In this document: positions 1-64,000 of the stretch, in pieces
How positions within the stretch are numbered: position 1 is the stretch's first letter
Layout: every line of letters starts with the position of its first letter
NCBI RefSeq assembly: GCF_036588685.1
Contig: NC_086380.1
Coordinates: forward strand, 54,250,001 to 54,314,000
Length of the DNA: 64,000 nucleotides
Direction: 5' to 3'
Source: Mytilus trossulus
Taxonomy: Eukaryota
Notes under the pieces: generated by a model
The model's input: only the letters and a program-made list of their open reading frames with translations
The model's database searches: none
Told to the model about the DNA's origin: nothing
Position numbers and translations under genes: made by a program

Positions 1-1132
1 TACTCATGTCATGTGAATTAATTATGTATAATTGTCACTTTGTTTATTTTTTTAGTTACATCTTCTGACATCAGACTCGGACTTCTCTTAAATTGAATTT
101 TAAATGTACGTTTTGTAATGCGTTTACTTTTCTACATTGGCTAGAGGTATAGGGGGAGGGTTGAGATCTCATAAACATGTTTAACCCCGCCGCATTTTTG
201 CGCCTGTCCTAAGTCAGAACTGTCTCTGGTCTTTGTTATTCTTGTATTATTTTAATTTTAGTATCTTGTGTACAATTTGGAAATTAGTATGGCGTTCATT
301 ATCACTGAACTAGTATATATTTGTTTAGGGACCAGCTGAAGGACGCCTCCGGGTGCGGGAATTTATCGTTACATTGAAGACCTGTTGGTGACCTTCTACT
401 GGTTTTTTTTCTAAGATCGGGTTGTTGTCTCTTTGATACATTCCCCATTTCCATTCTTAATTTTATTGTTTGCTTTGTTTGTATAAATAAAATTGAGAAT
501 GGAAATGGGGAATGTACCAAAGAAACAACAACACGACCATAGAAAAAACAACAGCATAAATGTTTGCGCATTGAAATTAAGATTGACATGTGCAAATAAT
601 ATAGAAAGGAAGAGATGAAGCTGCATATATTGTGTTTAGATTTAAATGGGCACCATCCCAAATACAATTGTACAATACACAAACAAAGCAAGCAAGCTTA
701 CAAAACTTTTACCCTACACACATTAGGAAATTAGCTCTAATGTGTTTTAATATGAAGCTTTAGAAAGGCCGTCCTACATTGTTGTTTTACAGAAAACATT
801 TTAAGGTATGAACACAGCTTAAAGATAGGATCTTTTTCAATGTTCAAGGTCAATTTATGTGCTGAATTTCAATATTGAAAAAAATACAAAATAAACCAAT
901 TCAGTTGTGTTTTAAAATGTAAATAAGCGGAACCAAAATAATCTAAAAATTATATTCAAAACCTTCATCCATTGCTACACTAAGACAAGATGAATTTTTT
1001 TTTTGACGGACAATTGGTATATATACGTGTTTGAATTTTTAACATATAGCAATAAATAGCAGGTTATGAAATACCACTTTTTGTGTTCTCGCAAGATGAG
1101 GCATGCGTCATCCCGACCGTGCAAGGGCTGTG
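1..1132 (+). repeat. ~1.13-kb direct repeat, copy A (may extend left of the window)
   Basis: Collinear and highly similar to 7830-8965; both end at GCAAGGGCTGTG. Confidence 0.92.
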
Positions 1133-1245
1133 CAATTGGTTTGCATTTATGACACAGAGGGATTACTGTTGTTCTTACAACGACTTCCCTGTTTATAAAA
1201 ATAAGTTTATACACATGGTGATTTTTTTTTTGGAACTATTTACAG

Positions 1246-1395
1246 GTGTTTCAACTTTGATAGGGACGAAAACAGGAAATGTCGTGGATCATCGGTTAAG
1301 AATTTCCACCTGTAAAATATGTGAAAAAGCCAGATCGAAGGAGATGATTCCAAGGATACATCAATGTAGAAAACAAATGGAGATGATCTGCTAAG
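1246..1395 (+). pseudogene. Isolated transposase exon (Pfam Mutator-like/Kolobok-related type), frameshifted
   Basis: ttacag|..|gtaagt; reads GVSTLIGTKTGNVVD-R-CKIC..HQCRK then, shifted, W-x-x-SAK, matching the G-IG-TG-V-D..CxxC..HxCxxNWxGSxK motif. Confidence 0.7.
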
Positions 1396-2599
1396 GTAAG
1401 TCTCCCAAAAGTACAAAACAAATATCATTATAAAATACTGATGTTCATTATTAAATATCAAAACAATTGCAAGATTATGACTTTGAAATAAATTATAAAG
1501 AATACAGACATTGTACACATCAAAATTACAAGTACTGTCATTCACAAGCTCAGATGTGGATTTTGAATTATATATATAGGGATTCACATCTTTTTATAAA
1601 AGTTGTAACTTTCATAGAACTTAAGAATAAAGGGCAAATTTTATTTTCCTGATTTTAGCTTTTCTCCTTGTTCAGTTAAAGCCCTTTCATTATAATTGAT
1701 TTTTTTATGAAATACATATTAATTCAGGGCCGTAGGAAGGTTTTGTCATGAGGGGGTGCGAAGGGGGCGGGTATGGGAGGGGCACTCCCATCCTACAGCT
1801 TAGATTTTTTTTGAAAATGGGTAGGCCAATTTTAGGGTTTTATGTGTTTTCAGAACGTTAAATACATGATTATCCATACTCTCCCAATTACCTTTAAATG
1901 GTTAATACGCTGATACCTAATTGAAGAAAACGTACACACCATTGATAGCACTGAAGGTAATTTTTATTTCAACATATTAAATCAATATAAAGCAGTGGTA
2001 CCTTTCTAAGTTAACATTACAATTTCATATATATATATGATGAAAACAATGCACTCATCACTTTTGTTCCGTAATTATTTCGGATAAAATATACTATTCT
2101 TATGTACACATAAACCTACTGGCATTTTGTCATGATCGATTTGGAAATTTTAAAGACAACATGGCTTCATATGTCTTTCAAGTTTACTTTTATTATGCAC
2201 ACATACTGTGACGAATTCCGTGAATAACGTACGTGTATCTTATTACAGTATAACAATATGATGGATTATAAAAAAAAAACCCAAGCAGCTTACATGTAAT
2301 AAGCATCTATCAAAAAAAATCATAGTTGATTCTCTTTGAAAATTTCTCAATTTAAGATTTTGTCCTTTGACGGACTGTCGGATATATGATAAGCTTGGAT
2401 AGGGGCCATTCTAATGATCCTACAAATCTCATTTTAGCACCCTCCTCGGTCGCCTTTATATGCGCCTGTCCCAAGTCATGACTATTTTGCATGGTCATTG
2501 GCGAAGCATTTAGTCATATAGTAAACAACATTTAGTCATATAGAGTCATATAGTAAACAAGCATATCACAACCACACCAAAGCTTAAGGCTTCTTCTGA

Positions 2600-3660
2600 A
2601 CATTTGAAGGTCCCTACTATGTATGGGCTACCTAAACTACACAAAAAACATTTAAATATCGTTTCTTCTCGGCCTCTAGTAAGTGTTCTACAACTAATCT
2701 GTCGGTGCTCTTAACTAGTTCATTTACTACTATTAAAGAGCTTATCATACACTATTGCAATAAAATATATGAGCATAGTGGTATAAACCATTTTTGGAGT
2801 GTAAAAACTTCTTTGGATGTTTTAGATAAATTACGGGCTTTTGATGGTCCTTTTGATTCTGTTAATAGTTTTGATTTTCTACTCTTTACACTACACTTCC
2901 ACAATATCTTATTAAGCAAAAGTTTTCCTATTTAATTAAATGGTTGTTTGGTAAAGCTGAAAGTAGGTATATTTGCTGCAACTCATTTAAAGCCTTCTTC
3001 TCTAATGAGAAAGGTAAATATGCTAGATACACTTACTGGAGGTTTGATGAGATGATTTAAGCTGTTAATTTTCTCCTTGATAATATTTACGTACGTTTCG
3101 GCAACAAAGTTTATCGACAGGTTGTAGGTATCCCCATTGGCACTAATTGTGCTCCTTTAATAGCAGACTTGTTTTTGTACTATTACGAGTCACAGTGTAT
3201 GACTAAACTCAGCAAGGATCCGTCGAAATTGCATTTAATTGATAAATTCAACAACACTTACCGTTATCTTGATGATATTTTTTCGTTAAATAATCAAGAA
3301 TTTTCTCAATATACTGCTGAAATTTACCCCAAGGAACTTACTTTAAATAAATCAAATGTATTCGGCAATAACTGTCCTTTCTTGGATTTAGATATTTTGG
3401 TTTTAAACGGGAAACTACACACTAAAATTTACGACAAAAGGGACGATTTTTCGTTCCCTATTGTTAATTTTCCATTTTTAGATGGTGATGTTTCTTTGGC
3501 ACCATCTTACGGTGTTTATATTTCACAACTTGTTCGTTATGCCCCAGTCTGTTGTGACATTTTTGATTTTAACGAACGCAACCAATGTATTACTAGTAAA
3601 TTATTAAACCAGGGATATCGTTACCATCAATTTCTTAAAACCTTTACCAAATTTTTCATA
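2600..3660 (+). pseudogene. Penelope-like element reverse transcriptase fragment (frameshifted)
   Basis: LPKLHK, FWSVK, DF/STLYT, GIPIGTNCAPLIADLFL, YRYLDD, FLDL, YDKRDDFSFPIVNFPFL, YGVYISQLVRY spread over several frames, with a stop near 3058. Confidence 0.85.
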
Positions 3661-5589
3661 AACTATCCTGGATTTTAACCAAACTAGGACAGAAGATTCC
3701 TACTATCAAAATATTGTATAGAGAGAAATATTACTATTTATTTTTCTCTCATTTTTTTTGAGCCCTCGATTTACAGCAAAAGAAGTCGAGACACTGGGTC
3801 CCGTGGATCCTTACATTATTTTTATATTATCTATAATGTAAAGGTATATTGAACCGTAGGTAGGCTATTCTTAATGTTGTGTAATTATTAGTGAGTTATA
3901 TGATTTGTTTCTTATAAAATTGCGCTTTGTACTATTTGTTTTCATTATTAATTTTCTATAAACTTTTACACGATTTTTTATCTTGAATTTACCAAACTGT
4001 GCTTGTACCAGTATTTCACTTATAACGGTTCAAAAGCTTTATTCATGCATGAACTCTGTCATCTAATAAACGAGTTTTTGAGCTTTTTGTATAACAAACA
4101 AAACAAATAGAACATGTAGTTCAGTAAACTAGTACACATATATATAGAGATTTGGTTTTGAAATTTAGTTGTACCTGTACAAAACTTATTTCAAACGACG
4201 GATGGCACATTTTAATTTTTACGGATATCTTGTTAACCAAACTCGGAAATTTAAATTCGATCTTATAAATGAACTTATTCGTGGAGGAAAATTATAATCG
4301 GAAAGTCAATAAGCAAATGCCAGCATCAAATGCTCAAACACATTAAACGAATGGATTACAACTGCCATATTTCTAGCTTGGTACAGGCATTTTACATTTT
4401 TCAAACACGCACTTTCTTGCTTTCCTCGTCTGATTACTTTCCTTTCAATCGTTCTTCTCAAAATTCAACGAAATAAAATAAAACTATATCTTTAAAAAAT
4501 TTAGCAATTAGAAAATATTTTGTATTGGATACGGCACAGAACAAAGCGACCTATATTTCAGCAGCGTTAGTTTACCACACATACCGCCATCGACATTGAA
4601 ATAAACCTTATACTGTATAAGTTTTGGGAATGTTCCGACATAACTAAATGTTAAACAGTTGAGACAAAAAAAAACAACGGCCTGATTTATGTATATAAAA
4701 CAATGAACAAATAAACAAATATAAGAGCAAGTAATCAAAAATAACTACTGGATTACAGGTTTCTGATTTAGGACATGAGATGATATGGCGGGTTATGCTC
4801 AACCGCCAAAATCTGGGACAATGGTGTAACAGTAGAACAACTGATTACATTGTAAAAATAAGCTGCATAGGACTAGACAAAGTAACAAGGAGTAGAAAAA
4901 CAACTAAAAGAAGGTATCAAGGTGGATTGGGGAGGGGCTAAAACAGCCCGAGTTTTACTTTCATATGTCTGTTTAAATAAGAGAATTAACTGGGTTCCCT
5001 AATTTCCACCGTTTCATCCGTGAATGCAGATACATGAATTACAAAACATTTTTTTTTAACTTAAAAATAAACCGGATACCATAAAAATTCAATGAATGTA
5101 CAGGCCTATCAGATGGTGCATCGTGTGCAGTCTGATGAGACTGGCATTGATGAACACTTGAACCGTAGTGCTGTGATATGACTAGATTAGGTGTACTTGA
5201 CTCATATTTTGAAAAGTATTTCAAAAGAAATATATCAAATCGGTTCTAATGTTTTAATTTGTTTTGTTCCTTTAATCAACTTAAGATGTACAAATGTTAT
5301 TTTTAATTAAAAAAAAATTGACAAGTAACAATTTCATTCGGACAAGTAAGTTTTGGTATGTACTTGTCCTAATGGAAAAGTTGATAAAAAAAAAGTTATT
5401 GAAGAGGCAACTGGTCATTTCGATGGCAGCTGTATGACACCATATATATACTTCTTTACTGTACCATGCTTGCTTTAATATACCAAGGAGAAATTCACTT
5501 AATATTGTATGATGCGTCATTATTATATTCACCCTGTGTTTTGTTTCTTATCATTAGCGTTTATGATTCTGTATTCTGTTGTGCAGTAC

Positions 5590-5968
5590 ATTTGATTTAA
5601 AAAAAGTTGTTGGTGGTATTAGTTGGAATTCAAAATGGTTCTTATAAGAAACAATCTGGCCATAGTTTGTCGATTTAAAAAGGTCGTTGTGGTGCGTTAA
5701 TTCTAAAACATTATAATTGGTATTAGTTTAAGTCATAATGGTTCTTGAAAGAAACAATCTGGCTATGGTTTTGTCGATTTGAATGGTCATAGTGGTGCGT
5801 TATTTCTTAAACATTATAAATACTTTTAGCTGGAGTTTTAATGGTCCTAAAAGAAACAATCTGGCGATAGTTTGTCGATTAGAAAAGGTCGTTGTGATGT
5901 GTTATTTCTCAGAAAAATATAAATGGTTTTAGTTGGATGTTTTAATGGTTCTTATAAGAAGCAATCTT
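5590..5968 (+). repeat. Tandem repeat, ~103-bp unit, 3-4 copies
   Basis: AATGGT..AGAAACAATCTGGC recurs at about 5634, 5736, 5840 and 5944. Confidence 0.85.
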
Positions 5969-6525
5969 CCTTATATGATTTACACCGTGTATCATCGTAC
6001 AGCGGATAATACTCACCAAGCGGGCGTGAGCGATTTTGATCTTACACAGTAACGAAAATCTTTGTACCTATATCCGCTGTACTGATGATACACGGTGACT
6101 TAGAACTATCTATAACAAAATATTGAAATATCATAAAACAACAAGTAATAGCTTTTCTAAAAGGCTTGTCGTATTTTAATTGATAATATTGAGATCAGTG
6201 ATTTGTGAGTGAAGGTTATTTTTATTGGAATATTGCACTCCAAGCAATATGAATACATAGCACTTTTTCTACTAATTTGTGATTCTAGTTGTTTTATTGG
6301 TGGACCAGGGTTATAAAGGGAGACTTAATAACATTGAGAAGGGAAATGGGAATGATATTATAATAAAATGCTTACAGTGTCTATTTCAACTTGATAAAGA
6401 AAAGCATATAACCTACCACTTGCCCTTCAAATTTGAGAATGTTACATCTTATACGTAAAGAAGTGATTTTATCTTATCCGACTTTTGTCACAGAAGAATT
6501 AGTTTGACGGTACACGTTAAGTTAT

Positions 6526-6680
6526 AGTTATTGACCAAGCAAGTCGGTATATAGAAGTTAATCTGCACAGCTCAGGTGACCCTTATTTACCCGAACGACG
6601 TAGGAGTTCGGGTTAGAGGGTCACCCTGAGCGTGCAGATTAACCTCTATAAATATATACCGATTTGATTGGCCAATAACT
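6526..6680. repeat. ~155-bp imperfect palindrome
   Basis: GTTAATCTGCACAGCTCAGGTGACCCT pairs with AGGGTCACCCTGAGCGTGCAGATTAAC; centre ACCCGAAC-GACGTAGGA-GTTCGGGT. Confidence 0.85.
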
Positions 6681-7829
6681 GTTTTAACACATGACGTCAT
6701 CAATTAACAAGAACGTTTTAGATGTGGATGATGTTCAGCAATCTACGGATCCTAGGAAAGTTCCTTGTAGGCTTGTAGGGTAAAGAAAGGGGGAAATACG
6801 ACTTGGGTAAGTTTTAAATTGCTATCTTTTATTTGGTTTAGACTTACTGTAAAATTGCGATTTAATGGTAGAATTTTTTAATGTTTCTTTTAAATCTATT
6901 CCCATTTTTTTTTAATAACTTACGATTAAGACTCTGGCAAATTGTGTACTTTCTGAAATCGTTGTATGGGTAAAAAAACATAACTGAAAGGTTATTAAGC
7001 TTTTGAATGTCTTTCCCTCAAAGAAATGTTTTAAAAGAGAAAGATAAACCGAGGAAGATTACCTAAATTTTAAATGTTGAATAAACAGAAAAATACGTTT
7101 CTCTTTCTAATCTTTTACTCATCCTCCCCAAAATTGCTTAGTATCTACTGTATCAATTTTGAAGACACAACCATCTAAATGAAGTCTGTTTGATCTCCAG
7201 CTAATCTCCCTGTTTTAAAAGAAACTTAAAATGACTCCCTTTAAATTCGATCCAAAAATATAGGGAATAGATATTCAAAAAGTCGTTATAATTTTATATT
7301 TAGTCTAAAACTAATCAAAATCAGATTTTTTTTATTCAGATATTCTTAGATACATTTCTTTTGTGGCACAATTTAACCATCTTTCTGAATATAAAACACT
7401 GATTTAAGATGTACACTTAATATAATTAAAAAAAAATATGTTCAAGCTAAGATGAAAAAAAGGAATAAGAATTAACCTTTCATTTTTCCTATTTTGAAAC
7501 TACGATGTTTGTACAAAGTTCAAATTTGTCGTAATTTGAAGGTAAATGGATGATTCCCGGGGGGGGGGGGGGGGGGGGGGTTGGAGGCTAACAAGTCATC
7601 ACCCTACTATTGGATAAAGTAACGTGTTTTAGCTTAAAATAGTCAATATTGTTTTTAGTCTCGCTACACTCGGCGACATTTTTTTTTTAATTTGATATAA
7701 TGACGCCCATTCAAAATCTAGGAACCGCCCCAAGGTAAAAATTTGAACAGTGCAGTATATCTGAGGTAGTTAATGCACACCTTTGCTGTGCATTATCCAG
7801 ATTATAGTACAGTAAGAACAAAGAGATTT

Positions 7830-8965
7830 TACTCATGTCTCGTGTTAATTATGTATAATTGTCATTTTGTTTATTTTTTTTTGGTGACATCTTCTGACAT
7901 CATACTCGGACTTCCCATGAATTGAATTTTAAATGTACGTATTGTTATGCGTTTACTTTTCTACATTGGCTAGAGGTATAGGGGGAGGGTTGAGATCTCA
8001 TAAACATGTTTAACCCCGCCCAATTTTTGAGCCTGTCCCAAGTCAGAACTGCCTCTGGTCTTTGTTAGTCTTGTATTATTTTAATTTTAGTTTCTTGTGT
8101 AAAATTTGGAAATTAGTATGGCGTTCATTATCACTAAACTAGTATATATTTGTTTAGGGACCAACGGAAGGACGCCTCCGGGTGCGGGAATTTTTCGTTA
8201 CATTGAAGACCTGTTGGTGACCTTCTGCTGGTTTTTTTTTCTATGGTCGGGTTGTTGTCTCTTTGATATATTCCCCATTTCCATTCTTAATTTTATTGTT
8301 TGCTTTGTTTGTATAAATAAAATTGAGAATGGAAATGGGGAATGTACCAAAGAAACAACAACCCGACCATAGAAAAAACAACAGCATAAATGTTTGCGCA
8401 TTGAAATTAAGATTGACATGTGCAAATAATATAGATAGGAAAAGATGAAGCTGCATATATTGTGTTTATATTTAAATGGACACCATCCCAAATACAATGG
8501 TACAATTCACAAACAAAGCAAGCAAGCAAGCTAACAAAACTTTTACCCTACACACATTAGGAAATTAGCTCTAATGTGTTTTAATATGAAGCTTTAGAAA
8601 AGCCGTCCTACATTGTTGTTTTACAGAAAACATTTTAAGGCATGAACACTGCTTAAAGATAGGATCTTTTTCAATGTTCAAGGTCAATTGATGTGCAGAA
8701 TTTCAATATTGAAAAAAATACAAAATAAACCAATTCAGTTGTGTTTTAAAATGTAAATAAGCGGAACCAACATAATCTAAAAATTATATTCATAACCTTC
8801 ATCCATTGCTACACTAAGACAAGATGAAAATTTTTGTTGACGGACAATTGGTGTATTTACGTGTTTGAATTTTTTAACATAACAATAACTAGCAGGTTAT
8901 GAAATACCACTTTTTGTGTTCTCGCAAGATGAGGCATGCGTCATCCCGACCGTGCAAGGGCTGTG
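7830..8965 (+). repeat. ~1.13-kb direct repeat, copy B
   Basis: Collinear with 1-1132. Confidence 0.92.
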
Positions 8966-9533
8966 TAGCCAGTAAAGGTCGTTAAAACGTCCATTTGTCA
9001 TTCGTCAACGATAACTTATTTTTTTTGTGAAGCTTAGTGACATATATGACCAACTTATGAAATACGTATTCGTGTTATAAATACAATTCCAACATGACGT
9101 CCTTCAAACGCTTTGAGTACACACCCGTGGTAAAATATGAATATATTGCATTGGCTGTTCCGATCGTACTCCCACGTCATATGTATTTTTATGAATGAAG
9201 TACCCGACGTCATAGAATGATGACGTTATAATTTAAGCATTTTACGGGAAAATACACGCTACTGGTACCGAAAATCATCACAACAAGGAAACGTACATAA
9301 ACGATGCTTAAATGTGGTATAGCCCATTTTTTTCATACATAGAAGACATATAAGTAAATTATCATTAAAATTCATCCAAAGTTTTGTGAATAGTTTGAGC
9401 ATGTCACTTATTCTGTTTGCTCTGTTCTTTTACGCCAATCTAAAAGTGCGTAAATTTATGGGAACGGCGAATAATGGCCTCCACCTTGAGCGCTTCGATC
9501 CACAAAAATTGCCGTATTTGTCCTATTAGAATC

Positions 9534-9692
9534 GAAATAATTCATGGGGGCTTGAATATATCAAGATTTAACCACGGGTTGTCCCTTTATGCCGATATTT
9601 TACCCCTCGCTATCGCTCAGGGTCAAATATTTGTCATAAAGGGTCAACCCGTGGTAAAATAACGATATATTTAAGCCCCCATGAATTATTTC
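9534..9692. repeat. ~160-bp imperfect palindrome
   Basis: GAAATAATTCATGGGGGCTT..ACCACGGGTTG pairs with CAACCCGTGGT..AAGCCCCCATGAATTATTTC; centre CTCGCTATCGCTC. Confidence 0.88.
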
Positions 9693-9964
9693 TTAAGTAT
9701 CTTTTAAATGAAAAATATTACATAAACACGCCTAGCTGGAATTTAACTGAAAAAACGATCATATCAAATGGTGCATAAATCCGTTTCGGCAATCATACCA
9801 CATCTTCAAGCTTTATAAACATTGTACATCGAAAGAATTGGACAACATTCGCTCTGCAAGGAGAATTTTTTCTCAAAACCTGACCAATTTAATCTCAAAT
9901 GTAATTGCAGAAAACTATTTGTCAATTTAATTTTCAAGTTACTTAGTTGAACATTTGCGTGACT

Positions 9965-12900
9965 GACTTACTTACTTGACTTAATCCACTTCGTCCCAAG
10001 GGGGACATAGGGCGACTACAGTTTCTCTCCATTTCTTCCTGTCCATGGCTATTCGTTTTGTTTCTTTCCAGGTCATCCCAATTTTACTCAGCTCGGTTGT
10101 TAGTCCCCTTCGCCAGGTGTTTTTTGGCCTTCCCCTTTTTCGATGTCCTTGGGGGTTCCATTCAAGGGCTTGCTTAGTAATGTGCGTGTCTTTCTTTCTT
10201 AGGGTATGCCCGATCCACTTCCACTTTCTTGCTCTTATGGTCTGGGTTGTTGGCTGTTGTTTGGTTCTTCTCCATAGCTCTTTGTTGGATATTTTGTTTG
10301 TCCATCTGATGTTGAGGATGTTTCTCAAACATTTATTGACTGGCTTATAAGTCTGGATAGATTTGATGGATGCAGCTGTTTCTATCCAGGTTTCTGATCC
10401 GTATAAGAGTACAGATTTGACATTGGTGGTAAATATCCTTAACTTAGTGCTAGTTCTTAAAGCATTACTCCTCCAAACAGGTTTAAGCATGGAAAATACC
10501 TGTTGTGCTTTCTTTTTTCTTGCCGATATGTCTTCGTCTATGCCTCCTGTTGTACTGACAATACTTTCCAGATAGGTGAATTGTTGAACATCTTCAAAAG
10601 TAGAGTCGTCGATCTTAAGACAATATTGCTGGTTTGTATTTAGCCTCATTGATTTAGTTTTCTGTGCGTTGATGTATAGGCCTGTTTGTTTTGCTACTGT
10701 TTCAAGACTTTTGGTCTGATGTTGTGCATCTTGAAAGCGATGGGATAGTGCACAGATGTCATCAGCAAATTCGAGATCTTCAAGTCGTGTTGTGAGGGTC
10801 TATCCAATGCCTTTTGGATCTGTGTAGGCTGATTTACCAACCCAGTCAACTACTATTAGGAAAAGAAGAGGAGAGAGAAGACAACCTTGACTTACCCCAG
10901 TTGTAACAGGGAATGATTCGGTCATAGTTCCACCATGTATAACTTGACAGGAAAATTGGTCGTAAAGCAGTTTTATCATTTTGATGATCTTTTGCGGGAT
11001 TACATAGTGTGCCAGAATGTCCCATAAAACCTGATGGTCAATGCTATCAAAAGCTCTCTGGAAATCTACAAAATTTAGGTAAAGTGTCGTCTGCCATTCT
11101 ATTGTCTGTTCAATAATAATTCTCAATGTGGCTATTTGGTCTACACATGATCTTTCTTGTCTAAAGCCAGCTTGTTCATCTCTAATTATCTTGTCCACTT
11201 CATTTTTCATTCTGCTAAGGATGGTGCTGCAGAGCAGTTTACTAGGTATGGACAATAAAATGATACCTCTCCAGTTTTTGCAAAGCGACTTGTTGCCTTT
11301 CTTAGGGATTTTTACCAAAAGTCCTTTACTCCAATCATCTGGTATTTCTTCTTCTTCCCAGATCTTATTCAGAAGTTGTAACAGGCTAAGGACAGATGTA
11401 TCATCCAAGATTTTTATAGCTTCAGGTGGTATGTTAACAATGCCGCCTGCTTTTCCATTTTTTAGACTTTTGACAGCTTTGTTGATTTCAGTTTTTGTTA
11501 TTTTGCTGGTTTTGATGTTTAATATTGGACCATTTTGTAATTCAGGTGGATCTGTAGGTGGGGGCCTGTTGAGAACCTGCTCGAAATGTTCTTTCAACCT
11601 TTCAAGTTGATCTTCCAGTTTAGTGAGGGTATTGTTGTTTATATCTTTGATGGGTGTATCTGAAGTTGGTGGTTTACCGCTTAATTGCTTTGTAATGTTG
11701 TATAGGGTTTTGGTGTCTCCCTTGCTACAGGCCGCTTCTGCTTCTTTTGCTAGTTGTTCTACAAAGTTCCTTTTATCTTTTTTGCAACTTTTCTTCACCT
11801 CTTTATCTTTATTGCTGTACTGTTCTTGTGTCTGATTTTTCTGCTGTCTAGTTATAGCGGTTAGAACTTTTTCTTTCACTTGTCTTCTGTCGTTGACAAT
11901 TTTCCTTGTATTTTCTGACATCCATTGCTTGCGGTTTTGTTGGAGATAGCCGACAGTTTCTTCACATGCTTGAACAATATAATCTCTGGTCATTTCCCAT
12001 GCTGTGTTGATGCTAGTTTCTTCATCATGTAGATTTTCAAGTACACCAAATTTGTTTTGCAGCAGAATGTGGTAGTCTTGAACAACTTTAGGGTCTTTGA
12101 AAAGATCAACATTAAATTTCTTCCTCCTGGATTTTGCTTTTTTTGTTGAAAGTAGTTTTAGTTGTATCTTTGCAATGATTAGGTGGTGATCTGATGCTAT
12201 ATCTGCTCCTCTCTTGTTTCGTACATCTTGTAGAGATGACCTCCATCTTTGGGATATAGCAATATGGGCTATCTGATTTTCTGTCACTCCATTCGGCGAA
12301 ACCCAAGTAACTTTGTGACAGTTTTTATGGGGGAAGAGTGTGCCACCTATTACTAGACTGTTTAAAGCACAAAAATCAGCAAAGATTTCACCGTTCTCGT
12401 TCATTTCACCGATTCCATTTGGTCCCATTTCTATTTCTCTCCCTGTCCTGTCCTTACCCACTTTTGCATTGAGGTCTCCTAGTAGCATGAGGATGTCTCG
12501 TTTAGGCACATAATTTACAGTGGTTTGCAGAGAGTTGTAAAAGTCATCTTTCTCTTCTTCATCTGCATTATTTGTTGGTGAGTAAACCTGGATTATGGTT
12601 GTTTTCTGAAATTTTGTGTCAAACCTGGCAGTGATTATTCTAGAAGACACAGGATTCTATTCTAAGAGAGACTGCTTTGCCTTTTTAGTAAGCATAAATC
12701 CAACACATTTGTCATGAGTGTCAGTGGCGTTTTTGTTACCAGAGTGGATGATGGTATGACCAGTGTTTAACGTTGTCATGCCAAATGTATTCCATCTTAC
12801 TTCACTGAGTCCTAAAATTTCAATACTGTATTTGTCCATTTCTTTGACTGTCTGCAAGCTCTTTCCACTTTGATACAGTGTTCGTACATTCCAAGTCCCA

Positions 12901-13331
12901 ATTTTAGTTGGATACTTAGGTGAGAACAACTTCATCGGCCTTCGCGTCATATGTTGTCCTCGTGGTTTTGATTTTGTGTTTACCTCTATCTCAAGCCGTT
13001 GACAAGTAAGAGGGTTTTCTTCTGTAGTCGTTTCTGTAACGTAAAATTTTTTACAAGTTAGGGGTGTTGGCCCTAAGCTAAACCTTCTACGTGAAGGGTC
13101 GGGTTGTTCTGTAGGGGTTTTCCATCCCTTAGACGATTGCTGTTGCTAACGAGTTCCATCTACCCGGATTTTCTGTTTGGATTAACTTCCATAGCCTTCG
13201 ACTATTCCCAAGTCACCCACAAGGCAGTGGGGCATTTAACCCATAGCTGGGGCAAGGTTGATGAGAGCCAGGGCGTGTCCACACGCCGGTGGGCCTGCAC
13301 TCTGCATCTCTAAGGCCCTTGCTGCTCTGAG
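9965..13331 (-). mobile_element. Full-length RTE-clade non-LTR retrotransposon
   Basis: 12-bp TSD ATTTGCGTGACT at 9953-9964 and 13332-13343; 3' tail of TAAG/TCAG-type repeats; single APE+RT frame; GC-richer 5' UTR. Confidence 0.93.
9981..12950 (-). pseudogene. RTE ORF: AP endonuclease plus reverse transcriptase, interrupted by two in-frame TAGs
   Basis: ORFs 12657-12950, 10800-12650 and 9981-10649 share one frame. Motifs IGTWNVRTL, LGLSEVRW, GDLNAKVG, SDHH, QAGFR, FVDF-AFDS, QGC-LSP, FADD (about 10758-10769), KRGRPKNTW. Stops at 12657-12659 and 10800-10802. Confidence 0.92.
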
Positions 13332-14659
13332 ATTTGCGTGACTAGAGTTAGTTAACAATATTCTCTCTTGGAAACCAAAGAATATAATCGTTCCTATTAT
13401 CGCGATTATATTTTCACCATCATACTGGTTTAATTGCTGAAATCAAATAAAATAATTTTGTTTTTGTAAAGTGGAATTAATTACAACAGGAAATATGATT
13501 GCCACGTTAAATAAAAATAAAGTGTCTCCTTAAAACAATTAGTACGACTTGTTGTTTATCAATTATCATAACAATTTTCTAAGAAGACTTCAGTCGTCTT
13601 TATTTAGTAACTTGTTAAAAATAATCATGTTTGTGATTACACAAGTTCCATTATAAAAATCAAGTTAAACAAATGGATAAAATGTGTAACAACAACAAAA
13701 ATCCCCAAAACACATTCTTCGTGACTTCGAATTCCAGTTTATTCTAATTTGGACAGTGTTTTTGAATTTTTTGATAAACGTCCAGTAGCAAATATTTCAA
13801 GACTTCAAGGCCAGACAGAGATCTCTATGACCAAAAAGTCCTTAAATAGCCAAGTCCATCTAAGGTCACTTTGCCTGAGGGAGTTAAATTCTTCTTTCTT
13901 TATATTTCAAAATTTATGAACGGGCATTTTTTACAATTAAAGTTTGTTATAAATCATGTCATTACCGAAGTTCTAGCTGCTGTGCTAATGATACCCTCTG
14001 GAATCGTAAGTCTATTCAGAGGAAGTTTCAAATATAAAGATCCCAAGAAATAGAGAACAACTAAAGTACAGATTATTTGTATGGTTCTTTTTTGTATGAC
14101 ATAAGTATGAATGACATTAGACAACATTTATCAATTTGTTTTGCAAATGAGAAGAAAGAATTAAGATATAATTAGTTTTAATGACATTTAAATGGATCTA
14201 TTTATATTTAAATGATTGTATGAATACATTTAGTATAGTAGGTCGTCGACATATATTTGCAATGTTTTAAATATCGTGAATTAAAGGTAGACGGCCGATT
14301 TAATGACACCAAACCTATTAAATTTAAAGACGAATGTTCATCCACAAATATAACATAAAGCATTGAGCAACATTAACTGCACTGAAAACTATTTCAAGGC
14401 GCTGATGCTCCGAACATGCCACTACTATGACAGTAGCTCTCAAACAATGAAGATACAATAAAAAAACTATAAGCAAAAAGACTGTAAACAATATAAAAGG
14501 GGGGGGGAATACAAGCCTATCGAAAAAATTGTGCCAAAGACTACACAAACAATCATCATATATTCACAAGAAATTAACTCGAGGGATTATATCGGTTGAA
14601 GGTCGATATAGTAATTGATATTGAAAAATGTACACTTTGACAATTCCCTTTCTTGTATA

Positions 14660-15047
14660 TCTTTCTGGGGTATAGAAGTATGGTCACCATTAGTCTTCCT
14701 CCGACCGGCAGTAAAACCCTAGCTTAAGTGCTTTCGTTTAGCTGCGCGGGATTAACAAATTTGTAGCCAAGTCCGGTCAGAATGGGAACGTTTAATACGA
14801 TGACTCACTCTTTGCACGTTAAGAACCCTTGCAACTCTTTTAGGAGTCTGTAGGAGACCTGTTGCAAGGCTAAATGTCTGTCCATATCCAATATACCCTC
14901 ATTTCTCTCATTTCCCACGGTAGTCTATTCCCGGACCCCTCTATTACAAAGCCTATATTTCGTATTTATTGTTAATTTGTTCTCATCTTGAATATATATG
15001 AAATATTTGCAACTGGACGTTAAGCAAACATGAATCAGTCAATCAAC
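14660..15047 (+). mobile_element. SINE-like repeat, 5'-truncated, with Deu/Nin-like central motif
   Basis: TTGCACGTTAAGAACCC core and 3' CTGGACGTTAAGCAA followed by a (AATC)n-like tail. Confidence 0.5.
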
Positions 15048-15404
15048 TTATATCTTTCCCTCTAATTTATTTGTTTACTAAAAATGCCATTATACTAATT
15101 GCCGCTGGTGGCAATTTCTAAGCTATTACAGTGAACTCGTTGAAGGGGTAAACTTTAAATAAAAAGGGGAAATTAGGAAGGGACATATAGCAAGTCTATC
15201 TGAAATGATAAACTAGATGTTGTCACATGACGTGATATGAAACAAACTAGGGGTCTGATAAAGCCTTTGCAATAGTGATTGATATCGATATAACCATTCG
15301 GCAATCCTCGGTAGAATCCGCTACTCCCCTTGTTAGATAAGGGTACGGAATCGGCCGAGTTGAGACGAATGATAATCACGCATGAATTATAAATAGCGAG
15401 ATCT

Positions 15405-15535
15405 GGGCCGCGTTCAATATCGTAGCTGCTACGTAGTGCTACGTAGATTTTAACTATTGAACGCGCAGCTATAGACTAGCTACTACATATATATTGATAG
15501 CGTCTACGTAGCTGATACGATATTGAACTCAACCC
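15405..15535. mobile_element. Small MITE-like inverted repeat
   Basis: Arms GGGCCGCGTTCAATATCGTA and TACGATATTGAACTCAACCC with internal CTACGTAG repeats. Confidence 0.55.
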
Positions 15536-15539
15536 TGGT

Positions 15540-15760
15540 TTATGGAAGATTATTACTCAATTTTTAGAGCCATAAATAGAGCCACTTTGCATGGAACTAA
15601 CTGTGATATTTTATCATTGACAGATAGATTCAGCTTTGAGAAAGTGCATCATAAATTTTGAAAAACTGTTCTTGGAATTAAAAAAACCTCATGTAATATA
15701 ACTGCCAAAAGTCTGAGTTAGGACGATTTCCACTTGACTCTTTTATACGCGAGTTAGTCT
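15540..15760 (+). pseudogene. LINE (CR1/L2-group) ORF2 post-RT fragment
   Basis: FEKVHHKF-KTVLGIKKTSCN..ELGRFPL remnant with a stop and a frameshift. Confidence 0.55.
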
Positions 15761-16420
15761 GATGTATGAAAACTGCTTAATTTTGTTTACTATTCAATAT
15801 TTTAAATAAAAAAAGGTCATGGCCGGCAGGCTGCTACAAAAATTGCTGTCAATTGTATTATATGGTCAATTATGGCATAAAAATATAACTGAATTACTTC
15901 TATATAGAATAAGATAACTTGTTAAAGGCTAAATATTGTCAGTTTTTGTTAATGATATCAAATAATTTTGTTTTACGAGTCAATCTGTCGAAGATGAGAA
16001 AACTGTTTGATTTTGGTGAGGATTAAATTACATGCATTCAAATAAACATACTTAAACTATTATTTGCGAAGAACAAGAAATTTACTATAATTATTGTTCA
16101 ATTAAATACAAATGTGTAACATTTTTAAATATCCGTAATCGTCAATATGTCAAGCGGAAATGACTAGTTGGTCAATTTATTTTGATGTTCCTTATCATTT
16201 CATATTTAAGGTCAGTGTATCCAGGTTACGATGACAATCTGCGTTAACGGGCGTTTACTACAAACAGTAAACGCGCGTTTACTACAAACAGTAAACGCGC
16301 GTTTACTTATTACGAAAATAGAAGACGCGAATTTTTCCACGTTAACGCGGAGGTAAACGGGAAAGTAAACGCCCGTTTACTCTTTAAAAAAATTAGAAGA
16401 CGCGCCGTTTTTGCCGCATA

Positions 16421-19090
16421 GTAAATGAGTTATATTTTCATGTAAGGATTGATTGTATAATAAAATAGGTAGCAATATTTGAATATTATGACTAAAAAAT
16501 TTTGTTTGCATCAATTAAGAGTGCCAGCATGTCCTTTTTTTATTCAAAATATTGAATCATAAACAAAATTCAATAGTTTTCATATCTCAGACTGACTCAT
16601 ATAAAAAAAAGTATTTGTCCACAACAACAAAAACTGACCATATAAGCATTTTAATATGTAAATCTATATAGCTGCATAGTAAATGAGTTATATGTTCATG
16701 TAAGGATTGATTGTATAATAAGAAAGGTATTAATATTTGAATATTATGACTAAAAAATTTTGTTTGCGTCAATTTAGAGTGCTAGCATGTCTTTTTTGTA
16801 TTCAAAATATTGAATCATTAACAAAATTAAATAGTTTTCATATCTCAGACTGACTCATACAATAAAAGTATTTGTCCGCAACAACCAAAACTGACCATAT
16901 AAGCATTTTATTATATAAGTCTATATAGCCAAATGGTAAATGAGTTATATTTTCATGTTAGGATTGATTGTATTATATAAAAGGTAGCAATATTTGAATA
17001 TTATGACTAAAAAATTGTGTTTGCATCAATTAAGAGTGCCAGCATGTCCTTTTTTTTTATTCAAAATATTGAATCGTAAACAAAATTCAATAGTTTTCAT
17101 ATCTCAGACTGACTCATATAATAAAATTATTTGTCCGCAACAACCAAAACTGACCATAACAGCATTTTATTATGTAAATCTATATAGCTGCAGAGTAAAT
17201 GAGTTATATTTTCATGTAAGGATTGATTGTATTATATAAAAGGTAGCAATATTTGAATACTATGACTAAAAAAAAATTGGTTCCCATCAATTAATAGTGC
17301 CAGCATGTACTTTTTTTTTACAAATTATTGAATCGTTAACCAATTTAAGTAGTTTTCATACGTCAGACAGACTCATATAATAAAATTATTTGTCCGCAAC
17401 AACCGAAATTTACCATAAAAGCATTTAATTATATAAGTCTATATAGCCATATGGTAAATGAGTTATATTTTCATGTAAGGTTGATTGTATTATATAAAAG
17501 GTAGCAATATTTGAATATTATGACTACACACAATTGGTTCCCATCAATTAAGAGTGCCAGCATGTACTTTTTTATACAAATTATTGAATCATAAACCAAT
17601 TTAAGTAGTTTTCATACCTCACACTGGCTCGTATTATAAATCTATTTGTTTCGCAACAATCAAAACTGACCGTATTAGCATTTTATTATGTAAATCTATA
17701 TAGTCACATACATGTAGTAAATGAGTTATATTTTCATGTAAGGATTGATTGTATTATATAAAAGGTAGCAATATTTGAATACTAATTAAAAAAAATTGGT
17801 TCGCATCAATTTAGAGTGTCAGCATGTACTTTTGTATACAAATTATTGAATCGTAAACCAATTTAAGTAGTTTTCATACCTCAGACTGACTCGTATTATA
17901 AAATTAGTTGTCGGCATCAACCAAAACTGACCATATAAGCACTTTATTATGTAAATCTATATAGTGGCATAGTAAAAGAGTTGTATTTTCATGTAAAGAT
18001 TGATTGTATAAATTAAACGGTAGAAATATTGGAACAGAATGAATAAAAAAAATTGGTTCGCATCAATTTAGAGTGCCACAATGCATTTTTTTTCTACAAA
18101 ATATTGAATCGTAAACAAAATTCAGTATTGTTCATACCTCAGACTGATTCATATAATAAAATTATTTGTCCCAAACAACCATAACTGACCCTATTAGCAC
18201 TTTTTTTTTTATGTAAATCTATATAGCTGCATGGTAAATGAGTTATATTTTAATTTAAGGTGGTATGGGTGTCTTTCGCATCTTGGATTGTAAAAAACAG
18301 AGAATCTAAGGTCCATATTTTCTATCAAGTTAGCAAAATTTGATGCAGGAATGCAATATGTAATGTGAATTTTCATTTAAAAGAACCAATTTATAAAAAT
18401 ACAACTTAGAAATATTAAAATTTTTACAAGTGTAAATTATTTTTGGTTGTTTTTTTGAATATTTTCAAATTGGCATTTTAAGGGGAGGTAACTCCAAAAC
18501 AGTGCATTTTCTGAAGGACTCTACATGAAATTTTCCTATTTTGTCTTTTAGCCAGAAAAAACGTACGGTGACCCTATCTTTTCTTTTGATATTCTAAAAA
18601 AATTGTCTGAAAGCTATCTTTTTCTAATTTATTATACGATTCTATCATTTTGTTTAGTTTCTATTCACAAAATGGTGCTTTTTCCTGTATAATCCATACA
18701 AAATTTGTCATTTTGTCACAACCTGTAGCTTGAGAAAATGCGCGGTGACCTATCATTTTTATAACATTTTTGAACACGTATCAATAGATACTACATTTTG
18801 ACAAAGTATGAACAAATTCTATCATTTTTATTTTAGACTCCCATACCACCTTAATGATTGATTGTATTATATAAAACTGAAAGGTAGCAATTTTTTTAAA
18901 AGCTATGACTAAAAATAATCAATCATGTCAATTTAGAGTTCCACCATGTCCTTTTTTTATTCAAAATATTGAATTGAAACAAATTTCAGTAGTTTTCAAA
19001 CAACTAACTCGTATTATAAAATTATTTGTCGGGAACAACCAACACAGACCATATTATCACTCTATATAGCTGAATAGTAAATCAGTTATA
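16421..19090 (+). repeat. Satellite array, ~259-bp unit, eight full units
   Basis: GTAAATGAGTTATA-type anchors at 16421, 16679, 16936, 17195, 17454, 17717, 17972, 18234 and, after the 592-bp insertion, 19077. Confidence 0.95.
18259..18850. mobile_element. 592-bp TTAA-flanked Kolobok-like non-autonomous element inside the satellite
   Basis: TTAA|GGTGGTATGGGTGTCT ... AGACTCCCATACCACC|TTAA; the satellite unit resumes on the far side. Confidence 0.85.
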
Positions 19091-20400
19091 AATCCATGCA
19101 AAAGATCGAAAAATTTACATTTAAATTGATGGATTGGTACAAATGACGTACATACTCATGTTACATTTTATGAATACCCCTGTACAATTTACGTTTGATA
19201 ATTTGTCAAAACTGAAGCTAAAATCATGTTAATCCCAGACAAACGAGGGGAATGTCGATTAAAAATTACGTATCAAATGCACCGAGTTATAGTTAGGAAT
19301 TCGAAGAGTCAATTAAAAATGGGGAAAGAAACAACGTAAACCATGATATTTATATCCCATCATATAAAAATATGTTTCCGATGTCTCGGATAACCTTTCT
19401 TTCCGTATCGATATTTGTACATGTAACTTTTGAAAAGAAAAAGTGCTAATAAGTAAAAAATAATGGACTTAATGGAACTGATTGTGTGTGATTGAATAAA
19501 AATAATATTCGAATTAAAAGAGTTTTTTAATTGTTGTGGTTTAAAACACATATACGTAAAATACAAAGACTAATGGTCGTTTTTATAAAATAAAAAAACA
19601 AATGAACTTGAAGTTTATTTCAAAATTTAGCCAATCAGTTAACACGAAAAGTAAACGCGCGTTTATTTTCAAGTGTACATGAAAATACACTTTTAAAATC
19701 TGTAGTAAATATTCGACAATAACTGTTTGTGCAAATGTGGTATAAAACATCTGACTCAAGGAGAGGAATTTGTATAAGTGACTTGTCACTTGTTTCCCAA
19801 TCCATTGTATTGTATTTATGTTCGCATTTATTTGTCTGTTTCTGAATAAAATATTGTTTACACTAAAACATCTGACTCAATTATCTTTATAAATATATGA
19901 CTTTATGGATTTTATTTGCCTTCCGGTAGGAACCTCAAACATTTGATTTGATAATTGATTGAGAAAATTGCTTCTTATATATATTTCCGGTAGGAACCTC
20001 AAAAATTTGTTTTGATCATTGATTGAAAAAATTGCTTCTTATATATATTTCCGAAATATGAAATACAAAACCAGGAACACTGAATTTGATTTTCTCGAAA
20101 ATCAAGAAAACACTAAACATGCTAAATGTCGTATGAAATTCATATAATTATAAGCCCTTCATTTTAAAAGAATTGTTTTCTGGAAATGATGAACACTTAA
20201 TTTCACGGAGAGGTTATTTTATCTTTCAATTTTAAATGTTAGATTTGCCGTAGTATATTGAAGGGTATCAAACATTGAAGATGAATCATAATTTAGTAAT
20301 TCCAGCAGCACCTGCATACGGGGTAAATATCTCGCAATTGATACAATATTCTAATGCTTGAATTTCCTATCATTTTTTGTAGGAGGATTGCTGCTAACAA

Positions 20401-20612
20401 CAGTCAGTGGCATTACTTAAACAAGTTACATTTAAAATTACCTATACAAGTAATGTTGAAAACGAGGCTATTTTAAATATTACTTATATAGTAACTTTTC
20501 TAAATATTATTTTTATAGGTGTCCAACTATACAGATTTTACTAGCTTTAACAAAATTATCCGACGTATAAGTACCTAAAAAAAAATATTTGTTAAAGTAA
20601 TTCCCCTGACTG
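20401..20612. mobile_element. MITE with CAGTCAG termini (Tc1/mariner-like ends)
   Basis: TIRs CAGTCAGTGGCATTACTTAAACAA and revcomp CAGTCAGGGGAATTACTTTAACAA; interrupts the PLE remnant; a TA TSD is not visible. Confidence 0.65.
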
Positions 20613-20775
20613 AAGAGGGAATTTATTACACCAAAAGTTCAAAATGATGAGTCAAAATCATTACTTCGAAAATTTGACGGACACCATCATAAGTTGGTTG
20701 ACCGTTATGGAAAAACCGCTTCACAGGTGATATCGGATATTGTCCTCACGTCGCTACAATTTCCTTCCCTTTTAT

Positions 20776-22035
20776 TAACTCACCACAGGGCCAAGTGAGC
20801 TTTTCTCATCACTTGCCATCCGTCGTCCGTCGTCCGTCGTCATCCTGCGTCCGGCGTTAACTTTTACAAAATCTTCTCCTCCGAAACTACTGGGCCAAAT
20901 TTAACCAAACTTAGTCAAAATCATCATTGGGGTATTTAGTTTAAAAGTTGTGTCCGGTGACCAAGCCAACCAACCAAGATGGCTGCCATGGCTAAAAATA
21001 GAACATAGGGGTAAAATGCAGTTTTTGGCTTATAACTCAAAAAACAAAGCATTTAGAGCAAATTCTACAGAGGTAAAATTGTTTATCAGATTAAAATCTA
21101 TCTGTCCGACATTCGATTGATAGGTTGCTGCCCCTGAATTGGTAATTTTAATGAAATTTTGCTGTTTTTGGTTATTATCTTGAATATTATTATAGATATA
21201 GATAAACTGTAAACAGCAATAATGTTCAGCAAAGTAAGATCTACAAATAATTTAACATGACCAAAATAGTCAGTTGACCAATTTAGGAGTTATTGCCCTT
21301 CATAGTCAATTTTTAACCATTTTTCGTAAATCTTAGTAATCTTTTAGAAAAATCTTCTCCTCTGAAACTACTGAGCCAAAAAAATTGAAACTTGGCCACA
21401 ATCATCTTTGGGGTATCTAGTTAAAAAAATGTGTCCGGTAACTCGGCCGACCAACCAAGATGGCCACCATGCCTAAAAATATAACATGGGGTTAAAATAC
21501 AGTTTTTAGCTTATAACTCAAAAACCAAATCATTAAGAGCAAATCTGACAGAACAGGGAGTAAAATTGTTGATCAGGTCAAGTTTCTGTCTGCCCATGAA
21601 TTTTCAGATGAATTGGATTATCGGTTGTTAGGTTGCTGCCCCTGAATTGGTAATTTTGAGGAAATTTTGCCGTTTTTTTGTTATTATCTTGAATATTGTT
21701 ATAGATAGAGATAAACTGTAAACAGCAATAATGTACAGCAAAGTAAGAACTAAAAATTAGTCAACATGACCTAAATAGTCATTTGACCCACTAAGGAGTT
21801 ATTGCCCTTCATAGTAAATTTTAACAATTTTCACAAAATTTGTAGATTTTCACTAACATTTTCCACAGAAACCACTGTTATAGATAGAGATAATTGTAAG
21901 CAGCAAAAATGTTTAGTAAAGTAACAAACGCATCACCATCACCAAAACACAATTTTGTCATGAATCAATCTGTGTACAATATTTAATATTTACATAGACC
22001 AAGGTGAGCGACACAGACTCTTTAGAGCCTCTAGT
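20776..22035 (+). mobile_element. Helentron-associated non-autonomous element (HINE/DINE-1-like)
   Basis: 5' (ta)actcacc sub-terminal repeat, (CCGTCGT)n microsatellite, two ~480-bp tandem core units (from about 20868 and 21349), 3' ggtgagcga plus short stem-loop ending ctagt; no TSD. Confidence 0.8.
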
Positions 22036-22405
22036 GATTGTGACCTACCGCATTAGAATATTAACCGTTTTGACATGAGCACCAAGACAGGTGCCATATG
22101 TGGAGCAGAATCTGCATTTCCTTCTTGAGCACCAGAGATCACGCAAAAAGTGTGGTAGGGTTGATGTTGTTTATTGTTTTGTTATATATGTATGGTCATG
22201 TGTATGATTGCTTGTCTGTTTGTCTTTTTCAATTTGGACATGGCGTTGTTAGTTTATTTTCGATTGATAAATTTTGCTGTACCGCTTCTATTTTTTGTCT
22301 CGCTTTTAGTATTTGTGATTACAAGGGTCTACGAATATCCTCTTAATACCTTCTACTTTAATAATGTTCATACGGTAACCATAAAACTATTTTTTTTTTA
22401 TTTAG

Positions 22406-23914
22406 TATTAGAATTTAAACCAATATTTGTGGCATGCAGTGGCAGTAATCAGTCAGTCCTGGACACATGGAAAACGCTTTCCATGGTAGGAGAAATTGTT
22501 AACATTAACTATTCATGTATAGCTGGACATCTGAGGAGTTCTATTATTGACAACTTGAACCAGACAAGAATTGACCCTGACAGGTAAATTGAAATTTGAA
22601 TTTCTCATAAGAACTCAATGACTACATATTGATGTGAAGAACATTTAAACAATGGTTGCGTTTCACTTCAATTGTTACTGGATGGTGGAAATAAAATACC
22701 ATAACGACAACGGGCAATATATAATATAGAAATATAAGACAATATTATTTACTCAAAGAGCTATTCATTCATAAGTGTATGACTGATTACTAATAAGAGT
22801 AAACAGTAAATTGTATTGTTTGCCTAGTATTTCAGTACTGCTAAAATGCACATAAAAATAAAAACAAAATCACTAACTTTCAAATACGATATGTAATTTT
22901 AAAGCCAAATAAAGGCAACAGTAGTATACAGCGGTATTTGGTAGTTGCTAATATTTATTAAAAGAAAACAAATATGTTTCCCTAAAACATCACTTCGCTT
23001 TAATACATGTATCTTTTTTTTTTTTTAAATGAGTCTATGCGAATGAATGCATATACATGCTAAATTTACCCCGACTATACATGTGGAAAATCGTAGATTT
23101 ATCAAATATCTCTTCTATTTTAATAAACAATCCTGGGCGAAGAAACGGCATTTGAAAAAAAATAAAAAAATAGAAACGTAAGAATGGCAATTAATATCCT
23201 TTTTGTCGTACAAATGAGTTCCCAAACGATATCAACTATCAAGATATTGGACAAATAAAATGTTCCCTCTCTTTTAAGTTTGATGGGACATACACATTTT
23301 GGAACCATTGAAACGTTGAATCACGCTGCAAATGTTTGCACCTGTACGTACTTAGTCAGGAATCTGACGTACAGTCGTGTCGTTGTCGTCAGTTTATGAA
23401 GTTCACACGTTTTTCTCGTTAATAATTTTTATATGGATTAAAAATCTTTAAAATACTTTAGCCGACTTTATATGAAGATAGAAAAAACATCAGAGGGACA
23501 CAGTTTCAATTTCACTAATTCGCCTAGTACAGAATATACGTAATTGAATGTTTCAAAAAAATTACATCTTTAATTGTTAACGGACAGTTTTTGCGACCAA
23601 TGCATGAATTGTAAAAACACAACCAAAAATGAATGATCACATAATAAGGTGAACATATGTATACAGTGAGATGTATAATGATTTTTAGATATTTGACTTG
23701 AACACTTTTCCATTTCCACAATGACCAAATCGAAGATCGCCATTTCTACATCAGCAATATTTATTGCGGCTATCCATGTGATTTCCTTTCGATGGTAGTA
23801 ATAGTTACTGCCGATTCTAAATATCGCGTCTGTGACTATGAAGAATTGTCTGGAAAGAATTACCGATACATAACATATGCTCCTGACCAGCACATGGCTG
23901 AATTGCTAACTTCT
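22406..23914 (+). pseudogene. Two decayed exons (22406-22583, about 23720-23914) of an uncharacterised invertebrate extracellular domain
   Basis: Exon A has tttag| acceptor and |gtaaat donor and reads FKPIFVACSGSNQSVLDTW..CIAGHLRSSIIDNL. Exon B reads DRHFYISNIYCGYPCD..MVVI..CDYE..YITYAP. Both resemble a recurrent mollusc domain recalled as VF-A-SG-SV-D-W / HYRS-ID-W / R-F-I-YGGC-D-GW / C-WE / FLYS. Middle exon not recognised. Confidence 0.55.
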
Positions 23915-24489
23915 GTGATTTATTTAAATTTATTTTTGTATTTTTTTATATTCAAAACAGTAACGATTGCCTTTATTAAGACATGTAATAATGAAACATA
24001 TACACTAAAGAAAAACACCAAACGTATATAAAATACAGTTGAAATGTCAAGTATCCAACCATATGAATTATAAAATTCCCTGTTGTTTTTGTTTTGTTTT
24101 TTTGTGTTGTTTTTTTTTTGGGGGGGGGGGGGGTTTGTTGCTTCATTTATTTTTATCCAAAGTTAACCCCGCCTTTCAATCAAAAACAAGTCAATGGACA
24201 AGATCAAAGAACCTGAAACGTGCACATTTACTCTGACTTTCGGATATGCGATTATATTTTTTTTTAAACATCTATAGAAGAATGTAAAAAGTAAAATAAA
24301 AAAAGAATCGAACTTCAAAACGGAAAGTTCGTAACCAAATGAAATGCGATCCAATTTGTGTTGCTGCTTTGTTGTATTTTTATAGTATAGAATGCTGCAA
24401 AACTTGACTTATTGCAACAAAAGAACCAGTTGGAAATGCTTACACTAATCAAAGAGTTTTTTTTTTAAGAAAAGACAAAATTCAGAAAG

Positions 24490-24865
24490 AAAATCGGGAA
24501 TGTGTCAAAGCGACAACAACCCGATCATAGAGCAGACAACAGTCGAACACCACCAATGGGTCTTCAATGTAGCGGGAAACTCTCGCACCTGTAGCCGTTC
24601 TTCATCTAGCCCCTTAAAATATGTATACTGGTACAGTGATAAAGGACTTGGGACAGGCGCAAAATTGCGGCAGGGTTAAACATGTTTATGAGATTTCAAC
24701 CCTCACTTATATTTCTAGTCAATGTAAAAAATTAAGCGCCTAAAAATGCGCACATTAAAATTCAGTTCAAAAGAAGTTCGATTCCGATTTCAGAAGATGT
24801 ATCAAATAAAAAAATGAAATGACCATTATACATAAATAACAACAGACTACTAACAGTTAGCTGGC
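24490..24865 (+). repeat. Interspersed repeat of the same family as 1-465 and 7830-8295 (opposite orientation)
   Basis: GGGAATGTGTCAAAG..ACAACAACCCGA..GGTCTTCAATGTA..GACTTGGGACAGGCGCAAAA..GGTTAAACATGTTTATGAGAT matches the reverse complement of 60-460. Confidence 0.85.
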
Positions 24866-26339
24866 ATAAACTTTCTGTATACAAAGCTTTGAATTTTTCG
24901 AAAAGACTAAGGACTCTCTTATCCCAGACATAGGTTTCCTTAGCCGTATTTGGCACCACTTTTTCGGAATTTTGGATTCTCAATGCTCTTCAACTAGTAA
25001 TGATTAGAAAGCACAATGGGGTCAACATTTGTACTCTGTTGCTAAATTATCATTCAAGATCATTTCAAAATAGACTTTATAGAGAATACTCATTTTACAA
25101 AATCAAACATAAGTTCAAAGTAGAATTAGGGGAGCGATACAGCCTCTTGAAAGCTCTATTTAAAATTTTAAGATTGGTTTAGTTCGAAATAGGTGGGTAT
25201 ATTGATAAGGAGTATGACAATACCTACTTCCCCTCCGATTTACTGATCGTTTGTTAGATTTAAAAACAACACTTCTCAAAATCGATTCACTTCAAGATAA
25301 TTTTGAATAAATACTAAGAAGGTGCAATTACCAGTTATAAATTTAAATATACCGAATTGCGATAGGATAAGTGGAATACATAATTAAAACTTTAAATTAA
25401 AGATTTTTGCACTTTTTTAAAAGCAAAAACCGAAATAAAAAGAACAGTCAAATAAATTCGTTTTGTTTGAATTTATACCTTCTGTAAATATTAAGTTGTA
25501 CATAATTGATAAATAATGACAATACTGTAAACATCTTATTTGTGTCATGACCTTATCTGAAAACATTTGATAATCTATTAATTTACTATTCATTTTTTTT
25601 GTCATGGAAATTGGTATGCATCAACAACAAAATGTGTTTTTAAAAAAAGTAAGGATATGAGTAGATGACATTTTGGAATAAGAACTGCTCGAGATTAAAC
25701 AGAAAAATGAAAGTTTGTTCCGTTTACAGCATGTTAATTGTCTTGTATATTCATAGTCATGATAGTGGTAAGTTTTCTTTTATATCAGATGATTTGATCC
25801 CAAAGGATGAAAATAAATTATAAAATAAATCAAGGTGGAAAACATTGAACAATTTGACGACAAATTATCTATATGGCGACAAATTTGAACTATTTTCAAT
25901 CAGTTTTTTTGTTATTGTGATAGTAAAGTTTGTGTTGGGTTCATATGTTATGCCTTTCTTATATGTTTGATGCAAATACATCATTGTAATAGTTTGGGTA
26001 TTTCTATTTTTTGGTATACAAATTTGTTCATTGCAGATTGTCCAGATTCAACAATACAAATCTTCTGAGTAAAATGTCCCTTTATCGTTTGTTATGATAT
26101 ATTTATGTTAAAACAAAAAGTTAAGATTTTGCAAATAAAAAGACTTTTCTTTATAATGTGTATATAATTTCAAACTATTTTAGTAATTACAAAAGAAATA
26201 ACTATGTCATTAGGACATCTTTTGATAATATAACTGTTCTCCTTGTGAATTTTACATTATAGCTGTTTTTTAAAAGTTTGTATTAGAGATTACAAATAGC
26301 ATAAACATGATACAGGAGTGGATTTCTAATGAGGATTTA

Positions 26340-26760
26340 GTGTGCGTCATTTTTTGCGAATCTGTTTTGTATTGTCCTGAATTTATGTCTACTAATGTAT
26401 AAACTAAGTAAAGATCCATCAAATCAACATCTAATAAAAAAACCTTAATAAGACATTAAAATAATTGCACTTGTAATGGCTCTCATTGATGACGAATTCT
26501 GTATTCACATTATAGAGATGTATACTGCTAAATTAACTTTAAATAAACCTGATTTTAAGAATGAATACTGGTAAGAGATTATTTGTTTTGTATATTTTCC
26601 AAATGTTAATTGTTCATTTTTAGATGATGACGTTTCTTTGTTATATATGGTTCGATTGTTCGATTAGGTAGTGTCTTTGAAATGTTTATCATTGTTTATG
26701 ATTTGAACAACGTTATTTCTGTTTTACTTAAAAATTATAAAACATCATGGTTTTTCAATA
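26340..26760 (+). pseudogene. Highly decayed Penelope-like RT remnant in intron 1 of copy 1
   Basis: Residual KLSKDPS, KLTLNK and FLDDDVSL segments collinear with the RT at 3169-3660. Confidence 0.55.
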
Positions 26761-27904
26761 CTAGTACCACAAAAGTGTAACAAAAGATACCAAAGGAGCA
26801 GTCAAACTTAATTACTTGGTCTTAATGTTTACATCTTTTTAAATTTTAAATTTTTTTAGCAAAGCACAGCATGTCGACATATTACCTGCAACTCATCATC
26901 ATTTGCTTATTTTCTTTTGGTTTGCTTTTCAATTTTCAGGAGGTTTTAATTAAAAAGTAACTTCACAAAAGTACTGAACGATGAAATTTAAAACAGAAAT
27001 ATTCTAGATCAAATGACAAAATCAAATGCTTAAACACATCAAGCGAACAAAAAACTATTTTGATATTCCTAACTTGGTACAGGCATTTTTTTAGACACGG
27101 TTACCAATATAAATCGGTCAGTAGGTAGGAATGCACATTTGATATTCATTGGAATATGGACTGTCGGTTGAAATATCAAACCTTTAGAATATACAAACAT
27201 ATTGTCGATACAAAAAAATACAGTATCTTGATGATGTTAACCACAGTTTAGTATAGAAAAAGTAGTGTAAATTAAAAATCAAAGGTCTTTATCATATGTA
27301 TGTTGTTGCAAAATTTCATAGATTGTGACGTAAGATTTATCTGAACGTTTTTATGATTTTTAAAATACACTTCTGATTTACATAAATGGTTGAATATACA
27401 TCGTCATAATATTGTTGAATGCCAAGGTAACACGAATAAAGGTCATCATTTTAAAATATTGATGATCCAGTTATATATCGTTCTTTAGACGGAGTTTGTT
27501 TCCAGTTCAATGACAGTAGAATTTTTTCGTTTTCGTTGATGTTAATACAGCAAAAAGAAAGATAAATTCGTGATCTGGTAGAATTTCATTATTTATGACA
27601 AAAAAATAAAACAAATCCGGGGATTAAACAAAAACTAAAGATAACGCTAAATATATAAGAACTACGACACAACAGAAACACGACATTAAAATGTAACACA
27701 CACAGGATCTATATAACGTAATGGCCATTTTCCGGACTTGGTACAGGGCATTTAAAAAAAAATGAGTTAAACCTGGATTTGTATCATGCCACACTTCTCG
27801 CCTGAATGACAATATCAAATTCCACATTGAAAAGTTACATTACATGACAATAATGCAATGCAAATAAATGGGAGAAACAATAGGACAGAAACACACACGA
27901 ATGA

Positions 27905-28100
27905 TTGCTAACAAAAGTTTCCAGATTTAAAGTTGAATACGCAAGAAATGCGTTTCGTCCATGCACGACTAACCAGTGACGCTCAGATCTAAAAAGTTTG
28001 AAAGTCAAAACAAGTACAAAGTCAAAGAGGACCAACAATTCCGAAAGGTTGTGACAAATACGGCTATGTTCCTGCCTTGGATAACAACATCATTATTATT
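27905..28100 (-). mobile_element. Degenerate retrozyme copy with hammerhead remnant (27939-27984)
   Basis: gcgtca-CTGGTTA-gtc..gac-GAAAC..ttgcgt; adjacent sequence homologous to 31745-31850. Confidence 0.65.
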
Positions 28101-28245
28101 TAGAATAATAAATATTATTTTAGAATCATTTCAATGTGCTCTGGTCCCTTTTCCGTTCAGTTTATCTAATCTTTCATACTATGGGTTCTCTTTGACTTGT
28201 ACAACAGTTTGCACAATGATGGCATATTTTTTAAATATCTTTTAA

Positions 28246-31200
28246 GGTGGCACCCTACAGATATAGTATTTTTTTCCCCCCATTGAATTTTTTTTTAAAT
28301 TTGCATACATATACTATGCAATGGCCTCTATAAAAATTTGAGTTAAAAATAGTATGTCACCAGACTCGTTTCCATGGTAACGGTCGCCAAAGTTGGTATA
28401 TCACGTGTATGCATAAATACATACCTGATGTAGAAAGTCTGGATTTTTTTTAACCCTTTGAAAGTATTTTGAAAGGTTTGTTTTACAATTATTACAAAAT
28501 TATTATTTAAAATGAAAATAAAACACAAATAATGGCAGTTTTATTCATTTTAATTGATTTCGGCTACAATTTCATCAACACTGCACCACAAAAAAAAACA
28601 CAGATTTTGTTAAAAATTTCTATTTTTCTTAAATTTCCAAAAAAATGGTCTACATGTATATTTAATAGGTGTGACCTTTACTGTCTACCTTAAATCAATA
28701 CAGTTGAACTGTTCTTTTTGGTATAAATTTGCATATATGCAGCATGCGACCAAGTTTGTGATAAACATAAGTTATCTACATCAATAAGTTATCTTCATTG
28801 TCATAATTGTGGCACATAAGAACCAGTGGCAGTCTTGACTATATACTTTGTATTTAAGATATAAAATACAGTACAAATCAATAGTGTAAAATGTGATCAC
28901 TGTGACCTTCTTTTGTCTGGAAGCTGAGTTACTAACTGAGACTCTGAGAGTATATATAAGTTTGCATGATCTGACACCTTTTAGTTGCTGAGATATACAT
29001 TTGTTGTATATGAAATTGGATTTTTAATGTTACCAAAGTCAGTGAAGTGGAAAATGTAGGTCAGTGAGATCTGTGTACAAATTTACATGATCCTACATTT
29101 TATAGTTGAGTGGACTAAATATATTGTCCAAACAAAAAAATGTTGTAAATGCCTGAAAAACACCATTATCAGATTAAAAAGTCTCAAATGAAACCTAAGT
29201 TTTTTCTCAAAGGTAACTGCATGTAATTATCCTAAAATGTACGATTTACCATTGACAGCTATCCTTCATTTTTCTGAAAAACTGCTGCTAATAACCTGCT
29301 GTTAAATGATGACAATGAGACCTACAATTGATAACAAATATAACAAAAATTAAATAAACAAATGTATATATAATATATATATAAATGAAAGTGCATGCAG
29401 TGTTCAAATACTATAGCTAAAACATATTCATTTAAAATTAACTGGAAACTCAGGCTGTTAACAATGATATTTGTAATAATAGTATGTATAAAGGCTTTCA
29501 AAACCAAATAGGTTACCTTAAATTTGTTGAAATTGTACATTAATCTGTTAATATAGATTTCATTTAATAAATTTGAATGTTATAATTCTAGTTCAATATT
29601 TTTGTTGAAACAAATTCTGTCATGTTCTATACATGAAAGTCTTCAAGTATATATAACAATGCTTTACCACAAAATTGTTTTCGAAATATTGACCCTAAAC
29701 TTGAAATTATCACCAAGATCTGTTAATTCACTTTTATGACTGCTTACATGTAAGTGCAAATATGAATATAATTATGGTCCTCATTATACTTTATATCTAC
29801 TTATAAAAAAATACTTTGAAATTACACATGTATATGACTAAAGGTTTTAATAACCTTCCAATTATTCATTAAATTGACCATGTTTAAAACTGTTTCTTCT
29901 TTTGCTGAGTTTTGAATTTATTTACAGGATTCTTTTGCAACTGCAAATATTTTCTTTCCAGTTTCATTCTCCTTTTTCTTTAAGTATGTCTGATGAATTC
30001 ACAAAAAGTACATTCAATCCATTAAGGAAATTGTTGAAATGTGTGGCACAAATTCCTGCATGTATCATTCCTGAAAAATATGATATGAAATGTCAGTCTG
30101 CACCTGTATTGGTTAATTAGACAAACTATAAACTATTCAGACTTGAGTTCATAATTTTATTTGGGATATTCAATTATTTTTTCAATTTATATTTATATAA
30201 TATGATTGTGAATTCATGTTTACTTTTATTCTTATACATATACAATGTAGATCACAGACTCATATTCATTTCTAATAATGTGGAATGAGGGTGAGTGCCC
30301 CCCTTCTTAATTTTCTTTTTTGCTTTTATCCTTTATAGATTATCCTGCATACACATCATTCTAGATGTTTTTAAATTACTACATATGTAAGTTATGACTA
30401 TCAGACCACTTGGTCTCTGATCACATGCAAAAGATGACTTAATATGAAAATTCTGATTATAAAATAAAGAAAACTAATAATATTTTAAGTTTGTAAAACA
30501 TTATTTTTGTGAATGAATCATTGTGATTGCATTTGTTTACTTTTTCAATTCTAATTTTATTTATGGTTATATAATTGCTACCAAATAAGTATTTACAAAT
30601 TAATCCTCCCCTTTTGAATGCAAAACTAAAAAGCCCCTTATGTATAGATGTCTTTGTGTTCATTGCAAAAATGATAAATAACTTCCAGGGGCAAAATTCC
30701 AGAAAAATTACTAAGTTCAGCTTCATAAAAAATTTGGACAGCACTTCCCCTCAAAATAAAGCTTTTTACCCTTAAATCACATAAACCCCAGACCATAATA
30801 GAGGGGTATTGAAGAAAGAAAAAGAGAGGTGTGGGGCAGGTTCATTTATTCAAGACATGAAACCATACACCTTCTCCACCCAGTAAAATGTTTAAAGAGA
30901 ATATATAATAAGGAGAAAATTGAATTCTTACCATGTACAGCTTTTGAATTGATAACAAATTCAACAGTCCCATGTTTTCTCTCGTTTCTACACTGTTAAA
31001 CGTGTATGATATGCAGGTTACATGCACTGCAGCTACAACGATATGGTATGGACAAAATGCCCTCCTGGTTCAAGCTTTGAAATTCGTATTTCCGTTCACA
31101 GACAGTATCCGCAGGGGATTTACTCTTAACGAACATATTCTGTTGTAGGTGATCAGCCAGAGCTAGCCGTCGACCTTCTTTCCATGTTTCGTCATACGAA

Positions 31201-31543
31201 AGACCACTGTGATCGGATGCCAAATTTCTCCAACTTCCAGTTCCGAAAACTTATATCATATGACCTGATAAGTTGAGAATCATTCAATACTGTGTGAACT
31301 TTCAGGCTGAAGCTATTCATATTCTTTATTTTAAAAGAACGCATGTATTTATCCTTTATGATAAACCTTCCTTTCTTCTGAGCGATGAGCTGTAACTTAG
31401 AAGTTGTTTACACACGTTGTCAACAGACGACATCGGAACTGTTACCGTGACCTAGATATACAGGCGATATATCCTAATTTTTTAACGGGAACCAGTTTTA
31501 CATCAGTAAAACGTTGTTATCTCCCTTAGTGTCGGGAGCTACC
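28246..31543 (-). mobile_element. 3.3-kb TTAA-flanked Kolobok-like element with decayed spliced transposase
   Basis: TTAA at 28242-28245 and 31544-31547; TIR GGTGGCACCCTACA vs GGTAGCTCCCGACA (11/14). Minus-strand remnants WKEGRRL..ERKY..RCSCSACN (about 31223-31010), GMIHAGI..HFNNFL..LN..VAKESC (from 30070), and S-FNSRLLAAVFQKNEG (29321-29250). Confidence 0.8.
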
Positions 31544-31663
31544 TTAAGAAGGTCCGTTGTTTTACCACCTTTTTTATTACAAAACGTTATACATTCAATT
31601 GGAACAATATAAAAGCGTATGAACACATTTTAATTTCATTCTTTGTAGGCACTATTATATGAT

Positions 31664-31890
31664 TAGTTATCAAAAGTACCAGGATGATAATTTAGTACGC
31701 CAGACGCCCGTTCCGTCTACATAAGACTCATCAGTGACGCTCACATCAAAATAGTTAAAAAGCCAAAACAAATACAGTTGAGGAGCATTGAGGACCCTAA
31801 ATTCCAAAAAAATGTGCCAAATACGGCAAAGGTCATCTACTCCTGGGGTACGAAAATCCTTAGTTTTTCGACAGTACAAAGATTTCGTCA
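31664..31890 (-). mobile_element. Non-LTR retrozyme remnant with type I hammerhead (31697-31742)
   Basis: Minus strand gcgtca-CTGATGA-gtct tatgt agac-GGAAC-gggc-GTC-tggcgt; stems I and II pair; GAAA core mutated to GGAA. Confidence 0.8.
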
Positions 31891-32827
31891 ACATATTTCA
31901 TATTAAAATAAAAATATCATTTATAGTTCCTAAATTATAATTGAATACGTTTTAGTGTTTATCAATAGCATAAGCTAAATTAAAATCAGTATATCTAAAT
32001 AACTCATTCATCGAATGTGCTCGAGCAAAATGAACACCAGAACACATTCTTTAAAGATTATCAAAAAAAGAAAATTACTATTTTTGTAATTCCAGTATAT
32101 TGTTCACATGAAGTATAAATACAAACCTTCAACAGTGGGAATATCGATGCTTATTCAACACCAGATATTTTTGATTACTATACAAACCTGTCGGAATACT
32201 ACTTGTTCCCGTCCCGAAACCAGTTGATGAGGTTTGGAGTAGAGGCTTGTAATGATGCATGTATCCTCTTATCATCTGCAGTCAACCTACAGTCTCAAGA
32301 CTTTTATGAAATTTGTATTGGTGGATCAAACAACAAAGTGACAAATATCCGTCGGAAACACAACACTGGGAACGTTCACCAGATTAATACAATTGATATT
32401 GTAAACTATACTGAACAAAGAACACTGATTGTGAGATGGATGCTCAATGGAGAAATAACCCTTCTTAAAGAAACCAATGGTGGAACGGAAGTAGTAATGA
32501 AATGGACAGATCCCAACCCAATACCCATACATGGTGTCGGAATCATGACTGGATGGGGAGCAGACGGACTTTGGACTTTAGAACATTCATGTAAGCTGAT
32601 CCATTCAAAATAAGATCGTTTTATTGATTCATAATGTATATAACAAAAATTGAAGAAAAAAATTATTCAAAGTGGAACATCAAAAATCAATTTAATTTCG
32701 AATTAAAAAGCTCTCATACTTCAAACAAATGACTAACAATATTTATAGTGAAGATCTATAAAACAAGAAATACAATGTAGTTGAATTTGTTTGACCAAAG
32801 AAATATTTGATGAGTTATCAAATGTAC

Positions 32828-33175
32828 TAGGTTATTAAGCTGATACGCAAGACGCGCGTTTTGTGTGCATAAGACTCCTCAGTGACGCTCATATTAAAAT
32901 TGTAATAAACAAACAAGTACAGAATTGTGCTAAATAGGACTAAAATAATATATTTCCTTCAATAACTGTGTAAATGCAGACGGAATATAGGAAAGCTCAA
33001 GATTTCTCCAAATATATGCCAACAATTTAAAAGTTGTGCTAAATAGAGCTTAAATGATATATGCCTGAAATACAAAACAATCCTAAGTATTTTGAATAAT
33101 TCATAATTTAGCAAATAGAATATATAAAAATTACCATATGATTAATATTTATGTCAACACCGAAGTACTAACTAC
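32828..33175 (-). mobile_element. Degenerate retrozyme copy with hammerhead remnant (32845-32890)
   Basis: gcgtca-CTGAGGA-gtct..acac-AAAAC-GCGC-GTC-ttgcgt; keeps the palindromic ACGCGCGT stem III. Confidence 0.7.
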
Positions 33176-34995
33176 ACAATGTAAACCTTAACAAAAAAAG
33201 TATATGTGTAGTCATATTTTATCAATTTCATTACTTTAAAGGTGTTCTGCTTTCTATTTCAGCTTTCCTTATTGGACGTTATTGTGGTATTCCTACCACA
33301 TACGGTAATATGGTGTTACTTTCTACTTCAGTTAGTCTCAGTCGAATGAATTGTTTGTTCGAATGTTCACTGAACCGTGCTTGTCTTGGAATCAACTTTA
33401 ATAAGAAAACGAATGAATGCGAGTTTGTGTCTGGTGGACAGATTATTCATACGATCAGTTGTCAGGATCGGTCATTCTTTACAGAATGTTAAAACAAGTC
33501 TGTCCTGAATCAATGTTTTAATTTTTAAATATCGGTAAATATTGATTGAACTATTTCATATTATAAAGCAGTGACATTATCTTGTAAATAGTGGCCATAA
33601 AACAATGTAAACCATGATGACCCTTCATGTTTAGCATTATACTCCCTGTTGCTTGTTTAATTCATAAGATATATATCTAGAATACAGAAAAATCATTAAA
33701 ATCATATAACTTACAGGTCATAGGTCTCATGTCAAATATATATGTTTTTCAAAGTTAATAACTGTTTTATGACATAAAAGTTGGTGGTTTCTAATGGGGA
33801 CTTATTGTGCGTTTTCTTTTACGAACCGGGTTTTGTATTGTTCTGCTTTACACTTGTTGACTAAACTTTTTGTTCTCCGGTAAGAGACTTCCATATGAGA
33901 AAATGAACCTAAGAAGAAAATGTGGGTCAAACTACAGAAAAGCAACATTATGTTTTTTAAGAAAAACAGATTGTTTTTGATAATGCAATTCACATATAAT
34001 TTCAGGAAAATTATATTATGGTTTTGAAAATACACAGACTAAGAGTGTTTCGGATGGATGCCATTGATTAATATGTAGATCAAATATGTAGATCGAGTAT
34101 GCAGAACAGTTTTTATTTACACAGAAATTGACAAATATATATCAACTTTTGTGAACCTTTTTGCCCTAACACATTTGAAGTTAGGAATATATTATTTAAC
34201 AAAGCTTTAGTTAAGCCTTCAGTGTGATTTAAATGTCTTGTTATAATTATCATAGATGGGGACATTAATTGAATTGATTATGAATGATAAAAGAATTAAA
34301 AGATCAACAAAAATAAGTCAAATAAGCGAAACACTTTGTTTGAAAAGGAAAACCTTTCTGGTATCTGGAGAACAATACACTAGAATTGTATGCAAAATAC
34401 ATGGAATAAAAATGAAAAGGTAGCCAGTAAAATGATTATTTTCTAAATAGTCTAGATGTGAGACGAAGAATATTCAACACTGATGAAACCAATGCTATAT
34501 CTCAATATTCACATCACTTAATGATTCTATTTAAAATTCTTCATTGTCAATGAAACTATAGAAAATAATATTTCAAATTAAAGAACAGTATTCTTATCTA
34601 CAAATCATAAAAACTATTAATAAATACTTTGATAGACAGATAAAGAAAAAAAGGAAATAGAAAAAGCAAAGCAATTGTGTCATGTGGGTGGAATCTGTTT
34701 AAAATAGAAGTTAGAGAGAAAAATATAGAACATTGTAAGGTAAACGTAAAAGAGATGGAAACCTGATAATAGAGGAATGTACAATATCCGTCTATAAAAT
34801 AAAAACTGATAAAACAACTGGTATTGATGGTCTCTCAATTGCAAGTTATATATCTGTTTGGTTCAACCTACAAAACTTTGGCGAGCAACACCAATTTTTT
34901 TTTGTATTGTGTTATTTATCCCCAGAGGTACATTATTGTCAAATTTGATGATTCTACGACAAAAAAAAGGTGGTTCCAATTTGCACTTATGAGAA

Positions 34996-35625
34996 GTGCA
35001 AATTAATCCAAGAACACGTTCAAAGCACTTTCTATATGGACCGAGGAAACTAAATATGATTTTAACAAAATTCTCATGCTACTCATATTTCTTGAACTAT
35101 GACTTGTTTAGAGTCAATATAATTGCTGATCCTTCTTGCTTTTGTGGATGTAACATTGAGACTGTACACCATTTCCTTTTCGACTGCTCTTTATATATAC
35201 ACCAGAGAGAAATTCTGATGAATAATCTAAGATGGCTTCCTGATGACTTTATATTAAATGTTAAGTTACTTACATCTGGTAATCCGAATCTCTCGTATGA
35301 ACAAACTGTGAATATATTAAAACATGTCTTCGAATTTATCAAAAGGTCTGAGAGATTTCTTGTTATGTAGAAAATGTATTTACGGTACATCCACGTCATC
35401 ATCATCATTATCATCATCATCATCAATGTTTTCAATGTTTACATCTATTTTTGTTTAATTTTTTTTTCTTAATTGACAGACTTGTAAAATATTGTTTATT
35501 TTGATATTGCATGCTCATATTAATATTGTATTATAAATTATTGTCATTCGGAGCGGACTTCATAAGTATGGCTTTCTTGTATCCAATCCATTTTACTTTG
35601 AGTAAATAACATATGTTTAAACTAA
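34996..35625 (+). mobile_element. 5'-truncated LINE 3' end (CR1/L2-group ORF2 C-terminal zinc-binding region plus 3' UTR)
   Basis: YG-RKLN..LNYDLFR-NII-DPSC-CG-ET-HFLFDC-Y-R..LL-G..V-EFI-S-RF-stop; (CAT)n in the UTR. Confidence 0.75.
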
Positions 35626-37029
35626 ACCTGATAAGGCTGATGACATGTGCGTTTTATGATAGACCACCAGTTACCACGTTTAAAACTAATGAAAACTATT
35701 GTCACCTATAAAAAAAATCCAAAAAGGGTACGTATCTGGAAAATTTTTTGTCTAAATACTCGTGAAAGGCACATATTATGTTTCCTTAGTTCAGTGTTTT
35801 TGTCTAAATAGCTTGAGTCAGAACATCTGATTTTGTTTGCGCATGCCTACCTGGGCAACCTAATATGCAAATTAGGCATGTGCTGATTAACCAGGACATA
35901 TAATTTAACAACATAAAAAAAAAACGAATTTAGACTTGTTTTCAAAATACGAAATGGCAAAAAAACACAAAACACAAAAAACAAAGTAATTACATAAAAT
36001 AGTACTGAACAAATGTACTTTGAGAGTTCTAATGAGTTTTGTTTGAAACTTTTTGTTTGTTTAATTCAGTTATTACAAATGTTATTTCAACTGATTGGGC
36101 GGAGCTAACGTTTTAATTTGTATAAGGACAGTCTGTTAGAAGATGAGTGTGATAAGGATGATTGCTGTTATAAACCAGTCAGTGTCACCAAAGGAAGTTA
36201 CAAAACAATGACCGGACACTTCATTGATGGGTTTATCCTAAAACACCTATTTATAGATGGACTTGTTTATTGTGAGCGAATCGGCTAAACTCCGCCCAGT
36301 CAAATGAATAAATTGAGTAATTAAAGTTGTTTTTTTAAGAGAGAAGGTCTGCTAAAAAGCTTTTTTTCAGCATAACAAACGGACATATTTGTAATGTACA
36401 CTAGGTGGACTTTCATCTGTTCAGATGAAGGCGATGCACGAGTTTCATTGAACAGATTAAATCGTTGTTTTGCGACAGACGGCGGGACAACGGGCACGAC
36501 ACTATAACCACCTCTACGTTTTAATTTTATTCCAGCAGCCAGAACTTCGTCTCAAGCTATTAGACTATTAAAGGTTGCTCTTTGTAAATACAGCTGTTTC
36601 TTAAAACACGCCTCTTTTTGGGTGATCTTGAATATTCATAGAAAATTAATTTTGTTTACATACTGGTTCCCAATAATGCTCTCTGTGTTCCATTTCACAG
36701 AGACAGACATAACTTTGGAATGTTACCAGTAAATAAATATGTGTATATTGTTTACACTGAAATCTGTGGTAATCTTCATTCGAGGTAGGGGTAGTTAAGA
36801 AACGTAGTCCTAGTTTAAAATTTGAGAAGTTCAGGGCATATAAACGTTGAAAATATGCCGGACGGCCCTATATTTTGACCTTTGAAAAACATTGTGGTGC
36901 AGATGAACTTTGAATTCTAGGATAAAAAAAATTTCAAAACATTATAATAAAAGTGGTTCAGTCTCAGCCGTAAAAGGAGTTTCTATGGGAAATGCATTGT
37001 CAATATATATCTTTCTATTCGTCTAGTCG

Positions 37030-37300
37030 TTCTCATTTTCTTGTAGCTTATGCACGGTATGGAACAGCAATCATTCTATGCGCTCCTTTGGTATCTCGAG
37101 AGCTTTTTCAAAGAAAGAACGGACATAATCACCAGTCAATTTAGTCATATCGCCCAAGGGGTATCTTCTCACATAACTCATTACCAGGTTCAAATTGCGG
37201 CCCCAATACTCCATATTCAACCATTACATTTCTTTTGTTAATATTGTTTCCACAATATCAGGAATACGTGTGATATGCACATCTTTTATACTAGTCTTCA
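37030..37300 (-). pseudogene. Possible decayed LINE ORF1 fragment
   Basis: Minus strand reads GRNLNL..DYVRSFFEKALEIPKERIE-stop-LLFHTVHK, resembling the CR1-type ORF1 R-NL..V-F-L-I..F-RVHR pattern. Confidence 0.35.
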
Positions 37301-38406
37301 TGAGTTTTACGTGAGATTAAAGGTTTTTTACATTGTTCCTTGACCTCCGCTCGCTAAATTTCAACATTCTCTCTAATTTAAGGTGCAAACTTGCAAAGCA
37401 TACGAACACATACTTTAGTTTGTACATTTGTTTGAATTTCTCATGACTTTCTGGTTCCCTAGGGTATATGACTATCAACTGTTTAGTATAGAACCGTCAA
37501 AATGAACATCAGGTATCGGTTTTCGAATTTGGTTTCAGACCACTGAGCTCTTTTTACACGTCAACTGGAATTCGGACCACTCAAATGAGTTTCAGGATCA
37601 TCTCTTGTTTTTATTCAAGACCTAACTCATAAGTCACATAACTTATTAACTGCGCTTTCAATGAAGTTAAGAAAGACAGAGAGTAGAAAAACACCACTTC
37701 ATGCAATCGTCATGTTACCGGAAATCACTGTGCTGCTATTTAGGTTTTAGATATGCTCTTGTTGCATTGAAGATCTATTTTCACTGAATTATGTTAACCT
37801 AACCATGCTGCTTTTTAATTTTACATCGGTAATTGCAATTAGATCTTTAACGCAACAAGAGCATATCTCAAATCGGACAGCTTGCTAATCAACAATAATG
37901 AATAATAGTTCAACGAAGGGACGCAGTAATCAGTTTTATTCAAGAGAGAGACACATTTTAGTTAATTAGAAAGATGTAGGGACAAAACTGTCATTGATAA
38001 TAAGTAGTATGACTTATTTCAATTGAGTTTATCAATCTGACAATACGGAAGAGGTAGATGATTTATGCAAATAATTTACTACAGAAGTTATATTTTACCA
38101 GGACATTACTTTAAATTCACGTTCAAGATTATAGACTGAACAACAAAGAGTGTGTTTCCTATAAACATAAAACTTGGTACATTTTTATTGGAAATATTAC
38201 AAATGACAATATATTGATTTGTTATGCATAAACATGTTCCCACTGACATGAGTAGAAAATTACAAAAAATGAAGAAAAATTTAAGTAGATCACAGTATTG
38301 ACCGTGGGCTTTAGTTTTTGTATCCTGCATACGAAATTGATTGTTGAATGTAAATCGCAATGGTTGTCTTCTTTTCTCAAAAAAAAATCAAATATATATA
38401 TATATA

Positions 38407-38675
38407 TCAGGAGCCTGTAATTCAGTGGTTGTCGTTTGTTTATGTGTTACATATTTGTTTTTAGTTCATTTTTTGACATGATTAAGGTCGATAGATTTCT
38501 CGCTTGAATTGTTTTACATTGTCTTATTGGGGCCTTTTATAGCTCACTATATGCGGTATGGGCTTTGCTCATTGTTGAATGCCGTACGGTGACCTATAAT
38601 TGTTAATGTTTGTGTCATTTTGGTCTTTTGTGGATAGTTGTCTCATTGGCAATCATACCACATCTTCTTTTTTAT
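38407..38675 (+). repeat. Interspersed repeat (other copies at about 62500-62715, 49670-49850, 56300-56575)
   Basis: Shared GCTTTGCTCATTGTTGAA-CCGTACGGTGACCT..GGATAGTTG-CTCATT..CAATCATACCACATCTTC. Confidence 0.75.
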
Positions 38676-39553
38676 ATAAGTCTGAAAATTACACCAAACA
38701 ATGTTAGAGTAAGATTTTCTGCTGACAAATGTTAACAACTGCTTTTAGTTAAACAAAAACTTTGTTACTGGTTTGTCATTCGTAATAACCATTCGTGGGA
38801 GACCGAACTAGGATAATGTCATAAAATGTGTTTGAGTATATGAACCATTGAAGGCGTGCTATAATTATGAAATGAAGAAGGGGCATTGGTGTAACACAGA
38901 AAGCTACAGATTAGTCAAATGGATTGAAAGCCAAAGTTTACATACAAATGTAGAAGGACGCTATTTGTCCTAAATGACTTTAAATGTATCGCAACTTAAA
39001 TGGAGATTGTCTTTTTGACACTCATACAACACCGGCTCTTTTGTTGTTTCCTAAGATATGCTGACAAAGTGCTAGTACTTTGTTGTTTAGCATATGTCTA
39101 AGAAGGCTTGAGCAAAAAGGGTGTAGTTTAATTCATAATACCATGATTTATTCTTACAAATATATGCGCTTGAAACGATACATGAAATGAATCAAGACAT
39201 AGTTTGCTTGTTCCTTTTTAGGTGTTGACCCCTCGTTTTTGGTGAGGTTCGAGTTGTTTATTCTTCAGCTTTCTATGTTGTGTCATATGTTCTATTGTTT
39301 GTCTGTTTGTCTTTTTTAACATTGTTAGTTAGTAGTTGTCAGCTTATTTTCCATATATGAGTTTAACTGTTCCTCTGGCATTTTTCGTACCTCTTTTAAA
39401 ATTATACATTGTTGCTGATCTGTCCTCTAAGATAGTTTAATCCAAGACATACAAGACCTGATAGGTAATTTTCGTGCTGTAAATTCAAACATAAAGTCCA
39501 TAAAGTGGAATCAGGTGAGACAATACTCTTGAGAGTATTTGGGTAAAATTTAA

Positions 39554-40125
39554 GCCACTGCTGGTAGACGTTTCGTCTCCGAGGGTATCACACTCCCAGT
39601 AGCCAGTACTTTGATGTTGACATGAATATCAATTATATGGTCATTTGTATAAATTTTTTTTTTTTTATAATAGCCGTGTTTGGCACAACTTTTTGGAAAT
39701 TTGGATTCTCGATGCTCTTCAACTTTGTACTTGTTTTGCTTTTCAATATTTTAATATGAGCCTTTGAGTACCTTTGATGATTATTTTACATCACTGAATT
39801 GATGACAAGGCTAGTGGGCGTTTCATCCCTGAGGGTATTACCAGTCAAGTATTCAGCACTTCGATGTTGATATGAATATCAATCGTATGGTCATTTTTAT
39901 CCATTTCCAGTTTAAAAAACTTTTTTTTCTTCGAAAAAATAAGGATTTTTTTATACCATGTGTAAATAACCTTATCCATATTTTGCACAACTTTTTGAAA
40001 ATTTGAATCCTCGATGCTGTGCAACTTTATAAGTGTTTGGCTTTATAAGTGTTTTGATAGGAGCGTCACTGATTAGTCTTTTGTAGCCGAAACTAACTAA
40101 TCCTGATTCCTTTGATAACTACTTT
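39554..40125 (+). mobile_element. Tandem dimer of retrozyme monomers; first lacks the hammerhead, second has a remnant at 40061-40093
   Basis: Two collinear units, reverse-complement homologues of 31664-31890; gagcgtca-CTGATTA-gtct..agcc-GAAAC. Confidence 0.75.
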
Positions 40126-40706
40126 CAGATCGGTTTAGTTTATGTTAGTTATTTGCTCTGTTTGCTTGCTTTAGTGACAATATATGTATGACCATACTTG
40201 TTTGTTCTTTCTTTCAGATGAATATATATAATCGGTAATAGATTTGAAAAAAAACCACTGATATTCAATCGATCAACTTCAAGATCAGATCATTGCAAAC
40301 TAATACTTGAAAGGTATTATCAAAGATTGCAGTTTAATGTTATAAGCATAAGAATAGATTTGAAAATTAAAGCTATGTCAAACTATGGAACGATAAGTTA
40401 TATATATTATTAAAAGTTAACACTTTCAGGTGTGTTTCTGTAGTGTTAAGAAAAAAATATATAAAAAGGAATTATTAAATAGATGCGTTTGTTTGAATTT
40501 ATATCTTATATGAATATATGTATTTTTTTTACAAAGGGATAATACTGCATACATCTCATTTGTATACATTGAAAACAAAACATAAGAGCCATCAATTAAA
40601 TTTGTATTGGAAATATTCGATTTTTTCGTCATGGTAACAACTGCTTATGAAAAATAAATATTTCTTATAAAATGAATATGCATGGTTAGTTTTTCTAGAA
40701 AGAGAA

Positions 40707-40773
40707 ATGTTCAAGTTGAAAAGGACTGCTTATTTCGTTTCGATCAAGTTACTTCTGTTGTTTATTTATAGTG
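40707..40773 (+). CDS. FAMeT-PAN gene copy 2, exon 1 (signal peptide MFKLKRTAYFVSIKLLLLFIYS)
   Basis: ATG at 40707; basic then hydrophobic N-terminus; phase-1 donor G|gtaatt at 40773/40774 joins in frame to exon 2 (G+CA=Ala). Flanks resemble those of copy-1 exon 1. Confidence 0.7.
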
Positions 40774-42192
40774 GTAATTTTTTTTTGTAGAATTTGCAAA
40801 TGTTACATATACATGTTCTTCATCTTTGTTTGCCACTAATTGTTTAATATTTATTACTTGATAAGGATTCATATACATTTCATTTGTCGACGGAGTTTTA
40901 GGGAGTATGACCATTTAGTGCCGACAATCATCTCTTTTCAGAAAAAAATAAAGAATTAAAAAGTTTAACGTATACGTGTTTTAGACGTTTGTGTTAAGTT
41001 AAGCTAAATGGTTATAATACAAATTATTTAGTGCAAATGTTATGGTTGTAATAGTAAAATATGCTGGTATTTGTTTTTCAATATTTTAATTTCAGACTAT
41101 CCCGAGTTTAACACTACAGTTGTTAATGGTTTTTTGGAGACTTGATTTAAAAATGCATTGGATATGTTATTTTGATGTTTAAAAAACATTAGTTTCCGTC
41201 AGATTATGCATATAATAAGACAAAATACAACGATTAAATGTACAGCTATAATCTTTCGCCCCACTTTCATATGAGTTTCAATATATTATGAAGTTTTTGA
41301 ATTTTCAATGGGGACGTCTCATGCGTCACTAAATGCAAATTTCATGTCTCATTGAGAGTAACAATGTCATCAAAGACAAATCAAAACAACATATGATACA
41401 CAACTTTAATTATGACACTTTTCGATGTTTGGATACTATATCAGGTTTCCATAATGACGGATTAAGTATACCAAAGAGATATATCCTGCTTAAATGACTT
41501 TAAATACATCTTATTCTAACAATGAAATCTGTCCTTCGCAAGGTTAATTAAGTATCAATGTGTTTGTCTTGATAAAAATCATCAGGAAACAAGATGTTTA
41601 TTAATTTTCAAGAAGACATATTCATCAGTTTAGCTACAGTCAAATCAATTAAAAGCCGAAACAAGTTCAATGAATATTATTATATTTGGTAAATTAGTAG
41701 GTCTGGTATGGGCCGATTTTTGCATGGTTCGTCTGACGAAAGATGTAGTAATTCAAAGTGGTCCGATTCAAGCGTAGATAGGACAAATCTATCAAATATG
41801 CCGAAAAATCTCACTTTTCAGATGTTTTTTTTTGTGAAAAATGATATTGACCCGTGTGTATCCTTAAGCATTACATATGGTATATATCATCATCAAATAC
41901 AACTTATATTGTTATATTTGAATAGTAAAAATTCATTAAAAACGGAAACTCGAAAATTACACTGAAATGTTGAAATTGTGTAAATTTCAGTAAGTTAACT
42001 GATTGCATGCTGTTAGTACCAGAAATATGTCAATTGTATTGTCAAAAAAAGATCATATTTATATAGCAGAAGTACTCTTCTTTCCAATGAATAGCTAAAA
42101 GTTTGAAACATTTATTTACAGACTGCTATTTGTAGAACCCAAAAGGTCTTACTGAACTAACTGTTCTCCTTTAAATTAATATATAATTCCAG

Positions 42193-42687
42193 CAAATGGT
42201 GCAGATGCAATATTAAACCAAACCTTTAACAGTGGTAATATTGATGCTGATTCAACACCAGATGTTTTTAATTATTACACAAATCTGTCCGAATACCACT
42301 TATTTCCGTCACAGAACAAGATGTTCAGGTTTGGAGTCGAAGCTTGTCATGATGCATTCATTCTGTTATCATCTGTAGTCAATCTACAGTCGCAAGACTT
42401 TTATGAAATTTGTATCGGTGGAACAGATAACACAGCGTCAAGCTTTCGTCGGAAGTACAACACTGGGAACACTCTTTTTATTTTTACACCAGAAATTTTA
42501 AACTGCACTGAAAAACGGACAATAACTTTGAAATGGACATTCAACGGAGAACTAACACTTCTTAAAGAAATCAATGGCGGAACGGAAGTAGTAATGACAT
42601 GGACAGATCCCAACCCAATACCTATACATGGTGTAGGAATCATGACTGGATGGGGAGCAGACGGACTTTGGACTATAGAATATCCGT
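42193..42687 (+). CDS. FAMeT-PAN gene copy 2, exon 2: farnesoic-acid-O-methyltransferase-like (Methyltransf_FA) domain
   Basis: Acceptor ttccag|; 495-nt open phase-1 exon; motifs F-V-ACHDAFILLS, FYEICIGG-N-S-RR, ILNCTE-R, WTDPNPIPI-GVGIMTGWGADGLW typical of Methyltransf_FA; donor T|gtaagt. Confidence 0.9.
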
Positions 42688-42984
42688 GTAAGTTAACTAA
42701 TTTGTATAATTGTATCATTAATTCATCGAGTTCGAGTAAGTTATAAAGTATCAGTGCCAAACCTTCAATTGTTGGTATTCTCTAACGTATCTAAGTTAAT
42801 AAGCGTGTTTTGGTTCACAATGATCGGTTTATAACATCACCATCAGCTGTATATTGTTCAGGGACTGGAAGAACTCAATCAAAAATAGAGCATATACGTT
42901 GTTGTCTTCATTGACGGGTGTAAAACAATTCGTTATGTATTATGGTAGGCCTATACTAATCTGTATAAGAGAAATAAGGATAGT

Positions 42985-43360
42985 TTATTACGAGTTGGTT
43001 GACCGTTATGGAATAACCGTTTCACAAATGATATCGGATATGTTCCTTACGTCGTAACTACAATCCCCTTCCCTTTCATGAATTTGACCTACCGAATTAG
43101 ACTATTTACCGGATTTGTAATCACATAAGCAACATGACGGGTGCCGCATGTGGAGCAGGATCTGCTTACCCTTCCGGAGCACCTGAGATCACCCCTAGTT
43201 TTTGGTTGGGTTCGTGTTGTTTATTCTTTAGTTTTCTATGTTGTGTCATGTGTACTATTGTTTTTCTGTTTGTCTTTTTCATTTTTAGCCATGGCGTTGT
43301 CAGTTTGTTTTAGATTTACGGGTTTGACTGTCCCTTTGATTTCTTTCGTCCCTCTTTTAT
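42985..43360 (+). mobile_element. Penelope-like 3'-end repeat in intron 2 of copy 2
   Basis: Near-identical to the reverse complement of 62110-62455 and homologous to the tail of the 20295-22310 fragment. Confidence 0.75.
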
Positions 43361-43551
43361 TAATGATTTTAGTTTATTTCATATGAAAAAAATTAAAACG
43401 AGACTATCAGGTTATCTTTCTTATGAACCTCATATCCGAATATTTGAAAGAAAATTAAGGATCTATAAAAAAAATATTTTACCAAAACGTTATATATATG
43501 GTCAGAGGAAATCAATGCAATCATGAAAAAGTGTATCATTTCATTTTTTAG

Positions 43552-43781
43552 CTTTCCTTATCGGACGTTTCTGTGGTATACCAACAACATATGGTAATAT
43601 GATGTTACTTTCAACCTCAATTAAACGCACTAGAATAATCTGCTTGTCCATATGTTCTCCGAACCGTGCTTGCCATGGAGTCAACTTTAATAAGGAAACA
43701 AATGATTGCGAGGTTGTGTCTAGTGGACAGATAATCCAAACCATCAGTCGTCAGGATTGGTCATTCTATACAAAATGTTAA
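43552..43781 (+). CDS. FAMeT-PAN gene copy 2, exon 3: PAN/apple-like domain and stop (spliced CDS 792 nt, 263 aa)
   Basis: Acceptor tttttag|CT; 230 nt; six Cys in the pattern C..CxxxC..CxGVNF..C..C-stop, PAN/apple-like; in frame with exon 2. Confidence 0.85.
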
Positions 43782-45370
43782 AATTAGTCTAGCCTTAATG
43801 TTTTAAAACATTGGTAAACATTGCTTATTCATGTTATTGGAGGTTTTATCTTCTGTACAAGTGAAAAAAAATAGATAAGTTTAAATTGTAAAAGATGAAA
43901 TTATAGCGTTCGTTTATTATTGTATTTTTACATGGAAAAATATTAAAGTTTATTTATTTCGACCTTTGTGACTAAGAAATTAAAATGCTATTCCTTTTTT
44001 GCAGAGTGTTTTTTTTTTTATTTGAGTGATACCTATGACTTTGTTCTAAAAAATAAAAACATCAAATCGAATGTAAATGGTTTTTAATTATTTGTGACCT
44101 CCTAATCATAGTATAGATATATTAGGGGGGGGGGGGGGGGGGAGAAAAGTTGAACTATTTATTTTAATATACATAAAAAGACACTGAGAACTGTATAATT
44201 AAACATTACTAAACATACTAATAAATTAGAAAGAAATATATATGAGTTACATATACAAATGGCAAGCATTTAAATGAAATACATCCCACTGATGGTGTAA
44301 AAAATGTTAAACGTATTCAATATAAATGATTGCCATCTCTTCACGACAGTTTAGTTGAAGAAGAAGTTGACACATTATAATCCAAACGTTTCGTGAATTT
44401 GCTTAAGTTATAATAATTTGAAAATCTGAAAGTTTATCAATGAATTAAGTATGTTTTAATTAGGTTCGATCAGTTCAAAAATACGCACTTCTGCAAGTTC
44501 AAACTCCACTTTAGCATTGAATCGCAGTAATAAATAGTTTATAAGAACAACCAGATAGATTTTTTTTTAAATATAGTATCGCTGTTCAACCTAATTTTTC
44601 ATCAACTTACAACTTTATTTGATCACTGAGACACCAACATACATGTTACAAGAGGAAAACAATAATTACATATATACAAGCAATACAAAACAATGGAGGT
44701 CATAACAGGAGAAAATAAACATAAATACATTTTCAACAAGATACGTACGAGTAAAGTATGAATAATCGATCCATTTGATCATTAATCATATCGCAACATT
44801 TCCAACACAACAATTCATCTTAAATATGTACCATTTGTTCCAGTTTTAAGTGAACTCTGTTTCAAAGTAATTAACTTTCAAAACACTAGTTTATATTGAT
44901 GAGGAATTAATAAAGATGGCTTATTATTATACATGTTAAAGAATTTCAAAAAGAAAAATGGGGGACACCGGGCAAATTTGTTCAAGGCATTCAAATGGAA
45001 CAGAGGATTCCGAAAATCTGACAAAAAAACCAAAACATGACTAGCCAGCTTCCTAAAACAAAAAATGAGAACTGAATAATATGTAGTAAACTCTCGATAC
45101 CTTTACTTCAAAAGTATTTTATTGGAATCTGTCGTTATTGAATTGTTTGTGCTCCTTCAGACATGTATCACAACTTATTTAGTGTGATGGAAAAGAAGAT
45201 GTCTGTTTGTATTGTTCACACATCGGTCTCAATATAATGAATATTGATGCAACTGTTATACAAGTAAGATGTGTATCGCTATAAAACCAAATTTGATCCA
45301 CCTTTTTCTAAATAAGATAGCCTGTATCAAGTCAGGAATATGACAGATCTTGTTATCATTTCGTTTGACG

Positions 45371-48300
45371 CGCAGCGATGTTAAGGCCTTTTCAAAAAAA
45401 TTCCCATTTTTATACACAAGAAACATCATATTGAACTCAGAGCTATTTTTCAGTGTCTAAAAGCCAAAATACACGTCAAAGGAGTAAACGGAGGGGAAAG
45501 GGTCTATTCTGATTTACTATCCAAACTTTTATTTATAGAAAAATATAAATACACTAGTGTCACGTGACTTCAAACTGAAAGTAACGACATTTTCCAAAAA
45601 AGTCAAAAGTGCAGGTTGAAGATGAAATCGGATCGCGCTGATTTTGGGCTCCCTGTAATCGGCATAACTTGTTTTACTTGAAAAGTGCTGCTACTAGTTT
45701 TTTATTAGATGTTTTGTAAATAAAAAACAATAAAACATGGAGAATTTTATCGATTTATTGACTTTTTGGCACTTCGGGTTGTGAAATTTCTGTTACACGA
45801 AAGCTTTATAACTAGTAGCAGCACTTTTTGAAAAATATGGAATATAGCCTTTCTACCAGTACCAGAATTTAGTGGGTTGGTATAGCTCTTGTACCTGCAC
45901 TTTTCAATTTTTTTTACGTGTAGTAACATAATCGCCATGTATTGCAAGAAAAAAGCGTTTGAAAGACTTTGTAATAGTCGGATCCGCTGACGGAAAAACT
46001 ATGTGTATTATTGTTTTCACCGGCGATTTATGTAATAATATGATTGAGCGAATAAACAAATATGCTCGTATTGCTTGCTTTATCATTTGAAGGGAAACAA
46101 TTCAGAATTATTCAGGTCATTAGTATATGTTTATGTGTAGCCCTCTAAACGTCGATTAGTGTGTGGGCACGCACCCCTCCCCCTTTTTTGGTTCAAATTC
46201 GGAATCCGCATCTTGGGTGTTTGTATAACTATAATTTCACAAGTGTGAGTTCAATATATAAATTAATAGATTGGCCTACTATGCCTCTTTTAGTGTGTGT
46301 GTAATGTAAACCATTAACATTTTACTGAAAAAAGCTTCATTTTCATAAAGAATCCAGAAATTCATGATTTTTTTGTTTGATCGGTGTGTCATTGGTTATT
46401 TTTAAATTTAAATAAAATAACCTACCTGCATAATAATATTCAAATTTTACTTGTTGAATATCTGCTGTTAATCAAGTGTGACTGGTATCATTTGTTAATC
46501 ATGATTGGGAGGTCTTTTTGAATTTGTTCTCATGGCCGGGGCATGCACTGGCCCGAAGAGGTTTTTTTTGCCTTTAAATGTTTATGATTTTTCAACAGGT
46601 GTCAGGCTTGTTTTTTTTGTTATGTCCCTGGTTATTTCCTGTATTTTGTTGTACATAATATTTCTTTTCAACCCATCCATTGCCATATGATATATTACAT
46701 GTATTACTTATTCTAACATTCCTAGTTACTTGGTAAAATTATTCTGCCCTCCTATTTTTGTTTGGAATATTTAAAGGCAAAAACCAGCATTAACATGGGG
46801 GATATGATTCTGTTCTCATTCAGTTTTAATATTTGCACAAACTATTTTTTTAGAGTAAGGATAAGAAGCTGTGGCATCGAGTACTCAAAACTTAAAAAAA
46901 AAAAAAAAGTCCATTGAGGTCGAACAAATTATATCCGACACATGTACCTATGATTCGATCTGCAGCCTTGTCATATGCAACTTAATTTCTCAACCTTAAA
47001 AGTTAAGTATACAATTTTACCATTATGTTGGAAATAGTGTCTGTTTTTTATGTCGCTCATTTTGTATTAAAATCCTGCCTACTGTACAAAGTGGCCACCA
47101 ATACAAATGGACAGCGAAGAAAAAGCTGCAAGTGCTTACGTGACATTCAGCACAATCAACATGATCAATCATGTTTTCAATGCAGAGATTGGAGCCAACT
47201 GAAAAAGTATTTCTTTTCTGTCAGAATAAAAGAAATTCTATGTACCAGTATACATGTACAATGTATACAATGTATATACAAATACATTAATAACCAACAT
47301 GCTTAATACATGTATATATATACATGTAACTATTTTAACATACACAATCAAAAAGTTTCAGATGAATGAATCATGATATACATACATGTAGGAGACAGGA
47401 CCAAAAAGTCAGTAGGAAAGTAAAAATGATACATTTATATACATGTAAACACTTATAAAACTACTGCCTACCAAAAGTCATGGGTAAATATTTACCTGAC
47501 CAAATCATAAAATTAACACAACTTAATTGTTAAGCAAAGCTTCATTGGCAATTATACCACATCATGACATCTTACTTTTTGTATCAAATTCTAGATGTAC
47601 TAACTATATATATGTACATAAATATAAACGAGTATGATACATTTAAATTTAAAATAAGAAGAAACTGAGTTCTGTCTGTGTGTTGGGAATGCTCTCTCAT
47701 TGCCATACATGTATACACTGTAATGTGGTAATCAAATGAAGGAATCATGATAAAGGGGTCATGACTAATATAATATAATTCCCATTTCCAAGTATACCTG
47801 TAGAAAAGTTAGATAAACATGAACATATGATGTACATGTATATACATTGTAAAGGTACAGATGTACAAAACTATAGCATCATGATATAAATGCAAACAAA
47901 GAGAAATACAATTTTGTTTGGTTCAAACATTGTGTGGCTGTTACACTTGTAGTCTAATACAGAGGTGTTGCTCAGCATTGAAGGCCAACATCAATTTAAC
48001 CAACAACTTAATTAAAACACTTTATTATGCTTTTGAACCTTTTGTAAACCTGAAGTTTGTGTGTCATGAATTGAGAATGAAATATAAATCATGACAAAAT
48101 ATGATTTTCTTGTTCTCTGGTGGCCAATACATAAATGTACATGTATATGACTATTTGTTTCCTGAGGGAGAGTTGTTTCATTGGCAATCATATGTCATAT
48201 TCTTACTTTTATTATTACATGTACATGTAACTCCATTAGTGGTGCATCAGTGAATTGCATGCATACATTGTACAAATGTACATATCTGTAAGTCTTAATA

Positions 48301-51300
48301 CTGGTATGGTTAATATTTATATTGAATCGCCTGTAATCGCCATAAAAATAACAAAACACTCATATAAGACTTATAAATTTATATTTCAATATTCCTCTTT
48401 ACCATGATTACAAATGTACAATTCAACTGAATGGCATGTCTAGTGTAGATCTCTCACTCATCTTGGTTAGATATTGCAGAATTTTTAAAAAGATTTCATG
48501 AAAGAGACAACAAATTCCATTTTTTTTTCATCCATGAACACACAATTTTTTAACTGAAATCCTTTTTGCAGCTCCTATTCTAAGAATATTCACAAATCTC
48601 TGAACTGCCATTATGTATATTTGGACATCATTTTAACTGAGATAACAACATCAACTTCAATAATGATGAAAAAGAAGTTAAATTGTCCAATTAATATTCC
48701 TCGGTTTTTCAGCATCAAAACACTAAATTCCAATTCATTTGGTCTTGAAACTGTCAATGCTTCTGCTTAGAATGGTACATTATGTAGAATAGCTGTCTTT
48801 TTTTCACAAACATATTTGGTAGCTTTCTAAACACATTTTTATCACATCTTCCATAATCATGGTAATGGCCATGATGAGTTATAAGCAACTTTTAACTGGT
48901 GTCAGCTGACTGCAGGTCTATTAAGGTCTTCATCCCTGAAATAAAAAAAAGACCCAAATATAATACATGTACAATGTATACATGTTTATCAACTGAAATT
49001 TTTAAAATGAAAAAGTAATTCAAAGTTAGTGCAAACATACTTCTTCAAAAAGGTACGATTAAAATTCTAACGAAATAATTTCCATCCTTTTTTACCTGTA
49101 GTATTAATGTCTTCATTCAACATTTGAACAAAATATAAATTTTCAACATGCATTTTAAAAAGGTGCACTATGTTATAAATATTTAAATTTATGTATAATG
49201 TTTAACTTCATTATTTTATATCTCCTTTTCCAAATGTGAACAATGACAGGAATACTTCAATATCAACATGATCACAAGAAATTTGAGCTAGCAAGTTCAG
49301 TATATTATTATAGGCCTAGGTGTATCTGTCATGTCTGTGTAAATAAATACTATTGCTGGTACAGAAGCTTCATTTTCAATTAAGAAATTATCATGATCAT
49401 TTATATTGGCTACATAAACTATTGTATTGCAATTCATGAAGAATGGAAAATTGTGATATCAATAATTGCTATTTCAGAAAATATTTACATACATCATACA
49501 ATCTTCTCACGATGTAATAAAACAGAAATTTATTTGCACATACATGTACATGTATCATAAAATCTTGAAGAAAAGCCTGACTTGCTAATATACATGTAAT
49601 CAACTTAAACCCCCCCCCCCCCCCACCCCCACCCCCACACACATCCTGTACATATATGTATGACTGTGTCTGTAATTAAACATTTGTTGTTTGTTTGTTC
49701 ATTCATTTTCCCCACATAAATTAGGCCAATAGTTTTCTCCTTGTTAATAAACATTTATGATTTTGGGCCTTTTCTGTGTTTTCTCATTGTTGAAGGCTAT
49801 TATGCCTAAATGGTGACCTATGGTTTTTAATTTCTGTTTCTGTCTCATTGTACAACAGTTAGATAATTGCAGGATAAACAATTTACCTGTCTATAATAAA
49901 GATCCCAAATTCAAACCATTACTTTATATTTCATCAAAGCTTGAATGCCATACTGTTACTTCAGTCCTGTAATTCTCAGGCAAGCTAAAAAAAAAATTGT
50001 AATATAATATACTTTTGAAAAATTGATAACAACACGTTTAATAATTTCATGCGTCCATAGCAAATGTAACATGTATGATCATGATAATGAATCATAATCT
50101 TTTTTAATATAAAGAAATTACTTTTGCCACACAAGTTTGTTTATAATGCAAATTAAATGAACTAATGTCATGATACGGATGTTGCTAATTTATGATTAAC
50201 TAGAAGTGCTGAGAGCACTACTCAAAATAGCCTGGCAGCTCCCATGCCCTCCCCAAACAAAAAATTAAAAAAAATAATCAGAAACAAACAAGTGAATCTG
50301 TGAGCTACTGATAACTTATGATACCCCCATAAACTTTAACAATTTTAAGGTACACAGGAAGTTGTTGAGTGATGAAGATGAAATAGCATTACATGCATGG
50401 TATTGCTAACTCATATATAAACCCTGAAAGCAAATTTAAGAAATCCTTGTATTTTTCCTGAGAACATAACTTTAATATATAGTCAGTCTGACTAGAGACA
50501 AGAAATAGATTATAGTTCGATTCTGTTTACTGGGGATATATAGCTTTGAGTGCACGTGATGGATTTAATTCCAACCAACATTGAACAGGGACAGAGTTTA
50601 GATATTTGATGTCAAACATGTGTTTTAGAGGGAAAGTGTATGCAGTGACTATTCAATTTATAACTGACAATAATTATTATCTGTAAATATATATATATAC
50701 ACGAGTCTAAATTGAAAACTACGTTTAAACCTATGATTGCGTTGGATAAAAACCGCAATTTTTATACGTGTGCATGTAAAACAATTTGTTTTGTAGAAGG
50801 GTATAAAAACAGCACAAACAACATTTTCCAAAAGACATATATATATATAATATAAAAATAATATGTCAAAGTAGGCAGTCATGATGAGCAAATTATATAT
50901 TAATTAGCCTCAGATCATTGCTTCTTTTGGTCTTTTCTTAGGCCAATATATACATTTATATATATCATGTATATAAGTCTGTTTATGGTTACCTGACCTA
51001 CCCTTTTTTTGAGCACTGACCCTTTAAATAGTCATTTTATTTCCGTTGTAAAGTGAAAAGTAAACTGAACTCGAGTCAAAAGTACATTTACATTTTTGTA
51101 GTGTTGCCAATAATATAAGTCAATTGCTTGATACATCCTAATGTTCACAATCGTTAATATGGCAGCTCTTTTAAGAAAATTTCACATCTTGCGTGATGAA
51201 ATAAATACTTTGCCATCATTTTTTCCAACCAATAAAAAAGGGAAATAATACAATCTTTAAAAATACAGGTAAACTCGGCCCATGACAAGATAAAACCCCT

Positions 51301-53059
51301 GACTCTAAATCATGCCAAAAAATAAAATAAAAATACTATTTTATTTTAGCTTTGAGCTTTGCTTCAAAAAATGATAAAGCTAACTCTGGAACTTTTGGAG
51401 GTTACAATTAAATATGTACATGGACTGCTTAATAAGACATAGTCCAAATAATTATGACGTCTGGCAAGGCTATTTAAATGTTTTTCTTGGACGCCTTCCT
51501 ACTGGTGTCTCAGATAAAAATAAAAATAGTCTTGCCAGACGTCTTAATTATATGGACTATTACCAATAACAGACGAACAAAAAAAAATGTTTGTTAGGGA
51601 TGATGAATTGAAATTTAAAGGTGGTTTAGATGTTGTCCAAATAATTACGACGCCTTGAAAAGCTATTTTATTTTTCTTTACTTTGACGCGCCTTACTTTA
51701 ATCTTGAAAAGCTTTTTTTTTCCTCGACGCCTTACTTTTTTTATAACAGCTTTTCAACACGTCATAATTATTTGGAGTAGTTTTGATGAGGAATAATAAG
51801 CCCCGGCAAATTATATAATTACAGAATCAATGGCAAGATTAGTCCTAATAATTATTAATTGGAAGCAAATTATACATGTATTTGCCCTTTATAATACAGT
51901 TTATGCATATTATCATTAAACAGTTAAAAAGGTGATAAGAGGCACAGGCACAAGTTTTTTTTAGTCCAAATAATTATGACGTCTTGAAAGGCTATTATAT
52001 TTTTTTTTTCTTTGGCGCCTTACATCGACGTAAGGCGTCAAAGAAAAAAAATATAATAGCCTTTCAAGACGTCATAATTATTTGGACTAGTTTTTTTATG
52101 CTATTCGTCATTTTCCTAAATTATCTGACACAAGATGAACAGGTTGGGGTCAAGTCATGAAACATGGGGTGGTCCTAGGTTTGTGGGATCAATACGTTTT
52201 TTAGGGGTCGAAAACCCAAAAAAAAGTGGGGTAAAAAACTTCATAATTTGTGTGGACCCCTATGAAGAAGGACCCCTGTATTTCTGTGTCTTTCGTATAA
52301 AAAGGATGGATACTGGCCATGGTTGAAATTAAATATTGCAACACGTGGTTTATATTTCTGTCCTATGCACATGATGCATAAGCTTAGTCCAAATAATTAT
52401 GACGTCTCGAAAGGCTATAATATTTTTTTTCTTTGACGCCTTACTTCGACGCCTTACGTCTAAGTAAGGCGTCAAAGAAAAAAATTATAATAGCCTTTCA
52501 AGACGTCATAATTATTTGGACTAGCATAAGCCATGCCATATTTTTAGTATGATATCTCGAGATTATATACCTGAAAGCGATACATTACACCATTTTGCCC
52601 AGACATTGGATCATATTGAATAAATTTTCCATTTTTTCTCATTAGTTTCTTCAACCAGGTCGTTTAAATATCAACTAACAAGTGTCAGGCTGCTTCAATT
52701 ATCTTCAATTAACAGACTTGCAAACTGCAAGCTTCTCGGCTACATAGATTTTCCAAATAAGGTAAACAGTGGGCGGAGCTTAAACTCCGCTTGCGATCTT
52801 TCTTTTGATAAATACAGCTTTCATTCAAATTATTTCTATTATTTGATGTGAAAATACAATATAATATGAAAAAAGACACCATATGTGATATATTTCATCA
52901 TTTATGCGATACTCGAAACTTACCTATTGCTACATTTATAACTGTGTCTGCAACGTCAAAAGTCGCCCGCCATTAAACATGTTGATCCACATAGGGGAAA
53001 TAACTCCTGCACTATTTTTTTATTCGGTTTTGCGGGAAAATCACCTTAATGTCACTGCG
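45371..53059. mobile_element. 7.7-kb TIR DNA element with 2-bp TSD (EnSpm/CACTA-like) splitting a SINE-like repeat
   Basis: TIR CGCAGCGATGTTAAGG vs revcomp CGCAGTGACATTAAGG (13/16); CG duplicated at 45369-45370 and 53060-53061; joining the flanks restores a repeat like the intact copy at 59450-59662. Confidence 0.75.
51440..52523. mobile_element. Four fold-back MITEs with TAGTCC..GGACTA ends (51440-51559, 51633-51779, 51962-52089, 52385-52523), Academ-like
   Basis: 120-150 bp near-perfect palindromes; 8-9 bp TSD visible on two copies (gttttttt; gcataagct/gcataagcc). Confidence 0.75.
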
Positions 53060-54159
53060 CGTGTTTAAACTTTTGATTTTGTCATTTACTTAGGGACTCT
53101 CCGTTTTGAACTTTCATCGGGGTTCAGTATTTTTTTTTGTAATTTAACTTTCTTAACTAATGTTGATACCAAACAGGCTCGTGAATGATTGAGATGATAA
53201 TAGGAATGAAAATTATTAAGAAATCAATTTCGATAAAATTGTATAAAGCTTTTATTATGACTGATTTATCTGTGCTAAAAAATAAACAGTGGACAAAATA
53301 GAAATAAAATATCATCTCAAAATCACAATTGTAGAAAATGTGTTCACTAATCTTAAACTAGTTACATGTATCACAAATGCAAAAAGTAAGATTTTAAAAT
53401 TTCCAAAAATTACAGGGTTTGCTACAGTACGAGTTTATAACAGTATGACAATCATTTGTTTTTCAAATGCAAATGAAACTGAATAACCCGTATTTAATCG
53501 ACGCATACGTTACTAAAACATGTTACTGTATATCAAACACGTCAAAACATTTTAGATCTATATAGTTTGTGCCAGTTTATTAGTTTCTGTTTATTTTGGT
53601 GTTTAATCACGAAATTAATGTTTTATAATTGATTTTGTTCAATAAAAATCTCAGAATTTGAAAATTCTGTGCATTTTAATATCGAATTGAAACAAAAGTA
53701 TAAGTCGATACAATCAATACTTTCACTAGTATTTGTCTCGACGCTTGGAAATTGTTTTAAAAATTATTTCAAATTGTATTATCATATTGTTAATTATTAT
53801 GCAGTTTTAAATGTTAAAAGCTTTTTTGCGCTAAACAATATATGACTAGTCATTTTGATATTTGCTCATGTAATAGCGGATATAACCTAGAGTGTTCACA
53901 AATAATAACTAAATGAACAAAATCCAACATTATATGTATCTTCTTTGTCAAAATTAAAAGGATAACAAATATTTAATTGAAAATTAAACCATCGGAATAT
54001 TATGTTTTGAAATCGGAATTTTGAAATCGGAACAATATTAATATATTTTTAATTGAATCTTTTCTACGTCATCGTTATCAATTATACATATCAAATATTC
54101 CGTGAAAATACATTTTTTTGGAGATGAGATTTATAAGCCATACATTTGCTCTTCAAAAT

Positions 54160-57100
54160 ATGACGAAGAATATTGTTTTCATAATAGTTATCGTGTTTCA
54201 TGTATATGCATATGGTGGTAAGTGTTTTTCGATTTTTCAGTGTTGTGCCAGAAATTATCATTGGTATAGAAATAAACAAAAAATGACTGTTCATTCTGAA
54301 AAAATTGAAATAGTTAGGCCTTTTTATCTGAGGAAGACTTAACCTGGTTGTATTTGACATACATTATATTTTGTGCTCTCCGGCTTCGTACTTTTTTCGG
54401 CTTCTTTTTTTTCCTTTTTTTTGAGTCGAGTGTCACTGATGATTCTTTTGAGCTTTTGATTTTGCCATCTGATTAGTGACTTTCTGTTTTGAATTTTCGC
54501 CGGAATGCTGTATTTCTGTGAATTTATAGATGAAACACGCATTTTAATCCTGGTATAATTGATGAGTTTATTGACAGGAATCTGATAAAACAATTCATTA
54601 TTTATAGTTATCTTATAAATATCTTTATTATGATATTTTAATTTCATTTTTGACAAGAATTTCATGCAAATTATGGTCAAATAAATTTGCTAAAAACTTT
54701 CATTTTTAAATGTTCTTGCTGTAAAGCGATATCAAATGTAAAACGCCGCACAGCCTTTCGCATTCATTCCTTAACAAAAAAAAGTGTACTGTTACATTTG
54801 GGAACAAAAGTTTTAGAAATCAGTCACTAACTCATTTTAGCGAATTTGATGATACTTGATTAAGAAGTACATTTGAGATCATTTTATGATTTTTTTTAGT
54901 AGTTCATGTCGTATTAAATTCGTGATCATAAATGATTATATTTGGCGATGATAGATTGGTCATAATCGTTACAATGAGTTGTTGTAAATTTTGATTGCGG
55001 GTGACATGTATGATAAGTATTTAGAGAAATCTTGATTATATATGTAGGAATTAGAACTGCGATGGTACTCCTTAACGATGGTCACGCTGAAGTGCGATAG
55101 TCTACGCTGAAGTGAGTTGGTGAAAAAGCTGAAGTGCGATAGTGACATTGTGACGCTTACTTGTTGTAAGAAACGCTGAAGTGTATTCGTGGATACGCTG
55201 AAGTGCGATGGGCATATTTTGACGTTGTTTATACAAGCTAAATGCGACGGTCTTGGGTTGGAATCCTATTTGTAGAGGTATAGTGGATAGCATGCTAGCC
55301 TCATATTTGACTGATCGGTTTTTATTCCTGCTCAGGTCTAACCAAAGATGTTAATCATCCGCTTATATTAGCAGATAGTATATGGGATCAGAAAATATAC
55401 AGGGTGGCTGAGAGAAATGGGAAATCTCACTTTTAAAGTTGGTCTACTAATAATAAATCATAGAAATTTTGGTTAAAATGAATTCTACTTATTTTGGAAT
55501 TTAGGAGAAACACATTGGAGTCACTGATGGGGTTAATAAGTAGGATCCAGTTTATGTTATCAAATATACTAGTAACTCGTTTTTGTCATATCACACCTTA
55601 GAAATTGCACACGACACCAAGTCATGTAATAAGCTTCTTTTCCACTCAGGACCAAGTTGGGACCAATCGGTTTTATTTTTTGCCTATCATGTTGCAGAAG
55701 GTTAATATTGTAGGCACAAGAAAATTACTGATATTGTGTATTTTTTTTACAGAGCAGGTTTCATCTCAAGCCGCTGAATAAAAGAAAATTATCGCTACTT
55801 GATCATGTTGATATAACGAAACAAAATGCTTATAATTGAATGGTACTTTCAAAATGTCAAAAACAATAATAAATCAAGACATTTTACTTATCGCACAAAG
55901 CTTTTCCGGCGTACGTATTGTAGTTCCGAACACTGTTTAGCTCATCTATGGACCAATATCATCTTATCCTTTAGCCCTCTTGTTCGCATTGATTTACATA
56001 ATTTGGTAACCTCCACACCCAATGATTAAAACTGTTTGGGACTTGAATCTTTCGTTTTATTTTATTTCCGTTTCTTTGTTCGAATGACACTTTTAGCTAC
56101 GAACCATTTTCTGCTCCTGCCTGCATTTCATTTAAAGCCTTTTGTTTTTTGTCTTTTAGTATCTTTAGTCCCTCTTTTATGCGTTCAATGTATATGTTAC
56201 TACGTCTTTTGATTGAGTGAAGCCATTCAAATTGATATTTGATAATGCATCTTTCTAAGTTGTGATGTTATACTATTGTTTCATGTTATAAAGACGGTTT
56301 AGTATCTTCAAAAGGTTTAATTCAGCAATATGATGTTCAGTTGTTGTCGTTTGTTGGTGTTGTTCATAAATGTTTCTCATTTCTCGCTTTTTTATATTGA
56401 TTAGACAGTTTGATTTACCTATTAAAAGGATTTACACTATTAATGTTTTGGAGCCCTTTATATCTTGCTTTTTGGTGTGAACCAAGGCTCCGTGTTGAAG
56501 ACAGTACATTGACCTTTACCTTTACTGTGACGTAAATTTAGAATTGTCTCACTTGCACTTATAACACATCTTCCGATGCGTGTATATTATACATTTTAAT
56601 TATCAAACACTAATTTTGCATCTACTTATTTCATAGTATTTTTGAAAACCGTTCTTACACATTAAGAGTTTTTAATTGTAGATGAAATTCGAATCAGAAC
56701 CCTGAACGCGGGAAACACTGATTCGAATACGAATCAACATATTTTTGAGGACTACACAAGCCTATCCGATTACCATATTTTTCCCTCAGAAAAAGAGTTC
56801 GTCAGGTTTACCATTGAAGCCTGTCATGACGCCTTTATTCTTTTATCTGCTGCAATTGACCTTGAGTCACAAGACTTTTATGAAATATGTCTCGGTGGAT
56901 CAAATAATCAAGAGACATATATACGTCGAAAATATAATGATGCTAACCCATTCAAGATTTCAACACCTGACATTTTGGGCTGCACAGAGAAAAGCACATT
57001 TGAAATAAGATGGACAAAGGAAGGAACAATACATCTCGCCAAAGAGTCAGCAGTTGGGATGGAAACAATAATAGACGTGAAAGATTCTACCCCATTACTC

Positions 57101-57932
57101 ATTCAGGGGGTCGGGATCATGCCGTCGGATGTATGACAAATTATGCAAATTATTAAATTTGTCTTAAAAACGAGATAAAGTAATTTAATGTAATGCATTT
57201 GAGTATGTTGGATGAATAGATAATACACTGAAATTAAAAAGAAAAGGAAACGTTTCGTTCGCTGTATAGATACTACACTGAAAATAAAAAGAAAAAGATA
57301 AGTCAAATCATCTTCATCTTACTTATTTGACGTTGGAATGTAGTCGGTAATATTCTCACATATTTATTGGTTGATTGATTAGCAAATCTACTTTCGTTCT
57401 GTTTGTATAATAAATAATATTCAAGATAACATATTCATCAGAACTTTGACAAACAGATTTAAATGATTATTTCAAACAACATGTTTGTTATCATCAAACT
57501 AAAGATTGTCGCAAAACGATCGACCCAAGCTCATTGCAGCCTTTTTCTTAACACAATATGAATAAGTTAGGTGAAATTCCTCGCCGTTGTTATTCCTTTT
57601 TAGCATCGAAACACTTTCAGAAGTAAACACAAATTAAAGCATATACATAACAAATTACTGTAAGTATTTTATTCTAACGTGGTCTATTTTTGTATTCTCT
57701 CGACATTTTTGGCGGACTTTATTGTGGAGTTCCTTCAACGTTCGGTAGTATGAACTTACTTCCGATATCAGTAAAGCGCAGCAGAATTGCATGTTTGTTT
57801 AAATGTTCACCAAATAGTGCTTGTCATGGAGTCCACTTTAATGAGGAAACCAATGAATGTGAACGTGTGTCTGTAGGACAAGTCATCGATCAGTCCACCC
57901 GTTCCGGTTGGTCATTATATACAAAATGTTGA
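54160..57932 (+). pseudogene. FAMeT-PAN gene copy 3, divergent (exons 54160-54217, 56682-57136, 57703-57932)
   Basis: Exon 1 MTKNIVFIIVIVFHVYAYG with G|gtaagt (alternative upstream ATG at 54124). Exon 2 is open from ttgtag|AT through ACHDAFILLS, FYEICLGG, QGVGIM, then PSDV-stop, lacking TGWGADGLW. Exon 3 is a 230-nt PAN-like exon but its acceptor reads CG (57701-57702). Exon 2 is not in the ORF track. Confidence 0.8.
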
Positions 57933-59449
57933 ACGATGTATAATGCTAAGCTTGTAAATAGAGGACAACACATCGACGAATCTAACCTTTTAACACAATA
58001 TTCAATAAATACATGCACAGATTGTTTTAAACTTAAGAAAGTCTTAGCGGAAAATTTTAAAAATTTCGATGTACTGAAGAAAACAACGTTATCAATAACA
58101 AAAAAACATTCATATTCCTCATGTTGTAACAACACATCATTATATTTTTCTGTTTAAACAATCTGTTCTTAAAAACTTAATTTTTAACCTATCATTTCCT
58201 AAAATCATGCATTTATTTTTGTGCAAATCCCATTTAGTCGCTACTCAAAAAGAACTTGTAATAAAACATGTCAAATATCTAAACAGTTCTACATATTAAT
58301 AGTGGTTCTTGTACTGAAATCAGTACACAAAGCATGCCACGAAACATAGGAAGATACCCAAATGAAAGGTTCAGTGAAAATACAGCCAGACTAGACAAAT
58401 TCAAGACAACTGGTTTAATTTCGTCCATTTAAGATATTTGAACATCTTAATATTTTTTTATGTGCTATGTACTATAGATATAAGAAATGTAGTATGAGTG
58501 CCAATCAGACAACTTTACATCAAAGTCACAATTTGTTCAATCATTTTACGTCAAAGTACGATCTTCAACACGGAGCCTTGGTTGACACTACCAGCAAACT
58601 ATCAAGGGATATATGGTTGGTGCTCTCTATTTTCTAGCAGACTCAACAGGAGGGGAAATATATGGAAGAACGTTTTACGATTCCAGTCATTGATTCGTTA
58701 GAATATTTGATGCATATTGCTGAGCAAAGCGTCAGTTTATCTTTTACAATGTATTTAAGTTTTAATGAATATTTAATTTGATGTAAAACAATTGAGTCAT
58801 GAGCAAAATCCTTCTCTGAATAATCACTTGATCGAGCCCTCGTTGAAAAACCCTTAGTTGGGTTGACCATTTTGGATATTCCTCGACTCAATAGGCCTTT
58901 TTTTTTTTTTTTACCAAACGAGTCTATTACCATTAAAAGTAAAATATATTAACAGATTGTCAAAACAATAACGTTAGAACATATGTTGTGTCTATTTAAA
59001 ACATTTCGTGTAATGTACAACACAGGTAGATTCTTTCTGTTGAATACAGATTGCCCTGAAAAGGCCGTTCACAAAATTTAAAGATATCGTCGACACTAGA
59101 TTATTTTCCAAGTCTCGTTTAGTCGTTTAGAAAAATTATAGGTAGGGTCGGATGCCTATCTTATGGAATCGAAAACATAGAACAGACAAGAAAATAAAAG
59201 ATATTAATTCATAACTGTCAAACAATCGTTCTACAAGAATTATATTTATTTAAGCTGAGTGTCATTATTTTGTTCAATCTTGGTCGCTAATTCATTTCGA
59301 ACATTACAACAGTTCATTATATTTTTTTTGGAATGTGTTCCATTCATCAGTGAAAATATATATATATATAACACGGACATTCGGACAATCGGACAAAAAC
59401 AAAATAAAACAAAATATCGTAAAGCATGACGGAAGACTTTACGGAATTT

Positions 59450-59662
59450 GATGAGACTGTCAACAAAGTGAGAGGGTTAGCGCTATAAAACCAAGTTTAA
59501 TCCACCATTTTCTACATTTGAAAATGCCTGTACCAAGTCAAGAATATGACAGTTCTTGTCCATACGTTTTTGATGCGTATTTTTATATGATTTTGCCATG
59601 TGATTATGGACTTTCCGAATTGATTTTCCTCTAAGTTCAGTATTTTTGTGATTTTGCTTTTT
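59450..59662 (+). repeat. SINE-like interspersed repeat (other pieces at 45240-45370 plus 53062-53145, 54450-54525, about 4275-4395 minus, about 26955-27090 minus)
   Basis: Shared GCTATAAAACCA..ATCCACC..GCCTGTACCAAGTCA-GAATATGACAG..GATTTTGCCAT..AGTTCAGTATTTT. Confidence 0.75.
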
Positions 59663-60450
59663 ACAGGAGTTATTGAATAAATACGAATATTTCGTTCTTT
59701 TTGTGTGTGTGTGTGTGTGTGTGGGGGGGGGGGTATGTGTATTAAATATTAAATGAAAACACATTAATTGTTACCTTGACACGTTAAACCTGTCAAGGAT
59801 TTGAATTTGTCAAGGAAAACTTCAAAGTCCCGATATCTCCATGCACAAGTTTCTCTATAGATACATGTAGCACTACAGGCCAACATTTATCACCATCGGA
59901 CATCATTTCACTAATCTATATATCTGTGTTAAGTGGTTTATTAGATAAAATTAATAGAAACCAACAGGCCATTAACTTTGTCACACCCTTTAATCTATAC
60001 GCTATTATGGCGGCTATATAAAGAGTAAACAATTATCAATTACACAAAATTCATAATATATAGATAATGATGTATTTTTTTTATTGATTAATCTCCTTTT
60101 ATTCCCATGTAGTCCATCGTTTTATACCGTAAATTGAATTAAGAAATTGAAACGAATCAAGAACATCGTAAAGTTTTGCCAAGGTTTACATGTAGCAGGA
60201 ATTGAAATATTTGTCAAATTTTTCTTACAATTCTATTTTCGAAAAAAACGGAAATGACACTTTGATTTTTTTTTTTCAACAATATTTAAATGCCTTGATC
60301 TGATACAGGGAAATCTAACTTTTTTGTAAGTCTACATATCCATATAAATGTACAATCTAAATTTGAATTATACATTCCTTTATTACGAGGGGGAAAATTG
60401 GTGTATATATATATATACATGGTTTTAACTTTAAGTAATAATTATATGTA

Positions 60451-60547
60451 TGCTCTTTTCGGTTCTTTTCGGTCCTTTTCGGTTCTTTTTGGTCCTTTTC
60501 TGTTCTTTTCTGTAAATCGTCGCTCTTTTCTGTAAATCGTTGGACCG
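60451..60547 (+). repeat. 10-bp minisatellite (GGTTCTTTTC-like)
   Basis: Six or more tandem variants followed by TGTAAATCGT twice. Confidence 0.8.
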
Positions 60548-61189
60548 CTTTATTGACGTCTAATCTGGCCGTTGTCAGATTTGTTTTTGGTCATTTGACA
60601 TTAAGTGACGTCATACTTTATAGGGAGTCCTGATCATTGAGTTAGACAATGGTTATTCACCGGTGAATAATAGGGTTGTTCGATGGATGCTTCAATTTGT
60701 CGGGTTTTGCACCAGTGAAAACCATTGAACCTACATTTTGCAAGAGTTATTAATCGCTCTGGCCAACTTTTAGAAAGAAAAAAACATCGAAATTAAACAA
60801 TGACACGTGATTCCGTATAAGCACATCAAGTAATTAGTATACAATGTAATCACCTGCTCTATTGGTCTAGCAGAAATGTAAATACATTGACATTCTGAAT
60901 TTTTTCCACCGCAAATTTTTTTTAACAGGCTTATGAGATTTGTTCGAAAGGCAAATATGTAATTTTCTGTAACTTTTAAATGCATTTAGTTTTTGTTATC
61001 TTTACATGTTGCACTTGACACACCAAAATAGCTGTTTAAAAGTAAACAATAATAAAAGAAGCATTGGTCTTGGAATAAAACAACACAAACAAATATTTGT
61101 TATAAACATTGTATAGTCTGCATTAGTTTTATTCTCATCTTTTAAAAAAATAGGTCAATTTAAATATTGTCATAACATAAAATATACTA

Positions 61190-62022
61190 CTGTGGATTCA
61201 TTTTTATTCGTGGTATACCAATTTTTGTGGGTTTCGTGGGTAACAGCGAACCACGAGTTTAAGAATTCAACGAAGAATAATCCCGATAAATGTGTATGGA
61301 GTCGGATGTTTATTTCCGGTAATGTTATGCAGTTCTAGTATAGTGTTGACTGGCGATAAACATTGTAAGATTTTTTAATTGAAAAAAGATACAAGTATTC
61401 TAATTAAATCAATAATAAATATATCGAATATCAGTGGTAATTTACTTTTTAAAATTAATTAAAACTGTCCATGGAAAATAACTGCAAGTTGTTATTTACC
61501 GTGTCATAGTTTGGTTTACTAGTGATTAAAATCAATAGGATTAAGTACCGGGATATTGCCCGTAGGTAATATTGTTTATGACAGGAACATTTATTTTCAC
61601 ACCTTTTACTTATATGACTGTTTATTATATCGTGATTAGGGAAATGAGCTTTCAATCATAAAGTTTGGATTGCCTTATAGAATCCCGACAAGCATTTATA
61701 AATTGCAAAACAAACAAATAAATAGTTGTCTTTTTCCATTATTGTAATATAAGTTTTTAATGAACACTTTAACCTAAAATGACCAAGCGAGGATTTTGAC
61801 AATTCGAAACTTTTTCAATGAATTCCTTCTTTTTTGTTTACTTTTTTATTGATCAAACCAAGGAGGTTATATGATCTCCTTAATCAAAAAGAAATCCACG
61901 AATTACGTATCTGATTTTTTCTTCTTTTTTAATCAGCGATCCACGAATTTACGTATACCACGAAACGTCTTTTTTTCTCTATCCACGAAAATTGATACCC
62001 ACGAAAATAAATGAATCCACAG
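61190..62022. mobile_element. TA-flanked MITE
   Basis: TA|CTGTGGATTCATT ... AATGAATCCACAG|TA with repeated sub-terminal TTCGTGG/CCACGAA motifs. Confidence 0.85.
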
Positions 62023-62109
62023 TATTATTTTGTATATCTTTTCTTAAATTAGATAAAATATTTCCTGGTGGCAATATTTCTTCAGGCGGATGTAAAATAT
62101 ACCTTGAAT

Positions 62110-62455
62110 CCTGACAACGCCATGGCTAAAAATGAAAAAGACAAACAGAAAAACAATAGTACACATGACACAACATAGAAAACTAAAGAATAAACAACAC
62201 GAACCCCACCAAAAACTAGGGGTGATCTCAGGTGCTCCGTAAGGGTAAGCAGATCCTGTTCTATATGTGGCACCCATCGTGTTGCTTATGTGATTACAAA
62301 TCCGGTATATAGTCTAATTCGGTAGGTCACATTCATGAAAGGGAAGGGGATTGTAGTTACGACGTAAGGAACATATCCGATATAATTTGTGAAACGGTTA
62401 TTCCATAACGGTCAACAAACTCGTGATGTCGTCAATAAAATTTACGGAGGGATGA
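62110..62455 (-). mobile_element. Penelope-like 3'-end repeat
   Basis: Reverse-complement copy of 42985-43300; both give the spurious MPH-EQDLLTL-EHLRSPLVFG ORF. Confidence 0.75.
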
Positions 62456-62806
62456 GTGTTGTAACAAAAAGCTGTACTTTCTCTGAAATTTTTTTTTTTA
62501 CATATTTGGTTTTCGTTCATTTTTTTAAATAAATACGGCCGTTAGTTTTCTCGTTGGAATTGTTTTACATTGCCTTATCGAGGCCTTTTATATCTAATTA
62601 TGCGGTATTAGCTTTGCTCATTGTTGAAGTCCGTACGGTGACCTCTAATTGATAATGTCTATGTTTGGTCTTTTGTGGATAGTTGCCTCATTATCAATCA
62701 TACCACATCTTCTTTGTAATCCACAAATATGACGCATACACATATTTCTTCTAATTGAAAATGTTATCAGCCATGTTTCACCTTCACTGACCATACTCGA
62801 CATTAA

Positions 62807-64000
62807 CCCCTTCCTGTTCCCATCGGTACTCTGGTACCGATGGGCTATATTTTTGGGTAACTAACTTGCGCAAAGTATTGAATCTTTGACATTTGTTGAC
62901 GTACAGAAGTGGTTGATGGCTCAAATCAATCCCCTATATCACAGCTGTGTGATTAGTGGTGCCTAAAACTTCTTCCGAGTACGGTTTGGTATCAAATCGC
63001 CCCTAACGGACAACGTTTTCTCCTGTAAAAACCGTGTTTTTTTTTTTGATTTGAACTTAATATTTCCGTCGAGTATGGGAAAATAAACTGTTGATTTTAG
63101 GGGCAATAAAAGTCATGATTTTTTTTTCCAAGTTTAAATAGATGTAACAGAACATTGTTTCTGATGTGCCTGGTTATGGAAATGTTGAAAACACTTTTGT
63201 TCAAATAAAGAAACCGGTAAACGTCTAGAAAAAAATGGCAGACTAAAGTATGATATCATCCTATATTTGCTCAAAATAATGGGTTTTACAACAATTCTAT
63301 GTTATATCGAGACCTAATTTCTAAACGAAAACAGTAAACAGGCTGATTATTTGATTACTTTCACTTCGTTGCTTTATGAAAGAGTTAAGTATTAAAATTT
63401 CGATTTATTAAACTGGAACTCCCGTGCTCCAGTGGGAAGCTGCACTAGCCCATAGCAGGAAGATTGCATGTTCGAACCTCAAAGCCGGAGGTGAAAAAAT
63501 AATTTCCTATATTAAATGAAACTTAACTTAACTTTACTTTCAATTTCAAAAAGAGGGTCATGAATACATACAAAAGTCAACTTAAAAACAATGTTTGTAT
63601 GTTTTTAAAGAATGTGTGTCCTAATTGCACCCCCCCTTAAACTAAAACCTCATAGGCCCAAAACACCAAAGTAATTATTGGTAATTTATTGAATCTTTAC
63701 TTTCAAAGTCAAAATTCTATGTGCTGCTTGGAAAAACATAATTTAAGCTAAAATTTGTGTCAAGTATAAGATTTTGACGAAAAAACGGCTGAAAACCGTT
63801 ATTTTGCATGTTGCGGGCATCCTCGTTTGGGGGGCATATAGCACGTATTTCCTCCAACTATACCATAATGGTAACTTTCCTGTGTCTATCAGACTTAATA
63901 CATTGCTTTGACACTTAAACTTTATCCTATTAGCCCTTATAAAAGTCTCCACACGACCTTTTTCGGAAGACTTTTGTATTTTTTTACTTTTTTTTCGCAA
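62807..64000. mobile_element. Probable piggyBac-like element left end (other end outside window)
   Basis: TTAA|CCCC start followed by hairpin CCCATCGGTAC-TCTG-GTACCGATGGG; no matching end seen. Confidence 0.4.

Follow-up and report, generated by a model that had tools for sequence, protein, structure and literature searches.

The window, by which we mean the whole 64-kb stretch of mussel DNA analyzed, contained one intact gene (copy 2) and two pseudogene copies (copies 1 and 3). We give roughly an even chance to the reading that copy 2 encodes a secreted, non-enzymatic protein of two modules, a predicted lectin-type sandwich and a PAN domain, which would likely bind the sugars of glycoproteins or polysaccharides, and that the other two copies are defective duplicates. 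The sequence-only reading that preceded this work had proposed three paralogues with the same architecture. All three copies were real and each contained the three exon types (Table 1), but copies 1 and 3 were broken.

Table 1. Exons of the three gene copies, in window positions
Feature	Position	Strand	Remarks
Copy 1 exon 1, signal-peptide-like, 61 nt, phase 1	25707..25767	+	ATG...G/GTAAGT
Copy 1 exon 2, Methyltransf_FA domain, interrupted by a TAA in frame	32096..32590	+	
Copy 1 exon 3, PAN domain, seven Cys	33263..33492	+	
Copy 2 putative non-coding upstream exon, start uncertain	39448..39514	+	inferred from a match to the loose end of a contig from one presumed RNA run
Copy 2 exon 1, signal-peptide-like, 67 nt, phase 1	40707..40773	+	
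Copy 2 exon 2, Methyltransf_FA domain, predicted ConA/galectin-like beta-sandwich	42193..42687	+	
Copy 2 exon 3, six-Cys PAN/apple domain and stop	43552..43781	+	
Copy 3 exon 1, signal-peptide-like, 58 nt, phase 1	54160..54217	+	resembles N-terminus of annotated P0009
Copy 3 exon 2, truncated, with TGA 57134-57136 closing the frame	56682..57136	+	
Copy 3 exon 3, PAN domain, with CG instead of AG at the acceptor	57703..57932	+	

The three coding exons of copy 2 joined into an open frame of 263 amino acids with GT/AG, phase-1 introns, and its exon 1 and donor were conserved at nine places in the surrounding array. A signal-peptide-like exon was found in every copy, as had been claimed, with best 10-residue hydropathy values of 2.35, 2.65, and 3.3. 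The exon 1 DNA of copy 1 matched seven places in the genome, every one inside the array, and the matches lay 2.7 to 6.4 kb upstream of a copy-1-type exon 2. Copy 3 exon 1 had a second in-frame ATG at 54124.

Codon 28 of copy 1 was an in-frame TAA (32116-32118), whereas Leu stood here in three close paralogues; this copy also had Tyr in place of a conserved Cys. In copy 3, 8 nt at 57122-57129 replaced about 85 nt, and exon 2 lost its last 14 codons and its donor; the lost 3' end was not found elsewhere in the window. Three close paralogues had AG at the exon 3 acceptor that was CG in copy 3. The stop in copy 1 and the end, donor, and acceptor losses in copy 3 therefore left a single intact gene, and assembly error may be a source of these breaks.

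Copies 1 and 2 were compared with contigs assembled from four runs that were presumed to be RNA (none was recorded as RNA) and that had a depth of only 3 to 4. Contigs from all four runs covered copy 2 exon 2, and contigs from three of the four (one study) ran from position 42687 straight into 43552..43781; that is, the exon 2-exon 3 splice occurred in a transcript near-identical to copy 2. The proposed splicing of all three exons was thus borne out for this join, but the exon 1-exon 2 junction was not seen in the contigs at this depth, and two contigs that extended beyond the 5' part of exon 2 carried sequence other than exon 1. The CAG/GT donor of the putative upstream exon, at 39514, was kept in four of five listed paralogue alignments (CAA/GT in the fifth). 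An 8-letter loose end before 42193, from one run, was absent from the window and, with a donor, from the retrieved paralogue loci. There was no contig cover of copy 1 exons 2 and 3 or of copy 2 exon 1 at depth 3 to 4, which is not evidence of silence. In the case of the distant family member P0087, the signal-like, FAMeT, and PAN parts were all on one 1,088-nt contig.

The Methyltransf_FA (FAMeT) domain, PF12248, was confirmed in exon 2 of all three copies, scoring 90.5 bits in copy 2 and 94.3 and 62.6 bits in the other two (cut-off, 24.2 bits). Exon 3 had been described as a 230-nt, six-Cys, PAN-like exon. Its length was 230 nt in all three copies and PAN_1 (cut-off, 21.4 bits) scored 25.2 bits in copy 2 and 22.4 bits in copy 1, but copy 1 had a seventh Cys and copy 3, at 21.1 bits, was just below the cut-off. 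Five Cys of the six-Cys pattern were present in all 39 intact paralogues and the first Cys was present in 38; a family-specific Cys pair, C74 and C127, was conserved in all 39. Across 263 domain instances, the conserved polar residues were N102 (90%), E94 (81%), T174 (78%), R108 (77%), and D76 (72%). Among 51 hand-picked matches, PF12248 was accompanied by PAN in 19; its other partners were C-type lectin, F5/8, SUEL, WSC, CUB, kringle, sushi, and EGF domains, and no Rossmann methyltransferase family was found in this company.

AlphaFold2 models (pLDDT 94 and 91) predicted a concanavalin-A/galectin-like beta-sandwich (Z about 12) and a PAN/apple domain (Z about 11). The exon 2 model (pLDDT 94.3, pTM 0.90) had 10 strands of at least three residues and only short helices (three, of four residues each), and the Methyltransf_FA exon is predicted not to be a Rossmann methyltransferase. 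Its best structural matches were CBM66 (Z 12.2, rmsd 3.5, 136 residues aligned) and galectins (Z 12.2 to 11.6, rmsd 2.6 to 3.3; for galectin 3vv1, Z 12.2, rmsd 3.1, 127 aligned), the galectin and CBM66 matches covering 122 to 136 residues. A thrombospondin lectin domain (Z 11.4), legume lectin 7exo (Z 10.7), and ERGIC-53 1r1z (Z 9.2) were also matched. The expected PAN-fold match for exon 3 was found with the model of homologue P0001, at Z 11.0 to 11.6 and rmsd 1.6 to 1.8 over 68 to 73 residues (rmsd 1.6 to 1.9 across the apple/PAN domains compared). Identity to all solved structural matches was 4 to 18%, a PDB sequence search with P0001 gave no match at E<=10, and a PDB search with the domain profile gave only four chance matches (E 0.77 to 0.93). 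An ESM Atlas feature search, with all scores below 0.9 (a glucanase-named cluster and PelX_N), provided a lead only.

Galectins bind through H-x-N-x-R and W-x-x-E-x-R motifs, L-type lectins bind metal through E-x-D-T/S-x-x-N, and catalysis by GH16 enzymes involves E-x-D-x(x)-E. None of the 39 intact paralogues contained any of these motifs, and only the Asn position of the L-type motif was matched by eye. Because the galectin, legume-lectin, and GH16 signatures were absent, sugar binding is no more than an inference. Compared with galectins and CBM66, the sandwich had 4 to 12% identity, and galectins are not known to carry signal peptides. L-type lectins (legume, ERGIC-53/VIP36) had the same fold and order as the exon 2 model, but profile-level homology to VIP36 was not detected by hhalign with a shallow VIP36 profile (Neff 2.4 to 3.2; probability 0.3%, E 0.19): 9 of 40 shuffles scored equally high, and a reversed control outscored the real profile. 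By eye, D76, N102, and T174-G175 aligned with the Asp, Asn, and Thr-Gly loop residues of VIP36 (P0166), residues of the kind that L-type lectins cluster into one sugar site. The conserved polar residues may cluster, as judged from strand order only.

In our preferred reading, the signal peptide would route the copy 2 protein into an epithelial secretion, which could be mantle/shell matrix, mucus, or an adhesive. Once there, E94, N102, R108, D76, and T174 of the sandwich would form the contact to a glycan, and the fastest-changing residues (42-43, 100-104, and 114-120), which clustered beside the conserved core, would rim this site and set the paralogues apart in specificity. With the PAN module holding a second glycan or a protein, the molecule would cross-link matrix components or coat them, and it could trap particles or microbes too. 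A bolder and more tentative proposal, clearly less probable than the reading above, is that PF12248, which bears the name of a methyltransferase throughout arthropod hormone biology, is an animal lectin domain that has gone unrecognized, needs no metal, and has a sugar site of its own (conserved Asp76, Glu94, Asn102, Arg108, and Thr174), in which case mussels would have a repertoire of at least 60 secreted FAMeT-PAN lectins with a variable rim tuning glycan specificity. The confidently predicted lectin-type fold and the five named polar residues make the FAMeT enzyme question directly testable, and a small, secreted single-domain construct suits a test of enzyme versus lectin. AlphaFold DB or InterPro may already show the PF12248 fold, so a structural curator might be only modestly surprised.

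A common fold by itself demonstrates no function. SPRY, laminin-G, and viral domains appeared in the same fold-match lists at Z 9 to 10, and many such matches bind proteins. A possible alternative, about half as probable as our preferred reading, is that copy 2 encodes a secreted adaptor for proteins or mineral rather than sugars, a structural part of the shell or adhesive matrix, by analogy with the protein-binding laminin-G, SPRY, and HGF/plasminogen PAN domains. The absence of every known lectin signature from the intact paralogues is consistent with an adaptor, and the PAN-fold matches included plasma kallikrein/factor XI and HGF domains. FAMeT domains also occur in abalone shell matrix (PMC6003135) and in sea-star adhesive proteins (PMC9382459), in both cases with the PAN architecture not stated, and the role of the domain in shell and adhesive proteins is given as unknown (PMC9382459). 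On the other side, the best-ranked folds were carbohydrate-binding modules and galectins, the PAN matches also included the sugar-binding TgMIC4-A5 (2ll4) and the SML-2 lectin (2yil), the invariant polar residues are typical of a small-ligand site, and PF12248 is often fused with lectin modules.

Copy 2 resembled arthropod FAMeT, CPAMD8, abalone shell UP5, and sea-star Sfp7/Sfp8 in having PF12248 above the cut-off, and UP5 and Sfp7/Sfp8 in its signal-like N-terminus. Arthropod FAMeT has two PF12248 domains or PF12248 with DUF3421/DM9, whereas copy 2 has a single PF12248 followed by PAN within 263 amino acids; unlike arthropod FAMeT and CPAMD8, it lacks DM9 and alpha-2-macroglobulin domains. 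The mussel family also differs from other PF12248 proteins in its Cys pair C74/C127 and an N-terminal strand/helix extension. Exon 3 shares the six-Cys pattern and fold of PAN/apple domains (TgMIC4-A5, SML-2, factor XI/kallikrein, and the HGF N-domain), but those systems have tandem apples or a protease, and the mussel protein has one C-terminal PAN after the sandwich. No description of the function or fold of the FAMeT+PAN architecture was found in the literature searched, and the family would add an undescribed expanded member to the bivalve secreted-protein repertoire.

The cluster reached far past the window edges. A cassette, of which the trio was one unit, recurred at least seven times in an array that spanned 2.8 Mb and 39 loci; 19 of 38 stretches of this array were intact and 18 were broken. 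Genome-wide there were at least 62 FAMeT+PAN pairs, a number unlike that of other PF12248 proteins, and 39 of 63 stretches were intact. Recent duplicates had a dS of 0.02 to 0.10. Omega was 0.32 to 0.33, and it was about 0.3 both between and within subtypes. The tandem family is under purifying selection and turns over as segments are duplicated and copies are lost. Site models were run with our own approximate implementation (fixed tree shape and kappa, omega grid, gene conversion and recombination uncontrolled). The 19-gene array set gave no positive selection (M8 versus M8a, p=0.25); a 34-gene set gave p=0.024, with an omega of only 1.25 for the extra class and two sites above 0.9. Positive selection in the family is at most weak.

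Expanded bivalve families such as C1qDC, FReD, and C-type lectins likewise form tandem arrays, rich in pseudogenes, that encode small modular proteins for secretion; their domains differ from those of the present family. The C1q-domain and fibrinogen-domain proteins are immune recognition families diversified by arms races. By analogy, the mussel genes could be an immune pattern-recognition family diversified against pathogens, which we consider unlikely. The tandem expansion with its broken stretches, the recent duplicates, and the 34-gene test point in this direction, and arthropod FAMeT is fused to a mannose-binding DM9 domain (PMC5712788, PMC10015273). However, purifying selection with at most weak positive selection tempers the arms-race reading. 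In PMC8194122, FAMeT-domain genes (PAN architecture not stated) were upregulated in repairing mussel mantle, the expression data for these unspecified mussel genes pointed to the mantle and to repair of the shell and not to haemocytes, and the C1q domain alone was common to repair genes and the haemocyte set. The earlier proposal of a binding or recognition protein rather than a methyltransferase was partly supported: the predicted lectin-type sandwich without a Rossmann core agreed with it, but an immune role gained little from the selection tests.

Two further readings are very improbable. A secreted GH16-like glycoside hydrolase or transglycosylase would fit the Foldseek results, in which the best matches of the exon 2 model were GH16, CBM40, and related sandwiches and ranks 1 to 13 were GH16 enzymes (TM 0.44 to 0.52), and by eye a single Glu (E94) was kept on the corresponding central strand; but the catalytic motif was missing throughout, and PF12248 falls about 50 residues short of the length of GH16 enzymes. 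A decaying, functionless array in which copy 2 is intact by chance alone would account for the broken half of the array and the low contig depth, but not for the omega of about 0.3, the proportion of intact stretches, or the retention of the architecture in four Mytilus species and abalone, where database entries carry misleading names.

Class I SAM-dependent methyltransferases have a glycine-rich motif I, GxGxG or D/E-x-GxG. No motif of this type was present in copy 2, in agreement with the sequence-only reading, and strings matching it in 4 of the 39 intact paralogues were at non-conserved places. No methyltransferase was among the matches listed in four fold searches, an absence that alone rules out nothing. 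A true SAM-dependent farnesoic-acid O-methyltransferase, for which the Pfam family name alone speaks, is the least probable reading of all, given the all-beta model, the missing motif I, the signal-like N-terminus and disulfide-type Cys pairs, and the methylation activity that was never reliably shown, with enzyme status open in arthropod endocrinology (PMC10015273) and MF/JH normal in a Drosophila mutant according to that source, which cites Burtenshaw 2008. On a lectin-fold reading, dozens of mussel genes now labeled 'methyltransferase' or 'CPAMD8' would have to be relabeled. The NCBI 'CPAMD8' label on several homologues rests on the common PF12248 domain: in P0001 (263 amino acids), PF12248 was the sole domain detected by profile, with no alpha-2-macroglobulin/thioester-protein domains.

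The three-exon join proposed for copy 2 (40707-40773, 42193-42687, and 43552-43781) gave a single open frame of 263 residues with phase-1 introns bounded by GT and AG. With tblastn, two additional copies each of exons 2 and 3 turned up elsewhere in the window, all on the strand of copy 2. Pfam matched Methyltransf_FA in exon 2 of all three copies and PAN_1 in exon 3, with the third PAN_1 match slightly below the cut-off, and each first exon was short and hydrophobic with a phase-1 end. Fourteen of the 18 closest proteins were named, and all 14 were from Mytilus. The three paralogues of common architecture that the sequence-only reading had described were recovered as exon types, but copies 1 and 3 were not intact as assembled.

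Going by the assembled sequence, two of the three window copies are broken. In the case of copy 1, a TAA at 32116-32118 occupied codon 28, which encodes Leu in the paralogous loci L008 to L010, and the Cys equivalent to C127 of copy 2 was missing. In copy 3, 8 bases stood in place of about 85 bases found in the paralogues L013, L017, and L023. This replacement cost exon 2 its last 14 codons and its donor, and the residues lost included the near-invariant T174, G177, G180, and W182 (copy-2 numbering here and below). The copy-3 exon-3 acceptor was CG, not AG. In the copy-2-type paralogue L022 (G000:C8:55635800-55638200), the frames were open and the exon-3 acceptor was lost (TG for AG).

Transcript evidence came from contigs of putative RNA runs, and exon 2 of copy 2 was covered in all four runs compared. 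Splicing of the three exons had been predicted; exons 2 and 3 were joined in three of the four runs, but no exon 1-2 junction was seen in these contigs. Specifically, contigs from X1, X2, and X5 (runs of one study) broke at 42687 and ran on directly into exon 3 for its first 30 bases. The contigs differed from the window by about 2%, and their source may be an allele or a paralogue that is nearly identical. One contig had 8 unplaced letters ahead of 42193. In another, the signal exon was absent, and exon 2 was joined to a stretch that matched 39448-39477, which lies upstream of exon 1. These 5' ends suggested that a non-coding exon lies upstream and that this transcript form either skips exon 1 or is aberrant. 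For P0087, a distant member, a signal-like N terminus, the FAMeT domain, and the PAN domain were all located on one 1088-nt contig, and the first exon of the NCBI model for P0001, a 263-residue annotated homologue, was of the copy-2 type. By eye, the 205-aa frame listed below resembled part of the reverse transcriptase of a Penelope-type element.

Additional elements in the window
Feature	Position	Strand	Remarks
Putative non-coding upstream exon of copy 2	39448-39514	+	RNA-run contig; conserved across paralogous cassettes
LINE-type retrotransposon	9981-13145	-	Three consecutive same-frame ORFs split by stops; reverse transcriptase PF00078, E 8e-23
Tandem array	16413-18260		259-bp unit, 7.1 copies, 86% matches
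Diverged extra unit of the 259-bp array	18852-19101
1.1-kb repeat	1-1132 and 7830-8965		Two copies, 94.6% identical
205-aa open frame	3061-3678	+	No Pfam match at E 0.001

The genome contained at least 152 matches to exon 2 and at least 75 to exon 3. When 72 of the 150 listed FAMeT matches, picked by position, were used for pairing, at least 62 of 72 distinct PAN exon matches were preceded, on their own strand and at no more than 10 kb, by a FAMeT exon. Thirty-nine FAMeT loci were located at 54.28-57.05 Mb of the contig carrying the array. Upstream of each of the seven copy-2-type genes, at 7-20 kb, lay a gene of copy-1 type, and five of the seven were closely followed downstream by one of copy-3 type; because these neighbours recur, the window represents one unit of a duplicated cassette. 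Judged over exons 2 and 3 (exon 1 was checked in 14 loci), 39 of 63 stretches examined were intact; the 38 array stretches comprised 19 intact, 18 broken, and 1 undetermined. The dS within types 1 and 2 was 0.02-0.10 and therefore indicated recent duplication. An 8- to 13-residue C-terminal tail with CxxC followed the PAN domain in 21 of the 39 intact genes (L025, L026, L028, L041, and L046-L070); it was found in most older paralogues, and the three window types ended directly after the last PAN Cys. The array is real and of an ordinary-looking birth-and-death type, and its interest lies in its product. At G000:C8:30248188-30361423, five consecutive PAN exon matches had no FAMeT exon upstream among the matches listed, perhaps a further sub-cluster whose first domain has diverged or is different.

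Annotated proteins with the FAMeT-PAN architecture came from M. edulis, M. galloprovincialis, M. coruscus, M. trossulus, and Haliotis (P0155) and were named "farnesoic acid O-methyl transferase domain-containing," "CPAMD8," or "uncharacterized." The predicted structure argued against the first name. The window exon-2 model (44 sequences; pLDDT 94.3, pTM 0.90) contained ten strands and three 4-residue helices. Its best fold matches were CBM66 (Z 12.2, rmsd 3.5, 136 aligned) and galectins (Z 12.2-11.6), together with the C-terminal domain of a levanase, a thrombospondin lectin domain (11.4), and a legume lectin (10.7); SPRY domains and ERGIC-53 ranked lower (Z 10.1-9.2). Foldseek placed GH16 glucanases on top (E about 2e-5, TM 0.52); a PDB sequence search gave no match. 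The full-length model of P0001, which is 72% identical across exon 2, showed the identical sandwich type (pLDDT 90.7, pTM 0.73). Its C-terminal domain matched PAN/apple folds (4a5t, TgMIC4-A5, HGF, factor XI/kallikrein, and SML-2; Z 11.0-11.6, rmsd 1.6-1.8), as anticipated for exon 3. As far as a prediction goes, the sandwich fold is incompatible with a Rossmann-type methyltransferase.

Polar residues conserved across the 263 instances of the domain were N102 (90%), E94 (81%), D161 (81%), T174 (78%), R108 (77%), and D76 (72%). By strand order, E94 and R108 lay on neighbouring strands of one sheet, the equivalent of which binds sugar in galectins and GH16. D76, N102, and T174-G175 lay in loops positioned like those of L-type lectins, whose loop residues bind sugar (register by eye against the VIP36 lectin P0166). 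However, hhalign against 34 VIP36 sequences gave a probability of 0.3%, and block-shuffled controls scored equally high in 9 of 40 cases. The signature motifs used for galectins, legume lectins, and GH16 occurred in none of the 39 intact genes. Therefore, the protein works like a lectin at most and is assigned to none of these families. Domain partners in 51 hand-picked matches were PAN (19), C-type lectin (3), F5/8 (3), WSC, kringle, sushi, and EGF (2 each), and SUEL and CUB. The species with such combinations included amphioxus, hemichordates, a crinoid, and a scallop; these partnerships fit an extracellular binding module.

Selection tests used an approximate implementation of our own. Under a one-ratio codon model, omega was 0.33 in the 19 intact genes of the array and 0.32 in a wider set of 34, which omits the five most distant intact genes. 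M8 versus M8a was not significant for the 19 array genes (p 0.25) and marginal for the 34 (p 0.024), where 6% of sites were placed at omega 1.25 and two sites exceeded 0.9. The fastest sandwich sites were 42-43, 70, 85, 100, 104, 114-120, and 139, many of which adjoin N102 and R108. These rates fit a variable rim around a conserved core; simple relaxation along an edge strand also fits. The signal is not the strong one that an arms race would give.

FAMeT-domain genes are reported as up-regulated in M. edulis mantle under repair, and C1q is reported as the one overlap with a haemocyte set (PMC8194122). Other reports list abalone shell UP5 as secreted and carrying Methyltransf_FA (PMC6003135), place the domain in six sea-star adhesive proteins with a role stated as unknown (PMC9382459), or only name it (PMC5712788, PMC9363628, and PMC12388509). 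Searches of literature outside subscription journals turned up no account of proteins that combine FAMeT with PAN, of their expansion, or of a PF12248 fold of lectin type. The family would be an undescribed secreted two-domain one whose misnamed domain has a predicted lectin fold. Taking glycan-binding, protein- or mineral-binding, and immune recognition readings together, the product is very probably a binding protein and not a methyltransferase; that it is specifically a glycan-binding component of secretions has an even chance.

Methyltransf_FA was also fused with a Death domain in P0035, with haem peroxidase in the scallop protein P0093, and with weak CARD and AAA_16 matches, both below the cut-off, in P0108. 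In these fusions, the domain may serve in sensing or targeting.
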